In this document: positions 1 through 64,000 of the stretch, piece by piece
Layout: the number at the start of each line of letters is the position of its first letter
How positions within the stretch are numbered: the first letter of the stretch is position 1
Made by a program: the position numbers and the translations under genes
Sequence record: OZ195934.1
DNA length: 64,000 bases
Strand: one strand, 5' to 3'
The notes under the pieces: generated by a model
The model's input: only the letters and a program-made list of their open reading frames with translations
The model's database searches: none
What the model was told of the DNA's origin: nothing

Positions 1-60
1 GAATTCAAATATCGAGAATACATCATCAAGGGCTTTAAACGCCTCAAACAACAAAAGTGA
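1..60 (+). CDS. 3' end of upstream gene (EFKYREYIIKGFKRLKQQK*), truncated by window
   Basis: Open frame from base 1 to TGA at 58-60, just before ATG at 68. Confidence 0.6.
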   Translation, partial: EFKYREYIIKGFKRLKQQK

Positions 61-67
61 GCAAAAC

Positions 68-346
68 ATGAAATTTCTACAAAAAATCTGGGCAGTTCTA
101 ACAGGCGACACAACTCCACGTACACCTGAAGACATCATCGCTGATATGAACAAAGGTGCGGTTGAGCTTCGAGCGCGTTCGACATTCGATAAAGATCAAA
201 TCGACAAGAACGTAGCAGAGCAAGCAGAAATTGCCGCAGAAGCTGCGCGTAAAACTGCCGAGCTTGACGCAATCAACACTGGTCACGCTGCTTCAGCAGA
301 ACATGCAGATCGCGTTGCTAAACGCTTCGAAGATCTGACTGCGTAA
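68..346 (+). CDS. Hypothetical protein, 92 aa, helical/coiled
   Basis: ORF with phage-like codon usage, followed by a terminator. Confidence 0.75.
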   Translation: MKFLQKIWAVLTGDTTPRTPEDIIADMNKGAVELRARSTFDKDQIDKNVAEQAEIAAEAARKTAELDAINTGHAASAEHADRVAKRFEDLTA

Positions 347-375
347 TGCGTTAAAACATACGCATTAACCGAATT

Positions 376-424
376 AAAGCCCCTTAATGAGTGCATTTGC
401 ATACATTAAGGGGCTTTTTTGTTT
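376..424 (+). terminator. Intrinsic terminator
   Basis: aaagccccttaatg...cattaaggggc followed by T-run. Confidence 0.75.
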
Positions 425-428
425 CTGT

Positions 429-436
429 CATAAATA
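429..436 (+). promoter_or_regulatory. T4-type late promoter variant (CATAAATA)
   Basis: 1 mismatch to TATAAATA, just upstream of ATG 460. Confidence 0.55.
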
Positions 437-459
437 CAAGTAAACAAATGAGAGACGCT

Positions 460-1563
460 ATGAAAAAATTAAACACATTCATGGAAGAACTTCAGGCACT
501 TAATGAAGTGTTCGTTCGTGGCGGCAAACCGCGCAACGGGTCTAAAGTTCTTGCAAACGGAAAAAACATTTGGGTATGGAATAACGAGCGTGAGCTTGAA
601 CGTCTATTGCCTTTCATCAACAAAGAATTCAACACTGATTTCGAAGATCAATACGAAATCGATGAGTGGTACATGAGTGGCGCTGACGCAGTGTACGGGG
701 AGATTGAACACGGCAGACTAGATATGTCCGGTGATTCGACTTATCGCCCGTCTACAGCGTCTGACACGCTCAGAAAGACGATTAAAGCACTGAATCTAAG
801 TGGCGTGACTCGTCGTTCACGTTCTTTTACTACTGATTATGACGAAATCGACCACGACTTTGAAACGTCGCGTGCTGAATTCAACAAAAAGCTAGGTCAA
901 AAAACGTTCTATCACGGTACATCGACGACTTACATCGAATCGATGCTCAAGATCGGTCTAAAACCAGACGTAGGTGAATCGCAGTTCGATAAGATTGAAC
1001 ACAGCGACAAGGTGTTCGTCACGACTGAGCTTGATAAAGCAATGTTCCACGCGACTCATTCAGCGAATCAAAACAGTTCATTCCCTGTAATAATCGAGCT
1101 GAAGATTCCAGACGAGGCTAAACTAGTGTCTGATTACGACGTTGTTATCGACACGCTAGGTGCTGATTCTGACGAAGCACTTGAACTTGGCTACTCTGAC
1201 ATCTATTACGGTGCAGTAAATGGTCGCGATGACGGCAAAAAATACGACGATATGCACCAACGATTTGGTAAGCGTATCGGCAATCTATCGACTAAATTCG
1301 GTGTGTTCGGCTACAAGGGTCGCATCCCTGCAAGTCATTTCACGAAGATTCTAGCAGATACTGACGTAATCGAAGATGAAATCTCGATGAACTTCTATGA
1401 AATGGAAGACGAGTTCAATCTATCTGCGATGACATCAGAAGCGGGAAATCATCGTTCAATTGACTACTGGTCTGAACAACGACCTGACAAATTCATATCG
1501 AATCTTGAAGACCGTTGGGAAGAGATTCGAGACGAGAACGAAGAAGAAGACGATTGGGATTAA
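460..1563 (+). CDS. ADP-ribosyltransferase-fold / RNA 2'-phosphotransferase (Tpt1/KptA)-like protein
   Basis: FYHGTS...GLKP, VFVT, VIIEL motifs typical of the HxT ART fold; start set at ATG 460 (MKKLNTF). Confidence 0.55.
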   Translation: MKKLNTFMEELQALNEVFVRGGKPRNGSKVLANGKNIWVWNNERELERLLPFINKEFNTDFEDQYEIDEWYMSGADAVYGEIEHGRLDMSGDSTYRPSTASDTLRKTIKALNLSGVTRRSRSFTTDYDEIDHDFETSRAEFNKKLGQKTFYHGTSTTYIESMLKIGLKPDVGESQFDKIEHSDKVFVTTELDKAMFHATHSANQNSSFPVIIELKIPDEAKLVSDYDVVIDTLGADSDEALELGYSDIYYGAVNGRDDGKKYDDMHQRFGKRIGNLSTKFGVFGYKGRIPASHFTKILADTDVIEDEISMNFYEMEDEFNLSAMTSEAGNHRSIDYWSEQRPDKFISNLEDRWEEIRDENEEEDDWD

Positions 1564-1569
1564 ATACTA

Positions 1570-1592
1570 GGGAGCATTTAGCTCCCTTTTTT
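1570..1592 (+). terminator. Intrinsic terminator
   Basis: gggagc-attta-gctccc-tttttt. Confidence 0.8.
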
Positions 1593-1606
1593 ATTGAGGT
1601 AAGAAA

Positions 1607-2086
1607 ATGTACAAATGTAAATATTTCGAAATATATGAACTCGTAACTCCGCAGATGTATGAAGCGTGGGGCGAGAAATGTTGGCAACTATTCGACGAGC
1701 GCGTTCTAATCACGCTAGACGCTCTCAGAAAGAAGTTCGGCTCATGCGTAGTCAATGACTGGAAGTGGGGCGGAAGATTCGATGACAGCGGTTTTAGAGA
1801 CGTTCACTTCTATAGTTCAGTCGATGCGTACTTGAAGAGTCGTTCGCAGCACAAATATGGTCGCGCAGTCGATGCAAAATTCAAAGTACCCGCTCACGAA
1901 GTGCGTAAATACATATTAGAGAACCCCGACGAATTCCCACACGTGAAATTCATCGAAGTGGGTCCGTTAAAAGACGGCTCTGATATGTCATGGGTTCACA
2001 TCGATGTTCGCAACGGTGACTTGCTATGTTGGTCGCCATTAGAGGGTGTCGTTTCAAAAGAAGATGTGATTCGTCGAAAACTTTAG
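1607..2086 (+). CDS. Peptidase M15 family Zn-peptidase, probable endolysin
   Basis: SQHKYGRAVD (SxHxxGxAxD) and WVHID motifs. Confidence 0.75.
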   Translation: MYKCKYFEIYELVTPQMYEAWGEKCWQLFDERVLITLDALRKKFGSCVVNDWKWGGRFDDSGFRDVHFYSSVDAYLKSRSQHKYGRAVDAKFKVPAHEVRKYILENPDEFPHVKFIEVGPLKDGSDMSWVHIDVRNGDLLCWSPLEGVVSKEDVIRRKL

Positions 2087-2157
2087 TTTAACACTCGATG
2101 TTTTAGCATTAATATAACATTGTCAACAAGACATTTATCAACTAAAAGGTCTACTAC

Positions 2158-2868
2158 ATGGGCAAAAAGAAAACTCAAGAAGATCCGCGCTCAAGTCAAC
2201 GCGTCGAGTTACTTTCATTCAATCAAGAGCAGTACGCAGCCGCGATTCACGAAGAGATTAAAGAAGACGGCTCAGGTGCATTTGTGTTCGCGATTGGGTC
2301 AGCAGGTACCGGTAAAACGTGGCTAGCGACTACTCTCGGTGCTGACATGTATTCTATGTTTGAGTACACGCAGTTCATCATTCTAAAGCCGACACTTTCG
2401 TGTGGTGAAGAACTGGGTTACTTACCGGGAACACTTGAAGAGAAAATGGAACCTTGGATTCAAACTGTCACACAGCCGTTGAAAGACCGCTTGGGTGCAG
2501 ATAAGTTCAAATGTGATTGGAACAAACGAATTCATGCAGAGCCTATTCAGTTCGTACGTGGTAAAACGTTCGATAACTGTTTCATTATAGTAGATGAAGC
2601 TCAGAACTTAACTAAAACTGAAATTCAGACGATCATGACTCGTATCGGTGAAAATACGAAGATGGTATTTTGTGGCGACTTGAAACAAGACGACCATAAG
2701 ATGATCTATCGTACTGGTCAGAAAGAAATCAGTGGTCTAGCGTGGATGGTTAACGAGATTCAGCGTCAACAACGCGCAGGTATCGAGATCATTCAATTCA
2801 CTAACGCTGACGTTGTACGTTCTGGCGCATGTAAGATGGCTCTAGAAATTATCGACAAGGCAGATTAA
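2158..2868 (+). CDS. phoH: PhoH-like ATPase
   Basis: GSAGTGKT Walker A, LGYLPGTLEEKMEPW, RGKTFDN, DEAQN, GDLKQ. Confidence 0.95.
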   Translation: MGKKKTQEDPRSSQRVELLSFNQEQYAAAIHEEIKEDGSGAFVFAIGSAGTGKTWLATTLGADMYSMFEYTQFIILKPTLSCGEELGYLPGTLEEKMEPWIQTVTQPLKDRLGADKFKCDWNKRIHAEPIQFVRGKTFDNCFIIVDEAQNLTKTEIQTIMTRIGENTKMVFCGDLKQDDHKMIYRTGQKEISGLAWMVNEIQRQQRAGIEIIQFTNADVVRSGACKMALEIIDKAD

Positions 2869-3176
2869 TGAAGAAAGAAACAAACAACGTCACGTGCAAA
2901 ATCACTGACGTTGGTAATTTCAATGTGCTCGTTAAATCGTGGTATGTTGAGGGTGACTTCGTTCGCGGGGTCACGCTTGAAGTAGGGGATGTCGTTAACA
3001 TCAAAGAATACAACGACCCGTTGGTCTCTGGCGGCGTATATTCCGCTATCAAAGTATCAAAAGATGGGAACGTTTACTCAACTACGGTCTTAGGTCGGTT
3101 AGTATTCGACCGAACAGACTCGTCATACGTCATGAAGAACGACAAACATCGCATTCAGTACACTACGACACTATAA
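2868..3176 (+). CDS. Hypothetical protein, 102 aa
   Basis: Translationally coupled to phoH (TAATG). Confidence 0.75.
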   Translation: MKKETNNVTCKITDVGNFNVLVKSWYVEGDFVRGVTLEVGDVVNIKEYNDPLVSGGVYSAIKVSKDGNVYSTTVLGRLVFDRTDSSYVMKNDKHRIQYTTTL

Positions 3177-3177
3177 C

Positions 3178-3202
3178 AAAAGCGCCTACGGGCGCTTTTT
3201 TT
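3178..3202 (+). terminator. Intrinsic terminator
   Basis: aaaagcgcc-tacg-ggcgcttttttt. Confidence 0.85.
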
Positions 3203-3284
3203 GTTTAGAATGCATCATTTCTGAAGTAAAATAAATGACGGGAGGTGTCAATGACATACAAACAACAGCACATCGGGGCGATTA

Positions 3285-4016
3285 ATGGAAAGAACAGAAA
3301 TCATAATTCCTACCAAGAGCATCAGAAATGCAGGTTATGAATTCGATGTAATAGATACAAGCAAACTAGATCACTTTCACGTTCGATGCGTGACAAATAC
3401 GTTATACGACAACAGCATACAAGGTTCACAACTCGACGGATTTCGTGCCGAGATTACTCTAATGGACGCAGAATCACTAATCTTCTTGAACTCAATGAAT
3501 CTTTATGCTAACTTTACTGAGTCGAACCGTGCAAATAATGGCATGAAGCGCATTAAGTCGGCTCGATATGACTATCATCATTATTATCAACAACAAGAGG
3601 ACTGGTTTAAAGGCATACTACGAAAGAACAGAGTCACCGTAAAATATCCGAACGGGGAAAAGCGAGAAAAGCTTCCTACGTTCTACACGTGCGGGTTGCG
3701 TTTATCAAACGTAAGACGTTCAGCAGATAAAGCTTGTGCCATGCTCGTACTCGATGAGAACGGGAAGCCCAAGATGTATGCGTTCGCTATCGGAAAACTA
3801 AGATACATTTTCGACGCGTACGACCGGTCAGAAAACCTAAACTGCCCCGCGCAAATCGGGAAGAAAACAGTTGACGTAATCGAGTGTTTAGATTACAATG
3901 ACGGAGACGATTGGAATGACGAAAACGAGTTCGAAGAAACGCGTAAATTAATGTCGATTCCAGATGTATCCGATTTAGACAAAGTATTAATGTCATTAGA
4001 CGAAGAAGAGTTTTAG
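3285..4016 (+). CDS. Hypothetical protein, 243 aa
   Basis: Long ORF, no recognisable motif. Confidence 0.75.
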   Translation: MERTEIIIPTKSIRNAGYEFDVIDTSKLDHFHVRCVTNTLYDNSIQGSQLDGFRAEITLMDAESLIFLNSMNLYANFTESNRANNGMKRIKSARYDYHHYYQQQEDWFKGILRKNRVTVKYPNGEKREKLPTFYTCGLRLSNVRRSADKACAMLVLDENGKPKMYAFAIGKLRYIFDAYDRSENLNCPAQIGKKTVDVIECLDYNDGDDWNDENEFEETRKLMSIPDVSDLDKVLMSLDEEEF

Positions 4017-4017
4017 T

Positions 4018-4311
4018 ATGAATGAAGTAACAACTTACACCGACACAAAAGAACTAGCACTAGACATCGCAGCATACGCATCACTATTAGTTAAGATGGG
4101 ATATTGCGAATGTGTTGAAAATCAAAAACTCTTTGTTGAAATGTGTAACGAAGCAGGGTTCAGAACAGTAACCGGAAAAGAATTTTCTCAAATGTCATTT
4201 CGACAGATGTTCGCTCGACTTCCAGCACGCATTAGTGAAGAAATCAAAGCACAATTCTCATGGGGTAACAACGCACCAAATGAGTCTATTCTTGAAAGCG
4301 TTTACGTATAG
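4018..4311 (+). CDS. Hypothetical protein, 97 aa
   Basis: ORF in operon. Confidence 0.75.
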   Translation: MNEVTTYTDTKELALDIAAYASLLVKMGYCECVENQKLFVEMCNEAGFRTVTGKEFSQMSFRQMFARLPARISEEIKAQFSWGNNAPNESILESVYV

Positions 4312-4318
4312 GTAACAC

Positions 4319-4612
4319 ATGGACTTCGGAAAAGCACTAGAAGCACTGAAATCAGGTCAAAAAGTAGCACGCGCAGGTTGGAACGGTCAGGGAATGTTTA
4401 TCGTTCTTATGCCCGAACTATATCTCCCATCGTTTAACACTCAAGACACGTTCAAAAAAGTAAATGATCGAACCGCGAAACACATCGGCAAAGACACTCC
4501 ACTAGACAGTCAGCCGTATATCGCTATGTTCACATCAGATGAAAAGTGGCAGCCAGGTTGGGTTGCGTCGCAAGCTGATCTTCTAAGCGAAGATTGGGCG
4601 ATTGTAGAATAA
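4319..4612 (+). CDS. tad2: DUF2829 / Tad2-family signal-sponge anti-defence protein
   Basis: MDFGKALEALKSGQKVARAGWNG...GMF...WQPGWVASQADLLSEDW is the DUF2829 pattern. Confidence 0.75.
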   Translation: MDFGKALEALKSGQKVARAGWNGQGMFIVLMPELYLPSFNTQDTFKKVNDRTAKHIGKDTPLDSQPYIAMFTSDEKWQPGWVASQADLLSEDWAIVE

Positions 4613-4650
4613 AAAAAAGGGCAGTCTGCGTAATGCAAACTGCCCTTTTT
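4611..4650. terminator. Bidirectional terminator between convergent units
   Basis: A-run, gggcagt...actgccc, T-run. Confidence 0.8.
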
Positions 4651-4662
4651 GTTGGTCACTCG

Positions 4663-5226
4663 TTATTTCTGGTCGGTTAATTTCTCTACCCTAACATCTA
4701 ACGCGTCAATGCGTTCTTTCAGCATGTCCGCCTCAGAACCAGTAAATCGGTCGCTGTTAACTGCCTCAAATTGAGTTTGCACTTTAGCAAGTTCAGCTTC
4801 AAAACGTCCATCTTTCTGGTTTCGAGCATCGATCTTGATACCCAATTCTTTCTGAGATTCGTATAATGCATCATACGAATTGCGCAGATTTTCATCCGCT
4901 GCTTGTGATGTTGCTCTTAGAGATTCTACACTTGATCCAAGTCTGCCGTACTGCACTAACATTTCATCTTGTTTTTTCACGATGAGAGATTGTTGTCCCT
5001 CTAGCGAAATAAGTTGCTGTGCTTGTGTAGCATCGGTTAATTTAATGTCGGTAATCTCTTTCATAATCGCGTCGTACTGCTTGATGTTGGTCTCGCCTTG
5101 CGCTTGCACTATTTCTAGTGCTTCCTGCATTCCACCATACTGAGTCGCGACGCTCAATGAAGATATTGATAGAGGAATAAGAATCGTCCCAACCACAGCT
5201 AATGCCACTTGCCAGAACTTTGTCAT
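4663..5226 (-). CDS. Single N-terminal TM + long coiled coil; holin/spanin candidate
   Basis: Hydrophobic residues 5-25, heptad-rich remainder, located where T4 holin t follows the distal fibre genes. Confidence 0.4.
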   Translation of the reverse strand: MTKFWQVALAVVGTILIPLSISSLSVATQYGGMQEALEIVQAQGETNIKQYDAIMKEITDIKLTDATQAQQLISLEGQQSLIVKKQDEMLVQYGRLGSSVESLRATSQAADENLRNSYDALYESQKELGIKIDARNQKDGRFEAELAKVQTQFEAVNSDRFTGSEADMLKERIDALDVRVEKLTDQK

Positions 5227-5269
5227 AGTATTGGTTCCTATGTTCGTTAATCTTAGTCTTCAATCGTAT

Positions 5270-8047
5270 TTATAAGCCCAGAATTTTCTTCCACCAAGGT
5301 TTTTTAAGCTCGTGTACTTCGCTCTGAAGCGTCTCAACTTTCTCGTTAAGCTCTTTAATCGATTCAATCAAAAGACCGCTTAGATTGCCGTACGCGACGC
5401 TTAAATGGTCTTCACCCTCGACAACAGCCTCAGGTAGAACAGCTTGCACCTCTTGAGCAATCACGCCCGTTTGTCGGTCGCAATCAACATCCGCACGATC
5501 AAACGTATACCCGTTCAATTGAGTCACTTTATCAAGAGCATCATCGATCTTCTCGATGTTCTTCTTCAAGCGAATATCAGAGTATGCAGTAACGTTACCA
5601 GAACACGTGAAATCACCGCCAGTCACTGACAGCAAGTTAGACGCTGAACAATCCAATCGAATATCATAGTCGGCGGTACTATTCGTCGTATGAAAATCAA
5701 TATATCTCGCGACTTCAAGAACACCCGATGTTGATACCTTTCCTAGATACTTCCCTGCGATGTCAGCATATGTTTGCAGCGTTGCAAACTCGCTATATTG
5801 CGCAAATCGCGCATCAGATTCTGTTTCGGTGTAGTAACGACCATCATGCGAGTGACTATCGTTTGCAACAGTAGTCGTAATCGATACTGTTTTGTTTCCA
5901 CTACCGTCAACTGACATACTAGCAGAACCTGACACGTCACCTGTAAGTGTCGTTGTCAACGTACGAGCAGTTGTCCATTTATCAGCATTCGGGTGATAGT
6001 TGTCCATGAAAATGCGTTGTTGCGCATGATCAGCAGCCGTTGTGCTCGTGTTGTTTCGATACGCGTAATGCAGTTGGTCAATAGCACCAGTCTCTGAATA
6101 TAGCGTATGTCTGAACTTCGAGCCGCCATTATGACCCCACTGAATCCAGTTGATAAATGCAGTAGTTGGTGCGCCTGCAACATTCGAAGCTGAACCCGTT
6201 CTGAATTCATCAGTTTGAGTATTCCAGTTCGCGTTTAGCGGGTCTAGTCGTGTGTGCATGTGACTATCGTTTGCAACAGTTGTCGTGATCGATACTGTTT
6301 TGTTCCCACTACCATCGACTGACATACTAGCAGAACCCGTGACATCACCAGTTAGCGTTGTTGTCAACGTTCTTGCAGTTGTCCATTTCGCCGCGCTAGT
6401 CGCAGTAGAAGCATTACCCTGAAGTGCACCGACAAATTTAACCGCATTCACTGTACCGTCATTCAACGTCATAAAGATGCGTTTAACAAACGAATCAGTT
6501 TCGTAGAAATTAACTTCGTTATCAGAGCCGATTTCTAGTGTTCCAGACGCAGGTCCTTGTCTAACAAACGACCACGCCCCGTTAAACCCAGACGCGGCTT
6601 CGTTTAGATGACCGAAGTACAGACCTTTATACGAAGATGAACCCCACTGAATCGAACCAGTCATAGTATCGCCAGACTTCGCTACATATCCCGCGCCGTT
6701 GATAGGCGCGAATCGAGAATCAGATTCTGTTTCAGTGTAGTAACGACCGTCATGCGAGTGACTATCGTTTGCAACAGTTACAGAAATTGTTGCGTTAGTT
6801 GAGCCATCCCATACTACTGAACCACTAGCATCACCTGATAGCGTCAGCGTACGCGCATTCGTCCATTTATCAGCATTTGGGTGATACGCATCGTGAAATG
6901 CACGTGCTGTAGCACCCAAGCCGATGTACAATTCACCAGCCGCAGTCAGATTTGCAGAACGCGTCCATGACCCATCTTTGTTGTATGAAACGCCGAAGAT
7001 CGTGCCAGTCGTTTCAGAATCCCCTAGTACGATTGCTTGATTCAACCCACCTTGGTCGTTGCGGATCGCAGACGCATTACCGTGAGTGAACGTAAATCCA
7101 TAGTCGTCTGTATAGATCTGCTCAAGTCTCATGTAATTGTCACCTGACACATTACCAACTTTAATCATACTATCTTCGACGACTAAATCACCAGTCATCG
7201 TATCACCTGCAACGTTCACATAACGCGCATCAGATTCTGTTTCAGTGTAGTAACGACCGTCATGCGAGTGACTATCGTTTGCAACCGTTACCGACAATGA
7301 AGCATTTGCAGATCCGTCCCATGACACTGAGCCACTAACGTCACCTGAAAGTGTTAGCGTTCTTGCCGTCGTCCATTTGTCAGCATTTGGGTGATACGCA
7401 TTGTGAAAAACGCGATTGCCTTGAAACTGAAATATAGTAGGCGTTACGTACAATCCATTTGTAGTAGTTGTACCAACATACAATTCACCATCAGTGCGAA
7501 CGCGAGACGAACCAAAGTAAATACCATCAGTGAACTCACCAGTATCGTTGATTCGTAGCCATGAATCGTACGAGCGAAATGCCGTCTTGCCGCGTAGATT
7601 GAAATTATCAACGTTTAGATTTACGACGTTAGTCTCAATCGACACACGCGTAGTTGATGTTGTATCTTCGCGAACTGTTAAATTGCCACCATCACCAACC
7701 ACGAACCATTTCTTCGAATCAGTCCAGTCCAGTAACGTCAAGCGAGGCGAGCTGCCTTGAATTTCAATATCATTACCAGAAGTAGTCAACTTACCGGTCA
7801 TTGCATCGCCATCTTTGCGCACATAACCAGCCGTATGAATCGGGGCAAATGTCGCGTTTGATTCTGTTTTTGTATATGCCGAAGTTGTCCCACCGTTGCC
7901 TAGTTCGCTTGGCAGTGGTGTGTCGTGTTCAGTAAAAATCTTATGACCGTTGTACAGAACTGTTTCGCCTTGAGGATCAAAGCGTAAGTTCCCTCCGTGC
8001 CATACTATGTTACCACCGATTGCGGTAGTAGATCTTAGTTCTGCCAT
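5270..8047 (-). CDS. Long tail fibre distal subunit (gp37-like) with C-terminal S74 intramolecular chaperone
   Basis: Fibre repeats YHPNADKWTTARTL / NDSHSHDGRYYTETE; C-terminal AYSDIRLKKNI...GVIAQEVQAVLPEAV. Confidence 0.85.
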   Translation of the reverse strand: MAELRSTTAIGGNIVWHGGNLRFDPQGETVLYNGHKIFTEHDTPLPSELGNGGTTSAYTKTESNATFAPIHTAGYVRKDGDAMTGKLTTSGNDIEIQGSSPRLTLLDWTDSKKWFVVGDGGNLTVREDTTSTTRVSIETNVVNLNVDNFNLRGKTAFRSYDSWLRINDTGEFTDGIYFGSSRVRTDGELYVGTTTTNGLYVTPTIFQFQGNRVFHNAYHPNADKWTTARTLTLSGDVSGSVSWDGSANASLSVTVANDSHSHDGRYYTETESDARYVNVAGDTMTGDLVVEDSMIKVGNVSGDNYMRLEQIYTDDYGFTFTHGNASAIRNDQGGLNQAIVLGDSETTGTIFGVSYNKDGSWTRSANLTAAGELYIGLGATARAFHDAYHPNADKWTNARTLTLSGDASGSVVWDGSTNATISVTVANDSHSHDGRYYTETESDSRFAPINGAGYVAKSGDTMTGSIQWGSSSYKGLYFGHLNEAASGFNGAWSFVRQGPASGTLEIGSDNEVNFYETDSFVKRIFMTLNDGTVNAVKFVGALQGNASTATSAAKWTTARTLTTTLTGDVTGSASMSVDGSGNKTVSITTTVANDSHMHTRLDPLNANWNTQTDEFRTGSASNVAGAPTTAFINWIQWGHNGGSKFRHTLYSETGAIDQLHYAYRNNTSTTAADHAQQRIFMDNYHPNADKWTTARTLTTTLTGDVSGSASMSVDGSGNKTVSITTTVANDSHSHDGRYYTETESDARFAQYSEFATLQTYADIAGKYLGKVSTSGVLEVARYIDFHTTNSTADYDIRLDCSASNLLSVTGGDFTCSGNVTAYSDIRLKKNIEKIDDALDKVTQLNGYTFDRADVDCDRQTGVIAQEVQAVLPEAVVEGEDHLSVAYGNLSGLLIESIKELNEKVETLQSEVHELKKPWWKKILGL

Positions 8048-8076
8048 GTTATTGTCTCAGTTGTTCATTTATCATG

Positions 8077-8084
8077 TATTTATG
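8077..8084 (-). promoter_or_regulatory. Late promoter variant (CATAAATA)
   Basis: About 30 nt upstream of fibre ATG 8047. Confidence 0.6.
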
Positions 8085-8118
8085 CAGATATAAAAAAAGC
8101 CCCTTTCGGAGCTTTTCG

Positions 8119-9699
8119 TTATTTGAAAAGTCGTTTCCACCAAGGCTTCTTCAACTCATCAATTTGTTGTTGCTGTTCTTTGATCGCTTCGATTAGCAAG
8201 CCAACCATGTTCCCGTACGCGACGCTTAAGTGCTCTTTCCCTTCGACTACAGCCTCAGGAAGAACCGCTTGTACCTCTTGAGCAATTACACCCGTCTGTC
8301 TGCTATACTCGTTGTTATCATCATTCGTACGGTTGTACGTGATACCACGAATCTGTTTCACTTTCTCAAGTGGATTTTCGATAACTTCAATATCAGTCTT
8401 CAGTGCAATATCTGAATAAGCAGTGATGTTACCATAACAGTAGAAATCAGCAGCATTTGTAGATGAAGTCCCTGACAATATCAAGCCATTGCTTTCGTGT
8501 CGCAATTGGCATGCAGTATGCCCAGCTCTATGGAAGCCCATCGACGCGTCGCCCGCATCGCTATTCTGAATTTCAAACTGACCAGTCGTATAATTTGGAG
8601 TCGAGCCGACGTTATTCACGATCGACAGCTTGCCAGTCATCGTGTCGCCCGCTTTGTACGTATAGCGTGCATTCGATTCTGTCTCAGTATAATAGCGACC
8701 ATCATGCGTGTGACTATCGTTCGCAACAGTAACTGTTAGTGTTTGATTAGCCGAACCATCGATTGAAACACTACCACTTGCATCACCGCCTAATGTGATT
8801 GTACGAGCAGTCGCCCATTTCGTTGCAGACGATGCATTACCCGATAACGCTCCACTAAACGTTCCGGCAGTCACTGTACCCGTAACAGTGACACCACTTG
8901 TTGTAGTTTCAAGTTTCGTGCTGCTATTGTAATAAAGACGAATGCCTGCACTGTCAGTTGCTTGCCACAACCATACATTACTAGTGTCATCATACAGACC
9001 ACACGTAGTACCATCAGCCATCAACGACCAAACTGTCTCACTTGCGGTATTGTCAATGCATATACCAGCCCACCCCGACGTTTGCGACTCAACCACTAGC
9101 AGGTCTGGTCGATGAGAAGCTTCACCGAGTTTAACACCAGACCCCAATGTGATTGACGTACCACTCAGATTCGTAAATGTATCAGTTGCATCAGAACGCA
9201 AAAACGATGTTGAATTGATGCCATCCAGCAACTGAGCATCGGCTGCTTTTGCAACAGTCACAGACAATGAAGCATTTGCAGAGCCGTCCCAAGACACAGA
9301 ACCGCTCACATCGCCCGTCAGCGTCAACGTACGAGCCGTTGTCCACTTATCTGCGTTAGGGTGGTACGTATCATGAAACACGCGCTGACCCGTTGCATAG
9401 ATTTCCCCCTCGACTTGCAAGTTAACCGTCGCAGCAGTCGAGCCACTTGAACGCAAGATTAGCGCCTGACCAGACCCGTATATATCACCGTCAGTGATTT
9501 CGTGAATCAACTCAGCATTTTGAGCTGCGCTAGTTGTCCACTCGATGCCGGAATTTCCTGTAGCGTAGTTAGTTTCTTCTATAACGAGGCGAGTGCTCAC
9601 ACCGCTAACAACTAAACTTTCGACACTTACATCTTTCAAAGACGCGATTCCGGTCACGTCGATGCTACCATATACTTTAGTAGGGCCTAACTTAGCCAT
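8119..9699 (-). CDS. Second tail fibre protein with S74 chaperone domain
   Basis: Same repeat family; C-terminal AYSDIALKTDI...GVIAQEVQAVLPEAV. Confidence 0.85.
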   Translation of the reverse strand: MAKLGPTKVYGSIDVTGIASLKDVSVESLVVSGVSTRLVIEETNYATGNSGIEWTTSAAQNAELIHEITDGDIYGSGQALILRSSGSTAATVNLQVEGEIYATGQRVFHDTYHPNADKWTTARTLTLTGDVSGSVSWDGSANASLSVTVAKAADAQLLDGINSTSFLRSDATDTFTNLSGTSITLGSGVKLGEASHRPDLLVVESQTSGWAGICIDNTASETVWSLMADGTTCGLYDDTSNVWLWQATDSAGIRLYYNSSTKLETTTSGVTVTGTVTAGTFSGALSGNASSATKWATARTITLGGDASGSVSIDGSANQTLTVTVANDSHTHDGRYYTETESNARYTYKAGDTMTGKLSIVNNVGSTPNYTTGQFEIQNSDAGDASMGFHRAGHTACQLRHESNGLILSGTSSTNAADFYCYGNITAYSDIALKTDIEVIENPLEKVKQIRGITYNRTNDDNNEYSRQTGVIAQEVQAVLPEAVVEGKEHLSVAYGNMVGLLIEAIKEQQQQIDELKKPWWKRLFK

Positions 9700-9732
9700 A
9701 AGATTCCTCGTAAAAAAATTAATTCAATGAGA

Positions 9733-9740
9733 TATTTATA
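9733..9740 (-). promoter_or_regulatory. T4 late promoter TATAAATA
   Basis: Exact consensus upstream of ATG 9699. Confidence 0.7.
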
Positions 9741-12700
9741 CCTCATTGAACTCATTGAACATAGCGTCACCATTTGCACCGAAGCTCACATTCCCATTAT
9801 AGTCAACATCTTCACCGTAACTCGGAAGCAGGGGCATTGACTCAGAGCCAGAAAGCAACTCTTCTAGTGTCGGTTGACTGCCGTCCATTACGTCGATTCG
9901 GGGTCTATAAAAGAACTGTTCAGTGTCAGTAGCAGAGCTTTGATACATAAACGCACGCATGTAGTTTTCAGTTGCACCGTCACCCATTGCGTAGTTCGTA
10001 TTAATGCTACTCAAACGATTCCCGTCAACATCGTATATGCCATGATCAATATACGTGTCGTTGTCAGTCGTTCCGTTTGCATATACGTAAGCAACAAGAA
10101 GCACCCATTCATTGTCAAAGTAATTTGTACCGTAATCAAAGTATGGATTCGTGTTTGCAGATCCACTCAAGTTATTTGTCCTTGACCCATTACACCCAAC
10201 ATACCAGTTGCCGTTACCACTCACGCTACGTCGCATCCACAGAGTAAATCTATGATGCTTCGCAGGGTTCATATTAACGTCATGTGCATAAAATCCACCT
10301 GATTGAGTCGTCGAATCTTCTTTATAACCGCGCCACATCACGTCGTCTTCACCCCATGGGTTTTTCGCAACTGCAATGATCGCATTAGAGCCATACACAT
10401 CAAATCCCGGCTGACTTCCTGTGGTTTCTAATGTCCATGTTGAATAGTCAAGCAATCCCGGACGATAATAGCTCTCGACTATCTCACCTGCGTGCATAAC
10501 ACCATCTTTAGTAACTTGCGGCTTATGAAATCCACCAGTCGCAGCGTATTCTTTCGTGTAGTACGAAATTGAACCACTTGAAGCATCATAACGACGTCCA
10601 TCAGAGAACTGAGTCAACAACTCGCCATTCTTGATGCCGATGAAACCCCATGTACCGCGAGACGCAATCGCATGATTCTCAGTGACCCCGAAGTATCGTT
10701 CGAAATATTCACGCAGTGTACCATCTTGCGTCGTACTTGCATCACATCGAGCAGCAGTCATCAGCCAACCATCTTCCATTCGATCAATCGCGTCTTTTAG
10801 ATGATTCGCAGCGGCTTGTGCTGAATCAGGAACATCGTTTGCCGAAGCGACAATCACTTCACCGTCGAACTCGTAATATTGAGCCGTTGTTCCAGAATAC
10901 GTATCAAGACCACCGAACGCACGAAGCGTCATTGTTTGATCGAATATACAGAAGTTAATACCGCGCCAAGAGTCAATATTACCCACCTTAACACCATTCA
11001 AATACGTGCCAGTATTGCCGCTTGAGCTGCTTCGAATCATCAGCGTATTTTCACCGTCATGGTCCCAACCCTCTTGAAACTCTACTGCATGTGCATTGCC
11101 TAGATTATCAACAGACGCCTTCACGTTGTACAAACGAGAAACTTCATCGACTGACAGTGCTTTACCATGAATCGAAACTTCAGTAATATCGCCATTGAAC
11201 GTAGCACCAGTCGTACTAGAATAAGGGTGCATATTCGCGCCAATAGTCCATACGTAGTTTTCTAGCGGCTGAATCACGCCTTCGCTATCAAGCGAGTTTG
11301 CAACTTCACGCACACCATCGACAAACATGTTAGCTAATCGCGTATCGTAATCAAACGTCCATACATAGTGATGCCATTCGCCATCATTAGTATGCGTCGA
11401 ACAAATCGGGTCACTTGAACCCCAACCGTGCATTCTAAATCGATTGCCTTCAAGACACAGCAAAATAGCACCACCAGAGACTTGACTTCCCTCAGTATAA
11501 ATGCCATCATCGTATTTCATGAATGGGTTACGATTATCACCTTGTGTTGTTCTAGCCCAGAATGCAACTGATACTTGACGCGACATGTGATTCGCAGTTG
11601 TTCGAATATGTCTTCGAATATCATTCCAACCAGTACGTCCCGAAGACGGGAAGTGAAAATGACCAGAACCGCGTTCAGTGTCGTTCTCAACATAAGATGG
11701 CGCATAGTCGTATTCAAGAAGAGCATTGTTCTCTAGACCAGTCATATCAGAGACGATAACATCGTCAGCACTGAATTTGCGATATGGGTTTGCCACGTCA
11801 CGATGGCATTCAAATTGAATGTCTTTCGCTTCCATCGTCGCGCCCTCGACTGAGTAATGACCATAGAAGTAAATCGTAATAGAACGATTCACATCAGTGT
11901 CAGAGCCAACAGTCGTCGTATACGATTTGCGTTCCCATTCACCTGCAACGTTTTGCGTGTGTGTTATCTTACCAGATTCCCACTTTGTAGAGTTATCAGC
12001 TCGACGCGTGTAAAATCCAACGTTGAACGTCGCGCCAGTGTGAGTTGAACGCTGCGTCCATGAGACTGTGATTCGGTCGCCAACTTCAAGACCATAATCA
12101 ACTAAATTCCCATGACCGCATGAGATACCCATCCAACGATCCCCGTAACCAAAACGCTGATTATCATTGATATGGCGCATTACAGCTTTACCGTCAATAT
12201 TCACCCATTTCGCGTGATAGCCAATTTCCGGATCAGGGACGCCGCCATTGTAGCCACTTGACCAACTTTCACACAAGATCGCGTCTTTGTTCAGTTCAGT
12301 GTCCCATGTTCCGTTGACGTACGCAGCACCCGGTAGAAAATCAGGGTTACGCGTGCTGTTACGCGGTAGAAACTCGTTCGCCCCGTTCATGTTCCACTTT
12401 GCAACTGTCCCAAGTGCGATGTCTTTCATTTCACGATCTGAAATCGCGTTGTCGTAAAAGCGAACATCTTGCAATCGCACACGAGCACTCGTGTGAGCAA
12501 TCAATGTCACTGCCCCAGTAGGTGGTGATATATCATTCGATACGTTAAACATACGATCAAACTCTGCGTTGATGTATATGCTAACTCTCGTCGGAGTTCT
12601 GCGTATTGTTACGTGATGCCAATCAGCAATAGGCCCGACCCGATAATTGGTTGTAACAACCCCATTACCACTAGTTGCGCCATTGAACCAGTTACACCAG

Positions 12701-13020
12701 TAATCATATTGATTGACATCATCATCAATATTACCACGCTCAAAACGCACCGTTGCTGCGCCAGTCGATGGTTGATAGCTAACAATGTCAGCCCAATCAG
12801 ACCCATCAGAATCACCTTGCACCCAGAAACACAATGTAGCCTCGTCGCCTGAGAGAACTTGATCAAGTTGTTCATTTTTATCGATGTGCAATGTACTCTC
12901 AAGTACATTGCCCCCAATCACACCATTTCCGCTTGTCGAATTTGCACCATGTGCGTGATTCTCAAACCCACTCCAGTCATTGGTGTCTTTGTGGAGCGGG
13001 TACCATGCTAATAATGCCAT
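9736..13020 (-). CDS. Multi-domain tail/receptor-binding protein (two LamG/ConA-like domains, ILEI/PANDER-like domain)
   Basis: WHHVTIRR and WHHYVWTF LamG motifs, F.G.I.EV.I...AL, RGINFCIFD...RGTWGFIGIKNG. Confidence 0.7.
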   Translation of the reverse strand: MALLAWYPLHKDTNDWSGFENHAHGANSTSGNGVIGGNVLESTLHIDKNEQLDQVLSGDEATLCFWVQGDSDGSDWADIVSYQPSTGAATVRFERGNIDDDVNQYDYWCNWFNGATSGNGVVTTNYRVGPIADWHHVTIRRTPTRVSIYINAEFDRMFNVSNDISPPTGAVTLIAHTSARVRLQDVRFYDNAISDREMKDIALGTVAKWNMNGANEFLPRNSTRNPDFLPGAAYVNGTWDTELNKDAILCESWSSGYNGGVPDPEIGYHAKWVNIDGKAVMRHINDNQRFGYGDRWMGISCGHGNLVDYGLEVGDRITVSWTQRSTHTGATFNVGFYTRRADNSTKWESGKITHTQNVAGEWERKSYTTTVGSDTDVNRSITIYFYGHYSVEGATMEAKDIQFECHRDVANPYRKFSADDVIVSDMTGLENNALLEYDYAPSYVENDTERGSGHFHFPSSGRTGWNDIRRHIRTTANHMSRQVSVAFWARTTQGDNRNPFMKYDDGIYTEGSQVSGGAILLCLEGNRFRMHGWGSSDPICSTHTNDGEWHHYVWTFDYDTRLANMFVDGVREVANSLDSEGVIQPLENYVWTIGANMHPYSSTTGATFNGDITEVSIHGKALSVDEVSRLYNVKASVDNLGNAHAVEFQEGWDHDGENTLMIRSSSSGNTGTYLNGVKVGNIDSWRGINFCIFDQTMTLRAFGGLDTYSGTTAQYYEFDGEVIVASANDVPDSAQAAANHLKDAIDRMEDGWLMTAARCDASTTQDGTLREYFERYFGVTENHAIASRGTWGFIGIKNGELLTQFSDGRRYDASSGSISYYTKEYAATGGFHKPQVTKDGVMHAGEIVESYYRPGLLDYSTWTLETTGSQPGFDVYGSNAIIAVAKNPWGEDDVMWRGYKEDSTTQSGGFYAHDVNMNPAKHHRFTLWMRRSVSGNGNWYVGCNGSRTNNLSGSANTNPYFDYGTNYFDNEWVLLVAYVYANGTTDNDTYIDHGIYDVDGNRLSSINTNYAMGDGATENYMRAFMYQSSATDTEQFFYRPRIDVMDGSQPTLEELLSGSESMPLLPSYGEDVDYNGNVSFGANGDAMFNEFNEV

Positions 13021-13029
13021 TGTATTACC

Positions 13030-14664
13030 TTATGCAAAAATAAAGTCAATTGAGTTCGTTGAAGAATTGTACTCAATCGACGCTGTTCCATCGTCAAATT
13101 TCATTTCAGAACGACCATCGTGTTGCACGATACTATCGTTGTACGTCATTGCGTCTGTATTACTCGCACTTGATGTTGAATCAATTCGAAGCGTATTCCT
13201 ACTACCTGCACCTGCACGCAATTCGATACCCTCAGTCGGACCCGTGCCGTCACCATCAGCTTGTATGATTACACTCGCATTACTTTGCAATGTCGGACCC
13301 GCATTACCGCCCATCAAATCTAAGAAGTAACCAGTTGATGTACCGACAACCCACGCACTACCCATCGTCAAGTTACCAGTCATTGTGTCGCCCGATGCGT
13401 TTACATAACGACCATCAAGTTTTGACGTGTAGTTGCCCATGTGAACAACATCATGTCCGTTAAACTCAAGCGAATTCACATTAGCTGCGCCACCTGCTAC
13501 GCGTAGCGTATTCAAACCAGCTTTCAAGTTCAAGTATCGAGTAGTTTCATTATCGTTCGAGTCTGCTTCGATTGTGATGTCACCAACCGACTCCATCCAA
13601 ATATTCGTCGAATTGAATTTCAATGCGTAGCTCGAAGACTCACCCTCGAATCCGTAACCCGAATCAAATGTGATATTCGACCCCTTCATGTCCAAGCCAC
13701 CGTTGGCAAGAAATTCCCACTTGTTACCAGTCATTCGGTTACCACGAACGCTAATCAACGAGCCGCTTGCCTCACCTAGATACGTCGTGTCTGAATAAAG
13801 ATACGTCGTACCAACACTTGATTGAATGTAGAAATCACCATCTTTGAACGCTGTACGACCCGCAAGATCGCTGAAGAAATAGCCATTGCCTTTAGTATCA
13901 CCGATATACAAACGTTCGTCGGCAATCAAATGATTTGATGCACGAATGTTACCGATACCCTTCCATTCATATGAGTTCATACCCAAACGCGTGAACTGAA
14001 CGATATCATCACCATTATCGTTATTGATGTATCGGACGTTACCGTCTGCAATAGTCCCACCGAAAGTCATCCACGTGCCACCAGTACCGCTGTACTCAAT
14101 AGAACTCTTGGCGTCAATCCCCGCGTTGAATATCACAGCACCGGTAAACGTATCGCCTGCAACGTTAGCATAACGACCGTCTAGTGTTGAGTTAATGTTG
14201 TCAGTGTGCAGCATCATTCGATGAGCTGAACCGTCATAATACTGAAATTCACCGTCATGACCGAACTGCCAGTATTTCGGGTTCGAACCGTACGTACTTG
14301 CAATTCTCAACTCATTGCCCGTTAGCCCCGACGTGGTCCCGACGTAACGAATTTCCCACGAATATGATGTACTAGCCGTACCATTACCCATCGCAATCCA
14401 GTTGTCATAACCGCCAAGGTCGGGGTGTGTTAAGTCTAGAGCACATCCATTAATGACAGGGATGTTTAACGTACCAGACATCGTATCACCGCTACGCTTA
14501 ACAACAGATTCGGTCAAATCAGTATGCGGGTCTGGCTTATCGTTTTCGGTGAATACTTTATAGCCGTCGTAAAGTACAGTCTCGCCCTGTGGGTCAAAAC
14601 GTAAATTACCTCCATGCCATACTATGTTACCGCCAATTGCGGTAGTTGATCTTAATTCTGCCAT
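13030..14664 (-). CDS. Tail fibre subunit (gp36/gp37-like)
   Basis: N-terminus MAELRSTTAIGGNIVWHGGNLRFDPQG shared with 5270..8047; GDTM(S/T)G fibre motifs. Confidence 0.75.
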   Translation of the reverse strand: MAELRSTTAIGGNIVWHGGNLRFDPQGETVLYDGYKVFTENDKPDPHTDLTESVVKRSGDTMSGTLNIPVINGCALDLTHPDLGGYDNWIAMGNGTASTSYSWEIRYVGTTSGLTGNELRIASTYGSNPKYWQFGHDGEFQYYDGSAHRMMLHTDNINSTLDGRYANVAGDTFTGAVIFNAGIDAKSSIEYSGTGGTWMTFGGTIADGNVRYINNDNGDDIVQFTRLGMNSYEWKGIGNIRASNHLIADERLYIGDTKGNGYFFSDLAGRTAFKDGDFYIQSSVGTTYLYSDTTYLGEASGSLISVRGNRMTGNKWEFLANGGLDMKGSNITFDSGYGFEGESSSYALKFNSTNIWMESVGDITIEADSNDNETTRYLNLKAGLNTLRVAGGAANVNSLEFNGHDVVHMGNYTSKLDGRYVNASGDTMTGNLTMGSAWVVGTSTGYFLDLMGGNAGPTLQSNASVIIQADGDGTGPTEGIELRAGAGSRNTLRIDSTSSASNTDAMTYNDSIVQHDGRSEMKFDDGTASIEYNSSTNSIDFIFA

Positions 14665-14711
14665 TAGCATAATCCCATTTATTAGATATATGCTTGTATT
14701 TAGTATAGCCG

Positions 14712-14737
14712 AAAAAAAGGACGCTATCTGCGTCCTT
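14712..14737 (-). terminator. Intrinsic terminator
   Basis: Minus strand AAAGGACGC-AGATA-GCGTCCTTTTTTT. Confidence 0.8.
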
Positions 14738-15248
14738 TAGTTTTGTTTCTTTTTAGTTTTCGTTTGAGCTTGCGAACTTCTTTACGCTTCGCGATTTTAT
14801 CAGCTCGTCGAACCGCGTCATAATCCGCAGCACAAGACGCTGCAAACGCATCGGGCTTGAATACTGGCTCTTGACCCACATATCCGAAGATCGTGCCCTT
14901 AGCTTCGTTATACGCGACGCTAGACTTGTGTTTAGGGTCTGGGTTAATGTCAACGTGTACTTCAAAGCCGCGAGGGCCGCACATTGGCTTAACTTTCAAC
15001 GCACATTCACCTGCTTTGTATACTTCGTTCATCAAGCGGCTACGAATACCATCAGTAGATGACATATAGGCTTTCTCAGTTTCGATTGTTTTGAATACTT
15101 GAGCGCCTTTACTGCCTTCCAAGTGAATTATGATTACAGTCGCGTAACTGATCATATCACTTTTTCGTTTACTGTCACACCCAACATAGATCGTGCTACT
15201 CGGGTGACTATTTTGAATCGCTGTTTCTACAGCTTCCCAATCGAACAT
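14724..15248 (-). CDS. RNase H-like YkuK/DUF458 family protein
   Basis: IYVGCDS, RLMNEV, EVHVDIN, KPDAFAASCAAD motifs. Confidence 0.8.
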   Translation of the reverse strand: MFDWEAVETAIQNSHPSSTIYVGCDSKRKSDMISYATVIIIHLEGSKGAQVFKTIETEKAYMSSTDGIRSRLMNEVYKAGECALKVKPMCGPRGFEVHVDINPDPKHKSSVAYNEAKGTIFGYVGQEPVFKPDAFAASCAADYDAVRRADKIAKRKEVRKLKRKLKRNKTKGRR

Positions 15249-15297
15249 GTTTCACCTCGTTACAAAAAAGGGTAGCGACGTGCTACCCTCTGTGTAC

Positions 15298-16731
15298 TTA
15301 TAAAGCGTATCGGTCGACACCGACAGTCTTCAGCATGATTTTCACTGGCTCAAGCTCACCACCCAACAGCGACGTTAGAATTGAAGGGCTGCAACCCGAC
15401 ACTAACGCTGTGTTCGCTTCACCTGATTTAACAGGCACGTTGTCTAGACGACCACGCAAGTTCCAGAACACTAGTTGCGGCATTTCGTAGCCCGCGTTCG
15501 CATACATGACTTTGATTGCATCGAAGTTCGTAGTGTTACGAGTATGCCAGCCACCGCCAGTACGAGCTTGATCGAATTCCATATCGCTCATGATAAGCAA
15601 TTTGGTTGGCATTTCGTCTTGCGACAAGTTTGCCGTACGAGCGCGTTCAAGAAGAACTTCGAAGCATCGTGTGATGTTCGTGCTCATATCTTCGCCAGAT
15701 CGTTGCATGTTGTCAAGACGCGACTTCAAGCTATCACCCGTCAACTTGTGAAAGTGCGGATCACTTGAGAACGAAATGAATTGATCTTTGAAGATACCCT
15801 CATTACGTTCAGCGACGTAGATGCCAAGAGACATCGCAACTTCTTTACAAGTCACACTACCACCGTGTTCACCGTTGATACCACAGCCCATAGAGCCAGA
15901 AACATCAACAACTGGAATCACGCGCTCGTCAGAGCCTTCCATGTAGTTCGGTAGAGCTTTCCATTGCTCATTTGCAACACGATGGTCACCCATTTTAACG
16001 CTGCGAACAACATCGTACGGGTAAACAGCACCTGCATTGATCTTCGCTTCACCTTTCACAAGCGATGTGATGTACTCACCGTATGCAGATTCAGCGTTAC
16101 GACCGAATGCTTTCTGATAGCGTGCAGACGCTACAGATGGCAGTTTGCCGAACTCGATCTCGTCCCAATTACGAGCACACATCTTCTGTTCAACAGTGTC
16201 AGACAAAAGAGAGATCACTTTACGCCACTGCTTCGCGTTTACACCAACCGACTTGATTGTGCGCTTGAACACGATAGCGTTTTTGCTGCGCTCACGAGGA
16301 AACCACTTAGCAGCAAGCGCGTTTTTGTCATTGACAATCGCGTGTGTCCACAGAGTGATAGCATCAGCTTCAAGAGAAGTACCGAACGCAGATACTAAGT
16401 CATCGAAACGACCAAGTTCTGGGATCTTGCGCATAACTAGACGCGCCACTTCTGGTTGTTCTTTACACAGACGTGCAAAGATTTTGCGGAAAGTACCGCG
16501 CTCACCTGCACCGCCACGCACGTCGCGAGACCATAGCAAGATGCGAGTTGCAAGCTCAGGGTTTTCACCGAATGCGCGATTAAACGCAGTTAGTGACTGA
16601 TCATTACCGCGCATAGCGCCGATAGTGAAGAACAAGTTTAGACACTCGTTACCCGAAGTGCTGTGTGTTACTGCACCGTTTGCTGTACGTGAATCGTTAG
16701 ATTGCATAGCGTTCATAAATAAACTAGTCAT
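15298..16731 (-). CDS. DUF2828-family TROVE/Ro60-like helical protein with C-terminal vWA domain
   Basis: RDVRGGAGER, GRFDDL, LAAKWFPRE, VVDVSGSM (MIDAS), SDMEFD, FWNLR; start re-assigned to ATG 16731 after SD GGAG. Confidence 0.85.
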   Translation of the reverse strand: MTSLFMNAMQSNDSRTANGAVTHSTSGNECLNLFFTIGAMRGNDQSLTAFNRAFGENPELATRILLWSRDVRGGAGERGTFRKIFARLCKEQPEVARLVMRKIPELGRFDDLVSAFGTSLEADAITLWTHAIVNDKNALAAKWFPRERSKNAIVFKRTIKSVGVNAKQWRKVISLLSDTVEQKMCARNWDEIEFGKLPSVASARYQKAFGRNAESAYGEYITSLVKGEAKINAGAVYPYDVVRSVKMGDHRVANEQWKALPNYMEGSDERVIPVVDVSGSMGCGINGEHGGSVTCKEVAMSLGIYVAERNEGIFKDQFISFSSDPHFHKLTGDSLKSRLDNMQRSGEDMSTNITRCFEVLLERARTANLSQDEMPTKLLIMSDMEFDQARTGGGWHTRNTTNFDAIKVMYANAGYEMPQLVFWNLRGRLDNVPVKSGEANTALVSGCSPSILTSLLGGELEPVKIMLKTVGVDRYAL

Positions 16732-16767
16732 TGCTGTAAGCTCCAAATATCAAGGATCAGAAAAATA

Positions 16768-17358
16768 ATGTTTCATATTGTATATCAAATAACAAATTTA
16801 ATAAACAACAAAATTTACGTCGGTAAGCATTCAACCGAAAACATTCATGACGAATACATGGGTTCGGGAAAGCTTTTGCTCAGAGCCATTAAAAAGTATG
16901 GCAAGGAGAATTTCACAAAAGACATACTGTTCGTATCATTAGACGAAAAGGATGCATATAAAGCAGAACATGAGATCGTGAATGAAGATTTTGTTCTCCG
17001 TGAAGACACATATAATCTCAAAGTTGGCGGTCTTGGTGGATCATCAGGAATAGAATCTCCATGCAAAGGTCGTCAACTGAGTGAAGATACTAAACTAAAA
17101 ATGAGAAAAAGTAAACAATTTTCTCAAAAACATTTAGATTATCTCTCAACTAAATTATCTGAGTACAACAAATCTAGACAAGGTGTTCAAAGAGACGATC
17201 TAAAGGGTAACTCAAACCCAATGCATCGAGGTAATTGGCATACACCCCACGGAATATTTGAAACATCAAGCGAAGCAGCGTGTGCCATAAAATGTAGTCA
17301 ATCAACAATTGTTAGACGTTGCAAAAATCCAAATTTTGAGGATTGGTACATCAAATAA
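16768..17358 (+). mobile_element. Free-standing GIY-YIG homing endonuclease (Seg-like), antisense insertion
   Basis: IVYQITNLINNKIYVGKH, YMGSG, F.K.IL...E, YNLKVGG, C-terminal HTH; AT-rich. Confidence 0.85.
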
Positions 17359-17667
17359 CTATCGTTGTCTGTGCAACGATGTGCCATTCTTATGAATTTC
17401 GATCAGAATCGTGCCGCCAGTTTCGTAGTTCGTACGAACAGAACGATAGTCGTATTTCTCAAAGAAGTTGCGAATAATAGTCGCACCTTTCTTATCAGTA
17501 TCGGTAAGATGCACATCAACTTTGATGCGAATCGGGAAATCTGCGTTATTCTTGACAGCCGCCATGAATTCGCGTTCGCACTGCTTAGTGTAGTGCTCAG
17601 AAAGAACGCGACGTTCTTCTAGCACTCGCTCTTCGATGTTTTTACGTAGCTCGTCATGTTTAATCAT
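17359..17667 (-). CDS. Hypothetical protein
   Basis: ORF in early operon, start at MIKHDEL. Confidence 0.7.
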   Translation of the reverse strand: MIKHDELRKNIEERVLEERRVLSEHYTKQCEREFMAAVKNNADFPIRIKVDVHLTDTDKKGATIIRNFFEKYDYRSVRTNYETGGTILIEIHKNGTSLHRQR

Positions 17668-17669
17668 AA

Positions 17670-17996
17670 TTAAGAACCGTGATTTTTGTTGATAGTTAGT
17701 GTAACGTATGAATACGAACAAGAATTGTATTCACGCGGGTCAGAATCAGTGCGACCGAACTCGGCAGTGAAGTTATTAAACCCCTCTTTGCGCATAAGCT
17801 CTTTGATGATCGTCATGAACTGCGAGTTTGCTTCTGTTTGACTCTTCAATGTCACTTGAACAGTCACAGGAAACGCATAGCCATTCACTGAGTTGATTCG
17901 TTTCTCGAACGATTTGCGCATATCGCGACCAAACTCTTCCATGCGAGTCGTCTTGTTGTTCTCAACGCGTTCGACTAGTTGTTCGTATAAACTCAT
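17670..17996 (-). CDS. Hypothetical protein, possible paralogue of 17359..17667
   Basis: ORF, start at MSLYEQL. Confidence 0.7.
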   Translation of the reverse strand: MSLYEQLVERVENNKTTRMEEFGRDMRKSFEKRINSVNGYAFPVTVQVTLKSQTEANSQFMTIIKELMRKEGFNNFTAEFGRTDSDPREYNSCSYSYVTLTINKNHGS

Positions 17997-17997
17997 A

Positions 17998-18297
17998 TTA
18001 CACCCCAAGAACATTTGGCAATTGCGAAATGGTATATGTGCTTTCTTGCACACGACCGCGAAACTTCACAAGCATACGATGACTGAAGTCGTCTGGGTGC
18101 TCATCTAAAAGATCAGCATACTTCCACAAGCCACATTCATTGCGCATACTCTGACCGATTGAGTGATGATACACTGCTAAATCAGATTCATCAGCAAGAA
18201 ACGCTTCACGATGCTCTTTCGGAGTATCTTGCCAGATGCCTTTTAACCAACGCTGACAGTGCGCTTCTAAGATCTTTTTAACAATTGCAGTTTTCAT
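17998..18297 (-). CDS. Hypothetical protein (DUF6794-like)
   Basis: G..MRN..GLW and HPDDFS motifs. Confidence 0.55.
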   Translation of the reverse strand: MKTAIVKKILEAHCQRWLKGIWQDTPKEHREAFLADESDLAVYHHSIGQSMRNECGLWKYADLLDEHPDDFSHRMLVKFRGRVQESTYTISQLPNVLGV

Positions 18298-18662
18298 TGA
18301 TAGTCCTTAATGTCGTTGTCGAAGTGACGAATGCACGAGCTATCAAGTCTCGGGCGATCATCGTCTTCAGTGATTGATGGTAGTGTGTAATTATCGTTGA
18401 ACGGCTGACCGCTTGCTTTAGCGATTTCGTACGCGTCTGCACGATTGAAATACTCACCACAATAGTTGATGAAACCTTGCCCGCGATCACCGAGTTCTTT
18501 TCGATGTTCGATTGTACAGCCCGCTTTCTTCAGTGCTTTCATTACACCAGACATGTTGCGACCGAAGTGACAGCTATCAGCTATCACAAGTTCTTCAGTC
18601 GAACCATCGGGGTATGTTACGCGTATCGCGTTTGCAGCAGCAGAAATAATGTTTACGTGCAT
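18294..18662 (-). CDS. Conserved phage hypothetical protein
   Basis: QGFINYCGEYFNRADAYEIA pattern common in phage ORFs. Confidence 0.7.
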   Translation of the reverse strand: MHVNIISAAANAIRVTYPDGSTEELVIADSCHFGRNMSGVMKALKKAGCTIEHRKELGDRGQGFINYCGEYFNRADAYEIAKASGQPFNDNYTLPSITEDDDRPRLDSSCIRHFDNDIKDYQ

Positions 18663-19009
18663 GTATCGAGCCTCATAAAAATGTTACCGATTTTCTTGTA
18701 CTGTTTAGACGCCATGATCATGTTCGTCATCTTCAAGTTACCGACCGGATTGCTCGTTACAAGAACAATCGTGTACGGATAATTGCGATGATCCATAGCG
18801 TGTGATAGAATATCGCTTCCCTCTTTGCCGACTACATCACCGAGATCATTGTCCATTAGCAACGTAATGTCAGTCAAGTTCGTGTGCTTCACGAAATTCA
18901 TTCCCTGTTCGAACGTTCGAAGTGTCAGCTTTTGAGCTGCATTCACTGTGTCGTTCGTCAACTTGTTGATGTCTCGAAGATCATCAATCAAAATATACAT
19001 GTGTTTCAT
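18653..19009 (-). CDS. Cyclic-phosphate-processing receiver-like domain protein
   Basis: LIDDLRD, MDNDLG...EGSDIL, TSNPVG motifs. Confidence 0.65.
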   Translation of the reverse strand: MKHMYILIDDLRDINKLTNDTVNAAQKLTLRTFEQGMNFVKHTNLTDITLLMDNDLGDVVGKEGSDILSHAMDHRNYPYTIVLVTSNPVGNLKMTNMIMASKQYKKIGNIFMRLDTCT

Positions 19010-19257
19010 TACACAACCTCTAACCAATATGCTAATTCATTTGCTGAAGCTAAAGCAGGCGTATAAGAAATCCAGTAGTCTAGATTCTGAGTCATCGACT
19101 CAAGATAGCAATACTCTGAGTCTGCGCTGAAACGATAAATAAACTCATCGTCTTTATACGCATCGACCACTTTAGAACGAGGATTGACTTTAACATCGAA
19201 CCCCGCGTTCTTAAACAACGCAATTGCTGTCTCGTGTTCTGCTTCAAGTAGCGTCAT
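19009..19257 (-). CDS. Hypothetical protein
   Basis: First gene after early promoter, start MTLLEAE. Confidence 0.7.
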   Translation of the reverse strand: MTLLEAEHETAIALFKNAGFDVKVNPRSKVVDAYKDDEFIYRFSADSEYCYLESMTQNLDYWISYTPALASANELAYWLEVV

Positions 19258-19287
19258 ATTATTCTCAGTAGTTGTTTTGATAAATAC

Positions 19288-19316
19288 AAGATACAGAAAA
19301 ACTATACGAGTGTCAA
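19288..19316 (-). promoter_or_regulatory. sigma70-type early promoter
   Basis: TTGACA-17 nt-TATCTT. Confidence 0.65.
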
Positions 19317-19685
19317 ATGAAAAGTGAAAAAAGAACAGACTTTTCTTCGTATCTAGAGGAATCATGGATTCAGAAGAAATACACAGAGTATCAAAATGGG
19401 GCTGAAGCGCGTGCTATGAGACGCATCGGCAAACATCTAACGCGACTGAACAAGCTTGAGAAGAAAGCCGAATCAAACAAACACAAGCCAGAAGTGCAAC
19501 GATTCAACTTGATGGACATTTCATTGACGGTAAATGAAGCTAGACACGACATCAAGAAGCTTCGACGCAAGAACATGAGCAAAGACATGCACGATGAACT
19601 AATCGAAGTAGAGCGCGAACTAGACCGATTTAAGCAGTATTCCGATGAGGGATTGAACTACTTGATGATTAATCAGTTAATTTAG
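19317..19685 (+). CDS. Hypothetical late protein, 122 aa
   Basis: GATAAATA at 19279-19286 upstream; terminator downstream. Confidence 0.75.
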   Translation: MKSEKRTDFSSYLEESWIQKKYTEYQNGAEARAMRRIGKHLTRLNKLEKKAESNKHKPEVQRFNLMDISLTVNEARHDIKKLRRKNMSKDMHDELIEVERELDRFKQYSDEGLNYLMINQLI

Positions 19686-19688
19686 ACC

Positions 19689-19715
19689 AAAAAAAGCCCG
19701 CTAAATGCGGGCTTT
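19689..19715. terminator. Bidirectional terminator
   Basis: aaaaaaagcccgc-taaat-gcgggcttt. Confidence 0.8.
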
Positions 19716-19719
19716 GTCG

Positions 19720-19932
19720 TTAATAGTTATGGCGTAACTTGCGATTGATCGTTTGATCAACAATCGTGGAGTACATCAAATGCTCTTTGTAATATTTCTC
19801 ATCAACTCGATTGCATTGAAATTGTCGAAAGTCTTTGCGCAGTCTCGCAATGAATTTATTCAGTGCTTTGCGAACTTTGCAGACTTCGTTTAATTCCATG
19901 TTTTTCAGTGTTTCTTCAGAAAGTATTTCCAT
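19720..19932 (-). CDS. Hypothetical protein
   Basis: SD GAGG before MEILSEE. Confidence 0.7.
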   Translation of the reverse strand: MEILSEETLKNMELNEVCKVRKALNKFIARLRKDFRQFQCNRVDEKYYKEHLMYSTIVDQTINRKLRHNY

Positions 19933-19962
19933 GATTGTTACCTCTAGGTTATTAGACATAAA

Positions 19963-20042
19963 GGCGAGGTCGGGACTCGAACCCAAACATTGCACCATTC
20001 TCACCATCGAGAAAGTTACACCATCTTACAGCTTAGTGTGCC
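19963..20042 (-). pseudogene. Decayed tRNA-like remnant
   Basis: Intact T arm UUGGG-UUCGAGU-CCCGA, but acceptor 5' strand pairs only 3 bp and anticodon-position loop is 6 nt. Confidence 0.35.
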
Positions 20043-20257
20043 ATAGCTTGAAGTCTGCGCATACGATCACGCAGTTCAAGTTCAGATAAGTCTTCGACTT
20101 TCTCTTCCACTTTGAATTCTTCTACCGGCTCGCCGTCTTTCTTAGCATTGGGACCAATGTTATCCCACAATGGCGAGTTGTGCCACGCGTCTGAACATTG
20201 ATTACCCATACCGCGCCCTTGACGAGCACTTGATTTATCGTGAATTGATTTTGCCAT
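20033..20257 (-). CDS. Hypothetical protein, 74 aa
   Basis: Coupled to upstream ORF (TAATG). Confidence 0.7.
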   Translation of the reverse strand: MAKSIHDKSSARQGRGMGNQCSDAWHNSPLWDNIGPNAKKDGEPVEEFKVEEKVEDLSELELRDRMRRLQAMAH

Positions 20258-20481
20258 TATTCGTTTGACTTCTTAGTTACTTGTCGACCAACACCAACTG
20301 CGGCACCTACAGCAGCAGCACCGGCAGCTTTACCCGCTTTCTTAGCACCAGACTTGGCAGCAGACTTAGCACGATCTTTCACTGACGGCTTTTTCTTAGC
20401 AGGCTTTTTCTTGTCATCGGACGGCTTTTCTTTTTCTTCGTCTAACTGAGACATAAATTGATCAAATGTTTTGTCACTCAT
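20257..20481 (-). CDS. Lys/Ala-rich small protein, possible internal head/DNA-binding protein
   Basis: KKKPAKKK, AKSAAKSGAKKAGK; CTAAATA late-like site upstream. Confidence 0.7.
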   Translation of the reverse strand: MSDKTFDQFMSQLDEEKEKPSDDKKKPAKKKPSVKDRAKSAAKSGAKKAGKAAGAAAVGAAVGVGRQVTKKSNE

Positions 20482-20512
20482 GTGAGTTCTCCATTGTTGT
20501 AGTTAAATGTAT

Positions 20513-20893
20513 TTAGACAAACAACTTTCGGGATAGCTGCACATCGAATTCACGACGAAATGTACAACGCTCATCACCCATCAAAACATCATCAAGCGTA
20601 AAACGCTGACGCTTACGAGAAGTCGCAGTTTCCATCCAACGCGTCATAGCGTCTTCTGTATCGAATTCTAAGCGTCTGCAACGCTGATTAGGTGCATTGT
20701 GTTGACTTCTATCGGTATACGTCTCATAGAGAAACATGCCGCGAACTAGAGCAGCATCAAGCGTGCTTCTGAACTTAACTGTCACGCCATCGATGTCATC
20801 GAACGAACGCATAGTTAAAATCACAGTCGTGTCTTTTTCTTTAGCTATTCGCTTCATCTTCTCGATTGAAACTAGCTTTTCACTTTTGAACAT
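20513..20893 (-). CDS. Hypothetical protein, 126 aa
   Basis: SD AAAGG, ORF. Confidence 0.7.
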   Translation of the reverse strand: MFKSEKLVSIEKMKRIAKEKDTTVILTMRSFDDIDGVTVKFRSTLDAALVRGMFLYETYTDRSQHNAPNQRCRRLEFDTEDAMTRWMETATSRKRQRFTLDDVLMGDERCTFRREFDVQLSRKLFV

Positions 20894-20952
20894 ATATTGT
20901 ACCTTTCATTTCACTTTTCTTCAGCATACTGCATTTTCTAACCGACATAAAC

Positions 20953-20979
20953 AAAAAAACCCGCCTAAAGAGGCGGGTT
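20953..20979 (-). terminator. Terminator ending the RNA-array transcript
   Basis: AACCCGCC-TCTTTA-GGCGGGTTTTTTT. Confidence 0.85.
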
Positions 20980-20993
20980 CATCGTGCATAAAC

Positions 20994-21184
20994 AGACATT
21001 CGTGAACAGTTTTAAAGTCTTTCGCATTAATCACATTTGACTTTCATGTTTAACGATACATGAATCCCTACCAACAAGTTGATAGTCGTACCTTCGAGTT
21101 TATTGCTTTAAGTCACCGAGAATGCGGCTATGCGTTACTCTATCTCTTATTTAAGTTTTGTTAGTTGGTTGCTGTACAATGTCT
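20994..21184 (-). ncRNA. Y-like structured RNA closed by AGACAUU/AAUGUCU with GUACAGCAA and ACG motif strands
   Basis: End-pairing, internal hairpins CUAUCAAC/GUUGGUAG and UUCAUGU/ACAUGAA, no ORF. Confidence 0.6.
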
Positions 21185-21194
21185 TTGCAAAATT

Positions 21195-21283
21195 TGGCGG
21201 AGATACTGGGAGTCGAACCCAGAGAACGCTATTAACGTCCGACACCTTAGCAGGGTGCTGTCATACCATTAGACCATATCTCC
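21195..21283 (-). tRNA. tRNA-Ser(GCU)
   Basis: Cloverleaf, long variable arm, loop CUGCUAA, CCA encoded. Confidence 0.95.
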
Positions 21284-21420
21284 AGTTCGGAATGCTGCTC
21301 TCATTCTCAACTACATATTTGCTCTTATCGCTGCCGTGTAGTACGAGCTTCGCAGGTTCGCTTTCGATAATTTTAAGAGCAGGGCGACTCATACCAGCTC
21401 TATTCAAGCGAACTTGAATT

Positions 21421-21498
21421 TGGTGCCCAACCCGAGATTCGAACTCGGAACTTCTAGCGTTTGAAACTAGCGACTCTGCCAGATTGGCCTAGTTGGGC
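21421..21498 (-). tRNA. tRNA-Leu(CAA), short variable loop
   Basis: Loop UUCAAAC, A73, CCA. Confidence 0.9.
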
Positions 21499-21504
21499 AA
21501 TGTT

Positions 21505-21581
21505 TGGTACGCGTGGGCGGATTCGAACCGCCATCCCTGAGATTTTAAGCCTCATGCCTCTGCCAATTGGACCACACGCGC
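21505..21581 (-). tRNA. tRNA-Leu(UAA), short variable loop
   Basis: Loop CUUAAAA, CCA. Confidence 0.9.
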
Positions 21582-21583
21582 AT

Positions 21584-21657
21584 TGGAGCTCGTACACAGA
21601 ATCGAACTGTGACCAAGTGATTTGCAATCACTTATACTACCGTTATACGATACGAGC
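21584..21657 (-). tRNA. tRNA-Cys(GCA)
   Basis: Loop UUGCAAA, U73, CCA. Confidence 0.95.
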
Positions 21658-21667
21658 AAATGTACTT

Positions 21668-21744
21668 TGGGGTGACAGACGGGGACCGAACCCGCATTTT
21701 CCGGAATCACAACCCGGAGGTATTTCCACTTCACCCACTGCCAC
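21668..21744 (-). tRNA. tRNA-His(GUG)
   Basis: Loop UUGUGAU, C73, CCA; atypical T loop; flanked by 10-bp inverted repeat tgtactttgg/ccaaagtaca. Confidence 0.85.
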
Positions 21745-21815
21745 ACCAAAGTACACTCTGGGACATATAACGTTTATCAACCGGACTCATTTACGTGGGT
21801 CATTCGAGCAAAGCA

Positions 21816-22061
21816 CTACTTTGCTAGTAAGTTTTCTTTCTTGAGATATATACTATCACTTGAGAGTTCGCGAGTAAACATATTTCTGAAATAAATTTGC
21901 ACATCGTCTTCAGTCGTGTTCGACTCAATTTTCTGCGCTAATTCGAGAATTTTGCTTCGCTTGTATCCCTTTCGCCAACAGTCAAACATCAGTTTGTCCA
22001 TTTCTTTCAGTTTTTCGACCTGATTCGGGTGTACATATTCGCGTGTTTCAAGTAATGACAT
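21816..22061 (-). CDS. Hypothetical protein within tRNA array
   Basis: ORF; start moved downstream of tRNA-Val. Confidence 0.6.
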   Translation of the reverse strand: MSLLETREYVHPNQVEKLKEMDKLMFDCWRKGYKRSKILELAQKIESNTTEDDVQIYFRNMFTRELSSDSIYLKKENLLAK

Positions 22062-22081
22062 AGTATATTGCTCATAAAGAA

Positions 22082-22156
22082 TGGTAGTCCCTGAGAATTT
22101 CGAAATCTCGACCTTCGCCATGTAAAAGCGGTGCTCTGCCTCTGAGCTAAGGGACT
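22082..22156 (-). tRNA. tRNA-Val(UAC)
   Basis: Loop UUUACAU, CCA. Confidence 0.9.
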
Positions 22157-22161
22157 ATAAT

Positions 22162-22237
22162 TGGAACGTGTAACGAGATTCGAACTCGTACCTTCGGTTT
22201 GGAAGACCGTAATGCTACCGTTAAACACCATACACGC
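22162..22237 (-). tRNA. tRNA-Gly(UCC)
   Basis: Loop CUUCCAA, U73, CCA. Confidence 0.95.
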
Positions 22238-22529
22238 ATTGTTAATCAGACGCATTGAACAAGTCTTGAATTGCTTTCAAGTTGCTCAACTCTACTTCAA
22301 GTGTTCTTATAAAGAACGGGTTAGTCTCTACAGAGAGACGATATTCAACATCGCGAATGAATCGACCGATGTTGCCCTTGCTTAGTGTAAAGTAGTCATG
22401 CTTCTTTCTCTTCGTTTGAGGTTAGAATTAGATGAACGTGTTCGTTAACTTCTTGCTCAATCTGCCATTGTTCATAGACATATTCAGCATACAAAAGTGT
22501 TTCGTACATAATTCACCTTTCTTAAAATG

Positions 22530-22606
22530 TGGTAGTGACTCTGAGGTTCGAACTCAGTACCAGCGGCGTATGAAACCACGACTTTACCATCATAAGCTAA
22601 GTCACC
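22530..22606 (-). tRNA. tRNA with CAU anticodon (Met, elongator-like)
   Basis: Loop UUCAUAC, several G-U pairs, CCA. Confidence 0.75.
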
Positions 22607-22646
22607 AAAGCAGATATTAACGTATTTAATCAGCACACGGGCTTGA

Positions 22647-22745
22647 CACCACATTGTTTGTGGTCTACGTGAAGAACCTCTGCACAACAATCCCGCTCTA
22701 ATTGCGTTATGTGGTGACTGTCACGAGGAATCTAGTCTTCTTTAA
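22647..22745 (+). pseudogene. Remnant of an HNH endonuclease C-terminus
   Basis: Frame reads HHIVCGLREEPLHNNPALIALCGDCHEESSLL*, preceded by in-frame TGA and no start. Confidence 0.5.
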
Positions 22746-22770
22746 GTGCCTTTCGGCTGTAATAAAGTAC

Positions 22771-23060
22771 AGACAATAACGAAGTGTTTTTTCGTCTTTT
22801 ACATAAATCGCAGTTGACTATCTTGTTACTCTAACAAGCAAGTATCGACTACCTCAGCGTCGCGCCTAGACTGTGTATTTCTACACGCCACATCTTTCGT
22901 TACAAGTCTCGACCTAGCACGTTGTTGCTGTGCTGAACGTCTCGAACCCACGCTAAGACCTAATCATTGTTTTAGTAGATTAGTAGTTTGGTTGCTGCAT
23001 ATTGTCTTACGTGACAGTCAAACACACAATGCCGAAACAATATGCCGAGACGTTCACGCT
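22771..23060 (-). ncRNA. Large structured RNA with two CAGCAA motifs
   Basis: AGACAAUA/UAUUGUCU, GAACGUCUCG/CGAGACGUUC and UCUUAGCGU/ACGCUGAGG long-range helices. Confidence 0.55.
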
Positions 23061-23102
23061 CTTATTTTTCAAGTTCACACTATCGTAGTGACTCTCGTGA
23101 TA

Positions 23103-23178
23103 TGGCATCCCCAGAAAGATTTGAACTTTCAACCCCGAATTTAGAAGATTCGTGCTCTTCCAATTGAGCTATGAGGAC
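23103..23178 (-). tRNA. tRNA-Arg(UCU)
   Basis: Loop CUUCUAA, CCA. Confidence 0.95.
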
Positions 23179-23254
23179 ATCAATAAGATTCGAACCATAA
23201 GATCTTGTGACACGATGGTAGTAAAGAGAGTGTCTATCTCATGTGTTCGAAATT

Positions 23255-23330
23255 TGGTGGAGCTTGAGGGTTACGATCCCTCTACTTCTCCGTGCAAGGG
23301 AGATGTTTTACCGATTAGCACTAAAGCCCC
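23255..23330 (-). tRNA. tRNA-Ala(UGC)
   Basis: G3-U70, loop CUUGCAC, CCA; atypical T loop. Confidence 0.9.
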
Positions 23331-23337
23331 AAATTGT

Positions 23338-23550
23338 CTATTTTAACTCTGTGACGCCTATATTTTTCCAATCAAACAGACCATCGACATCTTCAAGCGA
23401 TTCGCCAGTCACGTCTGCAATATAAGCAGCGACTTTCGATTCGATTTCGTCATTACTTAGAGACTCATCAACAGTGAAAATCTCTTCGTTGTTATTACCA
23501 CCGAATGTGCCGTTAATGTCGTATTCACACCAAACTGATATGTATTTCAT
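23338..23550 (-). CDS. Hypothetical acidic protein, 70 aa
   Basis: ORF with SD GAG. Confidence 0.7.
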   Translation of the reverse strand: MKYISVWCEYDINGTFGGNNNEEIFTVDESLSNDEIESKVAAYIADVTGESLEDVDGLFDWKNIGVTELK

Positions 23551-23575
23551 AATGTCTCACAAAGTTAATAAAATA

Positions 23576-23650
23576 TGGTGCTCCCGGACAGACTCGAACT
23601 GCCATAACCTGATTACAAAACAGGGATAATCGCCTTTATATTACGGGAGC
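23576..23650 (-). tRNA. tRNA-Thr(UGU)
   Basis: Loop UUUGUAA, CCA. Confidence 0.9.
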
Positions 23651-23656
23651 GAAACT

Positions 23657-23766
23657 GAGTGTCGTTTATACCGCGTCTCCAAGACCTGAGATACCAACTC
23701 AGCATGGGATTCGAACCCACCGACGTTTCTTGTATCGAAAGAAATTTTAAATTGCTGTAAACACTC
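23657..23766 (-). ncRNA. Circularly permuted tRNA-mimic (YrlA-like architecture), 110 nt
   Basis: Ends GAGUGU/ACACUC; order: motif strand, anticodon-like hairpin, T arm GUGGG-UUCGAAU-CCCAU, capped acceptor hairpin, D-like hairpin, motif partner strand. Confidence 0.7.
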
Positions 23767-23775
23767 TTAGTATTT

Positions 23776-23849
23776 TGGCTGGGGATAACGGACTCGAACC
23801 GATACTGCGAAAGTCAAAGTTTCGTATGCTGCCATTACATCAATCCCCT
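23776..23849 (-). tRNA. tRNA-Gln(UUG)
   Basis: Loop CUUUGAC, weak 1-72 pair, G73, CCA. Confidence 0.9.
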
Positions 23850-23857
23850 ATTGTTCT

Positions 23858-24082
23858 TTAGCGACTCGAATTGATCTCATCGATCATTCGTTTAGCTAGT
23901 TTCGTAGCTAGTGCTTTATCAGCATCGCCAGTTGTTTCTATGTCGTATGCAATTTTACTCACATACTTTGAGTCTAGCGCACCCGCTGATTGTTTAGACC
24001 AGTGATCCTTGACTTTCTGATATTTCGTCATGTCAATCGAATCTTTTGTCGCTTCACCCAAAAATTCTGCTAATGTTTTCAT
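23858..24082 (-). CDS. Probable internal (head-packaged) protein
   Basis: N-terminus MKTLAEFLGE resembles T4 capsid-targeting sequence; TATAAATA at 24112-24119. Confidence 0.65.
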   Translation of the reverse strand: MKTLAEFLGEATKDSIDMTKYQKVKDHWSKQSAGALDSKYVSKIAYDIETTGDADKALATKLAKRMIDEINSSR

Positions 24083-24111
24083 ATCTCTATTCTTATTAAA
24101 GTGTAAAAACA

Positions 24112-24119
24112 TATTTATA
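24112..24119 (-). promoter_or_regulatory. T4 late promoter TATAAATA
   Basis: Exact consensus 30 nt upstream of ATG 24082. Confidence 0.75.
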
Positions 24120-24122
24120 TGC

Positions 24123-24271
24123 AAGATAACATACACGACGGCGTAAGTAGTCGTTCTTATGTTTAGACTAGAAATCCACGTCACATCATTAATGCTATAA
24201 TTGCGCCACTCTCTACTATGAATATGTTATGCATTATTCATGCAGACTCTTCTTGCGCTGTAAATTATCTT
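24123..24271 (-). ncRNA. Y-like RNA closed by AAGAUAA/UUAUCUU with UUUACAGCGCAA motif variant
   Basis: End-pairing plus motif directly after 5' helix. Confidence 0.45.
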
Positions 24272-24347
24272 TGGCGGAACTGACGGGGCTCGAACCCGCT
24301 TCCTTCTCCGTGACAGGGAGGTATGCACCCAGTTACACCTCAGCTCC
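24272..24347 (-). tRNA. tRNA-Asp(GUC)
   Basis: Loop CUGUCAC, G73, CCA. Confidence 0.95.
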
Positions 24348-24445
24348 CCAAAGATAACTCTTTGTATTAAGACACTGTAATCGTTTGGTTTTTTCTTCAA
24401 ATAAAAAATACTGGTTTGTTTGCAGAATGATTACTATCTTAAATC

Positions 24446-24521
24446 TGGCAGGGACACTCAGATTCGAACTGAGACCAACGGGTTTGGAATCCGTCATGCT
24501 GCCATTAAACACCATGTCCCT
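24446..24521 (-). tRNA. tRNA-Trp(CCA)
   Basis: Loop UUCCAAA, G73, CCA. Confidence 0.95.
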
Positions 24522-24569
24522 ATTGCGTATGAGGTGGCTTAAATCAGTGGCCACTCTCACGCTAAAATT

Positions 24570-24644
24570 TGGTACTCACGAAGAGAATCGAACTCTTATC
24601 TGACGGTTATCAGCCGTCTGCTTTACCGTTAAGCTACGCGAGTA
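24570..24644 (-). tRNA. tRNA-Ile(GAU)
   Basis: Loop CUGAUAA, CCA. Confidence 0.95.
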
Positions 24645-24708
24645 AAGTACGCTCGAAAGCGCACAATGTTAATCGGTTAAGTGACTAGCTCGACCAATGT
24701 AACATATT

Positions 24709-24801
24709 TGGAGGAAGATAACGGAGTCGAACCGTCACCGCGCTACTAACGCAATGGGCTGGTTTTCAAGACCAGTTGCGAACCACATCGCCCTATCTTC
24801 C
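24709..24801 (-). tRNA. tRNA-Ser(UGA)
   Basis: Loop CUUGAAA, long variable arm, CCA. Confidence 0.9.
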
Positions 24802-24806
24802 TTTAA

Positions 24807-25055
24807 TTACTTATGTCGTCCCCAATACATCTTATCAAAGCTGTTTAGGTATTCTTCGACTTTAGCTACATCAGCCGCACTAACAACCCATTCGTTGTCT
24901 TGAGTCGTGCGTTTATTCGCAGGAACTGCTTTAGCGCCTAATTTAGCCATTGTGTTTCTGTGTCGTTCGCGATCCATTGATCCACTAAAAAGTGAGCCAG
25001 ATACGCCGTACGTAACGTCCGTTGCTTCTGCAAGAAACTCTTGTAAAGTTTTCAT
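24807..25055 (-). CDS. Probable internal (head-packaged) protein
   Basis: N-terminus MKTLQEFLAE nearly identical to T4 IP capsid-targeting sequence; CTAAATA upstream. Confidence 0.65.
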   Translation of the reverse strand: MKTLQEFLAEATDVTYGVSGSLFSGSMDRERHRNTMAKLGAKAVPANKRTTQDNEWVVSAADVAKVEEYLNSFDKMYWGRHK

Positions 25056-25099
25056 GTTTTCCACCATTGTCTTAAAACAATATTTAGACGTTTAAAAAT

Positions 25100-25176
25100 T
25101 GGATGCGTGGGAGTGGATTCGAACCACTGACCTCCGGCTTATGAGACCGACGAGCTGACCGCTGCTCTACCCCGCA
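25100..25176 (-). tRNA. tRNA-fMet-like (CAU)
   Basis: 5' UGCGGGGUAGAGCAG..AGCUCGUCGG resembles initiator tRNA; extra A bulge in acceptor 3' strand. Confidence 0.8.
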
Positions 25177-25180
25177 ATTA

Positions 25181-25366
25181 TTACTTACTGAACTGCACTA
25201 CACAAGTATCTGATTGATACACTATCGTGCCAGTTGCTTCCGCGTCTATTTGAACGATGCAGCCATTTGCCCCATCTTCACCGCGTGATGCTACATCTTT
25301 AATCGAAATGCCACTTGAACAAGCTGTCAATGACAGTGCAAGTGCTAATGCTGCTATTGCTTTCAT
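25181..25366 (-). CDS. Small lipoprotein, 61 aa
   Basis: MKAIAALALALSLTAC lipobox; SD AAGGTG. Confidence 0.75.
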   Translation of the reverse strand: MKAIAALALALSLTACSSGISIKDVASRGEDGANGCIVQIDAEATGTIVYQSDTCVVQFSK

Positions 25367-25382
25367 GATGTTCACCTTAATT

Positions 25383-25469
25383 TGGTGGTTCGCCTAGGAC
25401 TCGAACCTAGAAGCCCGTTCAAGGGCGAGGGATTTACAATCCCCTGACTTACCATTAGTCTAACGAACC
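25383..25469 (-). tRNA. tRNA-Tyr(GUA)
   Basis: Loop UUGUAAA, long variable arm, CCA. Confidence 0.95.
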
Positions 25470-25475
25470 AGAATT

Positions 25476-25549
25476 TGGTACTCCGTACGGGAGTCGAACC
25501 CGTCCCTTTAGATTGAAAGTCTAACGATCTACCAATAATCTAACGGAGC
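25476..25549 (-). tRNA. tRNA-Glu(UUC)
   Basis: Loop CUUUCAA, CCA. Confidence 0.95.
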
Positions 25550-25673
25550 ATTGAAAAATTATTTATTAGCAAACTAGCAAGTTATCTGAGATAATCATTT
25601 AACGGGCCCAGCTAGTAAACTAATAGATAATTTCTCATCTAGAGATAGTTTAGTGACTTCTCAACGGTCAATT

Positions 25674-25748
25674 TGGTGCGTCGCCTGAGATTCGAACTCA
25701 GACTTTTCTGGTTAAAAGCCAGATGTACTACCATTATACGAACGACGC
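25674..25748 (-). tRNA. tRNA-Lys(UUU)
   Basis: Loop CUUUUAA, CCA. Confidence 0.95.
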
Positions 25749-25754
25749 ATTAAC

Positions 25755-25829
25755 TGGTGCACCCTCTCGGAATCGAACCGAGCACTGTGGGACTTCACTC
25801 CACCGCTTTTCCTGATAAGCTAAGGGTAC
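25755..25829 (-). tRNA. tRNA-Phe(GAA), atypical anticodon loop
   Basis: Loop GUGAAGU, CCA. Confidence 0.8.
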
Positions 25830-25835
25830 TTTATT

Positions 25836-25910
25836 TGGCGGACGTGGAGAATTTCGAAATCTCGACCCCGGTGTTAACAGCACCGCGCTCTGCCTCTGAG
25901 CTACACATCC
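25836..25910 (-). tRNA. tRNA-Asn(GUU)
   Basis: Loop CUGUUAA, G73, CCA. Confidence 0.95.
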
Positions 25911-25915
25911 AAATT

Positions 25916-25992
25916 TGGTACGCAGAGAGAGATTCGAACTCTCAACTCCTAGTTTCTAAGACTAGCGGCTCTGCCAATTGGCCTACCTGCGC
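25916..25992 (-). tRNA. tRNA-Leu(UAG), short variable loop
   Basis: Loop CUUAGAA, CCA. Confidence 0.9.
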
Positions 25993-26005
25993 ACTGTGTA
26001 AATAA

Positions 26006-26080
26006 TGGTCGGAGTAGAAGAATTCGAATCTTCACCGCTCGGCCCCAAACCGACTATGCTGCCATTAACACCATACTCCG
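26006..26080 (-). tRNA. tRNA-Pro(UGG)
   Basis: C1-G72, loop UUUGGGG, CCA. Confidence 0.95.
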
Positions 26081-26109
26081 AAAAACTTTTGTAGAACTTC
26101 GTTCTTACA

Positions 26110-26230
26110 TTGTACATGATGTTTTCTTCGTTGTAAACATCTTTTTTGAAAAACTTTTCGTTCGTTTTCGAACGTTTAAATGCTTTTCTCTATTGTACAT
26201 GATGTTTTCGTCATTGTAAACATCTTTTTT
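26110..26230 (-). promoter_or_regulatory. Tandem duplicated T4-type early promoters driving the tRNA array
   Basis: Two near-identical copies of AAAAAAGAT-GTTTACA-17 nt-TACAAT (about 26110-26147 and 26193-26230). Confidence 0.8.
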
Positions 26231-26378
26231 AAATCTTTTTGAATGACTTAACGTTTTTGTTTTAACACGTTAATCATATCACTCGTTTACGACTCGTTAA
26301 ACACTTATTTGTGAATAATTTCGTTAAATTCTATCATCGCGACAGTAGATAACGAGACACGGTCCTAAACGTATCGTT

Positions 26379-26454
26379 TGGCACTCGATATAAGATTCGA
26401 ACTTATAACCTGCGCCTTCGTAGGACGCTGCTCTTCCAATTGAGCTAATCGAGC
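26379..26454 (-). tRNA. tRNA-Arg(ACG)
   Basis: Loop CUACGAA, CCA. Confidence 0.95.
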
Positions 26455-26536
26455 ATTAAAGCTTGTTTGCTTTCTTTGTTTATCATACTCTGCTTTGAAA
26501 GCATGTTAAACAAAGAATTTCAGTTTATTTCGCCCA

Positions 26537-26562
26537 TAAAAAAGGACGCTAATCTGCGTCCT
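26537..26562 (-). terminator. Intrinsic terminator
   Basis: GAGGACGC-AGATTA-GCGTCCTTTTTT. Confidence 0.8.
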
Positions 26563-26591
26563 CAAGTATACTTCTATGTTATACTTTCGGA

Positions 26592-26708
26592 CTACATTCG
26601 TGGATCCCATTTCTGGTTGCCAAACGTCGGATTCGCCAGATATACCGATACTGAGCTAAAGCGCATTTCGCTTCGTAAAATCTCAATATGTGTATTAGAA
26701 TGTGGCAT
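26592..26708 (-). CDS. Putative 38-aa leader peptide
   Basis: AAGAGAG SD; MPHSNTHIEILRSEMRFSSVSVYLANPTFGNQKWDPRM*. Confidence 0.35.
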   Translation of the reverse strand: MPHSNTHIEILRSEMRFSSVSVYLANPTFGNQKWDPRM

Positions 26709-26823
26709 CGTGGCTCTCTTTTCGAACGTAAAAATTGTTGTTTTGTTTTTTCTATAATTGTACTTATAAGACTAAAATCGAGGTTTCGTGCGTTTTTTGC
26801 AAAAAACCTCGAAAAAAGTGAAA

Positions 26824-27063
26824 TTATTTTTTAAAGTGCTTTCTTTTATTGCACTCAGCTAAGATTTCATTGTCATAATGATTCTGAAGCTGCTTGAATT
26901 TCTTGTGCTGATCTGGCGTTAGCTCATTCTCATCACGAAGATTTTTCAAGAACCCAAGAGGTTTACGAAACGACTTGCGATACGAGTCTAAACGCTGATC
27001 AGTCAAACCGACTAGTTGTTTAGGCGTTAGCAATGTCTTATTAATGTCAAAGTTCTTACTCAT
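26824..27063 (-). CDS. Hypothetical basic protein, 79 aa
   Basis: SD AGGGG, ORF. Confidence 0.7.
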   Translation of the reverse strand: MSKNFDINKTLLTPKQLVGLTDQRLDSYRKSFRKPLGFLKNLRDENELTPDQHKKFKQLQNHYDNEILAECNKRKHFKK

Positions 27064-27085
27064 GTGTTACCCCTTGTATTGAAAT

Positions 27086-27200
27086 TGGCTGACCGATGCG
27101 GGACTCGAACCCACGACCACGTGCTTAACAGGCAATTAGAAATGCGGTAGCGATACTTATCAATATCATTTACGTGCTCTACCACTGAGCTAATCGGTCA
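27086..27200 (-). ncRNA. tRNA-Asn(GUU)-shaped RNA with 38-nt insertion in the anticodon stem
   Basis: Deleting 27134-27171 restores stem CGUGC/GCACG and loop CUGUUAA; 8-bp acceptor; G73-CCA. Confidence 0.75.
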
Positions 27201-27205
27201 ATTGT

Positions 27206-27449
27206 TTAGTTCGCTTTTGCAGTGCACCGAGCCACCTCAGAATTGATACATTTCGTTTGACGCGCATTCGGATGGTTACGCTTTGCGTCGTGAGTCTGTC
27301 AGCGATGCATGGCATACACACACCCCGTTTCTCACCTACTCTGCCCTACAGACGTTATCTGCTTGGTTAACAATTGCACTCGCATTAGGTATAACATGTC
27401 ACCGTCATCTTCCGGACGATTTCAGTGTATGCACTCAAAAGCGAACTAA
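27206..27449 (-). ncRNA. About 245-nt structured RNA closed by a long helix
   Basis: UUAGUUCGCUUUUG-AGUGCA / UGCAC-UGCAAAAGCGAACUAA plus internal hairpins; no credible minus-strand ORF. Confidence 0.6.
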
Positions 27450-27462
27450 TGTTGATTCTATT

Positions 27463-28011
27463 CTACTTCTCTCGCAATGTAAACAGCAGATTGCGATAAT
27501 CGAAGTTTCGTTTGTTCTTTGTATTGTAGAAGCTAGTCCAGTCGATTGCAACGGGACAATTCTTACTACCGACACGAGCAATGAATATCTCGTGTGTCGC
27601 GCTGTGCTTCGCGTTATAAGCTCTTACTCGTTTTTCATAGTGAGCTATGTATTCTGCACAAGCAGCGTTGTAATCAGCTCTAGAGAACGTCTTACCTTTC
27701 ATAAAGCGTGCATCAAGATACGGACGAATAACCCGAACGCGTTCTCCCGACCATGCCATATTAAAGCTGTTTTCAATTTCACCTAGAATTTGACCAGTCT
27801 TTAAGTTACGGCTCAGTATGACCCAACAGCGTGTACGACGATAGTCTTCAAAACGCATCACCTTAATGTGTGCATTAATGAATTCATCGCGTTTAGCGTT
27901 GCACTCAATGCGTGCTGCACGACGCTGTTCTTCAGTCATCGACTCTCGAACTTCTTTCGGATACAATGTAGCAAAGCGTTTCGGGCAATCTGCCATCGTT
28001 AGCTTTTTCAT
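27463..28011 (-). CDS. Hypothetical protein, 182 aa
   Basis: SD GAGG, coupled to upstream ORF. Confidence 0.75.
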   Translation of the reverse strand: MKKLTMADCPKRFATLYPKEVRESMTEEQRRAARIECNAKRDEFINAHIKVMRFEDYRRTRCWVILSRNLKTGQILGEIENSFNMAWSGERVRVIRPYLDARFMKGKTFSRADYNAACAEYIAHYEKRVRAYNAKHSATHEIFIARVGSKNCPVAIDWTSFYNTKNKRNFDYRNLLFTLREK

Positions 28012-28218
28012 ATCATACCTCTCTTGCGTTTAAGTTGCGAACGCTCAATTTGATTGAAGACTTGCTTATCTTTTGCTTTATTGCGTCGAGAATTACCCCA
28101 ACGACTTCCAGCACATACACCAAAGCGGTCTTTTTTAAGCTTCTTAGCTAACCACAATGGTACTTCGACACGAGCACGTAAGTAGTGCTTTGCGATGTCT
28201 TTATAAGTCTTGCCCATG
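28008..28218 (-). CDS. Small basic hypothetical protein (MGKTYKD...)
   Basis: SD AGAGG; start moved to ATG 28218. Confidence 0.7.
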
Positions 28219-28230
28219 ATAATTTCCTCT

Positions 28231-28471
28231 TGTTGCCGCTCCGTGGAATCGAACCACGTCAAACACAACACCTCGTCAGCCCAATAAGAGTTTCGAAGTA
28301 AGAGCTTACTAGCACATTAAAGCACGGGGCATTATTTCTCTCAAGCAGTTTTCGACCACCGCGTGAGCTTTCTTATCCCCAGTCCCAGTGATTCAGAACG
28401 AAACATGATAGCGAGTCATGAGTTGAACTAATGTTGGGAAAACACTGCGTATTGTACACCGAGTAAGCGGC
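28231..28471 (-). ncRNA. About 240-nt RNA with tRNA-like acceptor stem and T arm (tmRNA-like topology, non-Ala acceptor)
   Basis: 5' GCCGCUU pairs with 3' GAGCGGC after T arm CGUGG-UUCGAUU-CCACG; internal GCAGUGUUUUC/GAAAACUGC helix. Confidence 0.6.
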
Positions 28472-28485
28472 ATTGTTAATAAACT

Positions 28486-28605
28486 TGGTGCCCTACGTGA
28501 ACGTTGAACGTTTTTCTACTTAGCTTCCATCTACCTCACTCAACGAAGAGCTATAGATTCCGTCAAGGTCTACTTCCACTTGACTAAGCGATTCAAACGT
28601 AGGAC
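28486..28605 (-). ncRNA. 120-nt CCA-ending RNA with acceptor-like stem but no cloverleaf
   Basis: GUCCUACG/CGUAGGGC-A-CCA; no T or anticodon arm. Confidence 0.65.
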
Positions 28606-28644
28606 ATATTTTGAAAGTAGTCTCGTAAAACTACTTTGAGAATA

Positions 28645-28722
28645 TGGTGACCCTCGTGGGACTCGAACCCAACTATCTTTCGGTTATGAGCCGACTGCTT
28701 TTACCAGTTAAGCTAAAGGGCC
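28645..28722 (-). tRNA. tRNA with CAU anticodon, Ile2 (lysidine)-like
   Basis: GGCCC.. acceptor and loop CUCAUAA resemble bacterial tRNA-Ile2. Confidence 0.8.
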
Positions 28723-28723
28723 A

Positions 28724-29089
28724 TTATGTTTCTAGCCATCTACCAATCTTTGCAGCGAAGATGTTTTCTTCTTCGTTGATTAGCGCAGTCGATTTCATTT
28801 GATGAAACATATCTTGCTTGTGAAGCGTATCAAGTTTGACTGCACATTGCAACAACTCTTTTACGCTTCGCATAATTTCTTCTGAATCAAGCTGCGACGT
28901 TTCAGGATGATAAATCAAATTCTGAAGCACAGCTTCTATGTTGCCGTAACAACCCATACCAATAAAATTGATGATAAGTCGATACTGCATTTCTACTGAG
29001 AATGAACAATGCTTGCGCAAATTGCGCTTAACGACTTCACATACTAGCAACTTCTCTTCGAGTTCTTGCTTTATTGCTGTAAACTTCAT
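28724..29089 (-). CDS. Hypothetical protein, 121 aa
   Basis: SD GAGGTG, ORF. Confidence 0.7.
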   Translation of the reverse strand: MKFTAIKQELEEKLLVCEVVKRNLRKHCSFSVEMQYRLIINFIGMGCYGNIEAVLQNLIYHPETSQLDSEEIMRSVKELLQCAVKLDTLHKQDMFHQMKSTALINEEENIFAAKIGRWLET

Positions 29090-29105
29090 TGTTCACCTCT
29101 TAAAA

Positions 29106-29228
29106 TGGTGGAGAGTGCGGGATTCGAACCACGCGGCCAAAAGATTTACTTAGTTAGTGTTTGCAGCATGAATACTTGACAATATTCTGTCAACGTTCTT
29201 TTGCTCTACCAGACTGAGCTAACTCTCC
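29106..29228 (-). ncRNA. tRNA-shaped RNA with about 50-nt domain replacing the anticodon loop
   Basis: Normal acceptor, D and T arms plus CCA; AAAGA/UCUUU stem encloses ACG-hairpin-GUAUUCAUGCUGCAA. Confidence 0.75.
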
Positions 29229-29234
29229 ATTTAA

Positions 29235-29374
29235 AACACATTGAGCAGGGTGCAGGATTCGAACCTGCGTCACGATCTTAGAATGATATGCTGTTTGGGT
29301 TGCTGAATACAAGCTATACAACTTGCGTTTATGCTACGTGTGCTAGCCACTACACCAACCCTGCTCAATGTGTT
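29235..29374 (-). ncRNA. tRNA-shaped RNA with 49-nt motif insertion in anticodon stem, flanked by 17-bp helix
   Basis: D arm GGUGUAGUGGCUAGCAC, T arm GCAGG-UUCGAAU-CCUGC, insert carries UAUUCAGCAACC. Confidence 0.75.
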
Positions 29375-29419
29375 CTAGTGCAATGCCATATGAACTCACA
29401 TGGCATCACTGAACCTGTT

Positions 29420-29584
29420 TTATATTGCCTTAGCTAACCAACACAATCTGAAATCGTGCGCTTTAATAAAGGGAGGGCGTCCCTCTTCGCCAGTTAGCAT
29501 AGATGTGTTGCTATGCACCCATTTGTCAATCATGTCCAAGGCAAACAGAACAATGAATACGAGTGCGAGAAGATATACAATCAA
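29420..29584 (-). CDS. Small membrane protein, 54 aa (TTG start)
   Basis: SD GAGGTG; MIVYLLALVFIVLFALDMIDK... hydrophobic N-terminus; not in ORF track. Confidence 0.5.
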   Translation of the reverse strand: MIVYLLALVFIVLFALDMIDKWVHSNTSMLTGEEGRPPFIKAHDFRLCWLAKAI

Positions 29585-29607
29585 ATTGAAACACCTCGCT
29601 AAAAAGT

Positions 29608-29753
29608 TAGAGCATATTGGTCGTGCGTACTAGAATCGAACTAGTCCTACGATCTCCTAATGATATGCGTTATTGGTTGCTGAATACTTACTTGTCAGTA
29701 AGCGTTATGCTACGTGTGCTGCCACTACACCAACGCACGACCAATATGCTCTA
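29608..29753 (-). ncRNA. Paralogue of 29235..29374 with 48-nt insertion, flanked by 21-bp helix, CCA encoded
   Basis: Same conserved insert, compensatory changes in all helices. Confidence 0.75.
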
Positions 29754-29754
29754 G

Positions 29755-29909
29755 ATTATTTAATTTGCGTGCTACTTGCACGACGACTGAGCGAATTATA
29801 ACTCAGCTAGTTTTTGTTCGAGAACTCGGCGGCTAAGCCTATTCACTGCTTGTCAGAACTTAGAACTGACCTCATGTTTTCATTGCGTCTAACACGCAAA
29901 TTAAATAAT
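29755..29909 (-). ncRNA. 155-nt structured RNA closed by 17-bp helix
   Basis: AUUAUUUAAUUUGCGUG/CACGCAAAUUAAAUAAU; internal hairpins GUCAG/CUGAC and GCUGAG/CUCAGU. Confidence 0.55.
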
Positions 29910-30021
29910 TCTTATCTTCAGTAAAGAGCAGAAACGATAAGACTAGTCTGTTTAATCAATCGTGTTCATCTTCAAGAAGAGGCGAAAACGATGAACTTAG
30001 TTCGCTTAATCAACTGTGTTA

Positions 30022-30145
30022 ATCTTAGCAGCTTTTTCGCTGAAGTCAAACACTTTTTTCAAATTTCTTTCATCGAATCAAGAGTTTGTGTTGCTGTCTC
30101 TCGACTCGATGAAATACATTCTACAGGAAAACAAAGCGAAGTCAA
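30022..30145 (-). promoter_or_regulatory. Two sigma70-type early promoters heading the RNA array
   Basis: TTGACT..TAAGAT (30049-30022) and TTGACT..TAGAAT (30145-30118), both with A-rich UP tracts. Confidence 0.7.
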
Positions 30146-30163
30146 CAAGTATTTTCAACTTTT

Positions 30164-30415
30164 TTACGATTGAATGATAATACCGCTTTCCGTCTCACCG
30201 CGCTCAAGAGCTGCGTGCTTAATCTGTAGTTGTGCTACTGCTTGTTGAAGTTCTGTGATCGTCTGATCATATAGCTTCATGTTGCTTTGCATGTGTTTAA
30301 TCTGATCGCTCTGCAAACCAACGATATAGGTAAGCAAGATGATGCTTTCATTATCTTGCAGTTCTTCACCGTCGTTGTATTTCTTCAGAACAGATTGGAT
30401 TGTAATATCAGCCAT
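30164..30415 (-). CDS. Hypothetical protein with coiled coil
   Basis: Start MADITIQ overlapping upstream stop. Confidence 0.7.
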   Translation of the reverse strand: MADITIQSVLKKYNDGEELQDNESIILLTYIVGLQSDQIKHMQSNMKLYDQTITELQQAVAQLQIKHAALERGETESGIIIQS

Positions 30416-30863
30416 TGTTTTCAGCCCATGACAAATCGAGTGGTTCAACGTATTCGTCTACAAGTCGAACTTCGGCTTCGACGAACAAGGGAGTGATTGC
30501 ATCGTCATACGAAAGCGTGACGTGCGGAGTATAGTCAGGGTAATCGTGAGTACCACCGATAGAGATAAGGTCTTCATGACGCGCTACAAGCTCAGGACAT
30601 TTCATCTTCGCAACAACTGCGTGATTACCGTCTTGAGTTTTCCAGCAATCGATATACTCAATAGTTGCTACGAATGTCGTATCAACGGCAGGCACATCAA
30701 TTTGATTGCGACTGTATAGAACAGTGACGTGAAATTTATCTGGATCTAAAGGATTTGCTAGACGAAGCGATGTCTGCAAGCGAACTAACTCTTGTTTACT
30801 CGATTCGTCTAGTTTGATACCAACGTACGTCCCCTGACTTTCAAGGAACGTAGATAGTTTCAT
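30408..30863 (-). CDS. acb1: gp57B / anti-CBASS nuclease Acb1 homologue (2H phosphoesterase)
   Basis: Two HxT motifs (FHVTVLYSR, YTPHVTLSY), WKTQDG, GTHDYPDY; T4 gp57B position. Confidence 0.9.
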   Translation of the reverse strand: MKLSTFLESQGTYVGIKLDESSKQELVRLQTSLRLANPLDPDKFHVTVLYSRNQIDVPAVDTTFVATIEYIDCWKTQDGNHAVVAKMKCPELVARHEDLISIGGTHDYPDYTPHVTLSYDDAITPLFVEAEVRLVDEYVEPLDLSWAENNG

Positions 30864-31123
30864 TATTCTGCTTCTTTTTCTTCAGTTGGTTCAGCAGGGC
30901 GTTCAGCCTTGCCAGTAAGAATCGCGATCTCGTCAACGTAGTTTTGAAGAGACGCTGCTTTCTCTTGATCGAAATCAAGTAGCTGTGCAAGTACACCCAC
31001 GAATTGACCGAAAGACTGACGTTCAGCTTGTAGAGTTTCTTGAGTGTCGAATTGACGAACTTTCAGATCTTTTACTTGAGCTTGAAGAGTTTCGATTACT
31101 TGTTCTGGAGTTTGTTGTGACAT
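30863..31123 (-). CDS. gp57A: gp57A tail-fibre chaperone
   Basis: Coiled coil LQAQVKDLKVRQFD; located between gp1 and 57B. Confidence 0.75.
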   Translation of the reverse strand: MSQQTPEQVIETLQAQVKDLKVRQFDTQETLQAERQSFGQFVGVLAQLLDFDQEKAASLQNYVDEIAILTGKAERPAEPTEEKEAE

Positions 31124-31133
31124 TCTGTTCACC

Positions 31134-31775
31134 TTAAATTTTTAATTGATTAATTTGATCATGTAGCTCAGATAGTGAGCCGTTATTATCTATTTGAATG
31201 GCTTCGAGTATAAACCCAAGCTCTGTGTCGCTAATGTGATTAGATGCCAGTGAACCGTTTCGGTTAACTTGAAGCATTGTCCCATCAAGCTCTTGTACTA
31301 ACGCTAATTCGTTTTCGAATCGCACATCAGTAATTATAAACTTTAAATCTGGTGTATTAAACACCAATTCGTTGTATTTGTTTCTAGCGTAATTGATCCA
31401 GTGCTGTTCGTCTATCGAACGCGCTACATCGGTGCCGGTCATTTGTAGTAAGTCGCGAATACTGAATAGTCCCGTATGCGGTAGCAAGCAAAAGTAGACA
31501 TAATCATAGTCAGCGTCTACGTTGGCGTACTCACAAGCAAGAAGAACGATTTCAACCGCTTCATCAAAAGTGAATGTTGGGATTTCTCTATCGAAGTCAT
31601 CTTGACCATCTATATCAGCATATTCATACCCATAGTCTTGAAGCCCGATAAGCAATCCCTCTTTAATAGGATCAGCAAATTTGTAAATGTAAGTCTGATC
31701 ACTATGGGATTCTTTAATGACGGTTGCTACAGTATCTTTGCCTGAGCGTTTTTGTCCATTTATTCCGATTATCAT
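31134..31775 (-). CDS. gp1: dNMP kinase
   Basis: IIGINGQKRSGKDT, FADPIK, RDLLQMTGTD, ITDVRFENE. Confidence 0.9.
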   Translation of the reverse strand: MIIGINGQKRSGKDTVATVIKESHSDQTYIYKFADPIKEGLLIGLQDYGYEYADIDGQDDFDREIPTFTFDEAVEIVLLACEYANVDADYDYVYFCLLPHTGLFSIRDLLQMTGTDVARSIDEQHWINYARNKYNELVFNTPDLKFIITDVRFENELALVQELDGTMLQVNRNGSLASNHISDTELGFILEAIQIDNNGSLSELHDQINQLKI

Positions 31776-31871
31776 AGTGTTACCAGTTTAGTGTTGTTCA
31801 TAAGCTAATTATACGCGCCAATCACCATATTCTAAACAAGTAGCGATTTAGGTTCCTATTCTCTAATACTT

Positions 31872-31940
31872 CTAATATCACTAACTTCACTAAAACTACT
31901 AATACTACTAAGATGATGCGGAATTTTTCCGCCTCGTCCA
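31872..31940 (+). repeat. 69-bp intergenic element, copy 1
   Basis: 66/69 identical to reverse complement of 57817..57885. Confidence 0.9.
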
Positions 31941-31990
31941 ATCCTGCCGCTGACGCTCAGACCTAAAAAAGCCCCTGACGGGGCTCTTGA

Positions 31991-32521
31991 TTAAACTATC
32001 GGGCTTATAACAACTTCTTTGCCATCTATCTTGTGTATCATTTCAAAGTAAGCGTATTCAAACTCAACGTCACATGTTACGACTTCAACATCACCTGCTT
32101 CTGTATAGTTCCATTCAACTTGACTTAATGACTTAGGGAACGCATTGATAAAACGATACGTTGCTACAATCTTGTCTTTGTTGTTGTCTAGAATATGAAG
32201 CAGAAGCGTTGATGGAACTTTACCATCGGGATTACTTGGTCCATTCGGATTGTTCATCGTTAACATCCAACGATATAGCTCTGCGTATGTCTTGAGATCT
32301 TCATCGACTAGAAACTGAATCGATAGCGAGTCGTAACTTGTTGCAGACCCTGCAATGTTGTTGTCAGCTAGTTTCGCGTATTTTGGACCTCTTGCGATAC
32401 TAGCAACTTCCATATTGACACCTGGGATAGCGGCAGATTGAATCTGCCACACGAACGTTTCAGTTGCGTTATTATCTGGTATGTCGATTCGGAAGTTATT
32501 CTTCATCGTTACGTTTTTCAT
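31991..32521 (-). CDS. gp3: Tail tube terminator / tail completion protein
   Basis: IPGVNM, YDSLSIQFLVDEDL..Y..LY.WM. Confidence 0.85.
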   Translation of the reverse strand: MKNVTMKNNFRIDIPDNNATETFVWQIQSAAIPGVNMEVASIARGPKYAKLADNNIAGSATSYDSLSIQFLVDEDLKTYAELYRWMLTMNNPNGPSNPDGKVPSTLLLHILDNNKDKIVATYRFINAFPKSLSQVEWNYTEAGDVEVVTCDVEFEYAYFEMIHKIDGKEVVISPIV

Positions 32522-34488
32522 TACTGCGATACCCTCTGTGTAGTTCCGTTGTGTTTAGCACCACCACCAGAAACTAATGGACTTGCAAAGTTCGTTGTTT
32601 TTTGCTGCACTGAACTCACTGCTTGATTGACGATGTTGTTACCAACCGATGCTGCGTTTCTAGCAGCTTCTGCCGCTGCTTTCTGCACTGCAAGGGCTTC
32701 TAGTATCACTGCATTAGAAACCGTCTTAGCGCCCGCTACACCCTCTGTAATCATACGCTGTCTTTCAGCTTCAATTGCTGCTTGTTCAGCCATTTGCTTC
32801 TTCTCAAGTTCCATTGACAAGAAGTTGTCTAGACCTTCCGCTGAAGCTGCTAGTCCGTCAACTGGTTTAGAAAGTGTGTTACCAATGCTCTTGGCACTTT
32901 CAACAACGACTTGTCCCGCTGCTTTTGCACCATCGACTACAGCACTACCCATTTTCCCGATATAATCAGTCTCGTAGTTTGCGTTCAATCGTTCTTTGAT
33001 TGCTGCGCTTTCGCCATCTAAGTTTTCGCGTTTAGCTGTCAACTTGTCTTTGGCTAATGAATCTGGTCTATCGATTCCCGGTATCCAGTCAATCATTTCA
33101 GCAGCCATTTCTTGAACACTTAGCATCATTCGTTCGATTGCGTTCATCAGCAACGCGAATGAATCAGGAATGCTCATGAAACTCGCGATGATCTTGTTCA
33201 AGTTGTTGACAAACATGTTGAACGTGCTCTTAACAAACCCGACTACTTTATCAAACGCGCCGACGATTCCTTCGACTGCTCCCTCTGGAACTGCGTCTTT
33301 GATGTTGTCGCCAACTAATCCGAACCATGCACCGATTCCGTGTATAACGTCGCTGAACCATTGAGATACTAATCCGAATAGCAATTGTCGTTTCTCTGGG
33401 TCCATGAATATAGATTTCAATGCACCGAAAATGCGATCAATCTCTTCTTCGAAGATCTTATAGATACCGTAACCTGCAACAAGACCGACTAGTGCAACTG
33501 GGTTCAATAGAACTGCAATCACGCGTCCAAGCCCGAAGAATATCTGTCTCGCGACTGACTTCATCATTGTCTTAGCTACTTCACCAAATCCCTGCTCGGC
33601 TAAGATTTTAATCATCTTACCACTGCCGCCAGTCAATTTACCAAATCCTGATAGAGCCATTGCAGCGAGTTGTCCTAGTTTGCCGAACTTCGTAGCAGTC
33701 GCAGCCGCAGTTCCCATCGCACTACTGAAAGTCACGATTTGACCGCCAAGCATCATCAAGCCAACGCCGACGATTCTGAACAACTTAGCAATCCATCCAA
33801 GCTGACGACCAGTTAGGTGATTCGCAATACGTTTTAGATCACTTGCTTGATTGCGCTGAACTTTCATGTTCGCTTTATAGCGATGCAATTCAGTTTTACG
33901 GTCACGCGTACGCGAAACTGTTTCATATGCGAAGATCTTCTGATACAATGCGCTTATAAAGCCCACAGTGAGCGGTGAGTTATTACCCCGACCCGATGTT
34001 AGGAAACTATTCAAATCGTCGGCAGTCGTCTTCTGAAGCCCGATTATGCGCTTCATATCGTTCACTCTGAAGATTAGACGCTCGAACCAACGAGTGAATC
34101 CCTCTTGCATACGCATGAATCCGAGTTTAGCCGTCACTTTCATTTCTTGAATGCCGCGATCAATGCGCGACAAATGACCTTTAAAGTCGAGTGTCGTTTT
34201 GATCACATCGGTCAGTGAAATGATCGACGCTCGTAGTTTATTTGATCCTTCTTGGAAGTTCTCGCCAATTCGCTGAAACAGTGATTTTTGCTGAATCGTT
34301 TGCTTTTCATTGACTTTGAAAACAGACTTCATCGTGTCGAGCAATGACGTGGTGCTCACGTCTATATTGGCGACGTGACGAGCCACACGCTGCATCGTGT
34401 AGACTTCTGGTCTGTCTTCTTGTTGTAAAATCACATGATCTAATCGGTTGATTATCTCTTGTAATTTTTTGTTATTATCAGCCGACAT
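32521..34488 (-). CDS. Tape-measure / baseplate hub (gp29-like)
   Basis: Long helical Ala/Gly-rich protein downstream of gp26/gp51. Confidence 0.55.
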   Translation of the reverse strand: MSADNNKKLQEIINRLDHVILQQEDRPEVYTMQRVARHVANIDVSTTSLLDTMKSVFKVNEKQTIQQKSLFQRIGENFQEGSNKLRASIISLTDVIKTTLDFKGHLSRIDRGIQEMKVTAKLGFMRMQEGFTRWFERLIFRVNDMKRIIGLQKTTADDLNSFLTSGRGNNSPLTVGFISALYQKIFAYETVSRTRDRKTELHRYKANMKVQRNQASDLKRIANHLTGRQLGWIAKLFRIVGVGLMMLGGQIVTFSSAMGTAAATATKFGKLGQLAAMALSGFGKLTGGSGKMIKILAEQGFGEVAKTMMKSVARQIFFGLGRVIAVLLNPVALVGLVAGYGIYKIFEEEIDRIFGALKSIFMDPEKRQLLFGLVSQWFSDVIHGIGAWFGLVGDNIKDAVPEGAVEGIVGAFDKVVGFVKSTFNMFVNNLNKIIASFMSIPDSFALLMNAIERMMLSVQEMAAEMIDWIPGIDRPDSLAKDKLTAKRENLDGESAAIKERLNANYETDYIGKMGSAVVDGAKAAGQVVVESAKSIGNTLSKPVDGLAASAEGLDNFLSMELEKKQMAEQAAIEAERQRMITEGVAGAKTVSNAVILEALAVQKAAAEAARNAASVGNNIVNQAVSSVQQKTTNFASPLVSGGGAKHNGTTQRVSQ

Positions 34489-34655
34489 TATTGTGCTTCC
34501 TTATTCTTTTCTTGAATATAATGAATTAGCTGTGCGGCGTAGATATCACGCTCGAATAGAACCATCGTTTCAACGTCATGAAGAGAGAAATTGCCATGAG
34601 TGATCATGGCAAAGTTTTCTTTGTAATACTCTTCAAGTGAGTATCCACCGAGCAT
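34488..34655 (-). CDS. gp51: Baseplate hub assembly chaperone (gp51-like), 55 aa, missed by ORF track
   Basis: YYKENFAMITHGNFSLHDVETMVLFERDIY motif directly after gp26. Confidence 0.75.
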   Translation of the reverse strand: MLGGYSLEEYYKENFAMITHGNFSLHDVETMVLFERDIYAAQLIHYIQEKNKEAQ

Positions 34656-35509
34656 TAGACGAAAAAATCTTCGATTCCTCGTAGTGTTACCTTTTCGCTG
34701 TTACCACACTTAGGGCAAACAACATCAATATGAGTAGTCAGACGCGGAACAGAATCGACGAATGTTTGAACTTTCGTGAATGTGTTTGTGTCAATCTCAC
34801 CCATGATATTGATTAGCATGTTTTGTTGTTCAAGTTCTTCTTTGGTGTATACAACTTCGCCCACGTGAACTTCGTGAATCGATGCTACAGCGATATTGAA
34901 TAAACCCTCAGGTGTATTCGGATCGTTGTTCTCGTATACTTTAATGTTCGGGTGTTTCAGCTTGATTACAACGTTGTCGTTCACTTTAACCGTGTCATCG
35001 CCTTTGAACTTCGGTACGTGCGCTTGATTCAAATCAATGTGCGCGTGAATCTGCGTGCCGCATAGCTCTTTATCGGGCGCGAACACAGCTTCGATTGCTT
35101 CGTCGTCAGACTGATTCACGATTTCTGCGAACAGTTCATCGGCAGACTTCGCAAGCTCTGCTTCTTCTTCTGCGCTGATCTCTGCTAGTTCTTCTTCAGT
35201 TTTCGTTCCTTCTGCACAACAGTTATATGTTGCTTGGATGTTTGTCACACCGTTGCTGTTCATATACATGTGCATGAATAGAAATTCACCATCACCGACT
35301 GTCAGTTCTTCCATTTTGATGTCAGACATGATGCAATTTTCAAGTGCTTGCTCGATTGCGTCAACTTTCTGATCTGACTCGTTCGCGATTAGCAACGCTT
35401 TGTGCTCTTTTGCAAGCATAGCGCGAAGCTTAATCTCTTCACCCGTCGATGGTAGTTTAACTGTGTATTGTGGTGCTGCCAGTACGTTTAAATCAAATGT
35501 TTTAGTCAT
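34655..35509 (-). CDS. gp26: Baseplate hub subunit
   Basis: PQYTVKLPSTG..RAMLAKEHKALL, CPKCG...LRGIEDFF. Confidence 0.9.
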   Translation of the reverse strand: MTKTFDLNVLAAPQYTVKLPSTGEEIKLRAMLAKEHKALLIANESDQKVDAIEQALENCIMSDIKMEELTVGDGEFLFMHMYMNSNGVTNIQATYNCCAEGTKTEEELAEISAEEEAELAKSADELFAEIVNQSDDEAIEAVFAPDKELCGTQIHAHIDLNQAHVPKFKGDDTVKVNDNVVIKLKHPNIKVYENNDPNTPEGLFNIAVASIHEVHVGEVVYTKEELEQQNMLINIMGEIDTNTFTKVQTFVDSVPRLTTHIDVVCPKCGNSEKVTLRGIEDFFV

Positions 35510-35518
35510 GATATTACC

Positions 35519-36259
35519 TTAAAAAAGACCCGTGATTGCTTCTGAGCCCGTATTGTAAATGCTGTTATATGTCTTCTCGAATTCTTGCGAAATCTCTAGT
35601 TGACTTGAAATCTCGTTTTTAATATCTTCGGACAAGTATGTTGCGCTCTCGTACACAAATTCAACTTCGAATTCAGCGATTGCGTTGTTGTTTTCGTAGC
35701 CTAACTGAACGCCACCAACACGCGTCGGGAATGCATTCTTCAAACTAGTCATAGTAACCATGTTCGAGTTGCGGTCATACGTGTAGATTTCAATTGTACG
35801 AGCATAGTTCGCCATGAATCCTACCTGTGCAGTCGCGCTAGTGTAAATCTGTTTGAACCAGCCAAGCATCATTTTACGCTCTGGGTGAGTCGGTGACAGA
35901 TACATTGTCATGGTCACTGTTTCGTCAGTTTTCGATTTGACTATGTGATTTGGCGTGCGTCGAGTCTTATCGACATCAGTTTCGTACGATGACCCCGGGA
36001 TGTTAGTCGATTTCACCATCATTCCGATGTTGCGTTCGTACTCAAACCCCGCGCCGAACAGTTCAATCGTAGACATGAACGCATCTTGAACGCCAACGCC
36101 CTTGACTGAATCAGTCGCAGCGTTGTACATAGTTTCGCCCGTGTTCATAACTTGTTTCGCTGTGTCTTGCAGCGATGCGAAACGCACCGCGTACAAGTTT
36201 TGACGAGCCAAGTCGTTCTTGGTGATTTGCGCCAAGAACTTCTTAACGTCAATGCTCAT
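35519..36259 (-). CDS. gp54: Baseplate tail-tube initiator
   Basis: LARQNLY, gp19-like fold motifs AFPT, FEVEFVY. Confidence 0.7.
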   Translation of the reverse strand: MSIDVKKFLAQITKNDLARQNLYAVRFASLQDTAKQVMNTGETMYNAATDSVKGVGVQDAFMSTIELFGAGFEYERNIGMMVKSTNIPGSSYETDVDKTRRTPNHIVKSKTDETVTMTMYLSPTHPERKMMLGWFKQIYTSATAQVGFMANYARTIEIYTYDRNSNMVTMTSLKNAFPTRVGGVQLGYENNNAIAEFEVEFVYESATYLSEDIKNEISSQLEISQEFEKTYNSIYNTGSEAITGLF

Positions 36260-36261
36260 TT

Positions 36262-36858
36262 TTATCTCCCACGTCTATAACGATCATCGTAAGCACGTAC
36301 AGCAGAAATATTACGACCATTTTTAGCAACGAATTGCTGTAGAGGCATATGAATAACATTGAACCAGTCAGCAGGTTTGACTTCTTCGAGCGAGCCTTTA
36401 ACGCGCTTCAAGATGTACAATTTAACCATGTGTTTACTGAACTTCATGTTCTTCACTCGACCCCAGTCGATAATCAACTTTGTCTTGTTACTTACTGTTT
36501 TCGTGTTCGCGTATCTAAGTATTCTTTCCATGAACTTCTCACGTTCCTTTGGCGGAATGTAGTGTAAGTTCAATCCGAGCATGTATCCCTTGCTAACGCC
36601 TAGACAAACAACGCAAGGGAACTTATCCCAATACGGTAGTTTTGCTTTCGTCTTCGCGTCGTATGCGAATACATACATGTTTCCCTTGTGCGGGACTTGT
36701 ACTTTTTTGCTTCGAATCGCATCATGCACGCGCTTCTTGAACCACGCTATTGATTTGCGCTGATTCTTCGCGACTGGCTGACGACCCATTTCATGCACTT
36801 GTGCTTTGAAACTTTGAAGCAAGCTTTCTTTTTTCTTCGGTGCGCCTGTTTTAGCCAT
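36262..36858 (-). CDS. gp2: DNA end protector
   Basis: YDAKTKAKLPYWDKFP, GLNLHYIPP. Confidence 0.95.
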   Translation of the reverse strand: MAKTGAPKKKESLLQSFKAQVHEMGRQPVAKNQRKSIAWFKKRVHDAIRSKKVQVPHKGNMYVFAYDAKTKAKLPYWDKFPCVVCLGVSKGYMLGLNLHYIPPKEREKFMERILRYANTKTVSNKTKLIIDWGRVKNMKFSKHMVKLYILKRVKGSLEEVKPADWFNVIHMPLQQFVAKNGRNISAVRAYDDRYRRGR

Positions 36859-37313
36859 TAGATTCTAAGTCCTATGAGTTTTCTCAAGCCATGCTCAGTG
36901 AGCACTTTAAACTGCCAGCCTTTTTGCTTCGCGAACTTAATCGCAGCAGCCCATTTATCTTGATTGACTTGAAATGTGTATACCTCGTGAATGAGACGCT
37001 TTTTTGCTTTCTCAGTCAGTCGTTGAGGCTTTTCAGGTGGCTGAGTTTCTTTATGAGGCTTAACCTCGAAGATGAACTCGCGACCATCGCTGAACTTCAC
37101 GTAAAAGTCCATAAAATATCTACGTTTTTTACCGCCATCAGCACTGCTCACGTACGGTATAACGATTTCTTCACTGTTCCAACGAACAACGTCAGGGTTG
37201 TTATCGCACCAACGCATGAAAGATAGCTCCCATGAGCTGCGATATTCTATCTTCTGATAGTTGCCTTTGTACTTTTGTTTGTTCGATGGGACGAATTTTC
37301 CAGAATATGCCAT
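36858..37313 (-). CDS. gp4: Head completion protein (TnsA-like nuclease)
   Basis: AYSGKF.P.N..KYKG, YRSSWE, YFMDF, EVKP, NQDKW. Confidence 0.95.
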   Translation of the reverse strand: MAYSGKFVPSNKQKYKGNYQKIEYRSSWELSFMRWCDNNPDVVRWNSEEIVIPYVSSADGGKKRRYFMDFYVKFSDGREFIFEVKPHKETQPPEKPQRLTEKAKKRLIHEVYTFQVNQDKWAAAIKFAKQKGWQFKVLTEHGLRKLIGLRI

Positions 37314-37381
37314 AAACGTCTCCTTTCTTATATTTAGTGAACTTCTAAATACGAGTATTACACATGAATAGGAGCCGACAT

Positions 37382-38518
37382 ATGTCTTGGATCGGTCTGA
37401 CAGGAAAACAAACAAATACCGCCGAACGAATCTTATCGATGGAATCGGGACCGTCTGGCGGAGTAACAGAAACTAAAGAAATCACAGACGATGAGAAAGA
37501 TGCCAAAGCTCAGGGAAGTAGCAATGTCGCGCTGACATATCCCGCTAATCTTGGTGCAATGGGCGGTCATCCGAACTTCTTTATGTTTCGAGCATACGAC
37601 ATGGCGAGCACTACAAAGCAGCATTACACTGATATGCGTAGCTCGTTCACGTCAAATCAAAGCGAACGCGAAAGTGCAGATAAAATCCCTCAAGAATTGA
37701 TGGCTACCATCGCACTGTACGCACCGAACGTAGTAGAAGAAGTCTCACACGAGTTTGACAAAACGGCAACGTCTGTTTTCTCAGACTTCTTAGCCGATGC
37801 CGCAGCAGCAGTTGGGGCAGATTCAACGCAAGGTAAAGTTGAAGGGGCAGGCAAAGCGATTCGAACTGGTGTTGGTGCGACACTAGCACAAGCAAAACGC
37901 TCGTTCATTCAGCAGAATGCAGCAGCACAATTGGAGAAGAATAGCTCAGTTGTTACCGATAACGTAACAGTTTCTTCGTACAAGGGTACATCACAGCGTC
38001 AACAGACATTAGTGTATATCTTCCACCCGAAATCACTTGATGAATTGAAAACAGTCGGTCAGATTATTAAGACGTTCTACAGTCTTTCGCTTCCGATTAA
38101 AACGAGTATATCAGGTGATGATGTAGTCGGATATGACTCTACGGGTGCCGATGGCGCAGCGGGTTTTGCTAAGTATGCAACTCTTTTGAAAACACCACCA
38201 GTATGGTTGATTGAAGAAGTTTCAGATTCGAGTGCTGACAGATGGACACCTCGTTTCATTTTCGGTCCCGCGGGTATCACGTCAGTGAAATTGAACAGAA
38301 CACCAGATCAATACTGGCGCACGTTCAGAGGCACAGCAGGTGACCCGTCTGGTATTGAAATGGAAATTACGTTTACTGAACTTATTCCGCTTGATCGCGC
38401 TATGTATCTTCGTGATGTTAATAGTAGCATTAACGGGTATCAAGATAACACGGTCACTGCATCAGGTGATAGTGAAGATAGCGGTAGCTTTATCGACGAT
38501 GTTAAGGGGATTTTCTAA
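37382..38518 (+). CDS. gp48: Baseplate tail-tube cap
   Basis: F.PKSLDE, GDPSGIEMEITFTEL; upstream of gp53. Confidence 0.7.
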   Translation: MSWIGLTGKQTNTAERILSMESGPSGGVTETKEITDDEKDAKAQGSSNVALTYPANLGAMGGHPNFFMFRAYDMASTTKQHYTDMRSSFTSNQSERESADKIPQELMATIALYAPNVVEEVSHEFDKTATSVFSDFLADAAAAVGADSTQGKVEGAGKAIRTGVGATLAQAKRSFIQQNAAAQLEKNSSVVTDNVTVSSYKGTSQRQQTLVYIFHPKSLDELKTVGQIIKTFYSLSLPIKTSISGDDVVGYDSTGADGAAGFAKYATLLKTPPVWLIEEVSDSSADRWTPRFIFGPAGITSVKLNRTPDQYWRTFRGTAGDPSGIEMEITFTELIPLDRAMYLRDVNSSINGYQDNTVTASGDSEDSGSFIDDVKGIF

Positions 38519-39096
38519 TGATTTTTTCAATATTCGATAAAACAGAATATGGTGACGTTGAGACAGCCGATATTTTCAAGAACTTGAATTATTACCACAA
38601 GCAATTGATTGGCTCATTCGATGTCATACAATACACAATTGTCGGCGACTTTCGACCAGAACAGATCGCGTATCGTCTATATGGCGATACGTCGCTGTAT
38701 TGGATGATTCTTCTACTAAACGAACGCGTTGATCCGTTCTATGATTGGGTTCAGCCCAATGAAACAGTCGCGGAAAATGCAGAGTATCGCTATCAGTGGA
38801 TTGGTGGCCACGAGCAAGTGCATCATCATGTAGATGAACAAGGGCGTTTGTGGTACGATATGGTAGAAGACCCCGACAACCCGCGAAACTGGTACAATGA
38901 ATTTGACTTCATCAACAACGCGCCTGAAGAGGGGCAAGAAGATCATCGCGAGATTTTATATCACGGTGTCATGATTCCTGTGTCGGTTGATGAATATGAG
39001 TTCAACACAAATGAAAACTCGCGAGTGATCAACATACTATCGAAAGACGATGTTAGTACGTATGTCAGCTCGTTTATGAAATTAGCAGGGGTATAA
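38518..39096 (+). CDS. gp53: Baseplate wedge subunit
   Basis: RPEQIAYRLYGDTSLYWMILLLN LysM-like motif. Confidence 0.9.
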   Translation: MIFSIFDKTEYGDVETADIFKNLNYYHKQLIGSFDVIQYTIVGDFRPEQIAYRLYGDTSLYWMILLLNERVDPFYDWVQPNETVAENAEYRYQWIGGHEQVHHHVDEQGRLWYDMVEDPDNPRNWYNEFDFINNAPEEGQEDHREILYHGVMIPVSVDEYEFNTNENSRVINILSKDDVSTYVSSFMKLAGV

Positions 39097-39097
39097 C

Positions 39098-40369
39098 ATG
39101 TTTGAAATGCGCTCGGCTAACCCCGTTGAGAACTTCGTGGTTAGCTCAATACAGATTCGAGGCGTAAATTACAGTGCAGGTGTCGAGAACGAGATCACGC
39201 ACTTGGAAATTTACGAATCGCTTGATGGCTTAACGTCAGGGATCTTCATGTTCACTGACACTGCGGGTATCGCAGACACATTACGACCAATGGGATTTGA
39301 AGCGGTTGACATCGAATTCGCGTCTCTCGTCGGGGCGCAAGCACACAAGGTTTATAAAAAGTCGTTTCGTTGTACTGGTATTACTCGTCAGCCATCAAAA
39401 ACTGGTGGCTATGAGACGGTAATGATTCGATTCACGAACAACTTAATCACGATGAATGACTATGTGAAACGCCCGTATGTTTTCAAGAAAACAAGTATCT
39501 CGAATATCATCACGGCAATTCTAGATGGTCTTGGTGATGAAGTACCGGTATATGACATCGAGCAGTCGCTATATCAGCGTGATTTTGTCACGTCGATTAC
39601 AAAGCCGTTCGATACGATCATGAGCTTAGTGGATTATGCGAGTACCGACGTGAATAACTCGTGTAAGTTCAAGTTCTATGAAGATCGCGATGGTCTGAAG
39701 TTCAAATCACTCGGTACGATTCGCGATCAAGATTACGACTTCATCATTCGCAAGGGTGCGAATACGGGCGACGGTAAGTGGACGTCGGGTGAAGGTAACG
39801 CGATTACTGCGCTTCGTGTTGTCGTGAAAGAACAATCAAATATGCACGAAATCAGTAGCGGAATATTCGGCGCACGAACGTACGCACACAGCTTGATTAA
39901 TAAAAAGCTGACGACTAGTGATGTTCGACGTAATGACTATATCGCGAGTGTTGGTATTTTAAATGACACTGCTCACATGTACACGAGCGAAGACGTGTTT
40001 CCTAGTGAAGTTACCGAGTCTGAACAGCCATTGAACAGCATTCAGCTTGTATCACACGACGGGTTTTATGAAAAAGACACGCAACACCCACTAGGGTCAA
40101 CGCATAGCGTGTCTATCATGGAAGAAACGTACATCAGATCTAAGACGATCATCGTTGAAATCCCGGGAAATACGAATATGACTGTAGGTGAAGTCGTTTA
40201 CATGGACTTGCATTCAGTAACGGGTGAGAATCACGCGAGTTTAGACGCGTCAGGTCGATGGGTAATTCAAGAGCTGAAGCACCGCGTTGAACTGAATCAA
40301 TTTATAACGACACTTGAGCTAGTCAGTGATTCATCATTGAACGTAGCAGTGGCGGGGAGTGACACATAA
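39098..40369 (+). CDS. Baseplate hub protein (gp27-like)
   Basis: IYESL, FYED..G.KFKSL, IPGNTNMTVG; between gp53 and gp5. Confidence 0.6.
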   Translation: MFEMRSANPVENFVVSSIQIRGVNYSAGVENEITHLEIYESLDGLTSGIFMFTDTAGIADTLRPMGFEAVDIEFASLVGAQAHKVYKKSFRCTGITRQPSKTGGYETVMIRFTNNLITMNDYVKRPYVFKKTSISNIITAILDGLGDEVPVYDIEQSLYQRDFVTSITKPFDTIMSLVDYASTDVNNSCKFKFYEDRDGLKFKSLGTIRDQDYDFIIRKGANTGDGKWTSGEGNAITALRVVVKEQSNMHEISSGIFGARTYAHSLINKKLTTSDVRRNDYIASVGILNDTAHMYTSEDVFPSEVTESEQPLNSIQLVSHDGFYEKDTQHPLGSTHSVSIMEETYIRSKTIIVEIPGNTNMTVGEVVYMDLHSVTGENHASLDASGRWVIQELKHRVELNQFITTLELVSDSSLNVAVAGSDT

Positions 40370-41634
40370 TGTTTATGGGATTAGAGGGCTTTGAATGGTG
40401 GACTGGTGTGGTTGAAGATCGCACTAGCGACCCGCTCAAGCTTGGTAGATTAAAAGTACGAATGATTGGCTTGCATCCCGAGAAGAAAAACTCTGAGCAA
40501 GGCATCAAGACTGAAGATTTGCTTTGGGTTCACCCGATGCAGTCGCTTGATAACGCAGCAATGAACGGAATTGGTAATGCATCAATCGGTGTCGTTGAGG
40601 GTACGTGGCTGTTCGGCTTCTATCGCGACAAACTTAGACAAGATGCAGTTGCGATTGGTTCACTTCCCGGTATTCCCGGTGAAGCTGCTAACGGCTCACG
40701 TGGGTTCAATGACCCGAATGAGAAATATCCGTTAGCTGACAAGCTCAATGAGCCAGACACGAATCGACTTGCGCGTAACGACGTTTCGACAGACGAATAC
40801 GACGAGCAAACAGCAGTCGATGAATTCAACAACGGCACGACTGATTACGTGCATAGACCGCACCCTGTTATCGCAGCGAAACGCGCTTTAGATGAAACAG
40901 AAATACCAACAGCGGGATATAACGAAGACGGAGTGCCGTATGATGAGCCTAGCACCCCGTATAACGCTCAGTATCCGTTCAATCACGTTCGTGAGAGTGA
41001 GAGTGGGCATATACAAGAAATCGACGACACAGAGGGCGTAGAGCGTCTTCATACGTATCATAGAACAGGCACGTTTGAAGAAATTCATCCCGACGGCACG
41101 AAAGTGACTCGAATCATAGGTGACGACTTTGAGATCGTGAAGCGCGATCAGAACTTGCTTGTAAAAGGCAACTTGAATATCACGGTAGTTGGCGATGCGA
41201 CGTTCTACTGTCAAAGCAATGTAACGCAGCAAATCGACGGTAACTTGAAACAACACGTGAAAGGCAATGTTGATCAGCACGTTGAAATGGACGTGACGCA
41301 GACAGTTGACCAGAACGTGAATCAAACTGTACATCAAAACGTGACTCAAGAAGTCGATGGTAACGTATCACAGACAGTTCATCAGAACGTCACACAGCAG
41401 GTTGATCAGAATGTGACTCAAACAGTGGGCGGAAACGTACAAAGCACTGTCTCAGGGGATTACACGCAGAATATCAGCGGTAATTATTCGATAACAGTCG
41501 GTGGCTCGATGTCTGAAAGTGTAAGTTCGTCTTATACGAGATCAGCAGCTTCTATCTCAGACGATGGTGGCGGTGCAACATTGAGTCTTGCAGGTGCAGC
41601 AGCACTAGACGGTTCAACAGTGAGCTTAGGCTAA
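40369..41634 (+). CDS. gp5: Baseplate central spike (OB-fold + beta-helix, no lysozyme domain)
   Basis: WWTGVVEDR..DPLKLGR.KVR, YPFNHV.ESESGH, octapeptide V(D/H)QNVTQT repeats. Confidence 0.9.
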   Translation: MFMGLEGFEWWTGVVEDRTSDPLKLGRLKVRMIGLHPEKKNSEQGIKTEDLLWVHPMQSLDNAAMNGIGNASIGVVEGTWLFGFYRDKLRQDAVAIGSLPGIPGEAANGSRGFNDPNEKYPLADKLNEPDTNRLARNDVSTDEYDEQTAVDEFNNGTTDYVHRPHPVIAAKRALDETEIPTAGYNEDGVPYDEPSTPYNAQYPFNHVRESESGHIQEIDDTEGVERLHTYHRTGTFEEIHPDGTKVTRIIGDDFEIVKRDQNLLVKGNLNITVVGDATFYCQSNVTQQIDGNLKQHVKGNVDQHVEMDVTQTVDQNVNQTVHQNVTQEVDGNVSQTVHQNVTQQVDQNVTQTVGGNVQSTVSGDYTQNISGNYSITVGGSMSESVSSSYTRSAASISDDGGGATLSLAGAAALDGSTVSLG

Positions 41635-42116
41635 TGGCTAGTATTCTTCCGCTTTTGCTAGAAGAAACACCAGAATCGGAGAATGTCGATGTGACGTTCT
41701 CCGCTGTTCTTGAAGAGGGCGAGACTCTTGATAGCATTAGCATAACATCGCACAGAGAAAATAACGGCATAACAGTAGTCGGCGCGAGATTTCACGGTCA
41801 ATACGTCGATTCGTTCGATTTGGGTCCGAGTGGCTTGCAGTATCGCGATACGCGAGATAATAGCTATCACTCAGTGAGTGGCTTTGATGAGCTACCCGAA
41901 AATCCACAAAACGGTCACGTGTATCGATTCGAAGCACCGAGTCCGTTGACGACTGATTATGACTACACAGTAACTTTAAATTACACGTATGAAGACCCAT
42001 TAGTACCGGGAATGCCAGAAGAGTTGGAGATCGTAGAGACGTTTACGCAGACTGTAAAAGGCAAATATGACGCTTGGGGTCAACAATTGCGTGATTACAT
42101 AGCATTGGGGAATTAA
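41634..42116 (+). CDS. Conserved baseplate-region protein (gp5.1-like)
   Basis: Position after gp5. Confidence 0.55.
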   Translation: MASILPLLLEETPESENVDVTFSAVLEEGETLDSISITSHRENNGITVVGARFHGQYVDSFDLGPSGLQYRDTRDNSYHSVSGFDELPENPQNGHVYRFEAPSPLTTDYDYTVTLNYTYEDPLVPGMPEELEIVETFTQTVKGKYDAWGQQLRDYIALGN

Positions 42117-42117
42117 T

Positions 42118-42414
42118 ATGCCAGCTTTAGCGAGATCAGGTGACCCGACAACAGGTCACGGGACGTATCCGCCAACTAACGTAGTGGGTGGTAGTCCGAA
42201 AGTAAGCGCACAGGGGATTGGAGTTTTGTCACAAGCAAACTTAGTTCACGTGACGCATTGCAATACAGTAAAACCGCATGATTGCCATGCGGGTTCAGCA
42301 GCAACGTACAGCGATAAAGTTTTTATCGAAGGAAGCCCCGCAGTTCGCATAGGTGATATGCTAACTTGCGGAGATACTGTAGCGGGTGGTGCAGGGAAAG
42401 TTGTTAGTTCTTAG
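42118..42414 (+). CDS. gp5.4: PAAR spike-tip protein
   Basis: ALARSGD..TGH, H..H..H, PAVRIGD.L.CG. Confidence 0.9.
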   Translation: MPALARSGDPTTGHGTYPPTNVVGGSPKVSAQGIGVLSQANLVHVTHCNTVKPHDCHAGSAATYSDKVFIEGSPAVRIGDMLTCGDTVAGGAGKVVSS

Positions 42415-42760
42415 AGTGTGAACGAATTTCATCTTCACGCGTTGGTGACGTATCAACAGGCTCTGGCTTGAACGAGTTGTCGTTTGCAGTCGGAGCAACT
42501 AGAACAATATCAGCGTCAACTTTGTGCGCGCCAGTGTCATCGACTACTTCAGTCATCACAGGGCGCGTGATTGGCGATGTTACTAGCTTCACACCAGATG
42601 CAACTACAGTGAACACAACGATTGTTAAGATGATTTTAGCGAACGGTACTTCAACGTTCTTTGTCTTTGTCAGTTTCATTACGAACCATATGAAAAACAG
42701 TGCTAGAAGTAAGAACGCGGCGATACCAAGAACAGGTAATACGGGTAGTAAGAATTCCAT
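42404..42760 (-). CDS. Membrane protein with two TM helices
   Basis: Hydrophobic residues 3-28 and 40-60; downstream of SPFH gene. Confidence 0.7.
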   Translation of the reverse strand: MEFLLPVLPVLGIAAFLLLALFFIWFVMKLTKTKNVEVPFAKIILTIVVFTVVASGVKLVTSPITRPVMTEVVDDTGAHKVDADIVLVAPTANDNSFKPEPVDTSPTREDEIRSHSKN

Positions 42761-42815
42761 TTTATTTCCTTTTTAAAAAAGAAGAGCGACTATTTAGCCG
42801 CTCTTGAGTTTTTGA

Positions 42816-43691
42816 TTACTTAACTTGAGAAGTCAGGTTAAGATTGTCAATCATACCGCTTGGTACGAACACTTTGTTTGTGCCTTGAGCCATCATTCGA
42901 AGTGTTTTCTGCTCTTCAAGGAATCGAACGTTGTCGTTCATTAGCTTGTCAGCAACAAGTTTCTTCGTTTCAGCTTCGTACAGTTCGATTTCACGCTCTT
43001 TCTTCGATACTTCTTCACGAGTCTTGATAGTCAACAGGTCAAGTTTACGCTGTGCATTCACAGTATCTTCTTGTTGGCGACGTTCAGCAGATTTAATCTG
43101 TGCATCAGTGATTGTATCTGGGTAAACAACATCAGTCACACCAACTACTTTGATTACGAACGGTGTATCAGCTAGTTCTTGATTCAGACGTTGTTTCACA
43201 AATTCGTTCAGTTTCTGACGAGTGGACGCGACTTCTGCGATAGAGTATTCAGCGATAATCGACGGAATAATCGTATTCAGTTTTGCACGCGCATAACGTT
43301 CGAACACTGCTTTCTGTTCAATTACACCAACTTGGTCAGCGAGTGATTTAAACGGAACTTTAGTAAACACGAAGTTGTATTTCTTCGGGTTCATCGCCAT
43401 CGTCATTTCGATGTCGTACTTCAGCATCAGTTCGTCTTTCGGCATGAACGTGTTGAAGTTCATTTCGTAGAAGCTGTCTGACACATCAAGCATTACTAGA
43501 CGGTCAGGGTAGCGCCACGCCCAATCTAGACGAAACTTAGAAGGACCACGTGGTTGAGCTGACGCATCGAAGCCATCTTTCGTCTGAATCTTGCCGACGT
43601 AACCAGTCGGGATTTCAGCAGGCGTACCACAGCCAACAAGTGCTAGACCTAGTGCAGCGACTGAAAGTAGTTTTGCGATTTTCTTAATCAT
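42816..43691 (-). CDS. SPFH/band-7 (prohibitin-like) lipoprotein
   Basis: LALVGC lipobox, IPTGYVG, YSIAEVASTR, coiled C-terminus. Confidence 0.8.
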   Translation of the reverse strand: MIKKIAKLLSVAALGLALVGCGTPAEIPTGYVGKIQTKDGFDASAQPRGPSKFRLDWAWRYPDRLVMLDVSDSFYEMNFNTFMPKDELMLKYDIEMTMAMNPKKYNFVFTKVPFKSLADQVGVIEQKAVFERYARAKLNTIIPSIIAEYSIAEVASTRQKLNEFVKQRLNQELADTPFVIKVVGVTDVVYPDTITDAQIKSAERRQQEDTVNAQRKLDLLTIKTREEVSKKEREIELYEAETKKLVADKLMNDNVRFLEEQKTLRMMAQGTNKVFVPSGMIDNLNLTSQVK

Positions 43692-43756
43692 GTTTTTCTC
43701 TCTTAGTTAATGATGTTTACTTCATTGTTTGTGCGCTTCGTTGCGCTGAGGAGTAC

Positions 43757-43785
43757 ATAGTAGGCAAATTCGATGCACCTGTCAA
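43757..43785 (-). promoter_or_regulatory. sigma70-type early promoter for SPFH operon
   Basis: TTGACA-17 nt-TACTAT with UP tract. Confidence 0.8.
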
Positions 43786-43794
43786 CACTTTTTC

Positions 43795-43802
43795 TATAAA
43801 TA
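43795..43802 (+). promoter_or_regulatory. T4 late promoter TATAAATA
   Basis: Exact consensus upstream of gp25. Confidence 0.8.
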
Positions 43803-43823
43803 ATTAAAAATACGGAGAATAAC

Positions 43824-44243
43824 ATGGCAATTTCAGAGCTAAACACGCTGAAACCCGGGAAATATTACTACAGTGATATACCCGCGAACTTCAGTAAGAG
43901 TGTTGTAAACAATGACTTGAGCGCGTCATACGACTTAAAAGCAGTTCAAGAATCGATTGTCGGGATCGTGAGTACAAATAAAGGCGAACGTCCTTTCAAT
44001 CCTGAGTTTGGTTGTGATATCAACAATCAACTATTCGAGAATATTTCACCTGCGAGTGCTTTTGCAATAAAGTACAGCATTGAGAACGCGATTTCTCAAT
44101 GGGAGCCGCGTGTAATACTCAAGCGTGTTGAGGTTAGACCGTTGTACGATCAGAATACGTATCAAGTAGAGGTTCAATATCGCTTGAGAACAAACGTAGA
44201 CCGCACATTCGCGACGACAACTACACTCGCTAGTCGAACTTAA
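43824..44243 (+). CDS. gp25: Baseplate wedge subunit
   Basis: YSDI, T.KGERPFNPEFGC, WEPRV. Confidence 0.95.
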   Translation: MAISELNTLKPGKYYYSDIPANFSKSVVNNDLSASYDLKAVQESIVGIVSTNKGERPFNPEFGCDINNQLFENISPASAFAIKYSIENAISQWEPRVILKRVEVRPLYDQNTYQVEVQYRLRTNVDRTFATTTTLASRT

Positions 44244-44247
44244 TAGA

Positions 44248-44273
44248 AGCCCGCCATTTGAGCGGGTTTTTTT
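44248..44273 (+). terminator. Intrinsic terminator
   Basis: aagcccgc-catttga-gcgggttttttt. Confidence 0.8.
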
Positions 44274-44325
44274 GTGCATTAAATATAAGAAACGAATTCT
44301 ACGAGAAATTTATCAAGGGGATAAC

Positions 44326-46284
44326 ATGACAACTAACTCGAATTTGCCTGTTAGTTCTGGATCTTTTGAGACTATCAAGCAAGACCTTATCAAATACTTG
44401 AAAGGTCAAGATCAGTTCAAAGATTATGACTTTAAAGGTAGTCGTCTGAACGTACTAACAGATTTGCTTGCGTACAACACAATGTACATGCAGCACTACT
44501 CAAACGCAGCACTGTTTGAGGGTTTTATTCGCACTGCGCAAAAACACAGCAGTGTGGTTCAGCACGCGCAAGATATGGGTTACGCGCCAAGCTCCCTATC
44601 TGCTTCAACTCATACAATCGGAATCAAAGCGTACAACGCTGCGAACCCAGTTGAAATTACTCTAGGTACAGGTACGCGATTCAGTGCTGACGTTGATGGT
44701 ATCGAGAACTACGGCTACATCGTATGGGAACCGCACATTCTAATCGGTGCTAAAGAAGACGCGCTTGACCCTGCATCACCGCTTGTGTATCAAGATCAGA
44801 TTGATGTCGTACAAGGTACGCTTGGTCGTTACGAAACAACTTTCTCAGAAACGCAATCAATCACGATCAAAGACCCTGATTTAGACCGCAACTACGTGCG
44901 TGTGTTCGTAGATAGCGCGGAATGGACAAACTGGACTGATAAGTCGATTGTGAACGTATCGGGTGGTTCAAACGTGTTCTACTTGCGTGAGACAGTTGAT
45001 GGCTATACTGAAGTGTACTTCGGTGAGGGTGAACTAACAGATTTCACAGAAACGGCAGGCGCATACGACCCACAATACATTGGCGGTCTACGTCCGATTG
45101 AAGGGCAGCGTGTTCGTGTTCAATATGTGAAAACTCAAGGTCCCGTTGCAAACGGCTCGAAGAACTTCACATGGGCAGATGATATTCCGAACTTCCAACT
45201 TGATGACAAGAACATCGACGACAACCCGAATGACGATGAAAACTTCGTTGGTTCGATTGGCGGTGGTTATGCAGAAGGCACAGAGCGTATTCGCGAACTT
45301 GCACCTGTATTCCGCGAGTCGCAACGTCGCTGTGTTACTAAGCTTGATTACGAAACGTTCGTGTCTCAGAAATTCGGTAACATTGTTCAAGCAGTACAAG
45401 CATTCGGTAGCACTGAAAAGCCAGGTTACGTGTTTATCTCAATCAAGCCGAAGAGTGGTTTGACGCTACCGCAAGTTGCACGCGCAGATATAGAAGATTA
45501 CTTGAAAGAATTCAACATCGTGACAATCACGCCGAAAGTTGTTGACCCAGATTACTTGTACATCAAGCACAATCTAGTCGTGAACTACAGAACTGGTTCA
45601 TTGTCAGAGGGTGCGGATTACTTGAAAGCTCAGATCACCGACGCGATTAGCGATTACTACTACAACGACGTTGAGATCTTCAACGCATCGTTCCACGTAT
45701 CGAAGATGCTTGGCTATGTAGATGACGCGCACGACTCGATTTTAGGTTCACGCTGTGATATCTCACTGATTCGCGAACTAGTGAACTTCAGTCAGACACC
45801 GATGAGCGGCTATAGCTTCTTGAATCCGATCCTTGAACGTTCGGTGAATTCTGAAGCGATTACTTACATCGCGCATGATTGCGAAGTGTTTATCAAGTCA
45901 ACGGATCGACGCACGACAGAGACGCAAGAAGACATCGGTACATTGCTATTGGGTCCGTTCTCAGAAGGCACAATCACTGACCCGATTGACCCTGAGACTG
46001 GCGCGCCAACGACTGAATACACAGGCGATGATTTTAATCGCGAAGTTATCGACGGTCGTTCGCTGTACTACAGAATCGGTACAGTCAACTATGCAACTGG
46101 TATGTTGGATTACGAGTTCGCAAACTTGGGTGTAAATACATCAGAATGGGATGTCGTTGGCAATCTTGTTGTTTCAGCATCGCCTACGCGTTCAAACATA
46201 TACACAGACGACGGTAGCTTAATCGTTTATGAAAACGAGCTACGTCCTCAATACACTGATATTTTCCTAGAGGGTATTTCTTAA
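44326..46284 (+). CDS. gp6: Baseplate wedge subunit
   Basis: FETIKQDLI.YL..Q..FKDYDF.GS.L..L.DLLAYNT. Confidence 0.95.
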   Translation: MTTNSNLPVSSGSFETIKQDLIKYLKGQDQFKDYDFKGSRLNVLTDLLAYNTMYMQHYSNAALFEGFIRTAQKHSSVVQHAQDMGYAPSSLSASTHTIGIKAYNAANPVEITLGTGTRFSADVDGIENYGYIVWEPHILIGAKEDALDPASPLVYQDQIDVVQGTLGRYETTFSETQSITIKDPDLDRNYVRVFVDSAEWTNWTDKSIVNVSGGSNVFYLRETVDGYTEVYFGEGELTDFTETAGAYDPQYIGGLRPIEGQRVRVQYVKTQGPVANGSKNFTWADDIPNFQLDDKNIDDNPNDDENFVGSIGGGYAEGTERIRELAPVFRESQRRCVTKLDYETFVSQKFGNIVQAVQAFGSTEKPGYVFISIKPKSGLTLPQVARADIEDYLKEFNIVTITPKVVDPDYLYIKHNLVVNYRTGSLSEGADYLKAQITDAISDYYYNDVEIFNASFHVSKMLGYVDDAHDSILGSRCDISLIRELVNFSQTPMSGYSFLNPILERSVNSEAITYIAHDCEVFIKSTDRRTTETQEDIGTLLLGPFSEGTITDPIDPETGAPTTEYTGDDFNREVIDGRSLYYRIGTVNYATGMLDYEFANLGVNTSEWDVVGNLVVSASPTRSNIYTDDGSLIVYENELRPQYTDIFLEGIS

Positions 46285-49200
46285 TGTCAAATTTACAAGC
46301 CCCACCAATTATGGGCGTGTACATCGACAAACTGACGCGAAACTATGTTGATTTGCGTTGGGATGGTGTCGGCGAGAACTTCAGATACGAAATACAAGTA
46401 CGTTCGGCTGGCTCAGCCGAACATGTACTGTCTGAAACTTACCAACCACTATACCCAAACCCGTATACAGGCGAAACAAGTCTGTTTGCGCAGATCAATG
46501 AATCAGTGCGCTACTACCAGTGGCGCATTCGTGCCGTTTACACGAATTTCGATCCGGGTGAATGGACAGCATCAGATATCGGCTACACGTCAGATTCAAA
46601 CGATTACGAAATCGTTACACAATCGACGTTCACGGCTGCTCAGTCGTTCATCGAAGCGCGTTTGAACAACGATAACGACAAATACCTGAATGAGCGTAAC
46701 GAGCTACAAGCAACATTAGTACGCCCGGGGTATGAGTTCGATACGAACATGTTCAACGTAGATTCGGCTGCATATTGGTTCGTTACAAACCCAGGGTTTA
46801 GTGCGAATTACGGTGAAGTTCCAAACGTGTGTCAGAACAACATGCGCGTGATCCCATCAGTTATCGATGACGTGATCTATGCATTCGAGCGTTGGCAAGA
46901 AGTGTGTAAGATCTCGAACAACGGCGGTCAAACATGGCAGACGTATCGTGCAACGAACAGTCGTCTAGGCAATCCCGTGTACGATTGTATCTGTAAGCAG
47001 TCAGAAACGTTCAGTTACTTGTTAGGGTACGATTACCTTATTCAGGGCGTTGCGTCTAGTGACGTTGATTACTCACACGATAACGGTACTGAATACAGCC
47101 ACGCGTCGGTCGACTTGACGTTCGATAAGCTTGATTTCGATTTAGGCTTCGGCTTTGACGTTGAGCGTTTTAAAGATCTTGCAGTTTTACCACCACAAGT
47201 GCGTCACAAAGCAGATGCATTTGGCGTTGATAACGTAATGACAGTTATAACCGCAGGTAATACGTACGTATGGCACAACAACAGAATCCCGACTATTTGG
47301 GAAGATGTCGTGAGTGACCTATACGGCGAGCGTATCTTTGAAACAGTCGGTACGTCTAACAACGAGCCAGTATACTTCGAATCATACGTCGTTCGCGATG
47401 ACGTGTCAAGACCTGATTTTGACGAAACGACGGCTGACGTGTGTGTGAAGAAAATCGAATACTTTGATGATCCAGAAGTCGGTATCGACTATCAAGACGG
47501 TAAAATGTACGCTCTCGTGACCGGTGAATGGGTACACGATGAAAACGGCAAGCGTATATCAGTTTCAGACGACAACGAAATTCGTGGCGTGTATCGCATG
47601 AACCGCGACGAAATCATGGACGGTGACATCGTAGTTGGTTACGAAAACATCGAATGGATTCGTGTATATGGTAACATTGAACCAGAGCGCGACTTGATCA
47701 ACGAACGCAGTGTTATTTCTCGCGATACTGAACATCTAATTCTAGGTCATGACTTGACGCGTGCATACGGTGAAGAAGGCGACCCTGAATACGACAATCG
47801 TCAAGAGTCTAGCGGTGCACCGGGTGAATATCACTCTCAATCGGGAGATCACTACGGTACAATCGATGATGCAGCACTTGTTCAAGACAATGCAGAAGTT
47901 AACGAAGCTGTTCGCATGTTCAGCAAGCCGTACTACACGACGCACGCAAAGCCGATGTCACAGATCGTTGCGACTAAAGACGGTGACACGTGGGAATATA
48001 AGCCGCAAGATTACTACGGTAACGCGCATTTCAACTGGATGGAACGTGCGAAGACACGCGACTGGAAATCTTGGTCAAATCAGATCATGTATTACAAGTC
48101 AGATTCGCTATTCCGTCGTGATTTTGACAATTTAGACTCGGTAAAATGGTCTGAAGTTCTTGAAAACGGCTCGTACAAGTTCGAAGCACCGAATCTAGAC
48201 GTGTTCGGCTTCAATGGCTACTGTGACGGTGCGATTATTCACACTGCAAACGATAACAAGGTAATTGGTTACTACAAATTCCCGTATCGCGTTAGCATCA
48301 CAGCTCCGATTCACTGGTCGCCAATCCGTACTGTAATTACAGGCGAGTTGACGAATTACACGCCAGTTACAATCGAAGAGCCAGAAGCAGATCCGACTAA
48401 ACTTCTCGATCCGACGTTGACGCCATTGATTTACAAGATGATGCCAGAGAATTACCTTGATTCTGACGGATTTTACAAAGATTTCGCAAAAAGCTATCTT
48501 GATTTCATCAGTAAAGGTGACGGTACAGCGTACAACAACGTGTATAACTTGCTGAACAGCAAATACCCGCGTGACGAACACTACGAAGAATATCTGTACA
48601 AGATGGTATACGAACGTAATCGTATTCTTGAACCAGAGAAGCGCGACGCAGTTGTGAAATTCTTCTTGAGTAGACGCGCAGACTTCTACAGCACGAAAGG
48701 TATCATCGACTCGTACGAGTTCTTGTTCAAATTGCTGTACAACGAGACGGTTGAGGTTGAGATCGAATCACTGAACGCGTTTGAGTATGCGATTACGGTT
48801 GCATCGAACGACGTGACAGATGACATTGTAGGTCGTCGTATTTTCACAGAGGGCGGTCAAGCTGACGTGACATACATCGAGCGTGAATACATTGATGGTC
48901 GCAGACACTGGAAACTGACGCTGAATAACTTAATCGGTGAATTCAAAGCCGGTGCTGAAATCGGAATTGCGGGATACGATTTTGAAGCAACAGCGTTGAC
49001 GGGCGTTAAGGGTGAGCGTATCGATTATGACTCGAATGAGTATCTTGATCGAAGCAAAACGTACTACGTCATGAAGCTACGTTCTGAAATGCAATTGAGT
49101 CAGTACAAAGACGATATCATTCGTTTCGTACACCCAATCGGCTTCGGCTTCGTGGGTATCACATTGCTGACAGTTCTTGTGAATCACGGCATTTCAGTTG

Positions 49201-49778
49201 ACCATCACGAAACAATTGTCGATTCGTATCGTTCAGTTCGAATTGATAACGGCATCGGTCTTTCGTACACGGAATTGACTGGTTTACTAGACGATGACTT
49301 GAACAGACAGTACAACGATTTCGGTGAGTTGTTGACTAAAGATCACCCGATTTACGGTCAAACTCCGATTGATAACGTGATACATGACAGAATCAACGGT
49401 ACGCAAGGCGTTACAGTAACAGAGTACAACGATTACTGGGCGAATGCACGTGAAATTCTAGTTCGCGAGAATATGGTCGAAGATAATGAACGATATATAG
49501 AAACAGACACGGGCGACGTTGACGATGAATTTGGCGGTAAACAGCGAGTTATTAACCCTGATTACAACCCGATTGCACAAGTTCAAGTTGCAGACGTGAA
49601 TGGTTCTATTCAATGGGGAATGACCGCGTACGAGCGTGCTCCAGCATTTATGTTCGATACGTCGTGCGCTTCACTATCAATCAGTGACATGTACGCGGAT
49701 GATGAGAATCGTCTGAAAGACAATGTTGGTAACCCATACGATCCGACTGAGCCGACTCAGAAATTTATAGGTGAATAA
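46284..49778 (+). CDS. gp7: Baseplate wedge initiator
   Basis: N-terminal FN3-like domain, DFYSTKG...SYEFLFKLLYNE, FVHPIGFGF. Confidence 0.9.
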   Translation: MSNLQAPPIMGVYIDKLTRNYVDLRWDGVGENFRYEIQVRSAGSAEHVLSETYQPLYPNPYTGETSLFAQINESVRYYQWRIRAVYTNFDPGEWTASDIGYTSDSNDYEIVTQSTFTAAQSFIEARLNNDNDKYLNERNELQATLVRPGYEFDTNMFNVDSAAYWFVTNPGFSANYGEVPNVCQNNMRVIPSVIDDVIYAFERWQEVCKISNNGGQTWQTYRATNSRLGNPVYDCICKQSETFSYLLGYDYLIQGVASSDVDYSHDNGTEYSHASVDLTFDKLDFDLGFGFDVERFKDLAVLPPQVRHKADAFGVDNVMTVITAGNTYVWHNNRIPTIWEDVVSDLYGERIFETVGTSNNEPVYFESYVVRDDVSRPDFDETTADVCVKKIEYFDDPEVGIDYQDGKMYALVTGEWVHDENGKRISVSDDNEIRGVYRMNRDEIMDGDIVVGYENIEWIRVYGNIEPERDLINERSVISRDTEHLILGHDLTRAYGEEGDPEYDNRQESSGAPGEYHSQSGDHYGTIDDAALVQDNAEVNEAVRMFSKPYYTTHAKPMSQIVATKDGDTWEYKPQDYYGNAHFNWMERAKTRDWKSWSNQIMYYKSDSLFRRDFDNLDSVKWSEVLENGSYKFEAPNLDVFGFNGYCDGAIIHTANDNKVIGYYKFPYRVSITAPIHWSPIRTVITGELTNYTPVTIEEPEADPTKLLDPTLTPLIYKMMPENYLDSDGFYKDFAKSYLDFISKGDGTAYNNVYNLLNSKYPRDEHYEEYLYKMVYERNRILEPEKRDAVVKFFLSRRADFYSTKGIIDSYEFLFKLLYNETVEVEIESLNAFEYAITVASNDVTDDIVGRRIFTEGGQADVTYIEREYIDGRRHWKLTLNNLIGEFKAGAEIGIAGYDFEATALTGVKGERIDYDSNEYLDRSKTYYVMKLRSEMQLSQYKDDIIRFVHPIGFGFVGITLLTVLVNHGISVDHHETIVDSYRSVRIDNGIGLSYTELTGLLDDDLNRQYNDFGELLTKDHPIYGQTPIDNVIHDRINGTQGVTVTEYNDYWANAREILVRENMVEDNERYIETDTGDVDDEFGGKQRVINPDYNPIAQVQVADVNGSIQWGMTAYERAPAFMFDTSCASLSISDMYADDENRLKDNVGNPYDPTEPTQKFIGE

Positions 49779-50802
49779 AGTGGCAAAAATTTACAGATCA
49801 ACAATCACAACTGAATATCGAGTGAACAACTTGATGAACTTCTACGATAGCGTCGGTGACGGCGCTGACGAGAATTCAATATATCTCATGTTCGGTCGAA
49901 ATGAGTCATGGTCAGACCGCGAAGATGAAATAAACTTCGCGCCACCTTACCCGAACGATACAACAGACGGCAAAGCTGACGTTTGGGCTCGTTCGCTTGG
50001 TATGATCAAGATTCCAAAGTCGCAGCTACGACCAGTATTGCCGCGCAAAGATTGGGGCGACCCGAATCTAAACAATTCACTGAAATTCACTTTCGGTGAC
50101 ATTGTTACAGTAAACACAATCACGCTGAACGCGCACCCGAGTGCATTGAACGGCTACATGGTTTATCGATGCATTGATATCCCAGAAACAGACGCGAATA
50201 ACTCAAACATTCGCGGTACATGTTCAGTGCCTACAATCACGAACAAAAGCGACTGTGTAGCAGTTGGCGGTACGTGGGATGCACCGAGTTCACCGGGTAA
50301 CCAAGAGAACATTCCTCACGGTACAGGTAACGCGATTGACACAGGTGATGGCTATGTGTGGGAATACATGTACACGATTCCACCGTCAGAAGTTCTAACA
50401 AGTGTTTCGCGTGAATACATCGTATGTCCATTCCCTGACGAAGTGATCGATGATCGCGAAGCGTGGGGATTAGATCAGAACATCATCTTCAATGAAAACT
50501 ACGATGAGACGATCTTCAGCATCGGTGCAGTCAACTTGCGGTTCCGAGCTAAATTAGCAGGCAGTGATTTCATTCACTTGTTCGGGCCCAACAACAACGG
50601 TTATCGTCAGATTACACTTGTTCAGAACCCATTGCTAGTGCGTGAACCCGGTGCGACTGACGACATAAAAGCAACTGAATTGCTGTACAACCCTCACGAA
50701 ATTCAAGAGGGTACAGGTCAGATTATCTACATGGAAAATCGACAGCCAATTCGCAAGACGTTAGACCAAGTAGAAGAGTTCAACCTGATCTACACATTCT
50801 AA
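49771..50802 (+). CDS. gp8: Baseplate wedge subunit
   Basis: IYRSTIT, GDGYVWEYMYTIP, YMENRQPI. Confidence 0.95.
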   Translation: MNKVAKIYRSTITTEYRVNNLMNFYDSVGDGADENSIYLMFGRNESWSDREDEINFAPPYPNDTTDGKADVWARSLGMIKIPKSQLRPVLPRKDWGDPNLNNSLKFTFGDIVTVNTITLNAHPSALNGYMVYRCIDIPETDANNSNIRGTCSVPTITNKSDCVAVGGTWDAPSSPGNQENIPHGTGNAIDTGDGYVWEYMYTIPPSEVLTSVSREYIVCPFPDEVIDDREAWGLDQNIIFNENYDETIFSIGAVNLRFRAKLAGSDFIHLFGPNNNGYRQITLVQNPLLVREPGATDDIKATELLYNPHEIQEGTGQIIYMENRQPIRKTLDQVEEFNLIYTF

Positions 50803-50856
50803 TAAATATATAAAACATACATCGGGCTTGATGTCAAGCCCTTTATGGAGATTAAA

Positions 50857-51813
50857 ATGGGAAGAAGTAGACTAGAAACTGGTACTGCGGGTTCAGTTGG
50901 TACAGGTGATACGATTCACAACGGTGGTAATAAGCTGCGCGATAACTCAGACGAGTTTTATCACATTAACGCTGACTTCGAATTGACTGAATCAGGCGAA
51001 CCGTATATTCCAGCCGTGAATGATTCAGCACCGCGTCCACATGCCGGTGGCTACTGGCAGAGAATTCCGCCAAGCTCAACAGCGGGTGGCTCAGGTGGTC
51101 CGAACGCTGCAAACTTGCTTACATCTATTGTAACAGGCGGCAAGTACGATGTCGATACATCATCACTAGGGGGCGGCGCTGTAATGACGCTAAATCTACC
51201 TAAAATCGGCACGAGTGCAGGTCAAGCAAAACGCGGTGAGAAGATTTCATTTCAAAACACAACCTCTACACTAGACACAAATCCACTCGTACTGCGTTCT
51301 AGTGCAGGCGATGCTATTGTAGGCGCAAGCGAGACGAATGGCGATCATACGATTCGCACGAATTACGCTCAGATAACATGCACCGTGATTGATGACGGTA
51401 CAGGCATTGCAGGGACACCACAATGGGGTTTCAAAATTGACCCGATTATCGGTGATTTCGGTGCACCAGTTAATGACACAATTTACACGATTCCGAACAC
51501 AGTGACTCGTTCACTTGCTCTATTCGATGTACTGTCATACGCAGCCGTGAAACTCATGATTTACGCTGAAAATAGCGACCCTGCTCAGGGCGGCATCGTT
51601 ACACGCAGAACAACGTCAGAAATGTTGCTGCTAAATAACATTACAAATGCGTATATTGATGAATACTCAGTAATCAATACGGACAGTGATTTCGGTAACT
51701 TATTGTTAATCGTTCCTCGCGTTGAAGATGGTGTCGTTTATGTTGACATCACATCGAACGACGACAATGTATCAATGGCTATCAAATCAATCGAAACTAT
51801 CAGACTATCGTAA
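50857..51813 (+). CDS. gp9: Long-tail-fibre connector
   Basis: GTGDTIHNGGNK...N..E, position between gp8 and gp10. Confidence 0.8.
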   Translation: MGRSRLETGTAGSVGTGDTIHNGGNKLRDNSDEFYHINADFELTESGEPYIPAVNDSAPRPHAGGYWQRIPPSSTAGGSGGPNAANLLTSIVTGGKYDVDTSSLGGGAVMTLNLPKIGTSAGQAKRGEKISFQNTTSTLDTNPLVLRSSAGDAIVGASETNGDHTIRTNYAQITCTVIDDGTGIAGTPQWGFKIDPIIGDFGAPVNDTIYTIPNTVTRSLALFDVLSYAAVKLMIYAENSDPAQGGIVTRRTTSEMLLLNNITNAYIDEYSVINTDSDFGNLLLIVPRVEDGVVYVDITSNDDNVSMAIKSIETIRLS

Positions 51814-51822
51814 GGGACAAAA

Positions 51823-54069
51823 ATGAAACAGACGATCAACGTCGGACAAGTTGTCGATGACGGTACAGGTGACTATCTAAGACAGGGTGGCATCAAAACT
51901 CGTGACAACTTCAACGAAATTTATAGTCATCTAGGCGACGGTAGTACACTTTATGCTGCCGGTGCGTGGCGCAAATGGAGATTTGCTGCTACTTACTTGA
52001 ACGGTGACACTACATACAACGCAGCAAATGCCGAGAACTATTACGACGAAAACGGCGATGGTCAAGGTCCCGAGCTGCACGCTGCATTCGGTGAATCGTG
52101 GACAGTTGATACTACTCTAGGCGCAGTTGATGTGTATCTACCGAGTGGTGTCGAAGAAGCAGACTACGGTAAAGCGATTCGCGTACGCGACGTTAAGGGT
52201 ACGTGGGACAAGCAGCCACTAACTGTATACCCAGACTCAAAAGACTCGATTAAGCGCGTTGCAAGTAGCACAAACCGCGAACTCGGCACAGGCGCTGAGT
52301 TCACAAACGCATATCAAGATTTAGAACTTGTATTCACGCCACCGCGTCACTGGGAATATGTTGCTCAGAAATACGTAAACGGCATGACATTTGGTGATGT
52401 TCCGAGCGTATTGCGTCGTGCATTGCTATCGCGTCAGGGTCAGCGTGATTTCAATATGTCACTTGAACTAGCGGGCGGTGATTACAATGCAACTGCGGTT
52501 GAGATCTATCGTCGCGGTAACTTGATGTACTACGGGAACGAACTGAATGACTTTTCAGATTACGGCTCAATCCCGCTACACACAGTCGAAAGTTGGGAAG
52601 CTTCGCGTTCTGAACCATACTACGTAGGCGATTTAGTTCGTGGTGACGTTGCAGGTTCGCGTGATGACCGCATTTGGCAGTGTATAGAAGAACACAACTC
52701 AATCGGTACATGGGACTCTGACAAATGGGCAGAATTCAGCGATTACCCTGATTACGAAGAGCACGCAGGTAGCACCCCTTATAGCGCGTCAACAGTCGTA
52801 ACGCAAGAACATGACGGGTTCGTGCAGACGTTCGAGTGTCTAATCACGCATACTTCTGCGGCTGGTTACACTGATCTCACGACAGATAACAACTGGAAAC
52901 AGCTTACAAACGATGATCTTGCACCGCTTGACGGGAAGACAATTCGTTTGCGTCTAGCAGCCAATGCAGGTGACCCAATCGCGATGGTAACATACTTGAG
53001 CGATGTGTCAAGCTTCCGTAGCAGCTACATGCTGAAATCGATCAAGCTAATTGACACGAATAACTTCGGTGTTGAGGAATCGACTGGGTCCGTTGTTCGT
53101 AAAGACTTCGTACCTGGGATGACAGTCAAGTTAATTGACTTTGGTCTACCTAGTTACACTCAGTTTAACACTGAGACGCTTGAACTTCTAGTGAATGGTA
53201 CACAATTGACTCGCTCGAATACGGCTGGTCAAGGTGACTCTGATAATGGCGGCGATTACGACTACGACTATAAGCAAGACGCGGAAGGTCTATGGAACAC
53301 GCTTGTATTCAGCGAAGCTCTAGCTGATAGCGATATTGTAACAGTTCGTTGGTACGATAATGTAATCGGCACACTATTATCCTGGGATGAAGGCGAAGAC
53401 AACTTACAAGTTCGCACGCGTGAGTTATTCGTTTCTCGTGATGATTGGGCAGATGTTCGCCGTGTTAACAAACTTGCGTATTCAGACACTGATAATCCGA
53501 GCGCGGCAGTTGCTGAAGTTCTACCTGACTCAGAAACATTCGCACCGGGTGGTACACTGACATCATTGATGGAAAGTATCTTCCCTATTGGCTCGATTTA
53601 CACGAACGCAAATAACCCGAGCAACCCCGCTGATTACATGGGCTTCGGTAAATGGGTTCGTTATGCTGAAGGGCGTACAATCGTTGGTTGGAATAGCGAA
53701 GATGACGGAAGTTTTCACCGCAACAACAACAACGAAAATATCGTTCAAGCGGGTGGTACTGGCGGTGCAATCGGTGTGACTCTTACACAAGAGAACATTC
53801 CAGAGCTGATAAGTACAACAAACGATGATCACGCGAACGACTCTAGTCGCGATATTGGTAACATCACAGAGCAATACAGCTTAGTAGCTCGTGCTGCAAC
53901 GTCTGGCGGTGATATCAACTTGAATGGTTGTTTAGGTGACCCTGAAAACACGACGCCTTTAGCGTACTACGCTGAAGAGCCAATCAAAGTGAATCATGGT
54001 CAAATCGCACAAGCGGTTGATGTAACTCAACCTTACATTACTGCATACACTTGGATAAGGACTGCATAA
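51823..54069 (+). CDS. gp10: Baseplate wedge / tail pin
   Basis: MKQTINVGQVVDDGTGDYLRQGG.K...NF.E.Y, C-terminal QPYITAY.WIR. Confidence 0.95.
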   Translation: MKQTINVGQVVDDGTGDYLRQGGIKTRDNFNEIYSHLGDGSTLYAAGAWRKWRFAATYLNGDTTYNAANAENYYDENGDGQGPELHAAFGESWTVDTTLGAVDVYLPSGVEEADYGKAIRVRDVKGTWDKQPLTVYPDSKDSIKRVASSTNRELGTGAEFTNAYQDLELVFTPPRHWEYVAQKYVNGMTFGDVPSVLRRALLSRQGQRDFNMSLELAGGDYNATAVEIYRRGNLMYYGNELNDFSDYGSIPLHTVESWEASRSEPYYVGDLVRGDVAGSRDDRIWQCIEEHNSIGTWDSDKWAEFSDYPDYEEHAGSTPYSASTVVTQEHDGFVQTFECLITHTSAAGYTDLTTDNNWKQLTNDDLAPLDGKTIRLRLAANAGDPIAMVTYLSDVSSFRSSYMLKSIKLIDTNNFGVEESTGSVVRKDFVPGMTVKLIDFGLPSYTQFNTETLELLVNGTQLTRSNTAGQGDSDNGGDYDYDYKQDAEGLWNTLVFSEALADSDIVTVRWYDNVIGTLLSWDEGEDNLQVRTRELFVSRDDWADVRRVNKLAYSDTDNPSAAVAEVLPDSETFAPGGTLTSLMESIFPIGSIYTNANNPSNPADYMGFGKWVRYAEGRTIVGWNSEDDGSFHRNNNNENIVQAGGTGGAIGVTLTQENIPELISTTNDDHANDSSRDIGNITEQYSLVARAATSGGDINLNGCLGDPENTTPLAYYAEEPIKVNHGQIAQAVDVTQPYITAYTWIRTA

Positions 54070-54755
54070 TGACAAGTAAAGCAAGACATTCATCAAGAGT
54101 ATGGACGAACGATTCTAGCAAGAAGATCTTCGACCAAGACTCGATTAGCGACGCTGGGCTATATCCCGGCGACCGCTTCAACTTTCGAGGCGCTATTTTA
54201 GGCGACTCGACAGTTGACGAAATTCAAAACGGTGCATGGGATCCCAATGTACAATCGGCATTAATGCAGTTAGCAATGGCTGCGATTTTACCAGTTGGGT
54301 CAGTTCTAATGTCTACTGACGCATCGAACCCGTTTAACACAAACCAGTTCAATGAAACGATTTCGTATACGGGCACATCGCTAGTTGATAACATCAACTT
54401 GTATGGCGTGTCAGTGTCGCTTTCAGTCGGAGACTCAGACAACGACATCGCAGAGAAAGTATTCACTGCAATGCACGCGTCTCAGTTGTTTGACACAGTA
54501 CCGACAGATCACGTACCACCGTCGAACACATTCTTACTGAAGCACCGAAGCTCAAGACCGCATAATACTGCGTACACTTCAACGTACGCTGATATTCTAG
54601 ACTCGAACGGTGATACTACGGGTATACAAGCTAAAAGCGTCGTAACGGGCGAATCAGACGGCGAGACGAGCTTAGGTTATGGGGAATGGGAGCTGTATCA
54701 CACAGATACGACAACATACCCGTCAACAATGTACTTTTATAGAAGGATTGGTTAA
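54069..54755 (+). CDS. gp11: Baseplate wedge / short fibre connector
   Basis: Position after gp10; C-terminal GEW...YFYRRIG. Confidence 0.7.
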   Translation: MTSKARHSSRVWTNDSSKKIFDQDSISDAGLYPGDRFNFRGAILGDSTVDEIQNGAWDPNVQSALMQLAMAAILPVGSVLMSTDASNPFNTNQFNETISYTGTSLVDNINLYGVSVSLSVGDSDNDIAEKVFTAMHASQLFDTVPTDHVPPSNTFLLKHRSSRPHNTAYTSTYADILDSNGDTTGIQAKSVVTGESDGETSLGYGEWELYHTDTTTYPSTMYFYRRIG

Positions 54756-56296
54756 TGTCAGGTACAAACATATTCACGCACGTAAGCGACGAAGCGCAAT
54801 ATGTTTACCTACAGCCGTTCACATCACCGGGCAAGGCGTTCGAGACTGGTGGTGATGTTCAGAGTCTTTTAGAACAGATTCACGTGAACGCTCTTGAGCC
54901 GTTGCCAACTTTACCGTTCGCGACGACCGATGAGCAAGGTTCGGTCGAATACTCAACTCAAGCAGAAGCAAATGCTTTAGATGACGTTTTGACCGTATTG
55001 ACACCACAATCACTTGATGGTGTCAATACACACGTTTCTCCGTCTACGACGACTCAGTTAGGTAACTTACGCGAAGTTCGTACGAGTGATTTGACACGCG
55101 TTACTGCGTCGTCAGATGATACACGATTGATGTCATATCGTCGATTGGATGAAATGACGAGTGTACGAAATGCGTTAGCAGACGATGGTAGCGTCGAGTC
55201 TCAAGGCTTCGCTAGACATTCGACTTTATCAGAAGCACTCGCATACAACCCGACAAATTTCATTTCACCGCAAAAGACGTGGAATTTGATCAAAACCGAA
55301 ATACCAAACCCGTGGACTCAAGCAACTGAAACGGAATCTGGCGTATTACGAACGGTAGGTCAGCGAGACGCACTTAAATCAGATCGCACAATTGCAATCA
55401 CAGTTGGTGGATTGAATCACGTTAACGCTACGACATCGAAACGCGGTGCGTTCAAGATAACTGACAATAATCTAAGTCGTGATGACGAATTCGCAAACGA
55501 GTATGCGATTACACCCGCGACAATTGCAAACTTAATCGGCACAGAAACGCAGTCAGGATTCTTTTCACTACCGACTTCGTTCGCCGATGAATCTAGCGAA
55601 GTAACTAGTGCAGCACGCGGTTTCGAGTTAGGTCAAAAGCTTGGCCCAGATGGCGGTGTGATTACAGGAACATTAAACTGTGACAACATCGTATCGAAGA
55701 TCACGCAATCAGTCAAGAAAACCACGTCTGGTGGCGGTACGTATTACGTAGATGAAACACGCAAGCGCGAATTGTTCCCATCAGATCACATCGACCGTGA
55801 AATTGGATTAGAAGGGCGACCAGTTGGTAGTATATTTCACTGTACTCGCAACGTAGACCCAAACACTCAGTTCGGTGGGGTATGGTATCGCGTACAAGGC
55901 GGGCGTACTATGATCGGTGCAGGTACTGGTAATGATTACGTGAGAAAGCGTAGCTTCAGTGCAGGGTCGCAAGGTGGGAATCGTCGTGAGCGTTTAGCAG
56001 AGAAGCACTTGCCAGTTCACAAACACGCGAGTTGGGGTGAAACGTACTCAACAAAGAACAGCACATGCATAAAGTACGAAGAAGTTCGTAACCCATATGG
56101 TGTTACATATTACTGTAAAGAATATTCAACCGTCAATTACTGGAAGTTCGGTAAAACCGGCTCTAGAAATAACCCGGGAATGGGTAGCACTGACAGCGAC
56201 AACTACATGTACTACAATTCACCAGTGGGCGGCAACGGATATCACGAAAACATGATGCCGTATTACACAGTTTACATTTGGAGACGAGTTAAATGA
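54755..56296 (+). CDS. gp12: Short tail fibre, paralogue 1
   Basis: H.SDEA.YV, A(T/S)..GxxxxAT repeats, HKH metal motif, MPYYTVYIW. Confidence 0.8.
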   Translation: MSGTNIFTHVSDEAQYVYLQPFTSPGKAFETGGDVQSLLEQIHVNALEPLPTLPFATTDEQGSVEYSTQAEANALDDVLTVLTPQSLDGVNTHVSPSTTTQLGNLREVRTSDLTRVTASSDDTRLMSYRRLDEMTSVRNALADDGSVESQGFARHSTLSEALAYNPTNFISPQKTWNLIKTEIPNPWTQATETESGVLRTVGQRDALKSDRTIAITVGGLNHVNATTSKRGAFKITDNNLSRDDEFANEYAITPATIANLIGTETQSGFFSLPTSFADESSEVTSAARGFELGQKLGPDGGVITGTLNCDNIVSKITQSVKKTTSGGGTYYVDETRKRELFPSDHIDREIGLEGRPVGSIFHCTRNVDPNTQFGGVWYRVQGGRTMIGAGTGNDYVRKRSFSAGSQGGNRRERLAEKHLPVHKHASWGETYSTKNSTCIKYEEVRNPYGVTYYCKEYSTVNYWKFGKTGSRNNPGMGSTDSDNYMYYNSPVGGNGYHENMMPYYTVYIWRRVK

Positions 56297-57717
56297 CACA
56301 AAAAGGCACTCAGATTTTCGACCACGTTTTAGACAATGCGGGTACCGTGACGGTCAACGTTGAAAGTACAGCATTCGATGGATTGACGGGTGGAAATGAT
56401 GATTTACAAACTTGTCTTGAGTTGATCCAAGAACATGCAGTGATGGAGATACCGGACTTCCCAGTCGCGAGTACATCACAGCAAGGGATTACTCAACTGA
56501 GTGATGAAAGTGCAGTTGCTGACGAGACGAATGATTCGTCGGCAGTAACACCATCCGCACTTAATTACTGGTTTGAAAATCACGCAACGGCAACCGAAGT
56601 TCAGTATGGATTCGTGAAGCTGATTAGCAACAATACGATTGACACGGTCGAACCATCAGCGTCTGTAGAAGAAGCTCAGAAACACGCGTTTACGCTTCGC
56701 ACGTTGAACTATGCACTTGACAATCGCTTTTACGCGACTGAAACAGATGCAGGTGCAGTTCGTCTAGCTACAGAAGCGCAAGCAACTACAACTGGTACGC
56801 TTTCAACTACAGTGGCAATGACACCGCAACGCGTTAAGCAAATGCTGGACGTTTGGGCTAATACTACAGCATCAGATGCGAGTGAGTCAACAAAAGGTTT
56901 GATTCGTCTGGCGAATGGAACTGAAGTGAATAGCACATCAGCTTCAGAGAATGACTTAGCGATTTCACCGTATCGTTTCAACGATAGAACAGCAAGCACT
57001 TCGAGAAAGGCGGGTTTCTTTTTAGCAACTCAAGCAATCGCAGATGCGCGTACGTCAAACGAACACGCTGTTACAGTCGGGACACTTTCGTTATTTGATG
57101 CTACATCAACTCGCGTCGGTGTTGCTAAAGTTGCAAACAACTTGACGACAAATGATGCTACTCAAGCACTAAGCGCAGCGATGGGCTTTAAGCTGAACAA
57201 CGAGAAGATCGGTGCACCGGGTGGTACAGTCAACGGGACACTGAACATTAACAACGTTCAGTCTGTGGCGGGCGTTCAGTTGATGCAAAATGGCTTGATT
57301 ACATCGCGTGCGATGTTAAACATGTATCCAGTAGGGGCGATTTACATGAGCGTATCTAGCACTTCTCCCGCTACGCTATTTGGCGGCGGCTGGTCGAGAA
57401 TTGCTAACGGTCGAGTTCTCGTTTCAGAGGGTTCATATGACGGTAAAACGTTCAGTGTCCGATCACAAGGCGGTGAGTATGCAGTTACGCTAACTGAAAG
57501 CACTATGCCAACGCATAAGCACGCAGGTTGGGGCGAACACTATGATGGCAATGGTATCGGATTCGGTGTAGCTAAACAATATGGGCGTAATAACCCAGGG
57601 TCGAAAAAGACCGACAGTGATAACTACTTGTATTACTCAGAGCCAAAAGGTGGTAGTGAAGCTCACCCGAACATTCAGCCGTATTACACGGTTTATATGT
57701 GGGAACGAACTTCTTAA
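56293..57717 (+). CDS. gp12: Short tail fibre, paralogue 2
   Basis: ATE...GxVRLAT repeats, HKH motif, QPYYTVYMW. Confidence 0.8.
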   Translation: MTQKGTQIFDHVLDNAGTVTVNVESTAFDGLTGGNDDLQTCLELIQEHAVMEIPDFPVASTSQQGITQLSDESAVADETNDSSAVTPSALNYWFENHATATEVQYGFVKLISNNTIDTVEPSASVEEAQKHAFTLRTLNYALDNRFYATETDAGAVRLATEAQATTTGTLSTTVAMTPQRVKQMLDVWANTTASDASESTKGLIRLANGTEVNSTSASENDLAISPYRFNDRTASTSRKAGFFLATQAIADARTSNEHAVTVGTLSLFDATSTRVGVAKVANNLTTNDATQALSAAMGFKLNNEKIGAPGGTVNGTLNINNVQSVAGVQLMQNGLITSRAMLNMYPVGAIYMSVSSTSPATLFGGGWSRIANGRVLVSEGSYDGKTFSVRSQGGEYAVTLTESTMPTHKHAGWGEHYDGNGIGFGVAKQYGRNNPGSKKTDSDNYLYYSEPKGGSEAHPNIQPYYTVYMWERTS

Positions 57718-57816
57718 AGACAAGCATAGTATACATTGAAAGTCAATGAAATTAAACGGGTGAGACAAGTTCTTGCCCGTTTTTGTATCTGAAGAATCCA
57801 GAGCGAAGCGAAAGAA

Positions 57817-57885
57817 TGGACGAGGCGGAAAAATTCCGCATCATCTTAGTAGTATTAGGGGTTTTAGTGAAGTTAGGGATATTAG
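57817..57885 (-). repeat. 69-bp intergenic element, copy 2 (inverted)
   Basis: Reverse complement matches 31872..31940 at 66/69. Confidence 0.9.
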
Positions 57886-57894
57886 TATTATTAG

Positions 57895-57984
57895 TATAAA
57901 TACCTTGTTTAACTCAGTTCGCTTGACTGCTAAAATAGACGCATAAAGACAATCCCTTCTTGATCCTTTGTATTGCTATAAATA
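57895..57984 (+). promoter_or_regulatory. Two T4 late promoters (57895-57902, 57977-57984)
   Basis: Exact TATAAATA twice upstream of wac. Confidence 0.8.
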
Positions 57985-58023
57985 GTAGTAAGCTATGTTC
58001 ATTTACAATACAAGGGAACAAAC

Positions 58024-59685
58024 ATGACAATTCAAAAGCCTATCATTGAAGAGCTTAGATATGTAAATGGTCAACCAGATCCATCACTTCGTCCCGACCA
58101 AACTCGAATCAATTGGGCGAAAAACGGTGAAAGCATTCTTGGTGCTACTGGTGACACGACTTCTGACGGCGTACTTAACCGTGCTCCTGTGCAGATTCAA
58201 GAAAACATTCTGAACTCTCATAACAACACTAAAGCACAGCAAGAAACAATCGGTCAGCTTGTTGATACTGTAAACGAACTAACAGGCGGCGAAGATGCTG
58301 ACTTGGGTTCGCGTATGACAACTGCGGAGTTTGATATCAACGTTCTTGAGACTGAAGTTAATAATCTTCAATCTGACGTTGGCGCGGCATCAACAGAGAC
58401 TGCACTTGCTACTGGCATTCATCTAACAACTGAAAATATTGTTGATGACATTGGTGTTCGTAATCCACAAGATATCCCAAATGACGTTGAGAACAACGAC
58501 ACTGTACGCAAAGACTTGTACTTCATCAAGCGTCGTATCGGTAACGACCGTAACTATGACGTGAACGGCAATTTAGTTCCTGATACTGCACCTACGGGTA
58601 TGAAGTTTCAGATTGATGACTTGTACAACAAAGTAGCGACCGTCAACCAAGAGATTGGCGAGAACGTTACACCGGGTACGATCAATGGTCGATTGACTGA
58701 TCTTGAGCAGAATTCACAAGCAGGGTCTGTTACTGCAATTCGTGCAGAACTAGGCGATTCGGCTGACGCAGTTGAAGGGCGTTCGGTATACTTGCGTCTT
58801 GATGACATCGAAAGTCAAAATGCTGATTTTGTGATCGATATTGCTGCACTTGATGCAACTCTAGTGACTCCTGTTACTGGTCTTGTTCCGCGTGTTACTG
58901 CGCTAGAAACTGAAGTTGCGGGCGCGATTTCACAAGCAGATGCAAACGAATTGAGCATCACAACGATTTCTAACGACGTTGGTGTGTATTCAGTAGGCGA
59001 CACGTACTCTTCTACGATTAAAGAGCGTCTAAGCTCACACAGCACTGATTTGACATCATTGTGGACTCGTGTCGGTGCGACAGATGACGATATCGGCTCA
59101 ATCGGCAATCGAGTTAAAGAACTTGAATCAACCGTCGGTGATGTGAACTCACCTGCTGAATTTACAGCATGGTATGAAATCGCTCAGAATGCAGGTGATA
59201 TTGTTCAGCTACGTGCAGATGTCGATGCTATGGGGCCGTCTACATTACAAACACGTCTGGCAACGCTTGAAGCTGCCGAAGCTGCCGCTCTTATTGCGTC
59301 AGAAACGCCAGATGAAATCACAATCCCGACGACGCTAACTAACGTTGTTGATGTGATTGACGAAGAAGTTGAACTAGTCGGATACACATTTGTCGATGGT
59401 GCGTTGATTAGTAATGCTGCACGCACTGCTCCATTGACGATTGCATGGGTTATGTACGAACCGCACAATCACACTCATTTGATCACGATTCGAGTTGAGA
59501 TCACTCACCCTGATACTTCAGTTGAGATTCATGATTATACTCGTAAGTTGCGCGGTAATCTAGTGACACCTATTGCGATTTCTCATACTGCTACGTTAGT
59601 TGCTGGTAGTGCAGTGAAAGTTTATGTTCAATCGGATTCAGTTGGTAGTTCAGTTGAGCACGATTCGCTATTCATTCGAATTTAA
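58024..59685 (+). CDS. wac: Fibritin (whisker/collar)
   Basis: L.YVNGQP..DQTRI.W.KNGE..LGA...G.LNRAPVQIQ, segmented coiled coil. Confidence 0.9.
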   Translation: MTIQKPIIEELRYVNGQPDPSLRPDQTRINWAKNGESILGATGDTTSDGVLNRAPVQIQENILNSHNNTKAQQETIGQLVDTVNELTGGEDADLGSRMTTAEFDINVLETEVNNLQSDVGAASTETALATGIHLTTENIVDDIGVRNPQDIPNDVENNDTVRKDLYFIKRRIGNDRNYDVNGNLVPDTAPTGMKFQIDDLYNKVATVNQEIGENVTPGTINGRLTDLEQNSQAGSVTAIRAELGDSADAVEGRSVYLRLDDIESQNADFVIDIAALDATLVTPVTGLVPRVTALETEVAGAISQADANELSITTISNDVGVYSVGDTYSSTIKERLSSHSTDLTSLWTRVGATDDDIGSIGNRVKELESTVGDVNSPAEFTAWYEIAQNAGDIVQLRADVDAMGPSTLQTRLATLEAAEAAALIASETPDEITIPTTLTNVVDVIDEEVELVGYTFVDGALISNAARTAPLTIAWVMYEPHNHTHLITIRVEITHPDTSVEIHDYTRKLRGNLVTPIAISHTATLVAGSAVKVYVQSDSVGSSVEHDSLFIRI

Positions 59686-59696
59686 GAGGTAAGGTC

Positions 59697-60626
59697 ATGA
59701 ACACATATAATGCAACTTCTCCACGTGAAATGAAAGACCTGATTTTAAGGCGCCTTGGTGCGCCTATTGTCAACGTCGAAGTGACCGAAGACCAAGTGTA
59801 CGACTGTATTTCTCGTGCGCTTGAGTTGTTCATTGAATATCACCCAGACGGTGTTAATAAAACGTACTCTATCATATCACTATCTGCCGAGCAAGCATCG
59901 ACTGGTATCATTCAGTTAGATATCCCTGCCGAAGCTGTGACTAAGATTCTGCGCGGTGAAAGCACGTTCTGGACTATGGATGGTAACGCAACTTACTCAT
60001 GGTTCAGTGACTTCTTGACTGGTCTTGCAGGCGGTGCGATGGGTAATGGTTCATCAAACTCGTATCACAACGGGATGTTGGGTGGCTCAAGTGGTCTATC
60101 TGACTATTGGAACTTGATGAGCTACAAAAACACGATGATGGACATTCTATCACCTGAGCATGATTACTGGTACAACTCGGTGAGTAAAACGCTGAAGCTA
60201 AATGCCAACTTGCAAGAGGGTGAAATAGTTGTTGTTGAAGCATTCGTTCCGACTGCGCTACTAGTTCAAGAATCTGGTACTGGTCTGATTGGTAACAGTG
60301 CTGCGACAATCGGCTCATATGAGGACGTATCATCACAGCAAGCGTTCGATGACCCGTACAGCATTTTGCGTCAGAACAACACAATCGGTAACCCGAATCA
60401 GTACGCTGAACAAAACGCGTATTCTGTGCGTTGGGTTAAAGATATGGCAACTGCTTTCACTAAGCAGATGAACGGTATTGTTCTTAAAAAGCATCAAGGC
60501 TTACAACTACCCGGTGGTATCACAGTTGACGGTAAAGAGATTTACGAAGAAGCAAGTCAAGAGATTGAGCGTCTACGTGAAGAACTAATGTCATTGACTC
60601 AGCCATTAGGCGTATACATAGGGTAA
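59697..60626 (+). CDS. gp13: Neck protein
   Basis: P.E.KD.ILRRLGAP..NVEVTEDQ.YDCI, LPGGIT.DG. Confidence 0.95.
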   Translation: MNTYNATSPREMKDLILRRLGAPIVNVEVTEDQVYDCISRALELFIEYHPDGVNKTYSIISLSAEQASTGIIQLDIPAEAVTKILRGESTFWTMDGNATYSWFSDFLTGLAGGAMGNGSSNSYHNGMLGGSSGLSDYWNLMSYKNTMMDILSPEHDYWYNSVSKTLKLNANLQEGEIVVVEAFVPTALLVQESGTGLIGNSAATIGSYEDVSSQQAFDDPYSILRQNNTIGNPNQYAEQNAYSVRWVKDMATAFTKQMNGIVLKKHQGLQLPGGITVDGKEIYEEASQEIERLREELMSLTQPLGVYIG

Positions 60627-60630
60627 TATC

Positions 60631-61461
60631 ATGAGCGCATACGACAATAATTCTGGTAGTATGTTCGCGAAATTGGAAAATCAGAAGGGCTTTGACAAGA
60701 TCTATGATGATCATCTTGTCAACCCTCATTTCAATTGGATGAACCACACCAACGAACAAAACTTAGCCGATATGCTTGTCGCTGAGTCAATCATCAACCG
60801 CGGTGTTGAGTGTGTTTACATTCGACGCACGATGGAAAACGTAGATCTAGTATTCGGTGAAGATCCGCTGAGTCGATTTACGAGTCACTTCAGAATGGCG
60901 TTGTATGTTGAATCATTTGACGGCTGGGATGGTGATGGTGACTGGTTTAGTAAGTTCGGCTTTCAAGTTAACGATGAAATGGACGTGTGTATCAACCCAC
61001 GACTGTTCATTCAACAAGGCGACGGCAACAACCCGTTGATGGGCGATTTGATTTACTTCCCTGCTGCGAACGGCTTGTTCGAGATCAGTTGGGTTGAGAA
61101 AGAAAACCCGTGGTATCAAGCAGGTGCTTTGCCAATGCGTAAGCTGAAGATGACTAAATTCGTTTACTCTGGGGAAGAGATCGCACTGGAACGCCCTGAG
61201 GCAGTTATTGACTCGATTGATGACATTCTTAACTTCGGTGAGGACACAGACGAAATGATCGATATTGATAGAATCAACGCGTTGAACGACACGTGGGATA
61301 TCGGTAACGAACAAGGCGAAGAAATGGCGCAAATCGAAGATGAGGTTGATGAGTTCTATCAAGGCGAGCAAGTTGCTCCGAATGGTAGTGACGTGCAGCC
61401 ATCTACACCGTCGCCAGCGCCAATGGGCTTCGGTAATTCACAAAATCCATTTGACAATTAA
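60631..61461 (+). CDS. gp14: Neck protein
   Basis: LVAESI..RG....YI.R, D.VFGED..S.F, GDLIYFP. Confidence 0.95.
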   Translation: MSAYDNNSGSMFAKLENQKGFDKIYDDHLVNPHFNWMNHTNEQNLADMLVAESIINRGVECVYIRRTMENVDLVFGEDPLSRFTSHFRMALYVESFDGWDGDGDWFSKFGFQVNDEMDVCINPRLFIQQGDGNNPLMGDLIYFPAANGLFEISWVEKENPWYQAGALPMRKLKMTKFVYSGEEIALERPEAVIDSIDDILNFGEDTDEMIDIDRINALNDTWDIGNEQGEEMAQIEDEVDEFYQGEQVAPNGSDVQPSTPSPAPMGFGNSQNPFDN

Positions 61462-61470
61462 GGGGGCGAC

Positions 61471-62784
61471 GTGAAGGGTTATTTTTATCATAACTCGATA
61501 CGAAAGTACATTCTCTTGATGGGTAATTTGTTTTCTGGCATCTATGTTGCACGCGGTGACGCGTATCGCAAGGTGCCGATTACAGTCTCATCAAAGGAGC
61601 ACTTTGTTGCTGCTTTGAATTCTCAAGAGTTGAACGGCGACGGGAACATGGCATTAGTAGCCACGAAGTTGCCGCGTATCGGTCTAGATATGGTGTCGTG
61701 TACATACGATTCCACTAGAAAAACAAACGTAACGAATCGCAAGTTGACGCGTGATTTAAGTGCTGATCGACCAGCCATGAACAAGCTATTCAATCCGGTT
61801 CCTTACGATTTTGAATTTGAAGTGAGCGTGTACACGCGTCATCAAGACGATGCATTTCAAATCATAGAACAGATTTTACCATACTTTCAGCCCCAATTCA
61901 ATACAATGATCAAAGAGCTGAATGAAAGCGAAGTGTTAATCGATGAGCGTGACATCCCTATCATCTTAGAATCTGCCGTCCCTGAGACGACATTCGAAGG
62001 CAGTGCGGGTGAAATGCGTCATATCGAATGGACACTTAACATGCGTCTGAAGGGTTGGCTATACCCGCCTACAAACGTACAATTCGGTGAAATCAGAACG
62101 ATTTACCTCGACTTCAATGAAGAAGAGAAAGAGATTATTCACGCAGAACGTGAGCCGGTTAGTAATACTACCGTACTGGCGTATGCAATACGCGAAGCAA
62201 TCGGTCTAGACTCGACGGTAGCATGGCGCTCTAGCATCGATTCGATGATGGGAATGTCGTGGAACACTCGTGCTGAACTTGAGCGTGACGTTGATATCGA
62301 CTGGTTCAGACGACCTCAAATTACAAGTGAATACGATATTTTAGCAAATATTCGAAACTCTATGCAAAGCGATATTGTATATGATTGGGGAACGTCACCG
62401 GTAGTTGATTCTGATATGAACGCTTCTTGGAATATTCGTTCTGACGTGGGCGTTGATACTGACATCGACTGGTATCATATGTCATCAGTTCATCATGAGA
62501 ATGTCGTGGCTTATGACCACCTCGCTGTGATTGGCTCATCGTCTAATGTACAGTGGGATTCAGGTGATGTTGTTGATAGTGAGATTGGTGTCGATTGGAA
62601 CGTTCGTGAGTCTGCCGTTCGTGAGTTTAATTTAACATATGAGTCGTTGGGCACAGTGTTTAATGACTTCGGTGTTAACTGGAATGCAGCGGGCTTGGTT
62701 TCTAATTATAACCAACAGATCTTCTTTATCGGTGATAGAATCCCGATTACTAACACGCTTGATGTTGACTACATCATCGAATAA
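61471..62784 (+). CDS. gp15: Tail sheath terminator with about 190-aa C-terminal repeat extension
   Basis: YFYH.SIRKY, PVPY, QIIEQILPYFQP, KGWLYPP; then Trp-periodic repeats. Confidence 0.9.
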   Translation: MKGYFYHNSIRKYILLMGNLFSGIYVARGDAYRKVPITVSSKEHFVAALNSQELNGDGNMALVATKLPRIGLDMVSCTYDSTRKTNVTNRKLTRDLSADRPAMNKLFNPVPYDFEFEVSVYTRHQDDAFQIIEQILPYFQPQFNTMIKELNESEVLIDERDIPIILESAVPETTFEGSAGEMRHIEWTLNMRLKGWLYPPTNVQFGEIRTIYLDFNEEEKEIIHAEREPVSNTTVLAYAIREAIGLDSTVAWRSSIDSMMGMSWNTRAELERDVDIDWFRRPQITSEYDILANIRNSMQSDIVYDWGTSPVVDSDMNASWNIRSDVGVDTDIDWYHMSSVHHENVVAYDHLAVIGSSSNVQWDSGDVVDSEIGVDWNVRESAVREFNLTYESLGTVFNDFGVNWNAAGLVSNYNQQIFFIGDRIPITNTLDVDYIIE

Positions 62785-62835
62785 ATAAATGGTCTTCTAA
62801 ATAAGAAGACCACCTTTTTAAATTGGAGAACCCTA

Positions 62836-63384
62836 ATGGCTATTATAGCAGGTGATTTGAAATTCAAAAGAAGTCTGCACACAGTTGCAGCAAGCGTAGG
62901 AAATGGCAACACGCATGATTCGGAGGTTGATTCTCTGGGTGGTGGTGTTAGCGCAGTTGAGTTGGTGTCAAATCAACTGCATGATTTGTTTGATGCTGTA
63001 CCGTCTGCTGAATCAGCGGCGGGTCGCGTTGAATATCGTTGCTTCTACGTTCAAAACGAACACGCATCACTGACGTTGTATGATTCTAAAGTATTCATAT
63101 CAAACAACACTGCGTCGGTTGATTCGCTTATTGAAATCGCACTCGATCCCGTTGCAGTAAACGGTGAAGACAGTTCGATTTTACTAGACGACGAAACAGA
63201 TTCTGGTTCACATTTGACTGCATTGACATTCGTTGATGCGCCATCATTTGAATCTGGTCTAGATATCGGTAATCTAGCAGCGGGTGAGCAGCGTGCTATT
63301 TGGATTAAGCGTACTATTAACGCAGGCGCTGCCGCAGCGGCTGAAGATGCTACAATCGCAATTCGCGGCGACACTGACGCGTAA
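62836..63384 (+). CDS. Hypothetical, probable virion decoration protein
   Basis: Late-promoter-like TAAATA upstream; beta-rich, LFD.V...E...G.VEYRCFY, AIWIKRT. Confidence 0.6.
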   Translation: MAIIAGDLKFKRSLHTVAASVGNGNTHDSEVDSLGGGVSAVELVSNQLHDLFDAVPSAESAAGRVEYRCFYVQNEHASLTLYDSKVFISNNTASVDSLIEIALDPVAVNGEDSSILLDDETDSGSHLTALTFVDAPSFESGLDIGNLAAGEQRAIWIKRTINAGAAAAAEDATIAIRGDTDA

Positions 63385-63495
63385 TGCAGCAATTAAACGC
63401 TGTGTGCTTAACGTACGCAGCGTTTATCTATTTTATTGAGTGTTTGTACTCATATTATTGACGAGACGCTTACAGAGCGTTTTAGAGAGGAATGT

Positions 63496-64000
63496 ATGGA
63501 CGAAGAAATGATGCGTCAGCTACAGGCTTTGACTAACGTTGATGAACTAGGATTGCCCGGGGCTATTGAAGCACCTGAGCCGGAAGAATTCGTTCCGCCA
63601 GTTATCAAGTCGGTTGAGAGTAATCCTAGCGAACGTGTTCGAGATCTTGAGTCTGATTATGCAACCGTACGTGATAATGCACACTTTCAACAGCAACTTT
63701 TGAGAATGGCAGCACTGAAAGCGTTCGAGAACGCGAGTATGTCAGACGCACCGAGAATGATGGAAGTATTTGCTGGGTTGATGACTCAAATGACGAACAA
63801 CAACAAGCAAATTTTAGATATTCAGAAACAAATGAAAGACATTACGCAGCAAGAGATCGCGCCTACACAAGGTGGCGGTGGAACTGTGCAGTCTATCAAT
63901 GCAGAAACGGCAGTATTTGTTGGTAACGCTAGAGACTTATTGAATGAAGTCGGCTCGCGTCAAGAATATCTCAGAGAACAACGTAATAATGAGGTGATTG
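63496..64000 (+). CDS. gp16: Terminase small subunit (runs off window)
   Basis: ESNP..R..DLE.DY..VR.N.HFQQQ, PRMMEVFA.LM, ATVF-like AVFVG. Confidence 0.95.
   Translation, partial: MDEEMMRQLQALTNVDELGLPGAIEAPEPEEFVPPVIKSVESNPSERVRDLESDYATVRDNAHFQQQLLRMAALKAFENASMSDAPRMMEVFAGLMTQMTNNNKQILDIQKQMKDITQQEIAPTQGGGGTVQSINAETAVFVGNARDLLNEVGSRQEYLREQRNNEVI

What the first reader, a model, noticed from the sequence alone, without database searches (positions are those of the whole stretch)
15298..29753. Candidate undescribed system: DUF2828 (Ro60/TROVE-like) protein plus a family of motif-sharing Y-like and tRNA-mimic RNAs
Seen in sequence (minus strand): at least 8 non-coding elements in the tRNA array share one bipartite element, an ACG (or similar) bulge on one side of a short helix and U(U/A)CAGCAA or UAUUCAGCAA on the other. 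It occurs in two topologies. (a) The helix closes the RNA's own 5' and 3' ends: 20994-21184, 22771-23007, 23657-23766, 24123-24271. (b) The helix is a hairpin grafted into the anticodon arm of a tRNA-shaped RNA: 29106-29228, 29235-29374, 29608-29753 and a variant at 27086-27200. The helix sequences differ completely (GAGUGU/ACACUC, AGACAUU/AAUGUCU, CAAGUU/AGCUUG, CUUACU/AGUAAG, UUGACA/UGUCAA) while the flanking motif is kept, which is the pattern expected of a protein-binding RNA structure. The same motif lies in the translation-initiation region of the DUF2828 gene. Established: Ro60/Rsr (TROVE + vWA) binds a bulged helix of Y RNAs, and bacterial YrlA RNAs are tRNA mimics. I know of no defined RNA ligand for DUF2828. 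Inference: this is a phage RNP system that loads or tethers tRNA mimics, for example as decoys for host anticodon nucleases or as adaptors for RNA repair or decay.
Basis: partly seen in the sequence, partly recalled or inferred. Interest (0 to 1): 0.96.

Follow-up and report, generated by a model that had tools for sequence, protein, structure and literature searches.

The report
Phage Ro60-like protein with Y-like RNAs
This Vibrio phage, like many unrelated phages, encodes a Ro60-shaped protein next to a set of small structured RNAs, some of them tRNA mimics, that all carry one conserved "helix + CAGCAA" element. It looks like an undescribed branch of the Ro/Y-RNA particles, and a relative of the protein is already reported to counter a bacterial defence.

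Summary
The window is a KVP40-like Vibrio phage. The gene at 15298-16731(-) (Pfam DUF2828+DUF7788) gives an AlphaFold model that matches Ro60 over its full length.

Seven listed RNAs (a1, a2, a3, b1, b2, b3, b4) are conserved in related phages, and I found one unlisted RNA at 24373-24437. All carry one module: an A-rich strand, a 6-8 bp helix of free sequence, about 3 nt, then C(A/U)GCA(A/C). The outer end of the helix is either the RNA's own termini or a tetraloop inside the anticodon arm of a tRNA-shaped RNA. The eighth listed element, a4, is doubtful.

A covariance model built from other phages found 127 matches in about 1.6 Mb around DUF2828 genes.
- All 127 lie on the gene's strand, mostly within 600 nt of it.
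- All 7 helix pairs show compensatory changes.
- The phage T5 tRNA and stable-RNA region gave no match.

One RNA per phage is a permuted tRNA mimic like bacterial YrlA. Small copies of the module sit on the gene's own ribosome-binding region in several lineages.

Best reading: a divergent Ro60/Y-RNA particle with a new recognition motif. Binding and function are inferred, not shown. Rfam 15 holds no matching family and I found no paper defining these RNAs. One preprint shows that the Bas63 homologue counters the Ppl defence.

The parts
15298..16731 (-). Gene for the Ro60-like protein (477 aa): N-terminal helical-repeat part (Pfam DUF2828) and C-terminal vWA-like part (DUF7788), with MIDAS motif DVSGS at residues 276-280.
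   Evidence: Pfam hits. AlphaFold model, pLDDT 77. Foldseek to Ro60 structures 9l5y, 9kop, 1yvr, 2i91 at E 6e-7 to 5e-6, TM 0.54-0.60. Start codon and MIDAS motif.
16729..16744 (-). Translation start region: GGAG, then CUUACAGCA-AUG. The CAGCAA string overlaps the start codon. No convincing flanking helix in this phage.
   Evidence: Sister phages ValKK3, VS2, F86 and locus L028 have a full module enclosing the ribosome-binding site and the AUG (R1 24.3 bits / R2 29.9 bits). Other lineages have 37-41 nt modules just 5' of the ribosome-binding site.
20991..21186 (-). a1: large Y-like RNA (about 190 nt). Terminal helix AGACAUU/AAUGUCU, then GUA-CAGCAA, with G after the helix. Last RNA of the array.
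   Evidence: R2 23.8 bits, E 7e-4. Conserved in F86, VH1, ValKK3 and VS2.
20957..20980 (-). Terminator-like hairpin followed by a T run, directly after a1.
   Evidence: Consensus scan only.
22768..23009 (-). a2: large Y-like RNA (about 240 nt), paralogue of a1. Helix AGACAAUA/UAUUGUCU, then UG-CAGCAA.
   Evidence: R2 14.3 bits, E 0.14. Conserved in all KVP40-like phages. The F86 helix AGGCAAU/AUUGCCU shows a compensatory change. Its 5' end resembles the E. coli phage JH2 RNA at L017 13354-13407.
23653..23769 (-). a3: permuted tRNA mimic. Terminal helix, then UUA-CAGCAA, a hairpin, a T-arm and two further hairpins. Same order of arms as YrlA.
   Evidence: R2 31.0 bits, E 1e-5. Alignment A2 shows covariation in the T-arm and one hairpin. 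Rfam YrlA scores only 12.3 bits.
24123..24271 (-). a4: doubtful, divergent member. Helix AAGAUAA/UUAUCUU with CAGCGCAA.
   Evidence: Conserved only in F86, with one compensatory pair. Not found by R2. No A-rich 3' flank.
24373..24437 (-). Helix GUAAUC/GAUUAC, then AUU-CUGCAA, with A-rich AAACG before the 3' arm.
   Evidence: R1 26.3 bits. R2 39.3 bits, E 1e-7. F86 orthologue at L002 11113-11180, 36.9 bits.
27086..27200 (-). b4: tRNA-shaped RNA with a hairpin insert in the anticodon arm. The motif is degenerate here (CCGCAU).
   Evidence: Rfam tRNA 49.1 bits. Orthologues carry CAGCAC. R3 23.3 bits, but its orthologues were in the seed. Annotated 'tRNA-OTHER' in phage 6E35.1a.
29106..29228 (-). 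b1: tRNA with a 7-bp acceptor stem, an encoded CCA end, and a module (AAAA-helix-AUG-CUGCAA) in place of the anticodon loop.
   Evidence: Rfam tRNA 49.8 bits. GCAUUCAUGCUGCAAAC is nearly invariant in five phages (ValKK3 has G for the final A). R3 gives 18.3 bits here and 21-26 bits for orthologues outside the seed. The same architecture occurs in Aeromonas phage AsFcp_1 and viral contig L083.
29235..29374 (-). b2: tRNA-shaped RNA with an acceptor stem of about 17 bp, D arm, stem GUAGC/GCAAC enclosing AUAAAC-[7-bp hairpin]-AUU-CAGCAA, long variable arm and T arm.
   Evidence: Alignment A1 and RNAalifold: 14 pairs with compensatory changes. R3 47.4 bits, seed member.
29608..29753 (-). b3: paralogue of b2, with an acceptor stem of about 20 bp.
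21195..28722 (-). Array of 26 ordinary tRNA genes in which the Y-like RNAs are embedded.
   Evidence: ARAGORN. Rfam.
14724..15248 (-). RNase H-like (PF04308 / DUF458) gene directly downstream of the Ro60-like gene. This pairing is seen only in the KVP40-like phages.
   Evidence: Synteny.

Best explanation
This is a phage version of the Ro60/Y-RNA particle, built from a divergent Ro60 homologue (the DUF2828+DUF7788 protein) and its own family of Y-like RNAs.

Shown: the RNAs are encoded on the same strand, in or beside the phage tRNA array, and share one module. An A-rich single strand (about AAAAAC) enters a 6-8 bp helix of arbitrary sequence. The other strand leaves the helix through about 3 nt (often UUA or AUU) into an almost invariant C(A/U)GCA(A/C).

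Inferred: the ring protein recognises this junction, as Ro60 recognises the conserved stem of Y RNAs.

The far end of the helix can be the RNA's own 5'/3' termini. This is so for the short 45-110 nt RNAs, for a YrlA-like permuted tRNA mimic (a3), and for two large RNAs (a1, a2). Alternatively a tetraloop closes it, so that the module sits where the anticodon loop of a complete tRNA body would be (b1 with a CCA end; b2 and b3 with a long acceptor stem; b4).

Inferred: the RNAs therefore tether tRNA-shaped or other RNA bodies to the protein, or control access to its central hole. Copies of the module on the gene's own ribosome-binding region would let the protein repress its own translation.

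Weakest step, by analogy with the Bas63 homologue: the particle serves counter-defence or RNA surveillance during infection.
For: Protein:
- Full-length fold match to Ro60 structures.
- The MIDAS motif is conserved.

RNA family:
- Model R1 was built from 10 RNAs of six unrelated phages. It found 26 matches (E<0.01) in 449 kb of 16 annotated phage loci, all on the DUF2828 strand and all in intergenic or tRNA-array DNA.
- In 80 independent IMG/VR loci, R1 found 57 matches, all on the gene's strand. 53 of the 57 lie within 600 nt of the ORF, a zone that is 5.2% of the search space. 49 of the 80 loci have a match.
- Model R2 gave 92 of 92 matches on the gene's strand, 4 more in Bas63, and 31 of 31 in 29 metagenome-assembled-genome contigs from many phyla.
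- The helix is paired in 99.4% of cells. All 7 pairs show compensatory changes. The covariation score is 0.99, against 0.21 for shuffles (0 of 500 reach it) and 0.09-0.20 for slid partners.
- CAGCAA is 97-100% conserved, and the G after the helix is 100% conserved.

Y-RNA likeness:
- The LeBron RNA next to its 'Ro-like' gene aligns to the whole tRNA-like domain of Rfam YrlA (39.8 bits).
- a3, JH2 13921-14045 and Aeromonas 5002-5108 have the same layout.

Autoregulation: modules lie at or on the ribosome-binding site in at least five lineages.

Control: the T5 tRNA and stable-RNA region plus 9 unrelated contigs gave no match.

Function: Bas63 gp130 belongs to this protein family and counters Ppl (PMC11482910).
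Against: - No binding, expression or processing data exist. Everything rests on linkage and analogy.
- There is no sequence-level match to TROVE or Ro60.
- The Ro-binding motif of known Y RNAs (GGUCCGA / GNCGAA) is absent.
- Rfam YrlA does not reach its gathering score (12 and 40 bits against 69).
- gp130 alone protected T7 from Ppl, so the RNAs are not needed for that activity.
- About 30 of the 80 IMG/VR loci gave no match within 6 kb.
- In this window the start region lacks the helix, and b4 has lost the motif.
- The model-made alignments lean towards the model's helix.
Confidence: 0.6

Rival explanations
1. The RNAs work with the DUF2828 protein but are bound at the module by some other factor, such as a host exoribonuclease (PNPase, for example), RNase P, the CCA-adding enzyme or another phage protein. 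The genetic linkage would then reflect a shared pathway rather than direct contact at CAGCAA.
For: - In known Ro particles the Y RNA also binds partners such as PNPase (PMC4201824; PMC12135203).
- The tRNA-like bodies should attract tRNA enzymes.
- gp130 acts without the RNAs in T7.
Against: - DUF2828 is the only neighbour conserved across all clades.
- The module sits on the DUF2828 mRNA leader itself, which points to the gene's own product.
- The motif is conserved in hosts as different as Mycobacterium, Listeria and Vibrio, so a single host factor would have to be universal.
Confidence: 0.15
2. The elements are processing or stability signals of the tRNA-array transcript (nuclease entry or stop sites), not ligands of a dedicated protein.
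For: - They lie between tRNAs in several phages.
- The outer helix end AG...CUG with an invariant following G looks like a defined cleavage context.
- M. smegmatis YrlA is cut by RNase P (PMC4201824).
Against: - In the Staphylococcus and Fusobacterium phages, in LeBron and in most metagenomic loci the RNAs flank the DUF2828 gene with no tRNA beside them.
- The T5 tRNA array has none.
- Conserved single strands plus a free-sequence helix, and copies inside tRNA anticodon arms, do not fit a simple cleavage site.
Confidence: 0.1
3. They are purely cis-acting leader or trailer elements that control expression of the DUF2828 gene, for example attenuators.
For: 53 of the 57 IMG/VR matches lie within 600 nt of the ORF. 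Some overlap its ribosome-binding site.
Against: - Up to four tandem copies occur.
- Copies lie several kb away inside tRNA arrays. In this window they are 4-14 kb from the gene.
- Some members contain whole tRNA-like domains or complete tRNAs with CCA.
Confidence: 0.07
4. The tRNA-shaped members (b1, b4) are precursor tRNAs whose inserts are removed to give working tRNAs. The shared motif would then be an excision signal.
For: - b1 and its relatives keep a normal acceptor stem, discriminator base and encoded CCA.
- Rfam scores them as tRNA.
Against: - No 7-nt anticodon loop with U33 can be read after removing the insert.
- No such splicing route is known in bacteria (my own knowledge).
- The same module occurs in RNAs with no tRNA body.
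Confidence: 0.05

Closest known systems
Bacterial Ro60 (Rsr) with YrlA/YrlB RNAs (Salmonella, M. smegmatis; Chen et al. 2014, PMC4201824; Rfam RF02553)
   Same: - Ring-shaped helical-repeat protein with a vWA domain.
- Several small RNAs encoded beside the gene on the same strand.
- A terminal stem carrying the presumed protein site.
- One RNA with a permuted tRNA-like domain (T-arm, hairpin, D-arm) and one or more shorter RNAs without it.
   Different: - The protein is not detectable as TROVE by sequence. It belongs to Pfam DUF2828/DUF7788.
- The conserved RNA element is A-rich/helix/CAGCAA, not GNCGAAN0-1G.
- Some members are complete, unpermuted tRNAs with the module in the anticodon arm.
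- The set sits in phage tRNA arrays.
- Copies of the module lie on the gene's own leader.
Thermus phage phiLo Ro60 with Yrl1/Yrl2 (PMC12135203; PDB 9L5Y, 9KOP)
   Same: - A phage-encoded Ro60 with adjacent Y-like RNAs.
- It is the best structural match to the model.
- It has been proposed to exploit host PNPase for counter-defence.
   Different: phiLo Ro60 is a recognised Ro60 homologue whose RNAs carry the CGAA motif. No tRNA-embedded forms or leader operators are reported for it.
Bas63 gp130 (Felixounavirus; PhageMaP preprint PMC11482910)
   Same: - Same protein family (DUF2828+DUF7788) and same position at the head of a tRNA array.
- Four CAGCAA RNAs follow it.
   Different: The preprint gives only the protein phenotype (counter to Ppl) and a guess that some 'tRNAs' are Y RNAs. 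The RNAs I find lie in the gaps between its annotated tRNAs, and the preprint defines no RNA motif.
Stable RNAs of unknown function in the phage T5 tRNA region (RNAI, RNAIII, RNA1, RNA2 and others)
   Same: Small stable RNAs, some tRNA-like, interspersed in a phage tRNA array.
   Different: No CAGCAA module. No DUF2828 gene is annotated in the 49 kb examined.

Membership tests
Ro60 / TROVE protein family | Detectable sequence homology to the TROVE domain (Pfam PF05731) or to solved Ro60 proteins | tested here: not met
   Pfam gives only DUF2828 and DUF7788. phmmer and a profile search of PDB sequences find no Ro60.
Ro60 / TROVE protein family | Fold: helical-repeat (HEAT) part followed by a vWA domain, superposable on Ro60 over the full length | tested here: met
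   The AlphaFold model (pLDDT 77, pTM 0.76) matches 9l5y, 9kop, 1yvr, 2i91, 1yvp, 9nfa and 9nep. E values run from 6e-7 to 2e-5, TM 0.54-0.60, over 510-560 aligned columns. Ring closure was not inspected.
Ro60 / TROVE protein family | MIDAS motif (DxSxS...T...D) in the vWA domain | tested here: met
   DVSGS at 276-280. D, S, S, a downstream T and a downstream D are invariant in 26 homologues.
Y RNA (general) | Small RNA encoded next to the Ro gene on the same strand, closed by a stem of its 5' and 3' ends that carries a conserved element | tested here: met
   The RNA ends themselves are inferred, not mapped.
Y RNA (general) | Bound by the Ro60 protein | not testable with these tools
   Needs pull-down or gel-shift experiments.
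Y RNA (general) | Known Ro-binding sequence (GGUCCGA with bulged helix, or GNCGAAN0-1G) | tested here: not met
   The consensus is UUA-CAGCAA with an A-rich partner strand. The YrlA alignment begins after the CAGCAA.
YrlA (Rfam RF02553) | Score at or above the Rfam gathering threshold (69 bits) | tested here: not met
   Window a3 scores 12.3 bits. LeBron RNA B scores 39.8 bits. The 28-bit hit at 29170-29296 is an artefact that spans two adjacent tRNA-like RNAs.
YrlA (Rfam RF02553) | Permuted tRNA-like domain: T-arm, closed hairpin, D-like arm, enclosed by the terminal stem | tested here: met
   a3 and its orthologues. LeBron 16519-16640, JH2 13921-14045 and Aeromonas 5002-5108.
tRNA (for b1, b4) | Cloverleaf with a 7-nt anticodon loop | tested here: not met
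   Acceptor, D and T arms are present and the Rfam tRNA score is 49-50 bits. A 40-50 nt insert replaces the anticodon loop, and ARAGORN does not call them.

The most novel reading that the evidence does not exclude
The helix+CAGCAA junction is a portable tag for a phage Ro-like ring. Phages would graft it onto different RNA bodies: whole tRNAs with CCA ends, permuted tRNA mimics, larger RNAs and the ring's own mRNA. The resulting family of particles would present tRNA-shaped bait or adaptors to host enzymes and defence nucleases. That would make the DUF2828 particle a general RNA-guided counter-defence hub shared by many large phages that carry tRNA arrays.
Probability: 0.25. Interest if true: 0.92.

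Novelty: new variant of a known kind. Interest (0 to 1): 0.8.

Why it matters
- DUF2828 proteins are very common. 711 phage records in the collection searched have one, and the protein database holds thousands of clusters. They occur in well-used phages such as Felix O1 relatives, Listeria A511/P100 relatives, KVP40 and mycobacteriophage cluster L.
- One member is already an experimentally supported counter-defence factor.
- A defined RNA partner family with a clear motif turns "what does the phage Ro-like protein bind and do?" into a directly testable question.
- It explains many unannotated gaps and mis-called "tRNA-OTHER" or small-ORF annotations in phage tRNA arrays.
- It supplies a natural example of one protein-binding module used in circularly permuted contexts, which is useful for understanding how Ro-type rings read RNA.
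- It could be added to Rfam.

Tried and rejected
1. Counting the bare motif or a loose helix+motif descriptor gave too many chance hits to be informative. A stricter descriptor gave 79 hits against about 38 expected.
2. An exact-pattern scan of IMG/VR for the b2/b3 core found only one true relative, a KVP40-like contig, and nine coding-sequence coincidences.
3. MAFFT alignment of 13-14 short RNAs mis-registered the 3' helix arm for three of them. I dropped these from the seed.
4. The Rfam YrlA hit at 29170-29296 is an artefact that spans the 3' half of b2 and the 5' half of b1.
5. The neighbouring gene annotated 'RNA ligase/2H phosphoesterase' in relatives looked like an RNA-repair link. It is Acb1, an anti-CBASS enzyme, so I dropped that argument.
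6. Sequence and profile searches against PDB found only armadillo-repeat noise.
7. I considered Hfq binding to the A-rich strand. I rejected it because the motif is kept in mycobacterial and Gram-positive phages (the host argument rests on my own knowledge).
8. Literature searches for DUF2828, Ro-like, Ro60-like, YrlA+phage and tRNA-array ncRNAs found no description of these RNAs.

Full report
WHAT THE WINDOW IS. The region is 100% identical to Vibrio phage D483 and its close relatives. These are roughly 254-kb KVP40-like myoviruses of the family Straboviridae. All genes discussed lie on the minus strand. ARAGORN finds 26 tRNA genes between 21195 and 28722. The Rfam tRNA model also hits two over-long elements, at 29109-29228 and 27090-27199. 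No other Rfam 15 family reaches its gathering score anywhere in the window.

THE PROTEIN.
- The ORF at 15298-16746 matches Pfam DUF7788 (E 2.8e-46) and DUF2828 (E 4e-26). Its real start is the AUG at 16731, giving 477 aa that begin MTSLFMNAMQ.
- Sequence and profile searches against solved structures find no Ro60.
- An AlphaFold model built on 26 homologues (pLDDT 77, pTM 0.76) is a helical-repeat domain followed by an alpha/beta domain.
- Foldseek places that model on Ro60 over its full length. Matches include Thermus phage phiLo Ro60 (9l5y, E 6e-7) and Xenopus Ro60 (1yvr, 2i91, 1yvp), with TM 0.54-0.60. The next-best hits are only vWA domains.
- The MIDAS signature DVSGS...T...D is invariant in the family.
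- Homologues occur in 711 phage records from very different hosts, and some mycobacteriophage entries already call it 'Ro-like RNA binding protein'.

THE RNAS IN THE WINDOW: HAIRPIN FORM.
- b2 (29235-29374) and b3 (29608-29753) are paralogues with orthologues in F86, ValKK3, VH1, VS2 and an IMG/VR contig.
- RNAalifold gives an acceptor stem of 17-20 bp, a D arm, a five-position stem GUAGC/GCAAC with a central A-A mismatch, a long variable arm and a T arm. Fourteen pairs show compensatory changes.
- Inside the short stem lies AUAAAC, then a 7-bp hairpin with a tetraloop, then AUU-CAGCAA. The hairpin sequence changes (GCUUACU/AGUAAGU, GCAAGUU/AGCUUGU, GCAAGCU/AGUUUGU) while the flanks do not.
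- b1 (29106-29228) is a tRNA with a 7-bp acceptor stem, discriminator A and an encoded CCA. Its anticodon loop is replaced by a roughly 50-nt insert, and GCAUUCAUGCUGCAAAC is nearly invariant in five phages (ValKK3 has G for the final A).
- b4 (27086-27200) is a similar tRNA-shaped RNA. Its orthologues have CAGCAC after the hairpin, but this window has CCGCAU.

THE RNAS IN THE WINDOW: TERMINAL-HELIX FORM.
- a3 (23657-23766) is conserved in four relatives. It has an invariant terminal helix, UU(A/U)CAGCAA, a covarying T-arm and a covarying second hairpin.
- Its order of elements is terminal stem, T-arm, hairpin, hairpin. That is the permuted tRNA layout of YrlA, although Rfam YrlA scores it at only 12 bits.
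- a1 and a2 are paralogous large RNAs kept in all KVP40-like phages. In F86 the a2 helix changes from AGACAAU/AUUGUCU to AGGCAAU/AUUGCCU.
- a4 is kept only in F86, carries CAGCGCAA and lacks the A-rich flank. I treat it as doubtful.

THE SAME MODULE IN UNRELATED PHAGES. Reading the DNA beside DUF2828 genes elsewhere showed the same pattern, usually in two to four tandem copies. One larger copy in each phage often contains a T-arm.
- E. coli phage JH2 (Felixounavirus): four copies in the tRNA array that starts 165 nt after the gene.
- Listeria phage A511: three copies just upstream of gp57.
- Campylobacter phage CPX: two copies between the tRNAs and the gene.
- Mycobacteriophage LeBron: three copies in the 360-nt gap after gp53.
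- Aeromonas, Staphylococcus, Fusobacterium, Rhizobium, Bacillus, Pseudomonas and Enterococcus phages.
- The LeBron large copy aligns to the entire tRNA-like domain of Rfam YrlA (39.8 bits, E 1.6e-7 in a 381-nt search, below the 69-bit threshold). The alignment starts after the CAGCAA.

FORMAL TESTS WITH COVARIANCE MODELS.
- Model R1 (61 positions, only the 7-bp terminal helix paired) was built from ten short RNAs of six phages.
- On 16 annotated loci (449 kb, both strands) R1 gave 26 matches at E<0.01. Every one was on the DUF2828 strand and in intergenic or tRNA-array DNA.
- On 80 IMG/VR loci fetched only by protein similarity (888 kb) R1 gave 57 matches at E<=0.05, all on the gene's strand. 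53 lay within 600 nt of the ORF, a zone that is 5.2% of the search space, and 49 of the 80 loci had a match.
- An iterated model, R2, gave 92 of 92 matches on the gene's strand, four more in Bas63, and 31 of 31 in 29 metagenome-assembled-genome contigs from many phyla.
- On 66 distinct sequences the helix is paired in 99.4% of cells, and all seven pairs show compensatory changes. The covariation score is 0.99, against 0.21 for shuffles (0 of 500 reach it) and 0.09-0.20 when partners are slid.
- That alignment was fitted to the model, which favours the helix. The slid controls and the hand-checked seed make the result safe all the same.
- The column profile reads aaAGGwUnc-uUA-CAGCAA-aca...A-rich...c-gnAwCCU-G-nu. 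CAGCAA is 97-100% conserved, and the G after the helix is 100% conserved.
None of the three was in any seed.
- Negative control: the T5 region holding 25 annotated tRNAs and eight stable RNAs of unknown function, plus nine unrelated viral contigs (130 kb in all), gave nothing better than 17.9 bits, E 0.16.

THE HAIRPIN TOPOLOGY ELSEWHERE.
- A 39-nt model, R3, seeded on b2, b3, b4 and two foreign examples finds the b1 orthologues that were not in the seed (21-26 bits; 18.3 bits in the window). It also finds extra copies in ValKK3, Aeromonas AsFcp_1 and contig L083, all on the gene's strand.
- The L083 and Aeromonas examples are complete tRNAs with a 7-bp acceptor stem and CCA, with AAAAAC-[7 bp, GACA or GAGA loop]-AUU/UUA-CAGCA(A/C) in the anticodon arm.
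- So both topologies are real. The hairpin form is rarer in the sample: the KVP40-like phages, one Aeromonas phage and one contig.
- Geometrically the two forms are the same junction. They differ only in whether the far end of the helix is open (the RNA's termini) or closed by a loop.

THE GENE'S OWN LEADER.
- In ValKK3, VS2, F86 and L028 the 5' leader reads GACAUU-UUA-CAGCA(A/U)-...GAGGAAAU...-AUGUC. This puts the ribosome-binding site in the loop and the AUG in the 3' arm.
- Four other lineages carry 37-41 nt modules directly 5' of the ribosome-binding site.
- In this window and in VH1 only GGAGCUUACAGCAAUG is present, without a helix.
- Autoregulation is an inference from position alone.

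LITERATURE.
- Chen et al. 2014 found YrlA next to TROVE-annotated Ro60 in 254 bacteria and 22 phages, with a GNCGAAN0-1G motif (PMC4201824).
- Thermus phage phiLo Ro60 binds two CGAA-motif Y-like RNAs and associates with host PNPase (PMC12135203).
- The PhageMaP preprint reports that Bas63 gp130 is Ro60-like by structure and sits upstream of the tRNAs. It counters the Ppl defence, and does so even when expressed alone from a plasmid or from T7. The authors guess that some Bas63 'tRNAs' are Y RNAs (PMC11482910).
- I confirmed that gp130 is DUF2828+DUF7788. The RNAs lie in the gaps between the annotated tRNAs, not among them.
- No paper in the searchable library defines these RNAs or the motif.

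INTERPRETATION. The best-supported reading is a divergent Ro60/Y-RNA particle.
- Shown: the fold, the RNA family, its covariation, its tight strand-specific linkage to the gene, the two topologies and the YrlA-like layout.
- Inferred: that the protein binds the junction, that the leader copies autoregulate, and that the tRNA bodies act as tethers or bait.
- The counter-defence role is borrowed from one homologue. In that case the RNAs were not required, so they may modulate or broaden the activity rather than constitute it.
- The neighbouring '2H phosphoesterase' is Acb1, not an RNA-repair enzyme.

VERDICT. Novelty: a new variant of a known kind. This is a new, widespread Y-like RNA family with a new recognition motif and an unusual tRNA-embedded form, paired with a Ro60-fold protein family that Pfam lists as domains of unknown function (DUF2828, DUF7788).

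Noticed in passing
window 30408-30863 (-): The gene just upstream of b3, annotated 'RNA ligase / cyclic nucleotide phosphodiesterase' in relatives, is a clear Acb1 anti-CBASS protein (PF23474, E 9.5e-45). A known counter-defence gene therefore sits at the head of the ncRNA/tRNA block.
   Followed up: partly
window 16768-17358 (+): A GIY-YIG (SegE-like) homing endonuclease gene lies on the opposite strand immediately upstream of the Ro60-like gene. It is absent from 6E35.1a and the K-series phages, whose matches cover only 95% of the query, so it looks like a recent mobile insertion.
   Followed up: partly
window 26109-26220 (-), and repeats within 26081-26378: Two near-identical promoter-like units (TTTACA-17-TACAAT, each preceded by 'aaaaagatg') lie in a repeat conserved across KVP40-like phages. 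They are probably tandem promoters for the downstream tRNA block.
   Followed up: no
window 28272-28644, 26455-26823 and 22607-22770 (-): Three further intergenic stretches are conserved at 71-90% identity in related phages, the first two across the KVP40-like phages and the third only in F86 by BLAST. One contains a T-arm-like GUGGUUCGAUUCCAC. None has the CAGCAA module or any Rfam match, so they may be other unannotated structured RNAs.
   Followed up: partly
L108 (Bas63) 27749-28023; L017 (JH2) 13093-13218; L001 and others: Small 'hypothetical protein' ORFs, often on the opposite strand, are annotated over the Y-like RNAs. b1 and b2 are annotated as tRNAs in F86, and b4 as 'tRNA-OTHER' in 6E35.1a. 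These are probably annotation artefacts.
   Followed up: partly
L063 3131-3235, L065 1263-1376, L105 5729-5828, L082 4554-4661, L059 5271-5370: A distinct 100-114 nt subclass of the RNA family shares a conserved interior, GAACCUUUCUGGAGGGGAAAGCAAAAACUCGCCAAAAC, in several metagenomic phages. It is neither the short form nor the tRNA-like form.
   Followed up: no
window 14724-15248 (-): An RNase H-like (PF04308/DUF458) gene always follows the Ro60-like gene in the KVP40-like phages, but not in the other clades examined. It may be a lineage-specific partner.
   Followed up: no
L109 (phage T5) 10285-13950, 20849-21567: The T5 record annotates eight stable RNAs of unknown function, some tRNA-like, in its tRNA region. 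They do not match the CAGCAA models, so they may be a separate, still unexplained class of phage tRNA-array RNAs.
   Followed up: partly

What the first reader, a model, noticed from the sequence alone, without database searches (positions are those of the whole stretch)
16722..16746. The RNA-family motif sits between the SD and start codon of the DUF2828 gene (autoregulation)
Minus strand reads GGAG-CUUACAGCA-AUG, so CUUACAGCAA fills the whole SD-to-AUG spacer. A downstream UUUAUGAACG-CU in the early coding sequence resembles the partner strand. Inference: the protein represses its own translation when ncRNA ligands are limiting, as ribosomal proteins and T4 gp32/RegA do. This is independent support that the motif is this protein's ligand.
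Basis: partly seen in the sequence, partly recalled or inferred. Interest (0 to 1): 0.75.

Follow-up and report, generated by a model that had tools for sequence, protein, structure and literature searches.

The report
Endonuclease-rebuilt start of phage Ro60-like gene
The flagged 25 bases are the ribosome-binding site of a vibriophage Ro60-like RNA-binding-protein gene as rewritten by a homing-endonuclease insertion; they keep only the 10-base core of a real RNA motif whose complete form sits in the gene's native leader in related phages, so self-regulation is plausible there but not shown here.

Summary
The sequence is as described: GGAG, CUUACAGCA, AUG on the minus strand. The window is Vibrio phage D483, a KVP40-like phage. 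The gene product has a predicted Ro60 fold.

This start region belongs to a ~660-bp Seg-like GIY-YIG homing-endonuclease cassette. The cassette replaced the native early promoter, the 45-nt leader and the first three codons.

There is a real RNA module: a short helix arm followed by single-stranded UNUACAGCAA. It marks three Y-RNA-like ncRNAs in the tRNA cluster. In hairpin form it also occurs in four tRNA-like RNAs.

Endonuclease-free relatives carry a full copy in the Ro-like gene's 5'UTR. In the whole KVP40 genome that is the only mRNA site. There the arm GACAUU can pair with AAUGUC, which contains the start codon.

In this window only UUACAGCAAU survives. It scores 6.2 bits on the motif matrix and is not detected by the covariance model.

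Autoregulation by ligand mimicry is a reasonable, untested inference for native alleles. It is doubtful for this allele.

The parts
16741..16744 (-). Shine-Dalgarno GGAG of the Ro60-like gene in the endonuclease-bearing allele
   Evidence: Read directly. It lies 9 nt upstream of the ATG. It is identical in the three cassette-bearing lineages: this window/D483, CZ01 and VH1_2019.
16730..16740 (-). CTTACAGCAAT, the core of the RNA motif. It fills the SD-AUG spacer and overlaps the A and T of the start codon.
   Evidence: TTACAGCAAT is identical to the core of the native KVP40 and L007 leaders. It scores 6.2 bits on the extended matrix and is not found by covariance model R1. It is 100% conserved in the three cassette lineages, whose endonuclease ORFs are only 77-82% identical.
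16729..16731 (-). ATG start codon of the DUF2828/DUF7788 (Ro60-like) gene
   Evidence: It is the annotated start in D483.
16708..16719 (-). It is codons 5-8 (F-M-N-A) and the first sequence shared with endonuclease-free alleles.
   Evidence: Alignment A1. It is conserved as coding sequence in all alleles, and the Aeromonas orthologue has K-F-M-N-A-M. No pairing with the core is predicted.
16680..16687 (-). Second TACAGCAA, inside codons 14-17 (R-T-A-N)
   Evidence: T16, N18 and G19 are invariant residues. The nucleotides differ in L007 (CGCACAGTAAAC) and in AsFcp_1, so coding constraint explains it.
15298..16731 (-). Ro60-like RNA-binding-protein gene (DUF2828 + DUF7788, PHROG 850)
   Evidence: Pfam and PHROGs, E 8.8e-161. 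The AF2 model has pLDDT 83. Foldseek top nine hits are all Ro60/TROVE: Xenopus Ro60 TM 0.65, Thermus phage phiLo Ro60, D. radiodurans Rsr.
16768..17358 (+). Seg-like GIY-YIG homing endonuclease, divergent from all neighbouring genes
   Evidence: Pfam SegE_GIY-YIG 26.7 bits. PHROG 314, E 2e-47. It is present in D483-type phages, CZ01 and VH1_2019. It is absent from K575 and 6E35.1a, which are 99.8% identical in the flank, and from nt-1, KVP40 and F86.
16721..17385 (.). Replacement tract of the endonuclease cassette. It comprises a new SD, start and three to four codons for the Ro-like gene, the endonuclease ORF, and the new last ~8 codons of the upstream gene.
   Evidence: Homology with K575 ends at window 16720. 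Alignments A1 and A2 give both borders. The native promoter TTTACG-16-TATAAT and the 45-nt leader seen in K575 are missing here, and no comparable promoter lies within ~400 nt upstream.
20994..21185 (-). s1 RNA, Y-RNA-like. The 5' arm AGACAUU (21184-21178) is followed by GUACAGCAAC. The 3' arm AAUGUCU is 21000-20994. A terminator follows.
   Evidence: Matrix score 27.1 bits. The helix arms come and the MFE fold. The site is conserved in KVP40, nt-1 and F86.
22771..23008 (-). s2 RNA. The 5' arm AGACAAUA (23007-23000) is followed by UGCAGCAAC. The 3' arm UAUUGUCU is 22778-22771.
   Evidence: F86 has AGGCAAU / AUUGCCU, a compensatory double change.
23657..23768 (-). s3 RNA. The 5' arm GAGUGUU (23766-23760) is followed by UACAGCAAU. 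It encloses a hairpin and a T-arm. The 3' arm GACACUC is 23663-23657.
   Evidence: It is conserved in KVP40, nt-1 and F86.
29615..29745 (-). tRNA-like RNA A2 with a hairpin-plus-UAUUCAGCAACC insert. Its relatives are A (29240-29362), B (29106-29228) and C (27088-27199).
   Evidence: Rfam tRNA hits with 110-120-nt spans. KVP40 annotates three tRNA-like RNAs here as tRNA-Pseudo-3/4/5. Hairpin covariation: 96.9% of cells paired, 5 of 5 pairs with compensatory changes. Model R1 scores 20-49 bits.

Best explanation
The flagged bases are the translation-initiation region of the phage's Ro60-like gene, in the form created by a Seg-like GIY-YIG homing-endonuclease cassette (about 16721-17385). The cassette overwrote the native early promoter, the 45-nt leader and the first three codons. 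It supplies a new SD (GGAG) and a new start.

The spacer sequence UUACAGCAAU is the single-stranded core of a genuine RNA module. The module is a short helix arm immediately followed by U-N-U-A-C-A-G-C-A-A. In this phage clade it occurs at three kinds of site:
- at the 5' end of three Y-RNA-like ncRNAs in the tRNA cluster, where the arm pairs with the RNA's 3' end;
- as hairpin plus core in the expanded anticodon arm of four tRNA-like RNAs;
- once in an mRNA, in the native 5'UTR of the Ro-like gene.

In the native 5'UTR the arm GACAUU can pair with AAUGUC, which contains the start codon, and the SD lies in the enclosed loop.

Inferred mechanism for native alleles: the Ro-like protein binds this module on its ncRNA partners. 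When those partners are limiting it binds the look-alike on its own mRNA, holds the AUG in a helix or blocks the SD, and so represses its own translation.

In this window the helix arm is gone and only the core remains, wedged between SD and AUG. It most likely got there by descent, when the cassette invaded the leader. Any feedback here would have to work through the core alone and is probably weakened or lost.

Shown: the sequence, the cassette and its borders, the motif family and its helices, its uniqueness among mRNA sites, and the Ro60-like fold. Inferred: protein-motif binding and repression.
For: Cassette:
- The flank is 99.8% identical in phages with and without the endonuclease.
- Homology breaks at window 16720 and at about 17385.
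- The native promoter and leader are seen in K575, nt-1, KVP40, L007 and F86.

Motif family:
- A matrix trained only on s1-s3 scores the native leaders 20.3-23.6 bits.
- In the complete KVP40 genome only s1, s2, s3 and the Ro-like 5'UTR reach 20 bits. Shuffled genomes give 0.13 such hits.

RNA structure, not DNA signal:
- The bases 5' of the core pair with a distal strand, and the pairs differ between members. Examples are AGACAUU/AAUGUCU, AGACAAUA/UAUUGUCU, GAGUGU/ACACUC, AGAGUGA/UCACUCU and AGGCUGA/UCAGCCU. F86 has a compensatory AGGCAAU/AUUGCCU.
- The hairpin form covaries strongly.

Link to the protein:
- The predicted fold is Ro60-like.
- Motif-like modules lie on the gene's strand near distant orthologues: 13 sense hits, 2 antisense, 2.6 expected per strand.
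- In L078 and L069 the modules sit directly upstream of the gene.

Native operator geometry: the GACAUU/AAUGUC helix appears in the minimum-energy fold of 4 of 4 native leaders tested.

This window: the core 10-mer is identical to the KVP40 leader core and is rare. It is invariant in three cassette lineages whose endonuclease genes are 77-82% identical.
Against: - No binding or expression data exist.
- The native helix is weak (-3.2 to -3.8 kcal/mol, no better than shuffles). Both of its strands are invariant, so covariation cannot test it.
- An alternative partner, GAGUGUCU at about +110, also exists.
- The Aeromonas orthologue and 60 distant orthologues have no motif in their leaders, so any feedback loop is clade-specific.
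- In this window the site fails both models (6.2 bits; not reported by R1).
- The region is predicted to be unstructured.
- Its conservation could serve the endonuclease's own 5'UTR on the other strand.
- Ro60-family proteins are not known to me to autoregulate translation.
Confidence: 0.5

Rival explanations
1. In this very allele the core between SD and AUG is a working operator. The Ro-like protein binds UUACAGCAAU and blocks initiation when ncRNA ligands are scarce.
For: The core lies exactly in the ribosome footprint. The 10-mer is identical to the native leader core and is rare. The 16 nt GGAGCTTACAGCAATG are invariant in three lineages whose surrounding genes are 77-82% identical, whereas native SD-AUG spacers vary. 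[quoted passage not shown]
Against: The helix arm, present in every bona fide member, is missing. The site scores 6.2 bits against 20-27 for members, and the covariance model gives no hit. The proposed partner strand is coding sequence and is not conserved in the family. The three lineages descend from one cassette, so they are not independent. The same bases are also the endonuclease's 5'UTR.
Confidence: 0.2
2. The module is an RNA processing or stability signal rather than a ligand for the Ro-like protein. An endonuclease that frees the s-RNAs from the tRNA polycistron would also cut or protect the native Ro-like mRNA. Its remnant in this window would then be functionless.
For: s1 and s3 begin 12-14 nt after a tRNA 3' end, so their 5' ends must be made by processing. 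The module sits at the 5' edge of each RNA. An RNase H-like gene (PF04308) directly follows the Ro-like gene. The Aeromonas phage keeps the ncRNA motif but lacks it in the mRNA leader.
Against: This does not explain why, of all the mRNAs in the KVP40 genome, only the Ro-like gene carries the module. It also does not explain why modules cluster beside orthologues in distant phages, which is the classic Ro-Y RNA synteny.
Confidence: 0.15
3. The conservation of these bases serves the homing endonuclease, not the Ro-like gene. On the + strand they are the endonuclease's 5'UTR, downstream of a late-promoter-like CATAAATA, and possibly an operator or a relic of its target site. The match to the motif would be inherited from the invaded leader, or be chance.
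For: The endonuclease ATG is 36 nt from the Ro-like ATG, on the other strand. CATAAATA at 16714-16721 (+), one mismatch from the T4-type late promoter TATAAATA, is created by cassette-specific codons and is kept in the CZ01 and VH1 sequences. No sigma-70-type promoter for the endonuclease was found. From my own knowledge, I-TevI represses its own promoter through a target-like operator.
Against: This is an indirect argument with no test of promoter use. A perfect 10-mer match to the native core is unlikely by chance. It does not bear on the native alleles.
Confidence: 0.1
4. The extended motif is a DNA-level promoter element. It would be the box of an unknown middle-transcription activator, since KVP40 and nt-1 have AsiA but no recognisable MotA.
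For: KVP40 and nt-1 have asiA but no recognisable motA (PMC2988021). The motif precedes transcription units, and A/T-rich TAnnnT-like hexamers follow it.
Against: The bases 5' of the core pair with distal strands and show compensatory changes, so the motif lies inside the RNAs. The distance to any -10-like hexamer varies from 2 to 7 nt. In the native leader such a promoter would start transcription at or after the SD.
Confidence: 0.05

Closest known systems
E. coli thrS operator and ribosomal-protein / T4 gp32, gp43 and RegA translational autoregulation by ligand mimicry
   Same: An RNA-binding protein would recognise, in its own mRNA next to the ribosome-binding site, a copy of the structure it binds on its main RNA partners. 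In the native alleles the mimic is a helix arm plus a single-stranded core, with the AUG in the helix and the SD in the loop.
   Different: Nothing has been shown biochemically. The regulator would be a Ro60/TROVE-type protein, for which I know of no autoregulation. The mimic is confined to one phage clade. In this window it has been truncated to the core by a mobile element.
Ro60 (Rsr)-Y RNA / YrlA ribonucleoproteins of bacteria and phages
   Same: The predicted fold is a Ro60-like ring plus vWA domain. The candidate partner RNAs have their 5' and 3' ends paired into a stem with a conserved strand motif, have tRNA-like parts, and are encoded near the protein gene.
   Different: The protein matches Pfam DUF2828/DUF7788, not TROVE, and is 12-16% identical to solved Ro60s. 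The conserved motif is UACAGCAA, not the GNCGAA / GGUCCGA reported for Y RNAs (PMC4201824). Rfam YrlA gives only a sub-threshold, permuted hit (28 bits against a threshold of 69). Four candidates keep normal tRNA topology, with the module in the anticodon arm.
T4-type free-standing Seg/Mob homing endonucleases
   Same: It has a GIY-YIG Seg-like ORF and a presence/absence polymorphism between near-identical phages. It is inserted between conserved genes, and the flanking gene ends are replaced.
   Different: It is oriented against all its neighbours. It overwrites the promoter and leader of the downstream gene and provides that gene with a new SD and start. Its cleavage site is unknown.

Membership tests
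Translational autoregulation by mimicry of the regulator's RNA ligand | The regulator is an RNA-binding protein with a primary RNA ligand | tested here: inconclusive
   A Ro60-like fold is predicted, and candidate ligand RNAs carry a shared module. Binding was not tested.
Translational autoregulation by mimicry of the regulator's RNA ligand | The mRNA operator resembles the ligand in sequence and structure | tested here: not met
   For this window's allele: 6.2 bits on the motif matrix, no covariance-model hit, helix arm absent. For the native alleles of relatives the feature is met: 20.3-23.6 bits, and an arm that pairs with AAUGUC.
Translational autoregulation by mimicry of the regulator's RNA ligand | The operator overlaps or adjoins the ribosome-binding site | tested here: met
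   In this window the core fills the SD-AUG spacer. In native alleles the motif ends 7-9 nt before the SD, and its pairing partner contains the AUG.
Translational autoregulation by mimicry of the regulator's RNA ligand | Protein-dependent repression that is relieved by competitor ligand | not testable with these tools
   This needs reporter fusions, toeprinting and binding assays.
Ro60/TROVE-Y RNA system | TROVE ring plus vWA domain protein | tested here: inconclusive
   The fold search supports it: the top nine hits are Ro60/TROVE, TM 0.40-0.65, E 9e-9 to 1e-5. Sequence searches give DUF2828/DUF7788, not TROVE, and find no Ro60 in the PDB.
Ro60/TROVE-Y RNA system | Partner ncRNA with a terminal stem carrying a conserved binding motif, encoded near the protein gene | tested here: inconclusive
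   s1-s3 have covarying closing stems plus a conserved core and lie 4.4-7 kb from the gene. Modules are adjacent to the gene in L069 and L078. The motif differs from the known Y-RNA motif, and Rfam YrlA is sub-threshold.
Seg-like GIY-YIG free-standing homing endonuclease | GIY-YIG catalytic domain | tested here: met
   PF19835 scores 26.7 bits (cut-off 25). PF01541 scores 22.1, just under its cut-off of 22.6. PHROG 314, E 2e-47.
Seg-like GIY-YIG free-standing homing endonuclease | Presence/absence polymorphism at one locus between closely related genomes | tested here: met
   D483-type phages carry it and K575 and 6E35.1a lack it, with 99.8% identical flanks. It is found at the same locus in CZ01 and VH1_2019 at 80% protein identity.
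Seg-like GIY-YIG free-standing homing endonuclease | Site-specific cleavage of the endonuclease-free allele | not testable with these tools

The most novel reading that the evidence does not exclude
KVP40-like vibriophages run a Ro60-type ribonucleoprotein system whose protein senses free ligand through a decoy of its Y-like RNA module in its own 5'UTR. This would be the first feedback loop described for the Ro/TROVE family. A homing endonuclease has overwritten that operator in some phages, leaving a minimal core operator in the SD-AUG spacer. Natural pairs of regulated and rewired phages would then exist on the same laboratory host.
Probability: 0.25. Interest if true: 0.75.

Novelty: new variant of a known kind. 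Interest (0 to 1): 0.6.

Why it matters
Ro60 and Y RNAs are conserved from bacteria to humans, yet the role of phage-encoded versions is essentially unknown. This analysis yields four things:
- a defined candidate recognition module (helix arm plus UNUACAGCAA);
- a set of candidate partner RNAs;
- a candidate self-regulatory copy in the protein's own mRNA;
- natural alleles in which a mobile endonuclease has replaced that copy.

nt-1 lacks the cassette and CZ01 and VH1_2019 carry it, and all three grow on Vibrio natriegens. That makes binding specificity and feedback control directly testable.

It is also a clear case of a homing endonuclease rewriting the promoter and ribosome-binding site of its neighbour.

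Tried and rejected
- An exact-pattern scan of viral contigs for GACATTNTACAGCAA returned 118 or more unrelated single hits and was uninformative.
- By eye, the cassette leader (GAUCC-UUGAUAAU-GGAGC-UUACAGCAAU) looked like the hairpin-plus-core insert of tRNA-like RNA A. A covariance model built from 13 such inserts finds A2, B, A, C, s1 and s2 but not this leader, so I dropped that idea.
- The TTTACAGCAAT just after the start of the ORF at 29074 is not conserved in F86, KVP40 or nt-1. It is coding chance.
- The second TACAGCAA, at codons 14-17, is explained by conserved residues and is not kept at nucleotide level in L007 or AsFcp_1.
- The Rfam YrlA hit at 29170-29296 spans the 3' half of one tRNA-like RNA and the 5' half of the next, whose acceptor strands do not pair. 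It is a permuted artefact.
- The promoter-element reading was rejected because the motif pairs with distal strands inside the RNAs.
- Literature searches for DUF2828 and for phage Ro60 found no study of this protein family.
Full report
What the window is. Bases 15200-17400 are 100% identical to Vibrio phage D483, a 254-kb KVP40-like (schizo-T4) phage. The flagged gene, 15298-16731 on the minus strand, matches Pfam DUF7788 and DUF2828 and PHROG 850 'RNA-binding protein'. An AlphaFold model built on 33 orthologues has mean pLDDT 83. Its nine best matches in the PDB are all Ro60/TROVE proteins: Xenopus Ro60 (TM 0.65), D. radiodurans Rsr, and a Thermus phage Ro60. Sequence search alone does not reach them. 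Calling it a Ro60-like RNA-binding protein is therefore reasonable at the level of fold.

The observation. The minus strand reads GGAG (16744-16741), CTTACAGCA (16740-16732), ATG (16731-16729), then ACT AGT TTA TTT ATG AAC GCT. The description is therefore correct. The 71 nt around the start are predicted to be less structured than shuffled controls (z = +1.85), and the core does not pair with the downstream UUUAUGAACGCU.

The leader is not native. Immediately upstream, on the opposite strand, lies a Seg-like GIY-YIG homing endonuclease (16768-17358).
- Phages K575 and 6E35.1a are 99.8% identical to the window up to position 16720 and lack the endonuclease.
- nt-1, KVP40, F86 and L007 also lack it.
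- CZ01 and VH1_2019 carry an 80%-identical copy at the same place.
- Alignments put the replaced tract at about 16721-17385. It includes the last ~8 codons of the upstream gene and the first codons of the Ro-like gene (M-T-S-L here, M-S-A in native alleles).
- Native alleles have a T4-early-type promoter (TTTACG-16-TATAAT in K575), a ~45-nt leader, the SD GAGGA, and spacers such as AAAUAACA that do not contain the motif.
- In the window that promoter is gone, and nothing comparable lies within ~400 nt.

The real motif. TACAGCAA occurs 8 times in the window, always on the minus strand. Three copies lie in spacers of the tRNA cluster and share a longer consensus, AAGAC(A)WUNURCAGCAAC:
- s1 at 21168-21185
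- s2 at 22991-23008
- s3 at 23751-23768

All three are conserved in KVP40, nt-1 and F86, while their surroundings diverge. The 6-8 nt before the core pair with a strand 100-260 nt downstream, and the pairs differ between members:
- AGACAUU/AAUGUCU
- AGACAAUA/UAUUGUCU, with a compensatory AGGCAAU/AUUGCCU in F86
- GAGUGU/ACACUC
- In distant phages, AGAGUGA/UCACUCU, AGGCUGA/UCAGCCU and GGAUAG/CUAUCC

These are therefore RNAs whose ends form a closing helix with a conserved single-stranded core beside it, which is a Y-RNA-like design. s3 also contains a T-arm.

A second form of the module is a 5-bp hairpin followed by UAUUCAGCAACC. It fills the expanded anticodon arm of four tRNA-like RNAs (A2, A, B, C); KVP40 annotates three such RNAs at this locus as 'tRNA-Pseudo-3/4/5'. 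Across 13 copies from five phages the hairpin is 96.9% paired, and all five pairs show compensatory changes.

The motif in the gene's leader. A matrix trained only on s1-s3 scores the native Ro-like leaders as follows:
- nt-1: 20.3 bits
- F86: 20.6 bits
- KVP40: 20.8 bits
- K575: 23.6 bits

In the complete KVP40 genome (244.8 kb, both strands) only four sites reach 20 bits: s1, s2, s3 and this 5'UTR. Shuffled genomes give 0.13 such sites. The block GACAUU(A/U)UACAGCAA is conserved in five native lineages whose flanking leader bases vary. Its arm GACAUU is complementary to AAUGUC, which is the start codon plus flanking bases. That helix appears in the minimum-energy fold of all four native leaders folded, but it is weak (-3.2 to -3.8 kcal/mol, no better than shuffles). 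A second possible partner, GAGUGUCU, lies about 110 nt downstream. Both candidate partners are fixed by coding, so covariation cannot choose between them.

Back to the window. The cassette allele keeps only UUACAGCAAU. That site scores 6.2 bits on the matrix and is not reported by the hairpin-plus-core covariance model at E<=10. The 10-mer is nevertheless identical to the KVP40 and L007 leader core and is rare: once in KVP40 (the leader itself) and three times in the window. The 16 nt GGAGCTTACAGCAATG are invariant in three cassette lineages whose endonuclease ORFs are 77-82% identical. I read this as descent from the invaded leader. The three lineages share one cassette origin. The same bases are also the endonuclease's own 5'UTR, downstream of a late-promoter-like CATAAATA at 16714-16721 on the + strand. 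For both reasons the conservation cannot be credited to the Ro-like gene alone.

The partner strand. UUUAUGAACGCU encodes F-M-N-A, the conserved N-terminus. It is kept in alleles with and without the cassette, and the Aeromonas orthologue has K-F-M-N-A-M. The AUAA(A)CGC flank of the window's A and A2 RNAs, which it resembles, is replaced by other sequence in KVP40 and nt-1. It is not part of the motif.

Reach of the idea. Of 60 more distant orthologue leaders (41-54% identity), none has the core within -80 to +20. Aeromonas phage AsFcp_1 has the module in tRNA-like and s-like RNAs but not in its short Ro-like leader. On the other hand, motif-like modules are enriched on the gene's strand in those loci (13 sense, 2 antisense, 2.6 expected per strand), and they sit directly upstream of the gene in L069 and L078. 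This fits the Ro-Y RNA habit of linked genes and supports the module being the protein's ligand. It also shows that a leader copy is a clade-specific addition.

Mechanism and verdict. The best-supported picture has three parts:
- The Ro-like protein recognises helix arm plus core on its ncRNA partners.
- In KVP40-type native alleles, a copy in the 5'UTR lets free protein hold the AUG or SD and lower its own synthesis. This works like the thrS operator or ribosomal-protein feedback.
- In this window a homing endonuclease has replaced that operator, the promoter and the start, leaving the bare core in the SD-AUG spacer.

The specific feature flagged is a truncated remnant in a mobile-element junction, the partner strand is wrong, and repression is untested. 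The rivals, each with a refuting test, are: a working core-only operator, a processing signal, a function for the endonuclease, and a promoter box.

Noticed in passing
29615-29745, 29240-29362, 29106-29228, 27088-27199 (all minus strand): Four tRNA-like RNAs have normal acceptor, D and T arms but a 45-55-nt insert in place of the anticodon loop. The insert is a covarying 5-bp hairpin with a UGAYAA loop, followed by UAUUCAGCAACC-type sequence. KVP40 annotates three tRNA-like RNAs at this locus as tRNA-Pseudo-3/4/5. They may be Y-RNA analogues with an 'inside-out' YrlA topology.
   Followed up: partly
20994-21185, 22771-23008, 23657-23768 (minus strand): Three unannotated Y-RNA-like ncRNAs (s1-s3) lie in the tRNA cluster. 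Each is closed by a helix between its ends, with the UACAGCAA core beside the 5' arm. There are no Rfam matches at E<=1.
   Followed up: partly
23011-23019 with 22716-22724 (minus strand): A further perfect 9-bp long-range complement, GACUGUCAC / GUGACAGUC, brackets the s2 RNA. The mature s2 RNA may therefore be about 300 nt with a two-step closing stem.
   Followed up: no
28230-28620 (minus strand): This ~370-nt non-coding stretch ends in a T-arm and an acceptor-like 3' strand (GCCGCU ... AGCGGC). It looks like another large structured RNA. ARAGORN and Rfam are silent on it.
   Followed up: no
16714-16721 (plus strand): CATAAATA, one mismatch from the T4-type late promoter TATAAATA, lies 46 nt upstream of the endonuclease ATG. 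It is created by the cassette-specific codons of the Ro-like gene. Endonuclease-free alleles read CATAAATG.
   Followed up: partly
16768-17400: The endonuclease points against every neighbouring gene. In cassette alleles the Ro-like gene has lost its own promoter, so it must be transcribed through the antisense endonuclease ORF. 5' antisense overlap of the two mRNAs is therefore possible.
   Followed up: partly
14724-15248 (minus strand): An RNase H-like gene (PF04308, YkuK family) directly follows the Ro-like gene. It is kept in that position in K575, KVP40, nt-1, CZ01 and VH1_2019, and is a possible functional partner.
   Followed up: no
26081-26378 (minus strand): Two near-identical tandem copies of an early-promoter-like unit (GATGTTTACAA ... 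CATCATGTACAAT) lie upstream of the main tRNA block.
   Followed up: no
L078:1320-1495 and L069:1400-1475 (metagenomic phage contigs): In L078, two tandem helix-plus-core modules lie within 170 nt upstream of a distant DUF2828 orthologue's ATG. In L069, one module ending in a terminator-like U-run lies about 30 nt upstream of the ATG. These are either adjacent ncRNA genes or structured leaders.
   Followed up: partly
Whole window and KVP40 genome: The bare 8-mer TACAGCAA is about 3.5-fold over-represented genome-wide (26 in KVP40), mostly in the sense strand of coding regions. The 8-mer alone is therefore weak evidence for the motif.
   Followed up: yes

What the first reader, a model, noticed from the sequence alone, without database searches (positions are those of the whole stretch)
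29235..29753. Paralogous pair of tRNA mimics with covarying inserts and long processing stems
Both read D arm-CACG-UAGCAUAA(A)CG-[6-bp hairpin]-UAUUCAGCAACC...GCAUAUCAUU...AGAUCG-T arm. The acceptor, T stem, inner hairpin and 17/21-bp outer helices are all different in sequence yet fully paired. Removing the 48-49 nt insert leaves a 7-nt loop (AUUCUAA or AUUAGGA). The outer helices look like RNase III-type processing stems. This is the strongest internal covariation evidence in the window.
Basis: seen in the sequence. Interest (0 to 1): 0.85.

Follow-up and report, generated by a model that had tools for sequence, protein, structure and literature searches.

The report
tRNA-shaped RNAs with grafted arm
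A KVP40-like Vibrio phage carries conserved tRNA-shaped RNAs with an extra 48-49-base arm in the anticodon stem; they are probably not decoding tRNAs but the RNA partners of the phage's own Ro60-like ring protein, so they would be a new form of "Y RNA".

Summary
On the minus strand, E3 (29241-29364) and E4 (29618-29739) are complete tRNA cloverleaves. A 49/48-nt insert sits between positions 28 and 29 of the anticodon stem. The acceptor stem continues into a 13/14-bp outer helix.

Across 15 distinct relatives, 99.8% of cells pair and 18 of 30 pairs show compensatory changes (0/500 shuffles). The junction sequences never vary. The anticodon-like loop changes in sequence and length (7-8 nt).

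They belong to a family: E1 and E2 in the window, and a fifth copy in KVP40, which annotates three as "pseudo-tRNAs".

A protein-blind metagenome scan recovered six loci (three distinct sequences, one related clade). In each, the RNA lies 79-104 nt upstream of a DUF2828+DUF7788 gene. The window's homologue (15298-16731) models as a Ro60/TROVE ring plus vWA domain.

Best reading: unpermuted tRNA-like Y-RNA analogues of a phage Ro60-like protein, whose Felixounavirus homologue counters the Ppl defence. Binding, processing and function are untested.

Rivals: spliced intron-bearing tRNAs, free-standing nuclease decoys, processing punctuation.

Novelty: new variant of a known kind. Interest 0.66.

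The parts
29241..29364 (-). E3 core: tRNA-shaped RNA. Acceptor 29364-29358 / 29251-29245; D arm 29355-29340; CG 29338-29337; insert 29336-29288; AUC-loop-GAUCG 29287-29273; T arm 29268-29252; no CCA (UCAA).
   Evidence: Sequence parse; model R1 133 bits; covariation.
29288..29336 (-). E3 49-nt inserted arm. UAGC/GCAAC base; A-rich strand opposite UAUUCA; 6-bp hairpin 29325-29310 with loop GUAU; linker ending in GCAU.
   Evidence: all 6 hairpin pairs show changes on both sides.
29365..29377 (-). E3 outer helix, 5' arm. It pairs with 29232-29244.
   Evidence: Inverted repeat I2; 13 contiguous pairs in 8/8 orthologues with compensatory changes.
29232..29244 (-). E3 outer helix, 3' arm. E2 follows immediately.
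29618..29739 (-). E4 core: tRNA-shaped RNA. Acceptor 29739-29733 / 29628-29622; D arm 29730-29716; CG 29714-29713; insert 29712-29665; AUC-loop-GAUCG 29664-29650; T arm 29645-29629; encoded ACCA 29621-29618.
   Evidence: R1 124 bits; tRNA-Pro-like features C1:G72 and A73.
29665..29712 (-). E4 48-nt inserted arm. Hairpin 29702-29687, loop GACA.
29740..29753 (-). E4 outer helix, 5' arm. It pairs with 29608-29621 and so sequesters the ACCA.
   Evidence: Inverted repeat I1; 14 contiguous pairs in 7/8 orthologues, one with a single mismatch.
29608..29621 (-). E4 outer helix, 3' arm. It includes ACCA.
29106..29228 (-). E2: third family member. A different tRNA body (GGAGAGU..ACCA) with a 52-nt insert after the AAAGA anticodon stem, carrying ACG-hairpin-GUAUUCA..GCAAAC. 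KVP40 annotates its orthologue as tRNA-Pseudo-4.
   Evidence: Rfam tRNA 49.8 bits with a 52-nt insertion; orthologue alignment; R1 37 bits; KVP40 annotation.
27087..27199 (-). E1: fourth family member. tRNA body with a ~49-nt insert holding the hairpin GAUAUU-GAUA-AGUAUC, followed by GCCA. KVP40 annotates its orthologue as tRNA-Pseudo-3.
   Evidence: Rfam tRNA 49.1 bits; R1 52 bits.
15298..16731 (-). Gene for the 477-aa DUF2828+DUF7788 protein, with a Ro60/TROVE-like HEAT ring plus a vWA domain carrying a DxSxS MIDAS motif. It is the proposed protein partner.
   Evidence: Pfam; AF2 model pLDDT 79; Foldseek top 9 hits are all Ro60/TROVE, E 2e-8 to 5e-7; homologue next to the RNA in relatives.
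29755..29909 (-). Conserved ~155-nt structured RNA (called I3 here), closed by a ~20-bp stem, directly 5' of E4. It is possibly part of the same transcript and RNA set.
   Evidence: Inverted repeat I3; 77-82% conserved in Vibrio phages; consensus fold with 11 covarying pairs.

Best explanation
What they are. E3 and E4 are two of four RNAs in this window (five in KVP40) that are phage-encoded, tRNA-derived, non-coding RNAs. Each keeps a full L-shape tRNA body and carries a conserved 41-52-nt irregular hairpin arm on the 5' side of the anticodon stem-loop. The arm consists of an A-rich strand, a 6-bp hairpin with a mostly GNNA loop, and UAUUCAGC-like sequence. In E3 and E4 it enters between nucleotides 28 and 29. 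A 7-8-nt anticodon-like loop stays exposed.

What they most likely do. They are probably not ordinary decoding tRNAs. They are most likely the Y-RNA-type partners of the phage's Ro60-like (DUF2828+DUF7788) ring protein.

Proposed mechanism:
1. They are transcribed early from sigma-70-type promoters, as part of the tRNA-cluster transcripts.
2. In the Vibrio phages the 20-21-bp terminal helix closes the acceptor end. It could be cut by a double-strand-specific nuclease such as RNase III to release discrete RNAs.
3. The invariant junction (ACGUAGCA ... GCNAY ... GCAUAUCAU ... AGAUCGUG) together with the irregular arm is the protein-recognition site.
4. The tRNA-like body then tethers or presents tRNA-recognising factors (host nucleases, repair or processing enzymes) to the ring. 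This would serve phage RNA quality control or counter-defence.

Shown here: the RNA structure, its conservation and covariation, the family, the Ro60-like fold of the protein, and the genomic linkage in relatives.
Inferred: binding, processing by RNase III, lack of aminoacylation and decoding, and the biological role.
For: 1. A real, constrained RNA. On 15 distinct sequences, 99.8% of cells pair and 18/30 pairs have double changes. This includes 7/7 acceptor pairs, 6/6 hairpin pairs and 4/5 T-stem pairs. No shuffle of 500 reaches the observed value.
2. Not a standard decoder.
- The anticodon stem is interrupted, and default ARAGORN and Rfam tRNA at gathering score miss E3 and E4.
- The loop differs among orthologues with the same body, and is 7 or 8 nt long.
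- E3 has no CCA, and E4's ACCA is buried in a conserved 14-bp helix.
- The phage already has 26 normal tRNAs covering all 20 amino acids.
3. The junction and arm-base sequences never vary between Vibrio phages and distant metagenomic phages, while the helices drift freely. That pattern fits sequence-specific recognition.
4. Linkage found without reference to any protein. A DNA-pattern scan for the RNA alone returned six true loci, which are three distinct sequences. In all of them the RNA lies 79-104 nt upstream of a DUF2828 gene on the same strand, behind its own promoter-like hexamers, read by eye.
5. In a 183-kb IMG/VR contig, two arm-bearing tRNA-likes with other tRNA bodies lie about 500 nt downstream of the DUF2828 gene.
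6. The window protein's model matches Ro60/TROVE structures as its top nine PDB hits (Thermus phage phiLo Ro60, Xenopus Ro, Deinococcus Rsr), with probability 1.0 and TM about 0.55. vWA/MIDAS domains follow.
7. Precedent.
- Ro60 proteins bind tRNA-like Y RNAs encoded beside them, including in phages (PMC4201824, PMC12135203).
- A mycobacteriophage member of the DUF2828 family has a YrlA-like core 140 nt downstream of its gene.
- The Felix O1 homologue sits directly upstream of that phage's tRNA cluster.
- The Bas63 homologue gp130 counters the Ppl defence, and its authors suggested that some of the phage's 'tRNA' genes may be Y RNAs (bioRxiv 10.1101/2024.10.10.617714).
Against: - No binding or expression data exist for any of these RNAs.
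- In the window the DUF2828 gene is 12.5 kb from E3 and E4. It is on the same strand, at the far side of the tRNA cluster.
- The three metagenomic sequences share a conserved leader. They therefore represent one broader clade, not three independent cases.
- Most DUF2828 loci examined have no such RNA within 3 kb (78 of 80 IMG/VR loci). Nine of them showed no Rfam hit at all.
- The YrlA signature motif GNCGAAN0-1G is absent and the topology differs.
- Deleting the insert gives perfect canonical tRNAs in every member. E4 has tRNA-Pro identity-like features: C1:G72, A73 and, in most orthologues, G35 G36. E1, E2, E4 and all the metagenomic members encode NCCA. All of this is what an intron-bearing functional tRNA would look like.
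Confidence: 0.5

Rival explanations
1. Intron-bearing tRNA genes. The 41-52-nt insert would be a new kind of small intervening sequence. It would be removed by a protein-dependent or unknown mechanism, possibly helped by the Ro-like protein and the phage or host RNA ligase. The products would be functional tRNAs, for example Pro-AGG from most E4 orthologues, and some with 8-nt loops.
For: - In-silico deletion yields canonical tRNAs in 7/7 tested members, with an intact 5-bp stem, U33 and a purine at position 37.
- All tertiary-interaction nucleotides are kept.
- NCCA is encoded in E1, E2, E4 and the metagenomic members.
- E4 has C1:G72 and A73, and is closest to the window's tRNA-Pro.
- The same module occurs in different tRNA bodies and at slightly different positions, after nucleotide 27, 28 or 31. 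This resembles a mobile intron.
Against: - No group I intron or known ribozyme match at E <= 10, and 48 nt is far below group I size.
- No bulge-helix-bulge motif is evident, and no splicing endonuclease was found among the window proteins scanned.
- The anticodon changes among orthologues while the body and discriminator stay the same. Some loops have 8 nt.
- KVP40's fifth copy (E5) has no anticodon-type loop left after its module.
- The phage already encodes a full tRNA set.
- The intron-like arm is more strongly conserved than the 'exon' helices.
Confidence: 0.13
2. Free-standing tRNA decoys or sponges. The RNAs would act on their own, independent of the Ro-like protein. They would be baits or competitive inhibitors for host tRNA-targeting defence nucleases or tRNA-binding enzymes. 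The arm would block cleavage or ribosome entry, and the loop would diversify with the host's nuclease repertoire.
For: - Anticodon-loop architecture is kept (A32, U33, purine-A at positions 37-38), while the central 2-3 nt switch between lineages and stay stable within sub-lineages.
- Multiple paralogues with different loops occur in each genome.
- From established knowledge, not tested here: phage tRNAs are known to counter tRNA-directed defences.
Against: - This does not explain the invariant junction and arm sequences, or the tight linkage to the DUF2828 gene in relatives.
- No anticodon nuclease target was identified.
- Loop variation could equally reflect relaxed constraint.
Confidence: 0.15
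3. Cis-acting processing punctuation. The long closed helices and tRNA-like folds would serve mainly as RNase III and RNase P cleavage signals. They would cut the polycistronic early transcript and set the stability or translation of the flanking small ORFs, as tRNA-like punctuation does elsewhere. There would be no trans-acting role.
For: - Three consecutive units (I3, E4, E3), each closed by a ~20-bp helix, flank small ORFs.
- The helices are conserved by compensation.
Against: - The metagenomic and L181 members lack the outer helix yet keep the arm and junction.
- Punctuation does not need an invariant 48-nt arm or a preserved anticodon-like loop.
- The family is spread over different positions in the cluster (E1 lies 2 kb away).
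Confidence: 0.08
4. Decaying pseudo-tRNAs, as the KVP40 annotation implies. These would be tRNA genes inactivated by an insertion, with no function.
For: KVP40 and phi-pp2 annotate E1, E2 and E5 as tRNA-Pseudo or tRNA-OTHER.
Against: - Compensatory changes keep every helix, including the insert's own hairpin.
- The RNAs are conserved from Vibrio phages to distant uncultured phages at ~75% identity, with blocks that never vary.
Confidence: 0.02

Closest known systems
YrlA-type bacterial and phage Y RNAs (Rfam RF02553), partners of Ro60/Rsr
   Same: - A tRNA-like module with T arm, D arm, acceptor-like stem and tertiary nucleotides, joined at the anticodon-stem position to a conserved irregular helix.
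- Encoded next to a Ro60-type ring protein on the same strand. This holds for the metagenomic relatives and for L181.
- Several paralogues per genome.
- A terminal 5'/3' stem closes the RNA in the Vibrio versions.
   Different: - The order is unpermuted (5' acceptor-D-arm-anticodon-T-acceptor 3'), whereas YrlA runs T-acceptor loop-D.
- The conserved helix is an internal hairpin, not the 5'/3' terminal stem.
- An anticodon-like stem-loop is retained.
- There is no GNCGAAN0-1G motif.
- The Rfam model does not match. The only hit, at 28 bits, spans two adjacent genes and is an artefact.
- The partner protein is a divergent DUF2828-family Ro60-like protein.
Thermus phage phiLo Ro60 with Yrl1/Yrl2, and Felixounavirus Bas63 gp130
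   Same: - A phage-encoded Ro60-fold protein with candidate RNAs encoded beside it.
- Bas63 and Felix O1 gp130 belong to the same DUF2828 family (44% identical to the window protein) and sit next to a tRNA cluster.
- gp130 has a counter-defence phenotype against the Ppl system.
   Different: - The phiLo Yrl RNAs are stem-bulge-stem Y RNAs with a CGAA motif. They are not cloverleaves.
- No partner RNA has been identified for gp130.
- Model R1 finds no arm-bearing tRNA-like in the Felix O1 cluster.
Phage T4 stable RNAs RNAC and RNAD (species 1 and 2)
   Same: - Small stable RNAs of unknown function encoded inside the syntenic tRNA cluster downstream of genes 57A and 57B in a T4-type phage.
- RNAC ends in a T-arm-like hairpin (CCGGG-UUCGAAU-CCCGG) and has long stems.
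   Different: - No sequence or covariance-model similarity: R1 hits only T4 tRNAs.
- They are not complete cloverleaves.
- No DUF2828 homologue from T4 appeared among the listed phage hits (not searched specifically).
Intron-containing tRNA genes (archaeal bulge-helix-bulge introns at non-canonical positions; bacterial and phage group I introns in anticodon loops)
   Same: An intervening sequence in the anticodon arm whose removal restores a canonical tRNA. Non-canonical positions such as 28/29 are known in archaea.
   Different: - No group I core and no evident bulge-helix-bulge motif.
- The insert is the most conserved part of the RNA.
- The anticodon is not conserved.
- No endonuclease has been identified.
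Phage tRNAs that evade or neutralise tRNA-targeting defences
   Same: Phage-encoded tRNA-cluster RNAs with altered anticodon arms, in a genome that also carries other counter-defence genes (Acb1 at 30408-30863).
   Different: Those are functional decoding tRNAs with point changes in the loop. They are not RNAs with a 48-nt arm and a closed acceptor end.

Membership tests
Canonical decoding tRNA | Cloverleaf with 7-bp acceptor stem, D and T arms, and the conserved tertiary nucleotides (U8, A14, G18G19, A21, T-loop UUCRANY) | tested here: met
   Sequence parse and covariation. One metagenomic member (L093) has a changed D loop and T loop.
Canonical decoding tRNA | Uninterrupted 5-bp anticodon stem with a 7-nt loop; recognised by tRNA finders | tested here: not met
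   A 48-49-nt insert lies between nucleotides 28 and 29. Several orthologues have 8-nt loops. Default ARAGORN and Rfam tRNA at gathering score miss E3 and E4.
Canonical decoding tRNA | Anticodon and identity conserved among orthologues | tested here: not met
   E3 reads UCU, UUC, UCAU or UUCC. E4 reads UAG or AGG. The body is the same in each case.
Canonical decoding tRNA | Accessible 3' NCCA end; aminoacylation | tested here: inconclusive
   E3 has UCAA. E4's ACCA is paired in a 14-bp helix. The metagenomic members have a free NCCA. Charging cannot be tested here.
YrlA / Y RNA (RF02553) | Matches the Rfam covariance model at gathering score (69 bits) | tested here: not met
   The only hit scores 28.2 bits over 29170-29296. 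It joins the T arm of E3 to the D arm of E2, which is the tandem-tRNA artefact that Chen et al. warn about (PMC4201824).
YrlA / Y RNA (RF02553) | tRNA-like module with T and D arms | tested here: met
   Present, but in normal rather than permuted order.
YrlA / Y RNA (RF02553) | Ro60-binding motif GNCGAAN0-1G in the terminal stem | tested here: not met
   Not present in E3, E4 or their orthologues (inspection). KVP40's E5 has AACGAAG only.
YrlA / Y RNA (RF02553) | Encoded within ~4 kb of a Ro60 orthologue on the same strand | tested here: inconclusive
   Met in relatives: 79-104 nt upstream in L070, L019 and L093, and ~500 nt downstream in L181. In the window it is the same strand but 12.5 kb away.
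YrlA / Y RNA (RF02553) | Physically bound by the Ro60 protein | not testable with these tools
   Needs RIP, CLIP or EMSA.
Ro60/TROVE protein family (for the proposed partner, 15298-16731) | HEAT-repeat ring plus C-terminal vWA domain with a MIDAS motif | tested here: met
   The top nine Foldseek PDB hits are Ro60/TROVE structures (E 2e-8 to 5e-7), followed by vWA/MIDAS domains. DVSGS is invariant in the alignment. There is no sequence-level PDB hit, and Pfam files it as DUF2828+DUF7788.
Group I intron in a tRNA gene | Intron of 200 nt or more with a P1-P9 core; matches Rfam Intron_gpI | tested here: not met
   The insert is 48-49 nt. There is no intron or ribozyme family hit at E <= 10 in 26000-31000.
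Archaeal-type spliced tRNA intron | Bulge-helix-bulge motif at the splice sites, and a splicing endonuclease | tested here: inconclusive
   No bulge-helix-bulge motif is evident by inspection. No endonuclease was found among about 30 window proteins scanned. The window was not scanned exhaustively.
T4 RNAC/RNAD | Sequence or structure similarity to T4 rnaC or rnaD | tested here: not met
   R1 finds only tRNA-Arg and tRNA-Thr in the T4 locus. The folds differ. Only the genomic setting is shared.

The most novel reading that the evidence does not exclude
The inserts could be a previously unknown class of small, protein-dependent tRNA introns in phages. The Ro60-like ring protein would recognise the invariant junction and arm, and would chaperone excision and re-ligation. 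The products would be tRNAs whose anticodons switch between phage lineages and include 8-nt loops able to read four bases. That would be a regulated, phage-private decoding set.
Probability: 0.07. Interest if true: 0.92.

Novelty: new variant of a known kind. Interest (0 to 1): 0.66.

Why it matters
**A candidate RNA partner for a large orphan protein family.** Ro60-Y RNA particles are well known in animals and some bacteria. The DUF2828 family of Ro60-like proteins is far larger:
- It occurs in 711 phage records, including Felix O1-like, mycobacterial, Listeria, Staphylococcus and Campylobacter phages.
- It has thousands of metagenomic homologues.
- It has no identified RNA partner.
- One member is already linked to escape from a bacterial defence system.

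These RNAs give a concrete and testable candidate partner.

**A new architecture.** They are a whole, unpermuted tRNA with the recognition helix grafted into the anticodon stem.

**A new look at an old annotation.** They would explain the "pseudo-tRNAs" noted in KVP40 since 2003. They also give a fresh angle on the unexplained stable RNAs in T4-type tRNA clusters.

**If the intron reading is right instead,** it would be a new splicing system.

Tried and rejected
- **Rfam YrlA hit (28 bits).** Rejected. It joins the T arm of E3 to the D arm of E2.
- **Homology to T4 rnaC/rnaD.** Synteny only. No covariance-model hit.
- **Known ribozymes, group I introns, riboswitches.** No Rfam match at E <= 10.
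- **Pseudoknot between the hairpin loop (UGAUA) and the invariant UAUCA.** Rejected. The loop varies (GACA, GUAU, GUUA, GUAA, GUGA) without compensation.
- **First metagenome pattern scan.** Six proved real after BLAST and regex filtering.
- **Stricter patterns.** Nothing new in IMG/VR and none in 185,579 bacterial or archaeal genomes. One IMG/VR match (L214) is a chance match inside coding sequence.
- **Sequence search of the DUF2828 protein against PDB.** Only spurious repeat-protein hits. Fold comparison was needed.
- **Rfam scan of nine other DUF2828 loci.** Nothing found.
- **Looking for a parental tRNA.** No clear closest tRNA for E3. E4 is weakly closest to tRNA-Pro.
- **Literature.** Nothing on KVP40 pseudo-tRNAs, on DUF2828 as an RNA-binding protein, or on transcriptomes of these phages. 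The KVP40 genome paper is not held.
Full report
**Setting**

The window is 100% identical, across the 801-nt query (window 29000-29800) spanning E2-E4, to the Vibrio crassostreae phages 6E35.1a and D48x. That stretch is 75-82% identical to KVP40, phi-pp2, VH7D, phi-Grn1, VS1, CZ01 and F86, all Schizotequatrovirus, T4-like.

Everything relevant lies on the minus strand:
- Genes 57A and 57B (57B is Acb1, 30408-30863) come first.
- A tRNA cluster then runs from about 29750 down to 21195, with 26 standard tRNAs for all 20 amino acids.
- This is the same layout as the T4 tRNA cluster downstream of 57B.

Read 5' to 3' on the minus strand, E3 (29364-29241) and E4 (29739-29618) have the same plan:
- a 7-bp acceptor stem
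- U8 G9
- a GUGU/GCAC D stem with a GG-containing loop
- A26
- C27 G28
- a 49- or 48-nt insert
- AUC, then a 7-nt loop, then GAUCG
- a 4-nt variable region
- a 5-bp T stem with a UUCGAWU loop
- the 3' acceptor strand

The two inserts share this layout: UAGCAUAA(A)CG, a 6-bp hairpin with a 4-nt loop, UAUUCAGCAACC, a 6-nt spacer, then GCAU.

The acceptor, T-stem, hairpin and outer-helix sequences differ between E3 and E4 but all pair. The outer helices add 13 pairs (E3) and 14 pairs (E4) to the acceptor stem.

The folds are much more stable than shuffled controls (z = -3.6 and -5.9). Default ARAGORN and the Rfam tRNA model miss both genes. With the insert deleted in silico, ARAGORN calls tRNA-Arg(UCU) and tRNA-Leu(UAG).

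**Comparative evidence**

I collected orthologues from eight Vibrio phages and, through a DNA-pattern scan of metagenomes, three further distinct sequences from uncultured aquatic phages.

On 15 distinct sequences (alignment A4):
- 99.8% of cells form standard pairs.
- 18 of 30 pairs show changes on both sides: all 7 acceptor pairs, all 6 hairpin pairs and 4 of 5 T-stem pairs.
- No shuffle of 500 reaches the observed values.
- Sliding the partners by 1-3 columns drops pairing to 24-41%.

In contrast, these parts never vary:
- the D stem
- A26
- the two halves of the anticodon stem (CG/CG and AUC/GAU)
- the arm base UAGC/GCNA
- the GCAUAUCAU segment

So the helices are constrained only to pair, while the junction is constrained in sequence. 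That is the signature of a specific recognition surface.

The outer helices are kept in all 16 Vibrio orthologues, with compensatory changes such as AACACAUUGA/UCAAUGUGUU against AGCAUAUAGU/ACUAUAUGUU. They are absent from the metagenomic members and from L181, which instead end in a free NCCA.

**The anticodon-like loop**

It keeps A32, U33 and a 3' RA, but its centre changes:

| RNA | Loop | Where |
|---|---|---|
| E3 | AUUCUAA | window |
| E3 | AUUCAUAA | KVP40, F86, VS1, CZ01, V07 |
| E3 | AUUUCCAA | phi-Grn1, VH7D |
| E3 | AUUUCAA | V09 |
| E4 | AUUAGGA | window, F86 |
| E4 | AUAGGGA | all other E4 orthologues |
| metagenomic | AUCCGAA, AUUCAGAA, AUUAGAA | L093, L019, L032 |

The loops are stable within sub-lineages and switch between them. 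Several have 8 nt. A fixed body with a changing anticodon is not how decoding tRNAs evolve. It also removes the basis for a conserved Arg/Leu mimicry.

**A family, not a pair**

- E2 (29106-29228) and E1 (27087-27199) are tRNA bodies of other types that carry a related module: an A-rich strand, ACG or AAU, a 6-bp hairpin with a GAUA- or AAUA-type loop, then (G)UAUUCA..GCA or GCUACCGCA.
- KVP40 has a fifth member. It annotates three of the five as tRNA-Pseudo-3, -4 and -5. phi-Grn1 labels them with arbitrary amino acids.
- In a 183-kb IMG/VR contig (L181), two more module-bearing tRNA-likes occur. One has an E2-like body. The other has a different body and an AUUCCAA loop. Their module is almost identical to that of E3 and E4: AAAACG-CAAACU-GAYA-AGUUUG-UAUUCAGCA.
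- The module always sits on the 5' side of the anticodon stem-loop, after nucleotide 27, 28 or 31.

**Link to a Ro60-like protein**

The metagenome scan used only RNA sequence. All six true loci (three distinct: L070=L046=L032, L019=L074, L093) have the RNA 79-104 nt upstream of a 474-aa ORF on the same strand. That ORF matches Pfam DUF2828+DUF7788 and phrog_850 "RNA-binding protein". Promoter-like -35/-10 hexamers, read by eye, lie just upstream of the RNA.

These three share a conserved leader, so they are one clade (protein identity 69-83%). In L181 the RNAs lie about 500 nt downstream of the DUF2828 gene.

The window encodes a homologue, 44% identical, at 15298-16731. It is on the same strand, at the distal end of the tRNA cluster and 12.5 kb from E3.

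Its AlphaFold model (pLDDT 79) has Ro60/TROVE structures as its nine best PDB matches: Thermus phage phiLo Ro60, Xenopus Ro with and without RNA, human Ro60 and Deinococcus Rsr. E-values run from 2e-8 to 5e-7 with TM about 0.55. vWA/MIDAS domains follow, and the MIDAS DVSGS motif is invariant.

The family is large:
- more than 7,900 homologues
- 711 phage records, including Felix O1-like phages, Listeria, Staphylococcus and Campylobacter phages, and mycobacteriophages, where it is annotated "Ro-like RNA binding protein"

Further context:
- In Felix O1 the gene lies directly upstream of the tRNA cluster.
- In about 16 of 80 IMG/VR loci a tRNA cluster follows within 3 kb.
- In mycobacteriophage Krypton555 a YrlA-type permuted tRNA-like core lies 140 nt downstream.

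**What is known**

- Ro60 proteins bind Y RNAs encoded beside them. [quoted passage not shown]
- Thermus phage phiLo Ro60 binds two upstream Yrl RNAs and assembles with host PNPase (PMC12135203).
- TROVE proteins in jumbo phages have been discussed as RNA-repair platforms with a tRNA-like partner (PMC7824862).
- The Felixounavirus Bas63 homologue gp130 was found to counter the Ppl defence. Its authors speculated that some neighbouring "tRNA" genes might be Y RNAs (bioRxiv 10.1101/2024.10.10.617714).
- T4 RNAC and RNAD, in the syntenic cluster, remain of unknown function (PMC3014915, PMC9697503).

**Interpretation**

The best-supported reading is that E3 and E4, together with E1 and E2, are Y-RNA analogues in a new arrangement. 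They are whole, unpermuted tRNAs with the conserved irregular helix grafted into the anticodon stem. Topologically this is YrlA opened at the acceptor loop and closed at the terminal stem.

The invariant junction plus arm would bind the Ro60-like ring. The tRNA body and exposed loop would engage tRNA-recognising factors. In the Vibrio phages the 20-21-bp closing helix blocks the acceptor end and is long enough to be an RNase III substrate. I put this reading at about 0.5.

It is not a member of the YrlA family as defined. The model does not match, the motif is absent and the order is not permuted.

The main rival is that these are intron-bearing tRNAs (0.13). The clean canonical tRNA obtained on deletion, the encoded NCCA and E4's tRNA-Pro-like features keep this open. 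The other rivals are free-standing decoys (0.15), processing punctuation (0.08) and dead pseudogenes (0.02, contradicted by covariation).

**Limits**

- There are no expression or binding data.
- The linkage rests on two lineages outside the Vibrio phages.
- Most DUF2828 loci lack such RNAs nearby.
- The pairing at the junction cannot be resolved, because those columns do not vary.

Noticed in passing
window 29755-29909 (-): A third conserved structured RNA lies directly 5' of E4. It is about 155 nt long and is closed by a ~20-bp stem (AUUAUUUAAUUUGCGUG.../...CACGCAAAUUAAAUAAU) with three or four internal hairpins. It is 77-82% conserved in Vibrio phages, and the closing stem shows compensatory changes. 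No Rfam family matches. It could be a non-tRNA-like Y-RNA-type partner or a leader.
   Followed up: partly
window 27087-27199 (-) and 29106-29228 (-): E1 and E2 are two more tRNA bodies with 49-52-nt inserts carrying a related hairpin module. Rfam tRNA hits them as 110-120-nt tRNAs. KVP40 annotates their orthologues as tRNA-Pseudo-3 and tRNA-Pseudo-4.
   Followed up: partly
L001 (KVP40) 4143-4258 (-); L003 3739-3855 (-): KVP40 and phi-Grn1 have a fifth member (E5, tRNA-Pseudo-5) that is absent from the window. Its anticodon stem CCGGC/GCCGG encloses the module and a second small hairpin (UGCAU-UUAC-AUGCA). No anticodon-type loop is left.
   Followed up: partly
window 14724-15248 (-): A 174-aa RNase H-like protein (PF04308, YkuK-type) is encoded immediately downstream of the Ro60-like gene. 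It could be a nuclease partner.
   Followed up: no
window 30408-30863 (-): The T4 57B homologue matches the anti-CBASS protein Acb1 (PF23474, E 1e-44). It lies just upstream of the RNA cluster, so a counter-defence gene is adjacent.
   Followed up: no
window 29420-29584 (-): A 54-aa ORF with a hydrophobic N-terminus and a GAGG ribosome-binding site lies between E4 and E3. A small ORF, KVP40.0319 (73 aa), is annotated at the corresponding position in KVP40, but its homology to the window ORF was not tested. The KVP40 ORF as annotated overlaps the 3' end of E4.
   Followed up: no
window 29930-30150 (-): Two sigma-70-like promoters (TTGACT-16-TAGAAT and TTGACT-16-TAAGAT) sit in a tandemly repeated ~90-nt unit upstream of the I3 RNA and E4. 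A 23-nt inverted repeat lies at 30062-30120.
   Followed up: no
L070 7120-7194; L019 and L093 equivalents: A conserved leader lies between the RNA and the DUF2828 start codon. It has a covarying hairpin UUAGAUUC-AGCA-GAAUCUAA (UUAGGUUC-AGCC-GGACCUAA in L093) whose loop region reads UUCAGC, as in the module's UAUUCAGC. There is also an alternative long-range pairing, AGGUUAG/CUAACCU, next to the ribosome-binding site. This may be an autoregulatory operator.
   Followed up: partly
L153 6259-6404; L154 6357-6480 and 6798-6946; L155 6357-6468 and 6748-6868; L200 5267-5382: Other DUF2828-linked phage tRNA clusters contain a different class of expanded tRNA-likes. They have a GGCGGAAU(U)GGUAGACGC-type D arm, elaborations of 30-73 nt in the anticodon arm, and mostly no CCA. 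This suggests that expanded tRNA mimics near this protein are more general.
   Followed up: no
L215 (mycobacteriophage Krypton555) 4073-4137 (+): A YrlA-like permuted tRNA-like core (T arm, closed acceptor-like stem, D arm) followed by GGUCGAAG lies 140 nt downstream of the DUF2828-family 'Ro-like RNA binding protein' gene. Rfam YrlA scores 38 bits, below the gathering score.
   Followed up: partly
L216 (Felix O1) 8819-8892, 9834-9912, 10512-10599 (+): Three extra tRNA-model hits in the Felix O1 cluster are not in the record's annotation. Two of them are weak (32-33 bits). They are candidates for the Y RNAs suspected for Bas63 gp130.
   Followed up: no
window 16768-17358 (+): A GIY-YIG (SegE-like) homing endonuclease gene lies on the opposite strand between the Ro60-like gene and the small-ORF/tRNA region.
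   Followed up: no
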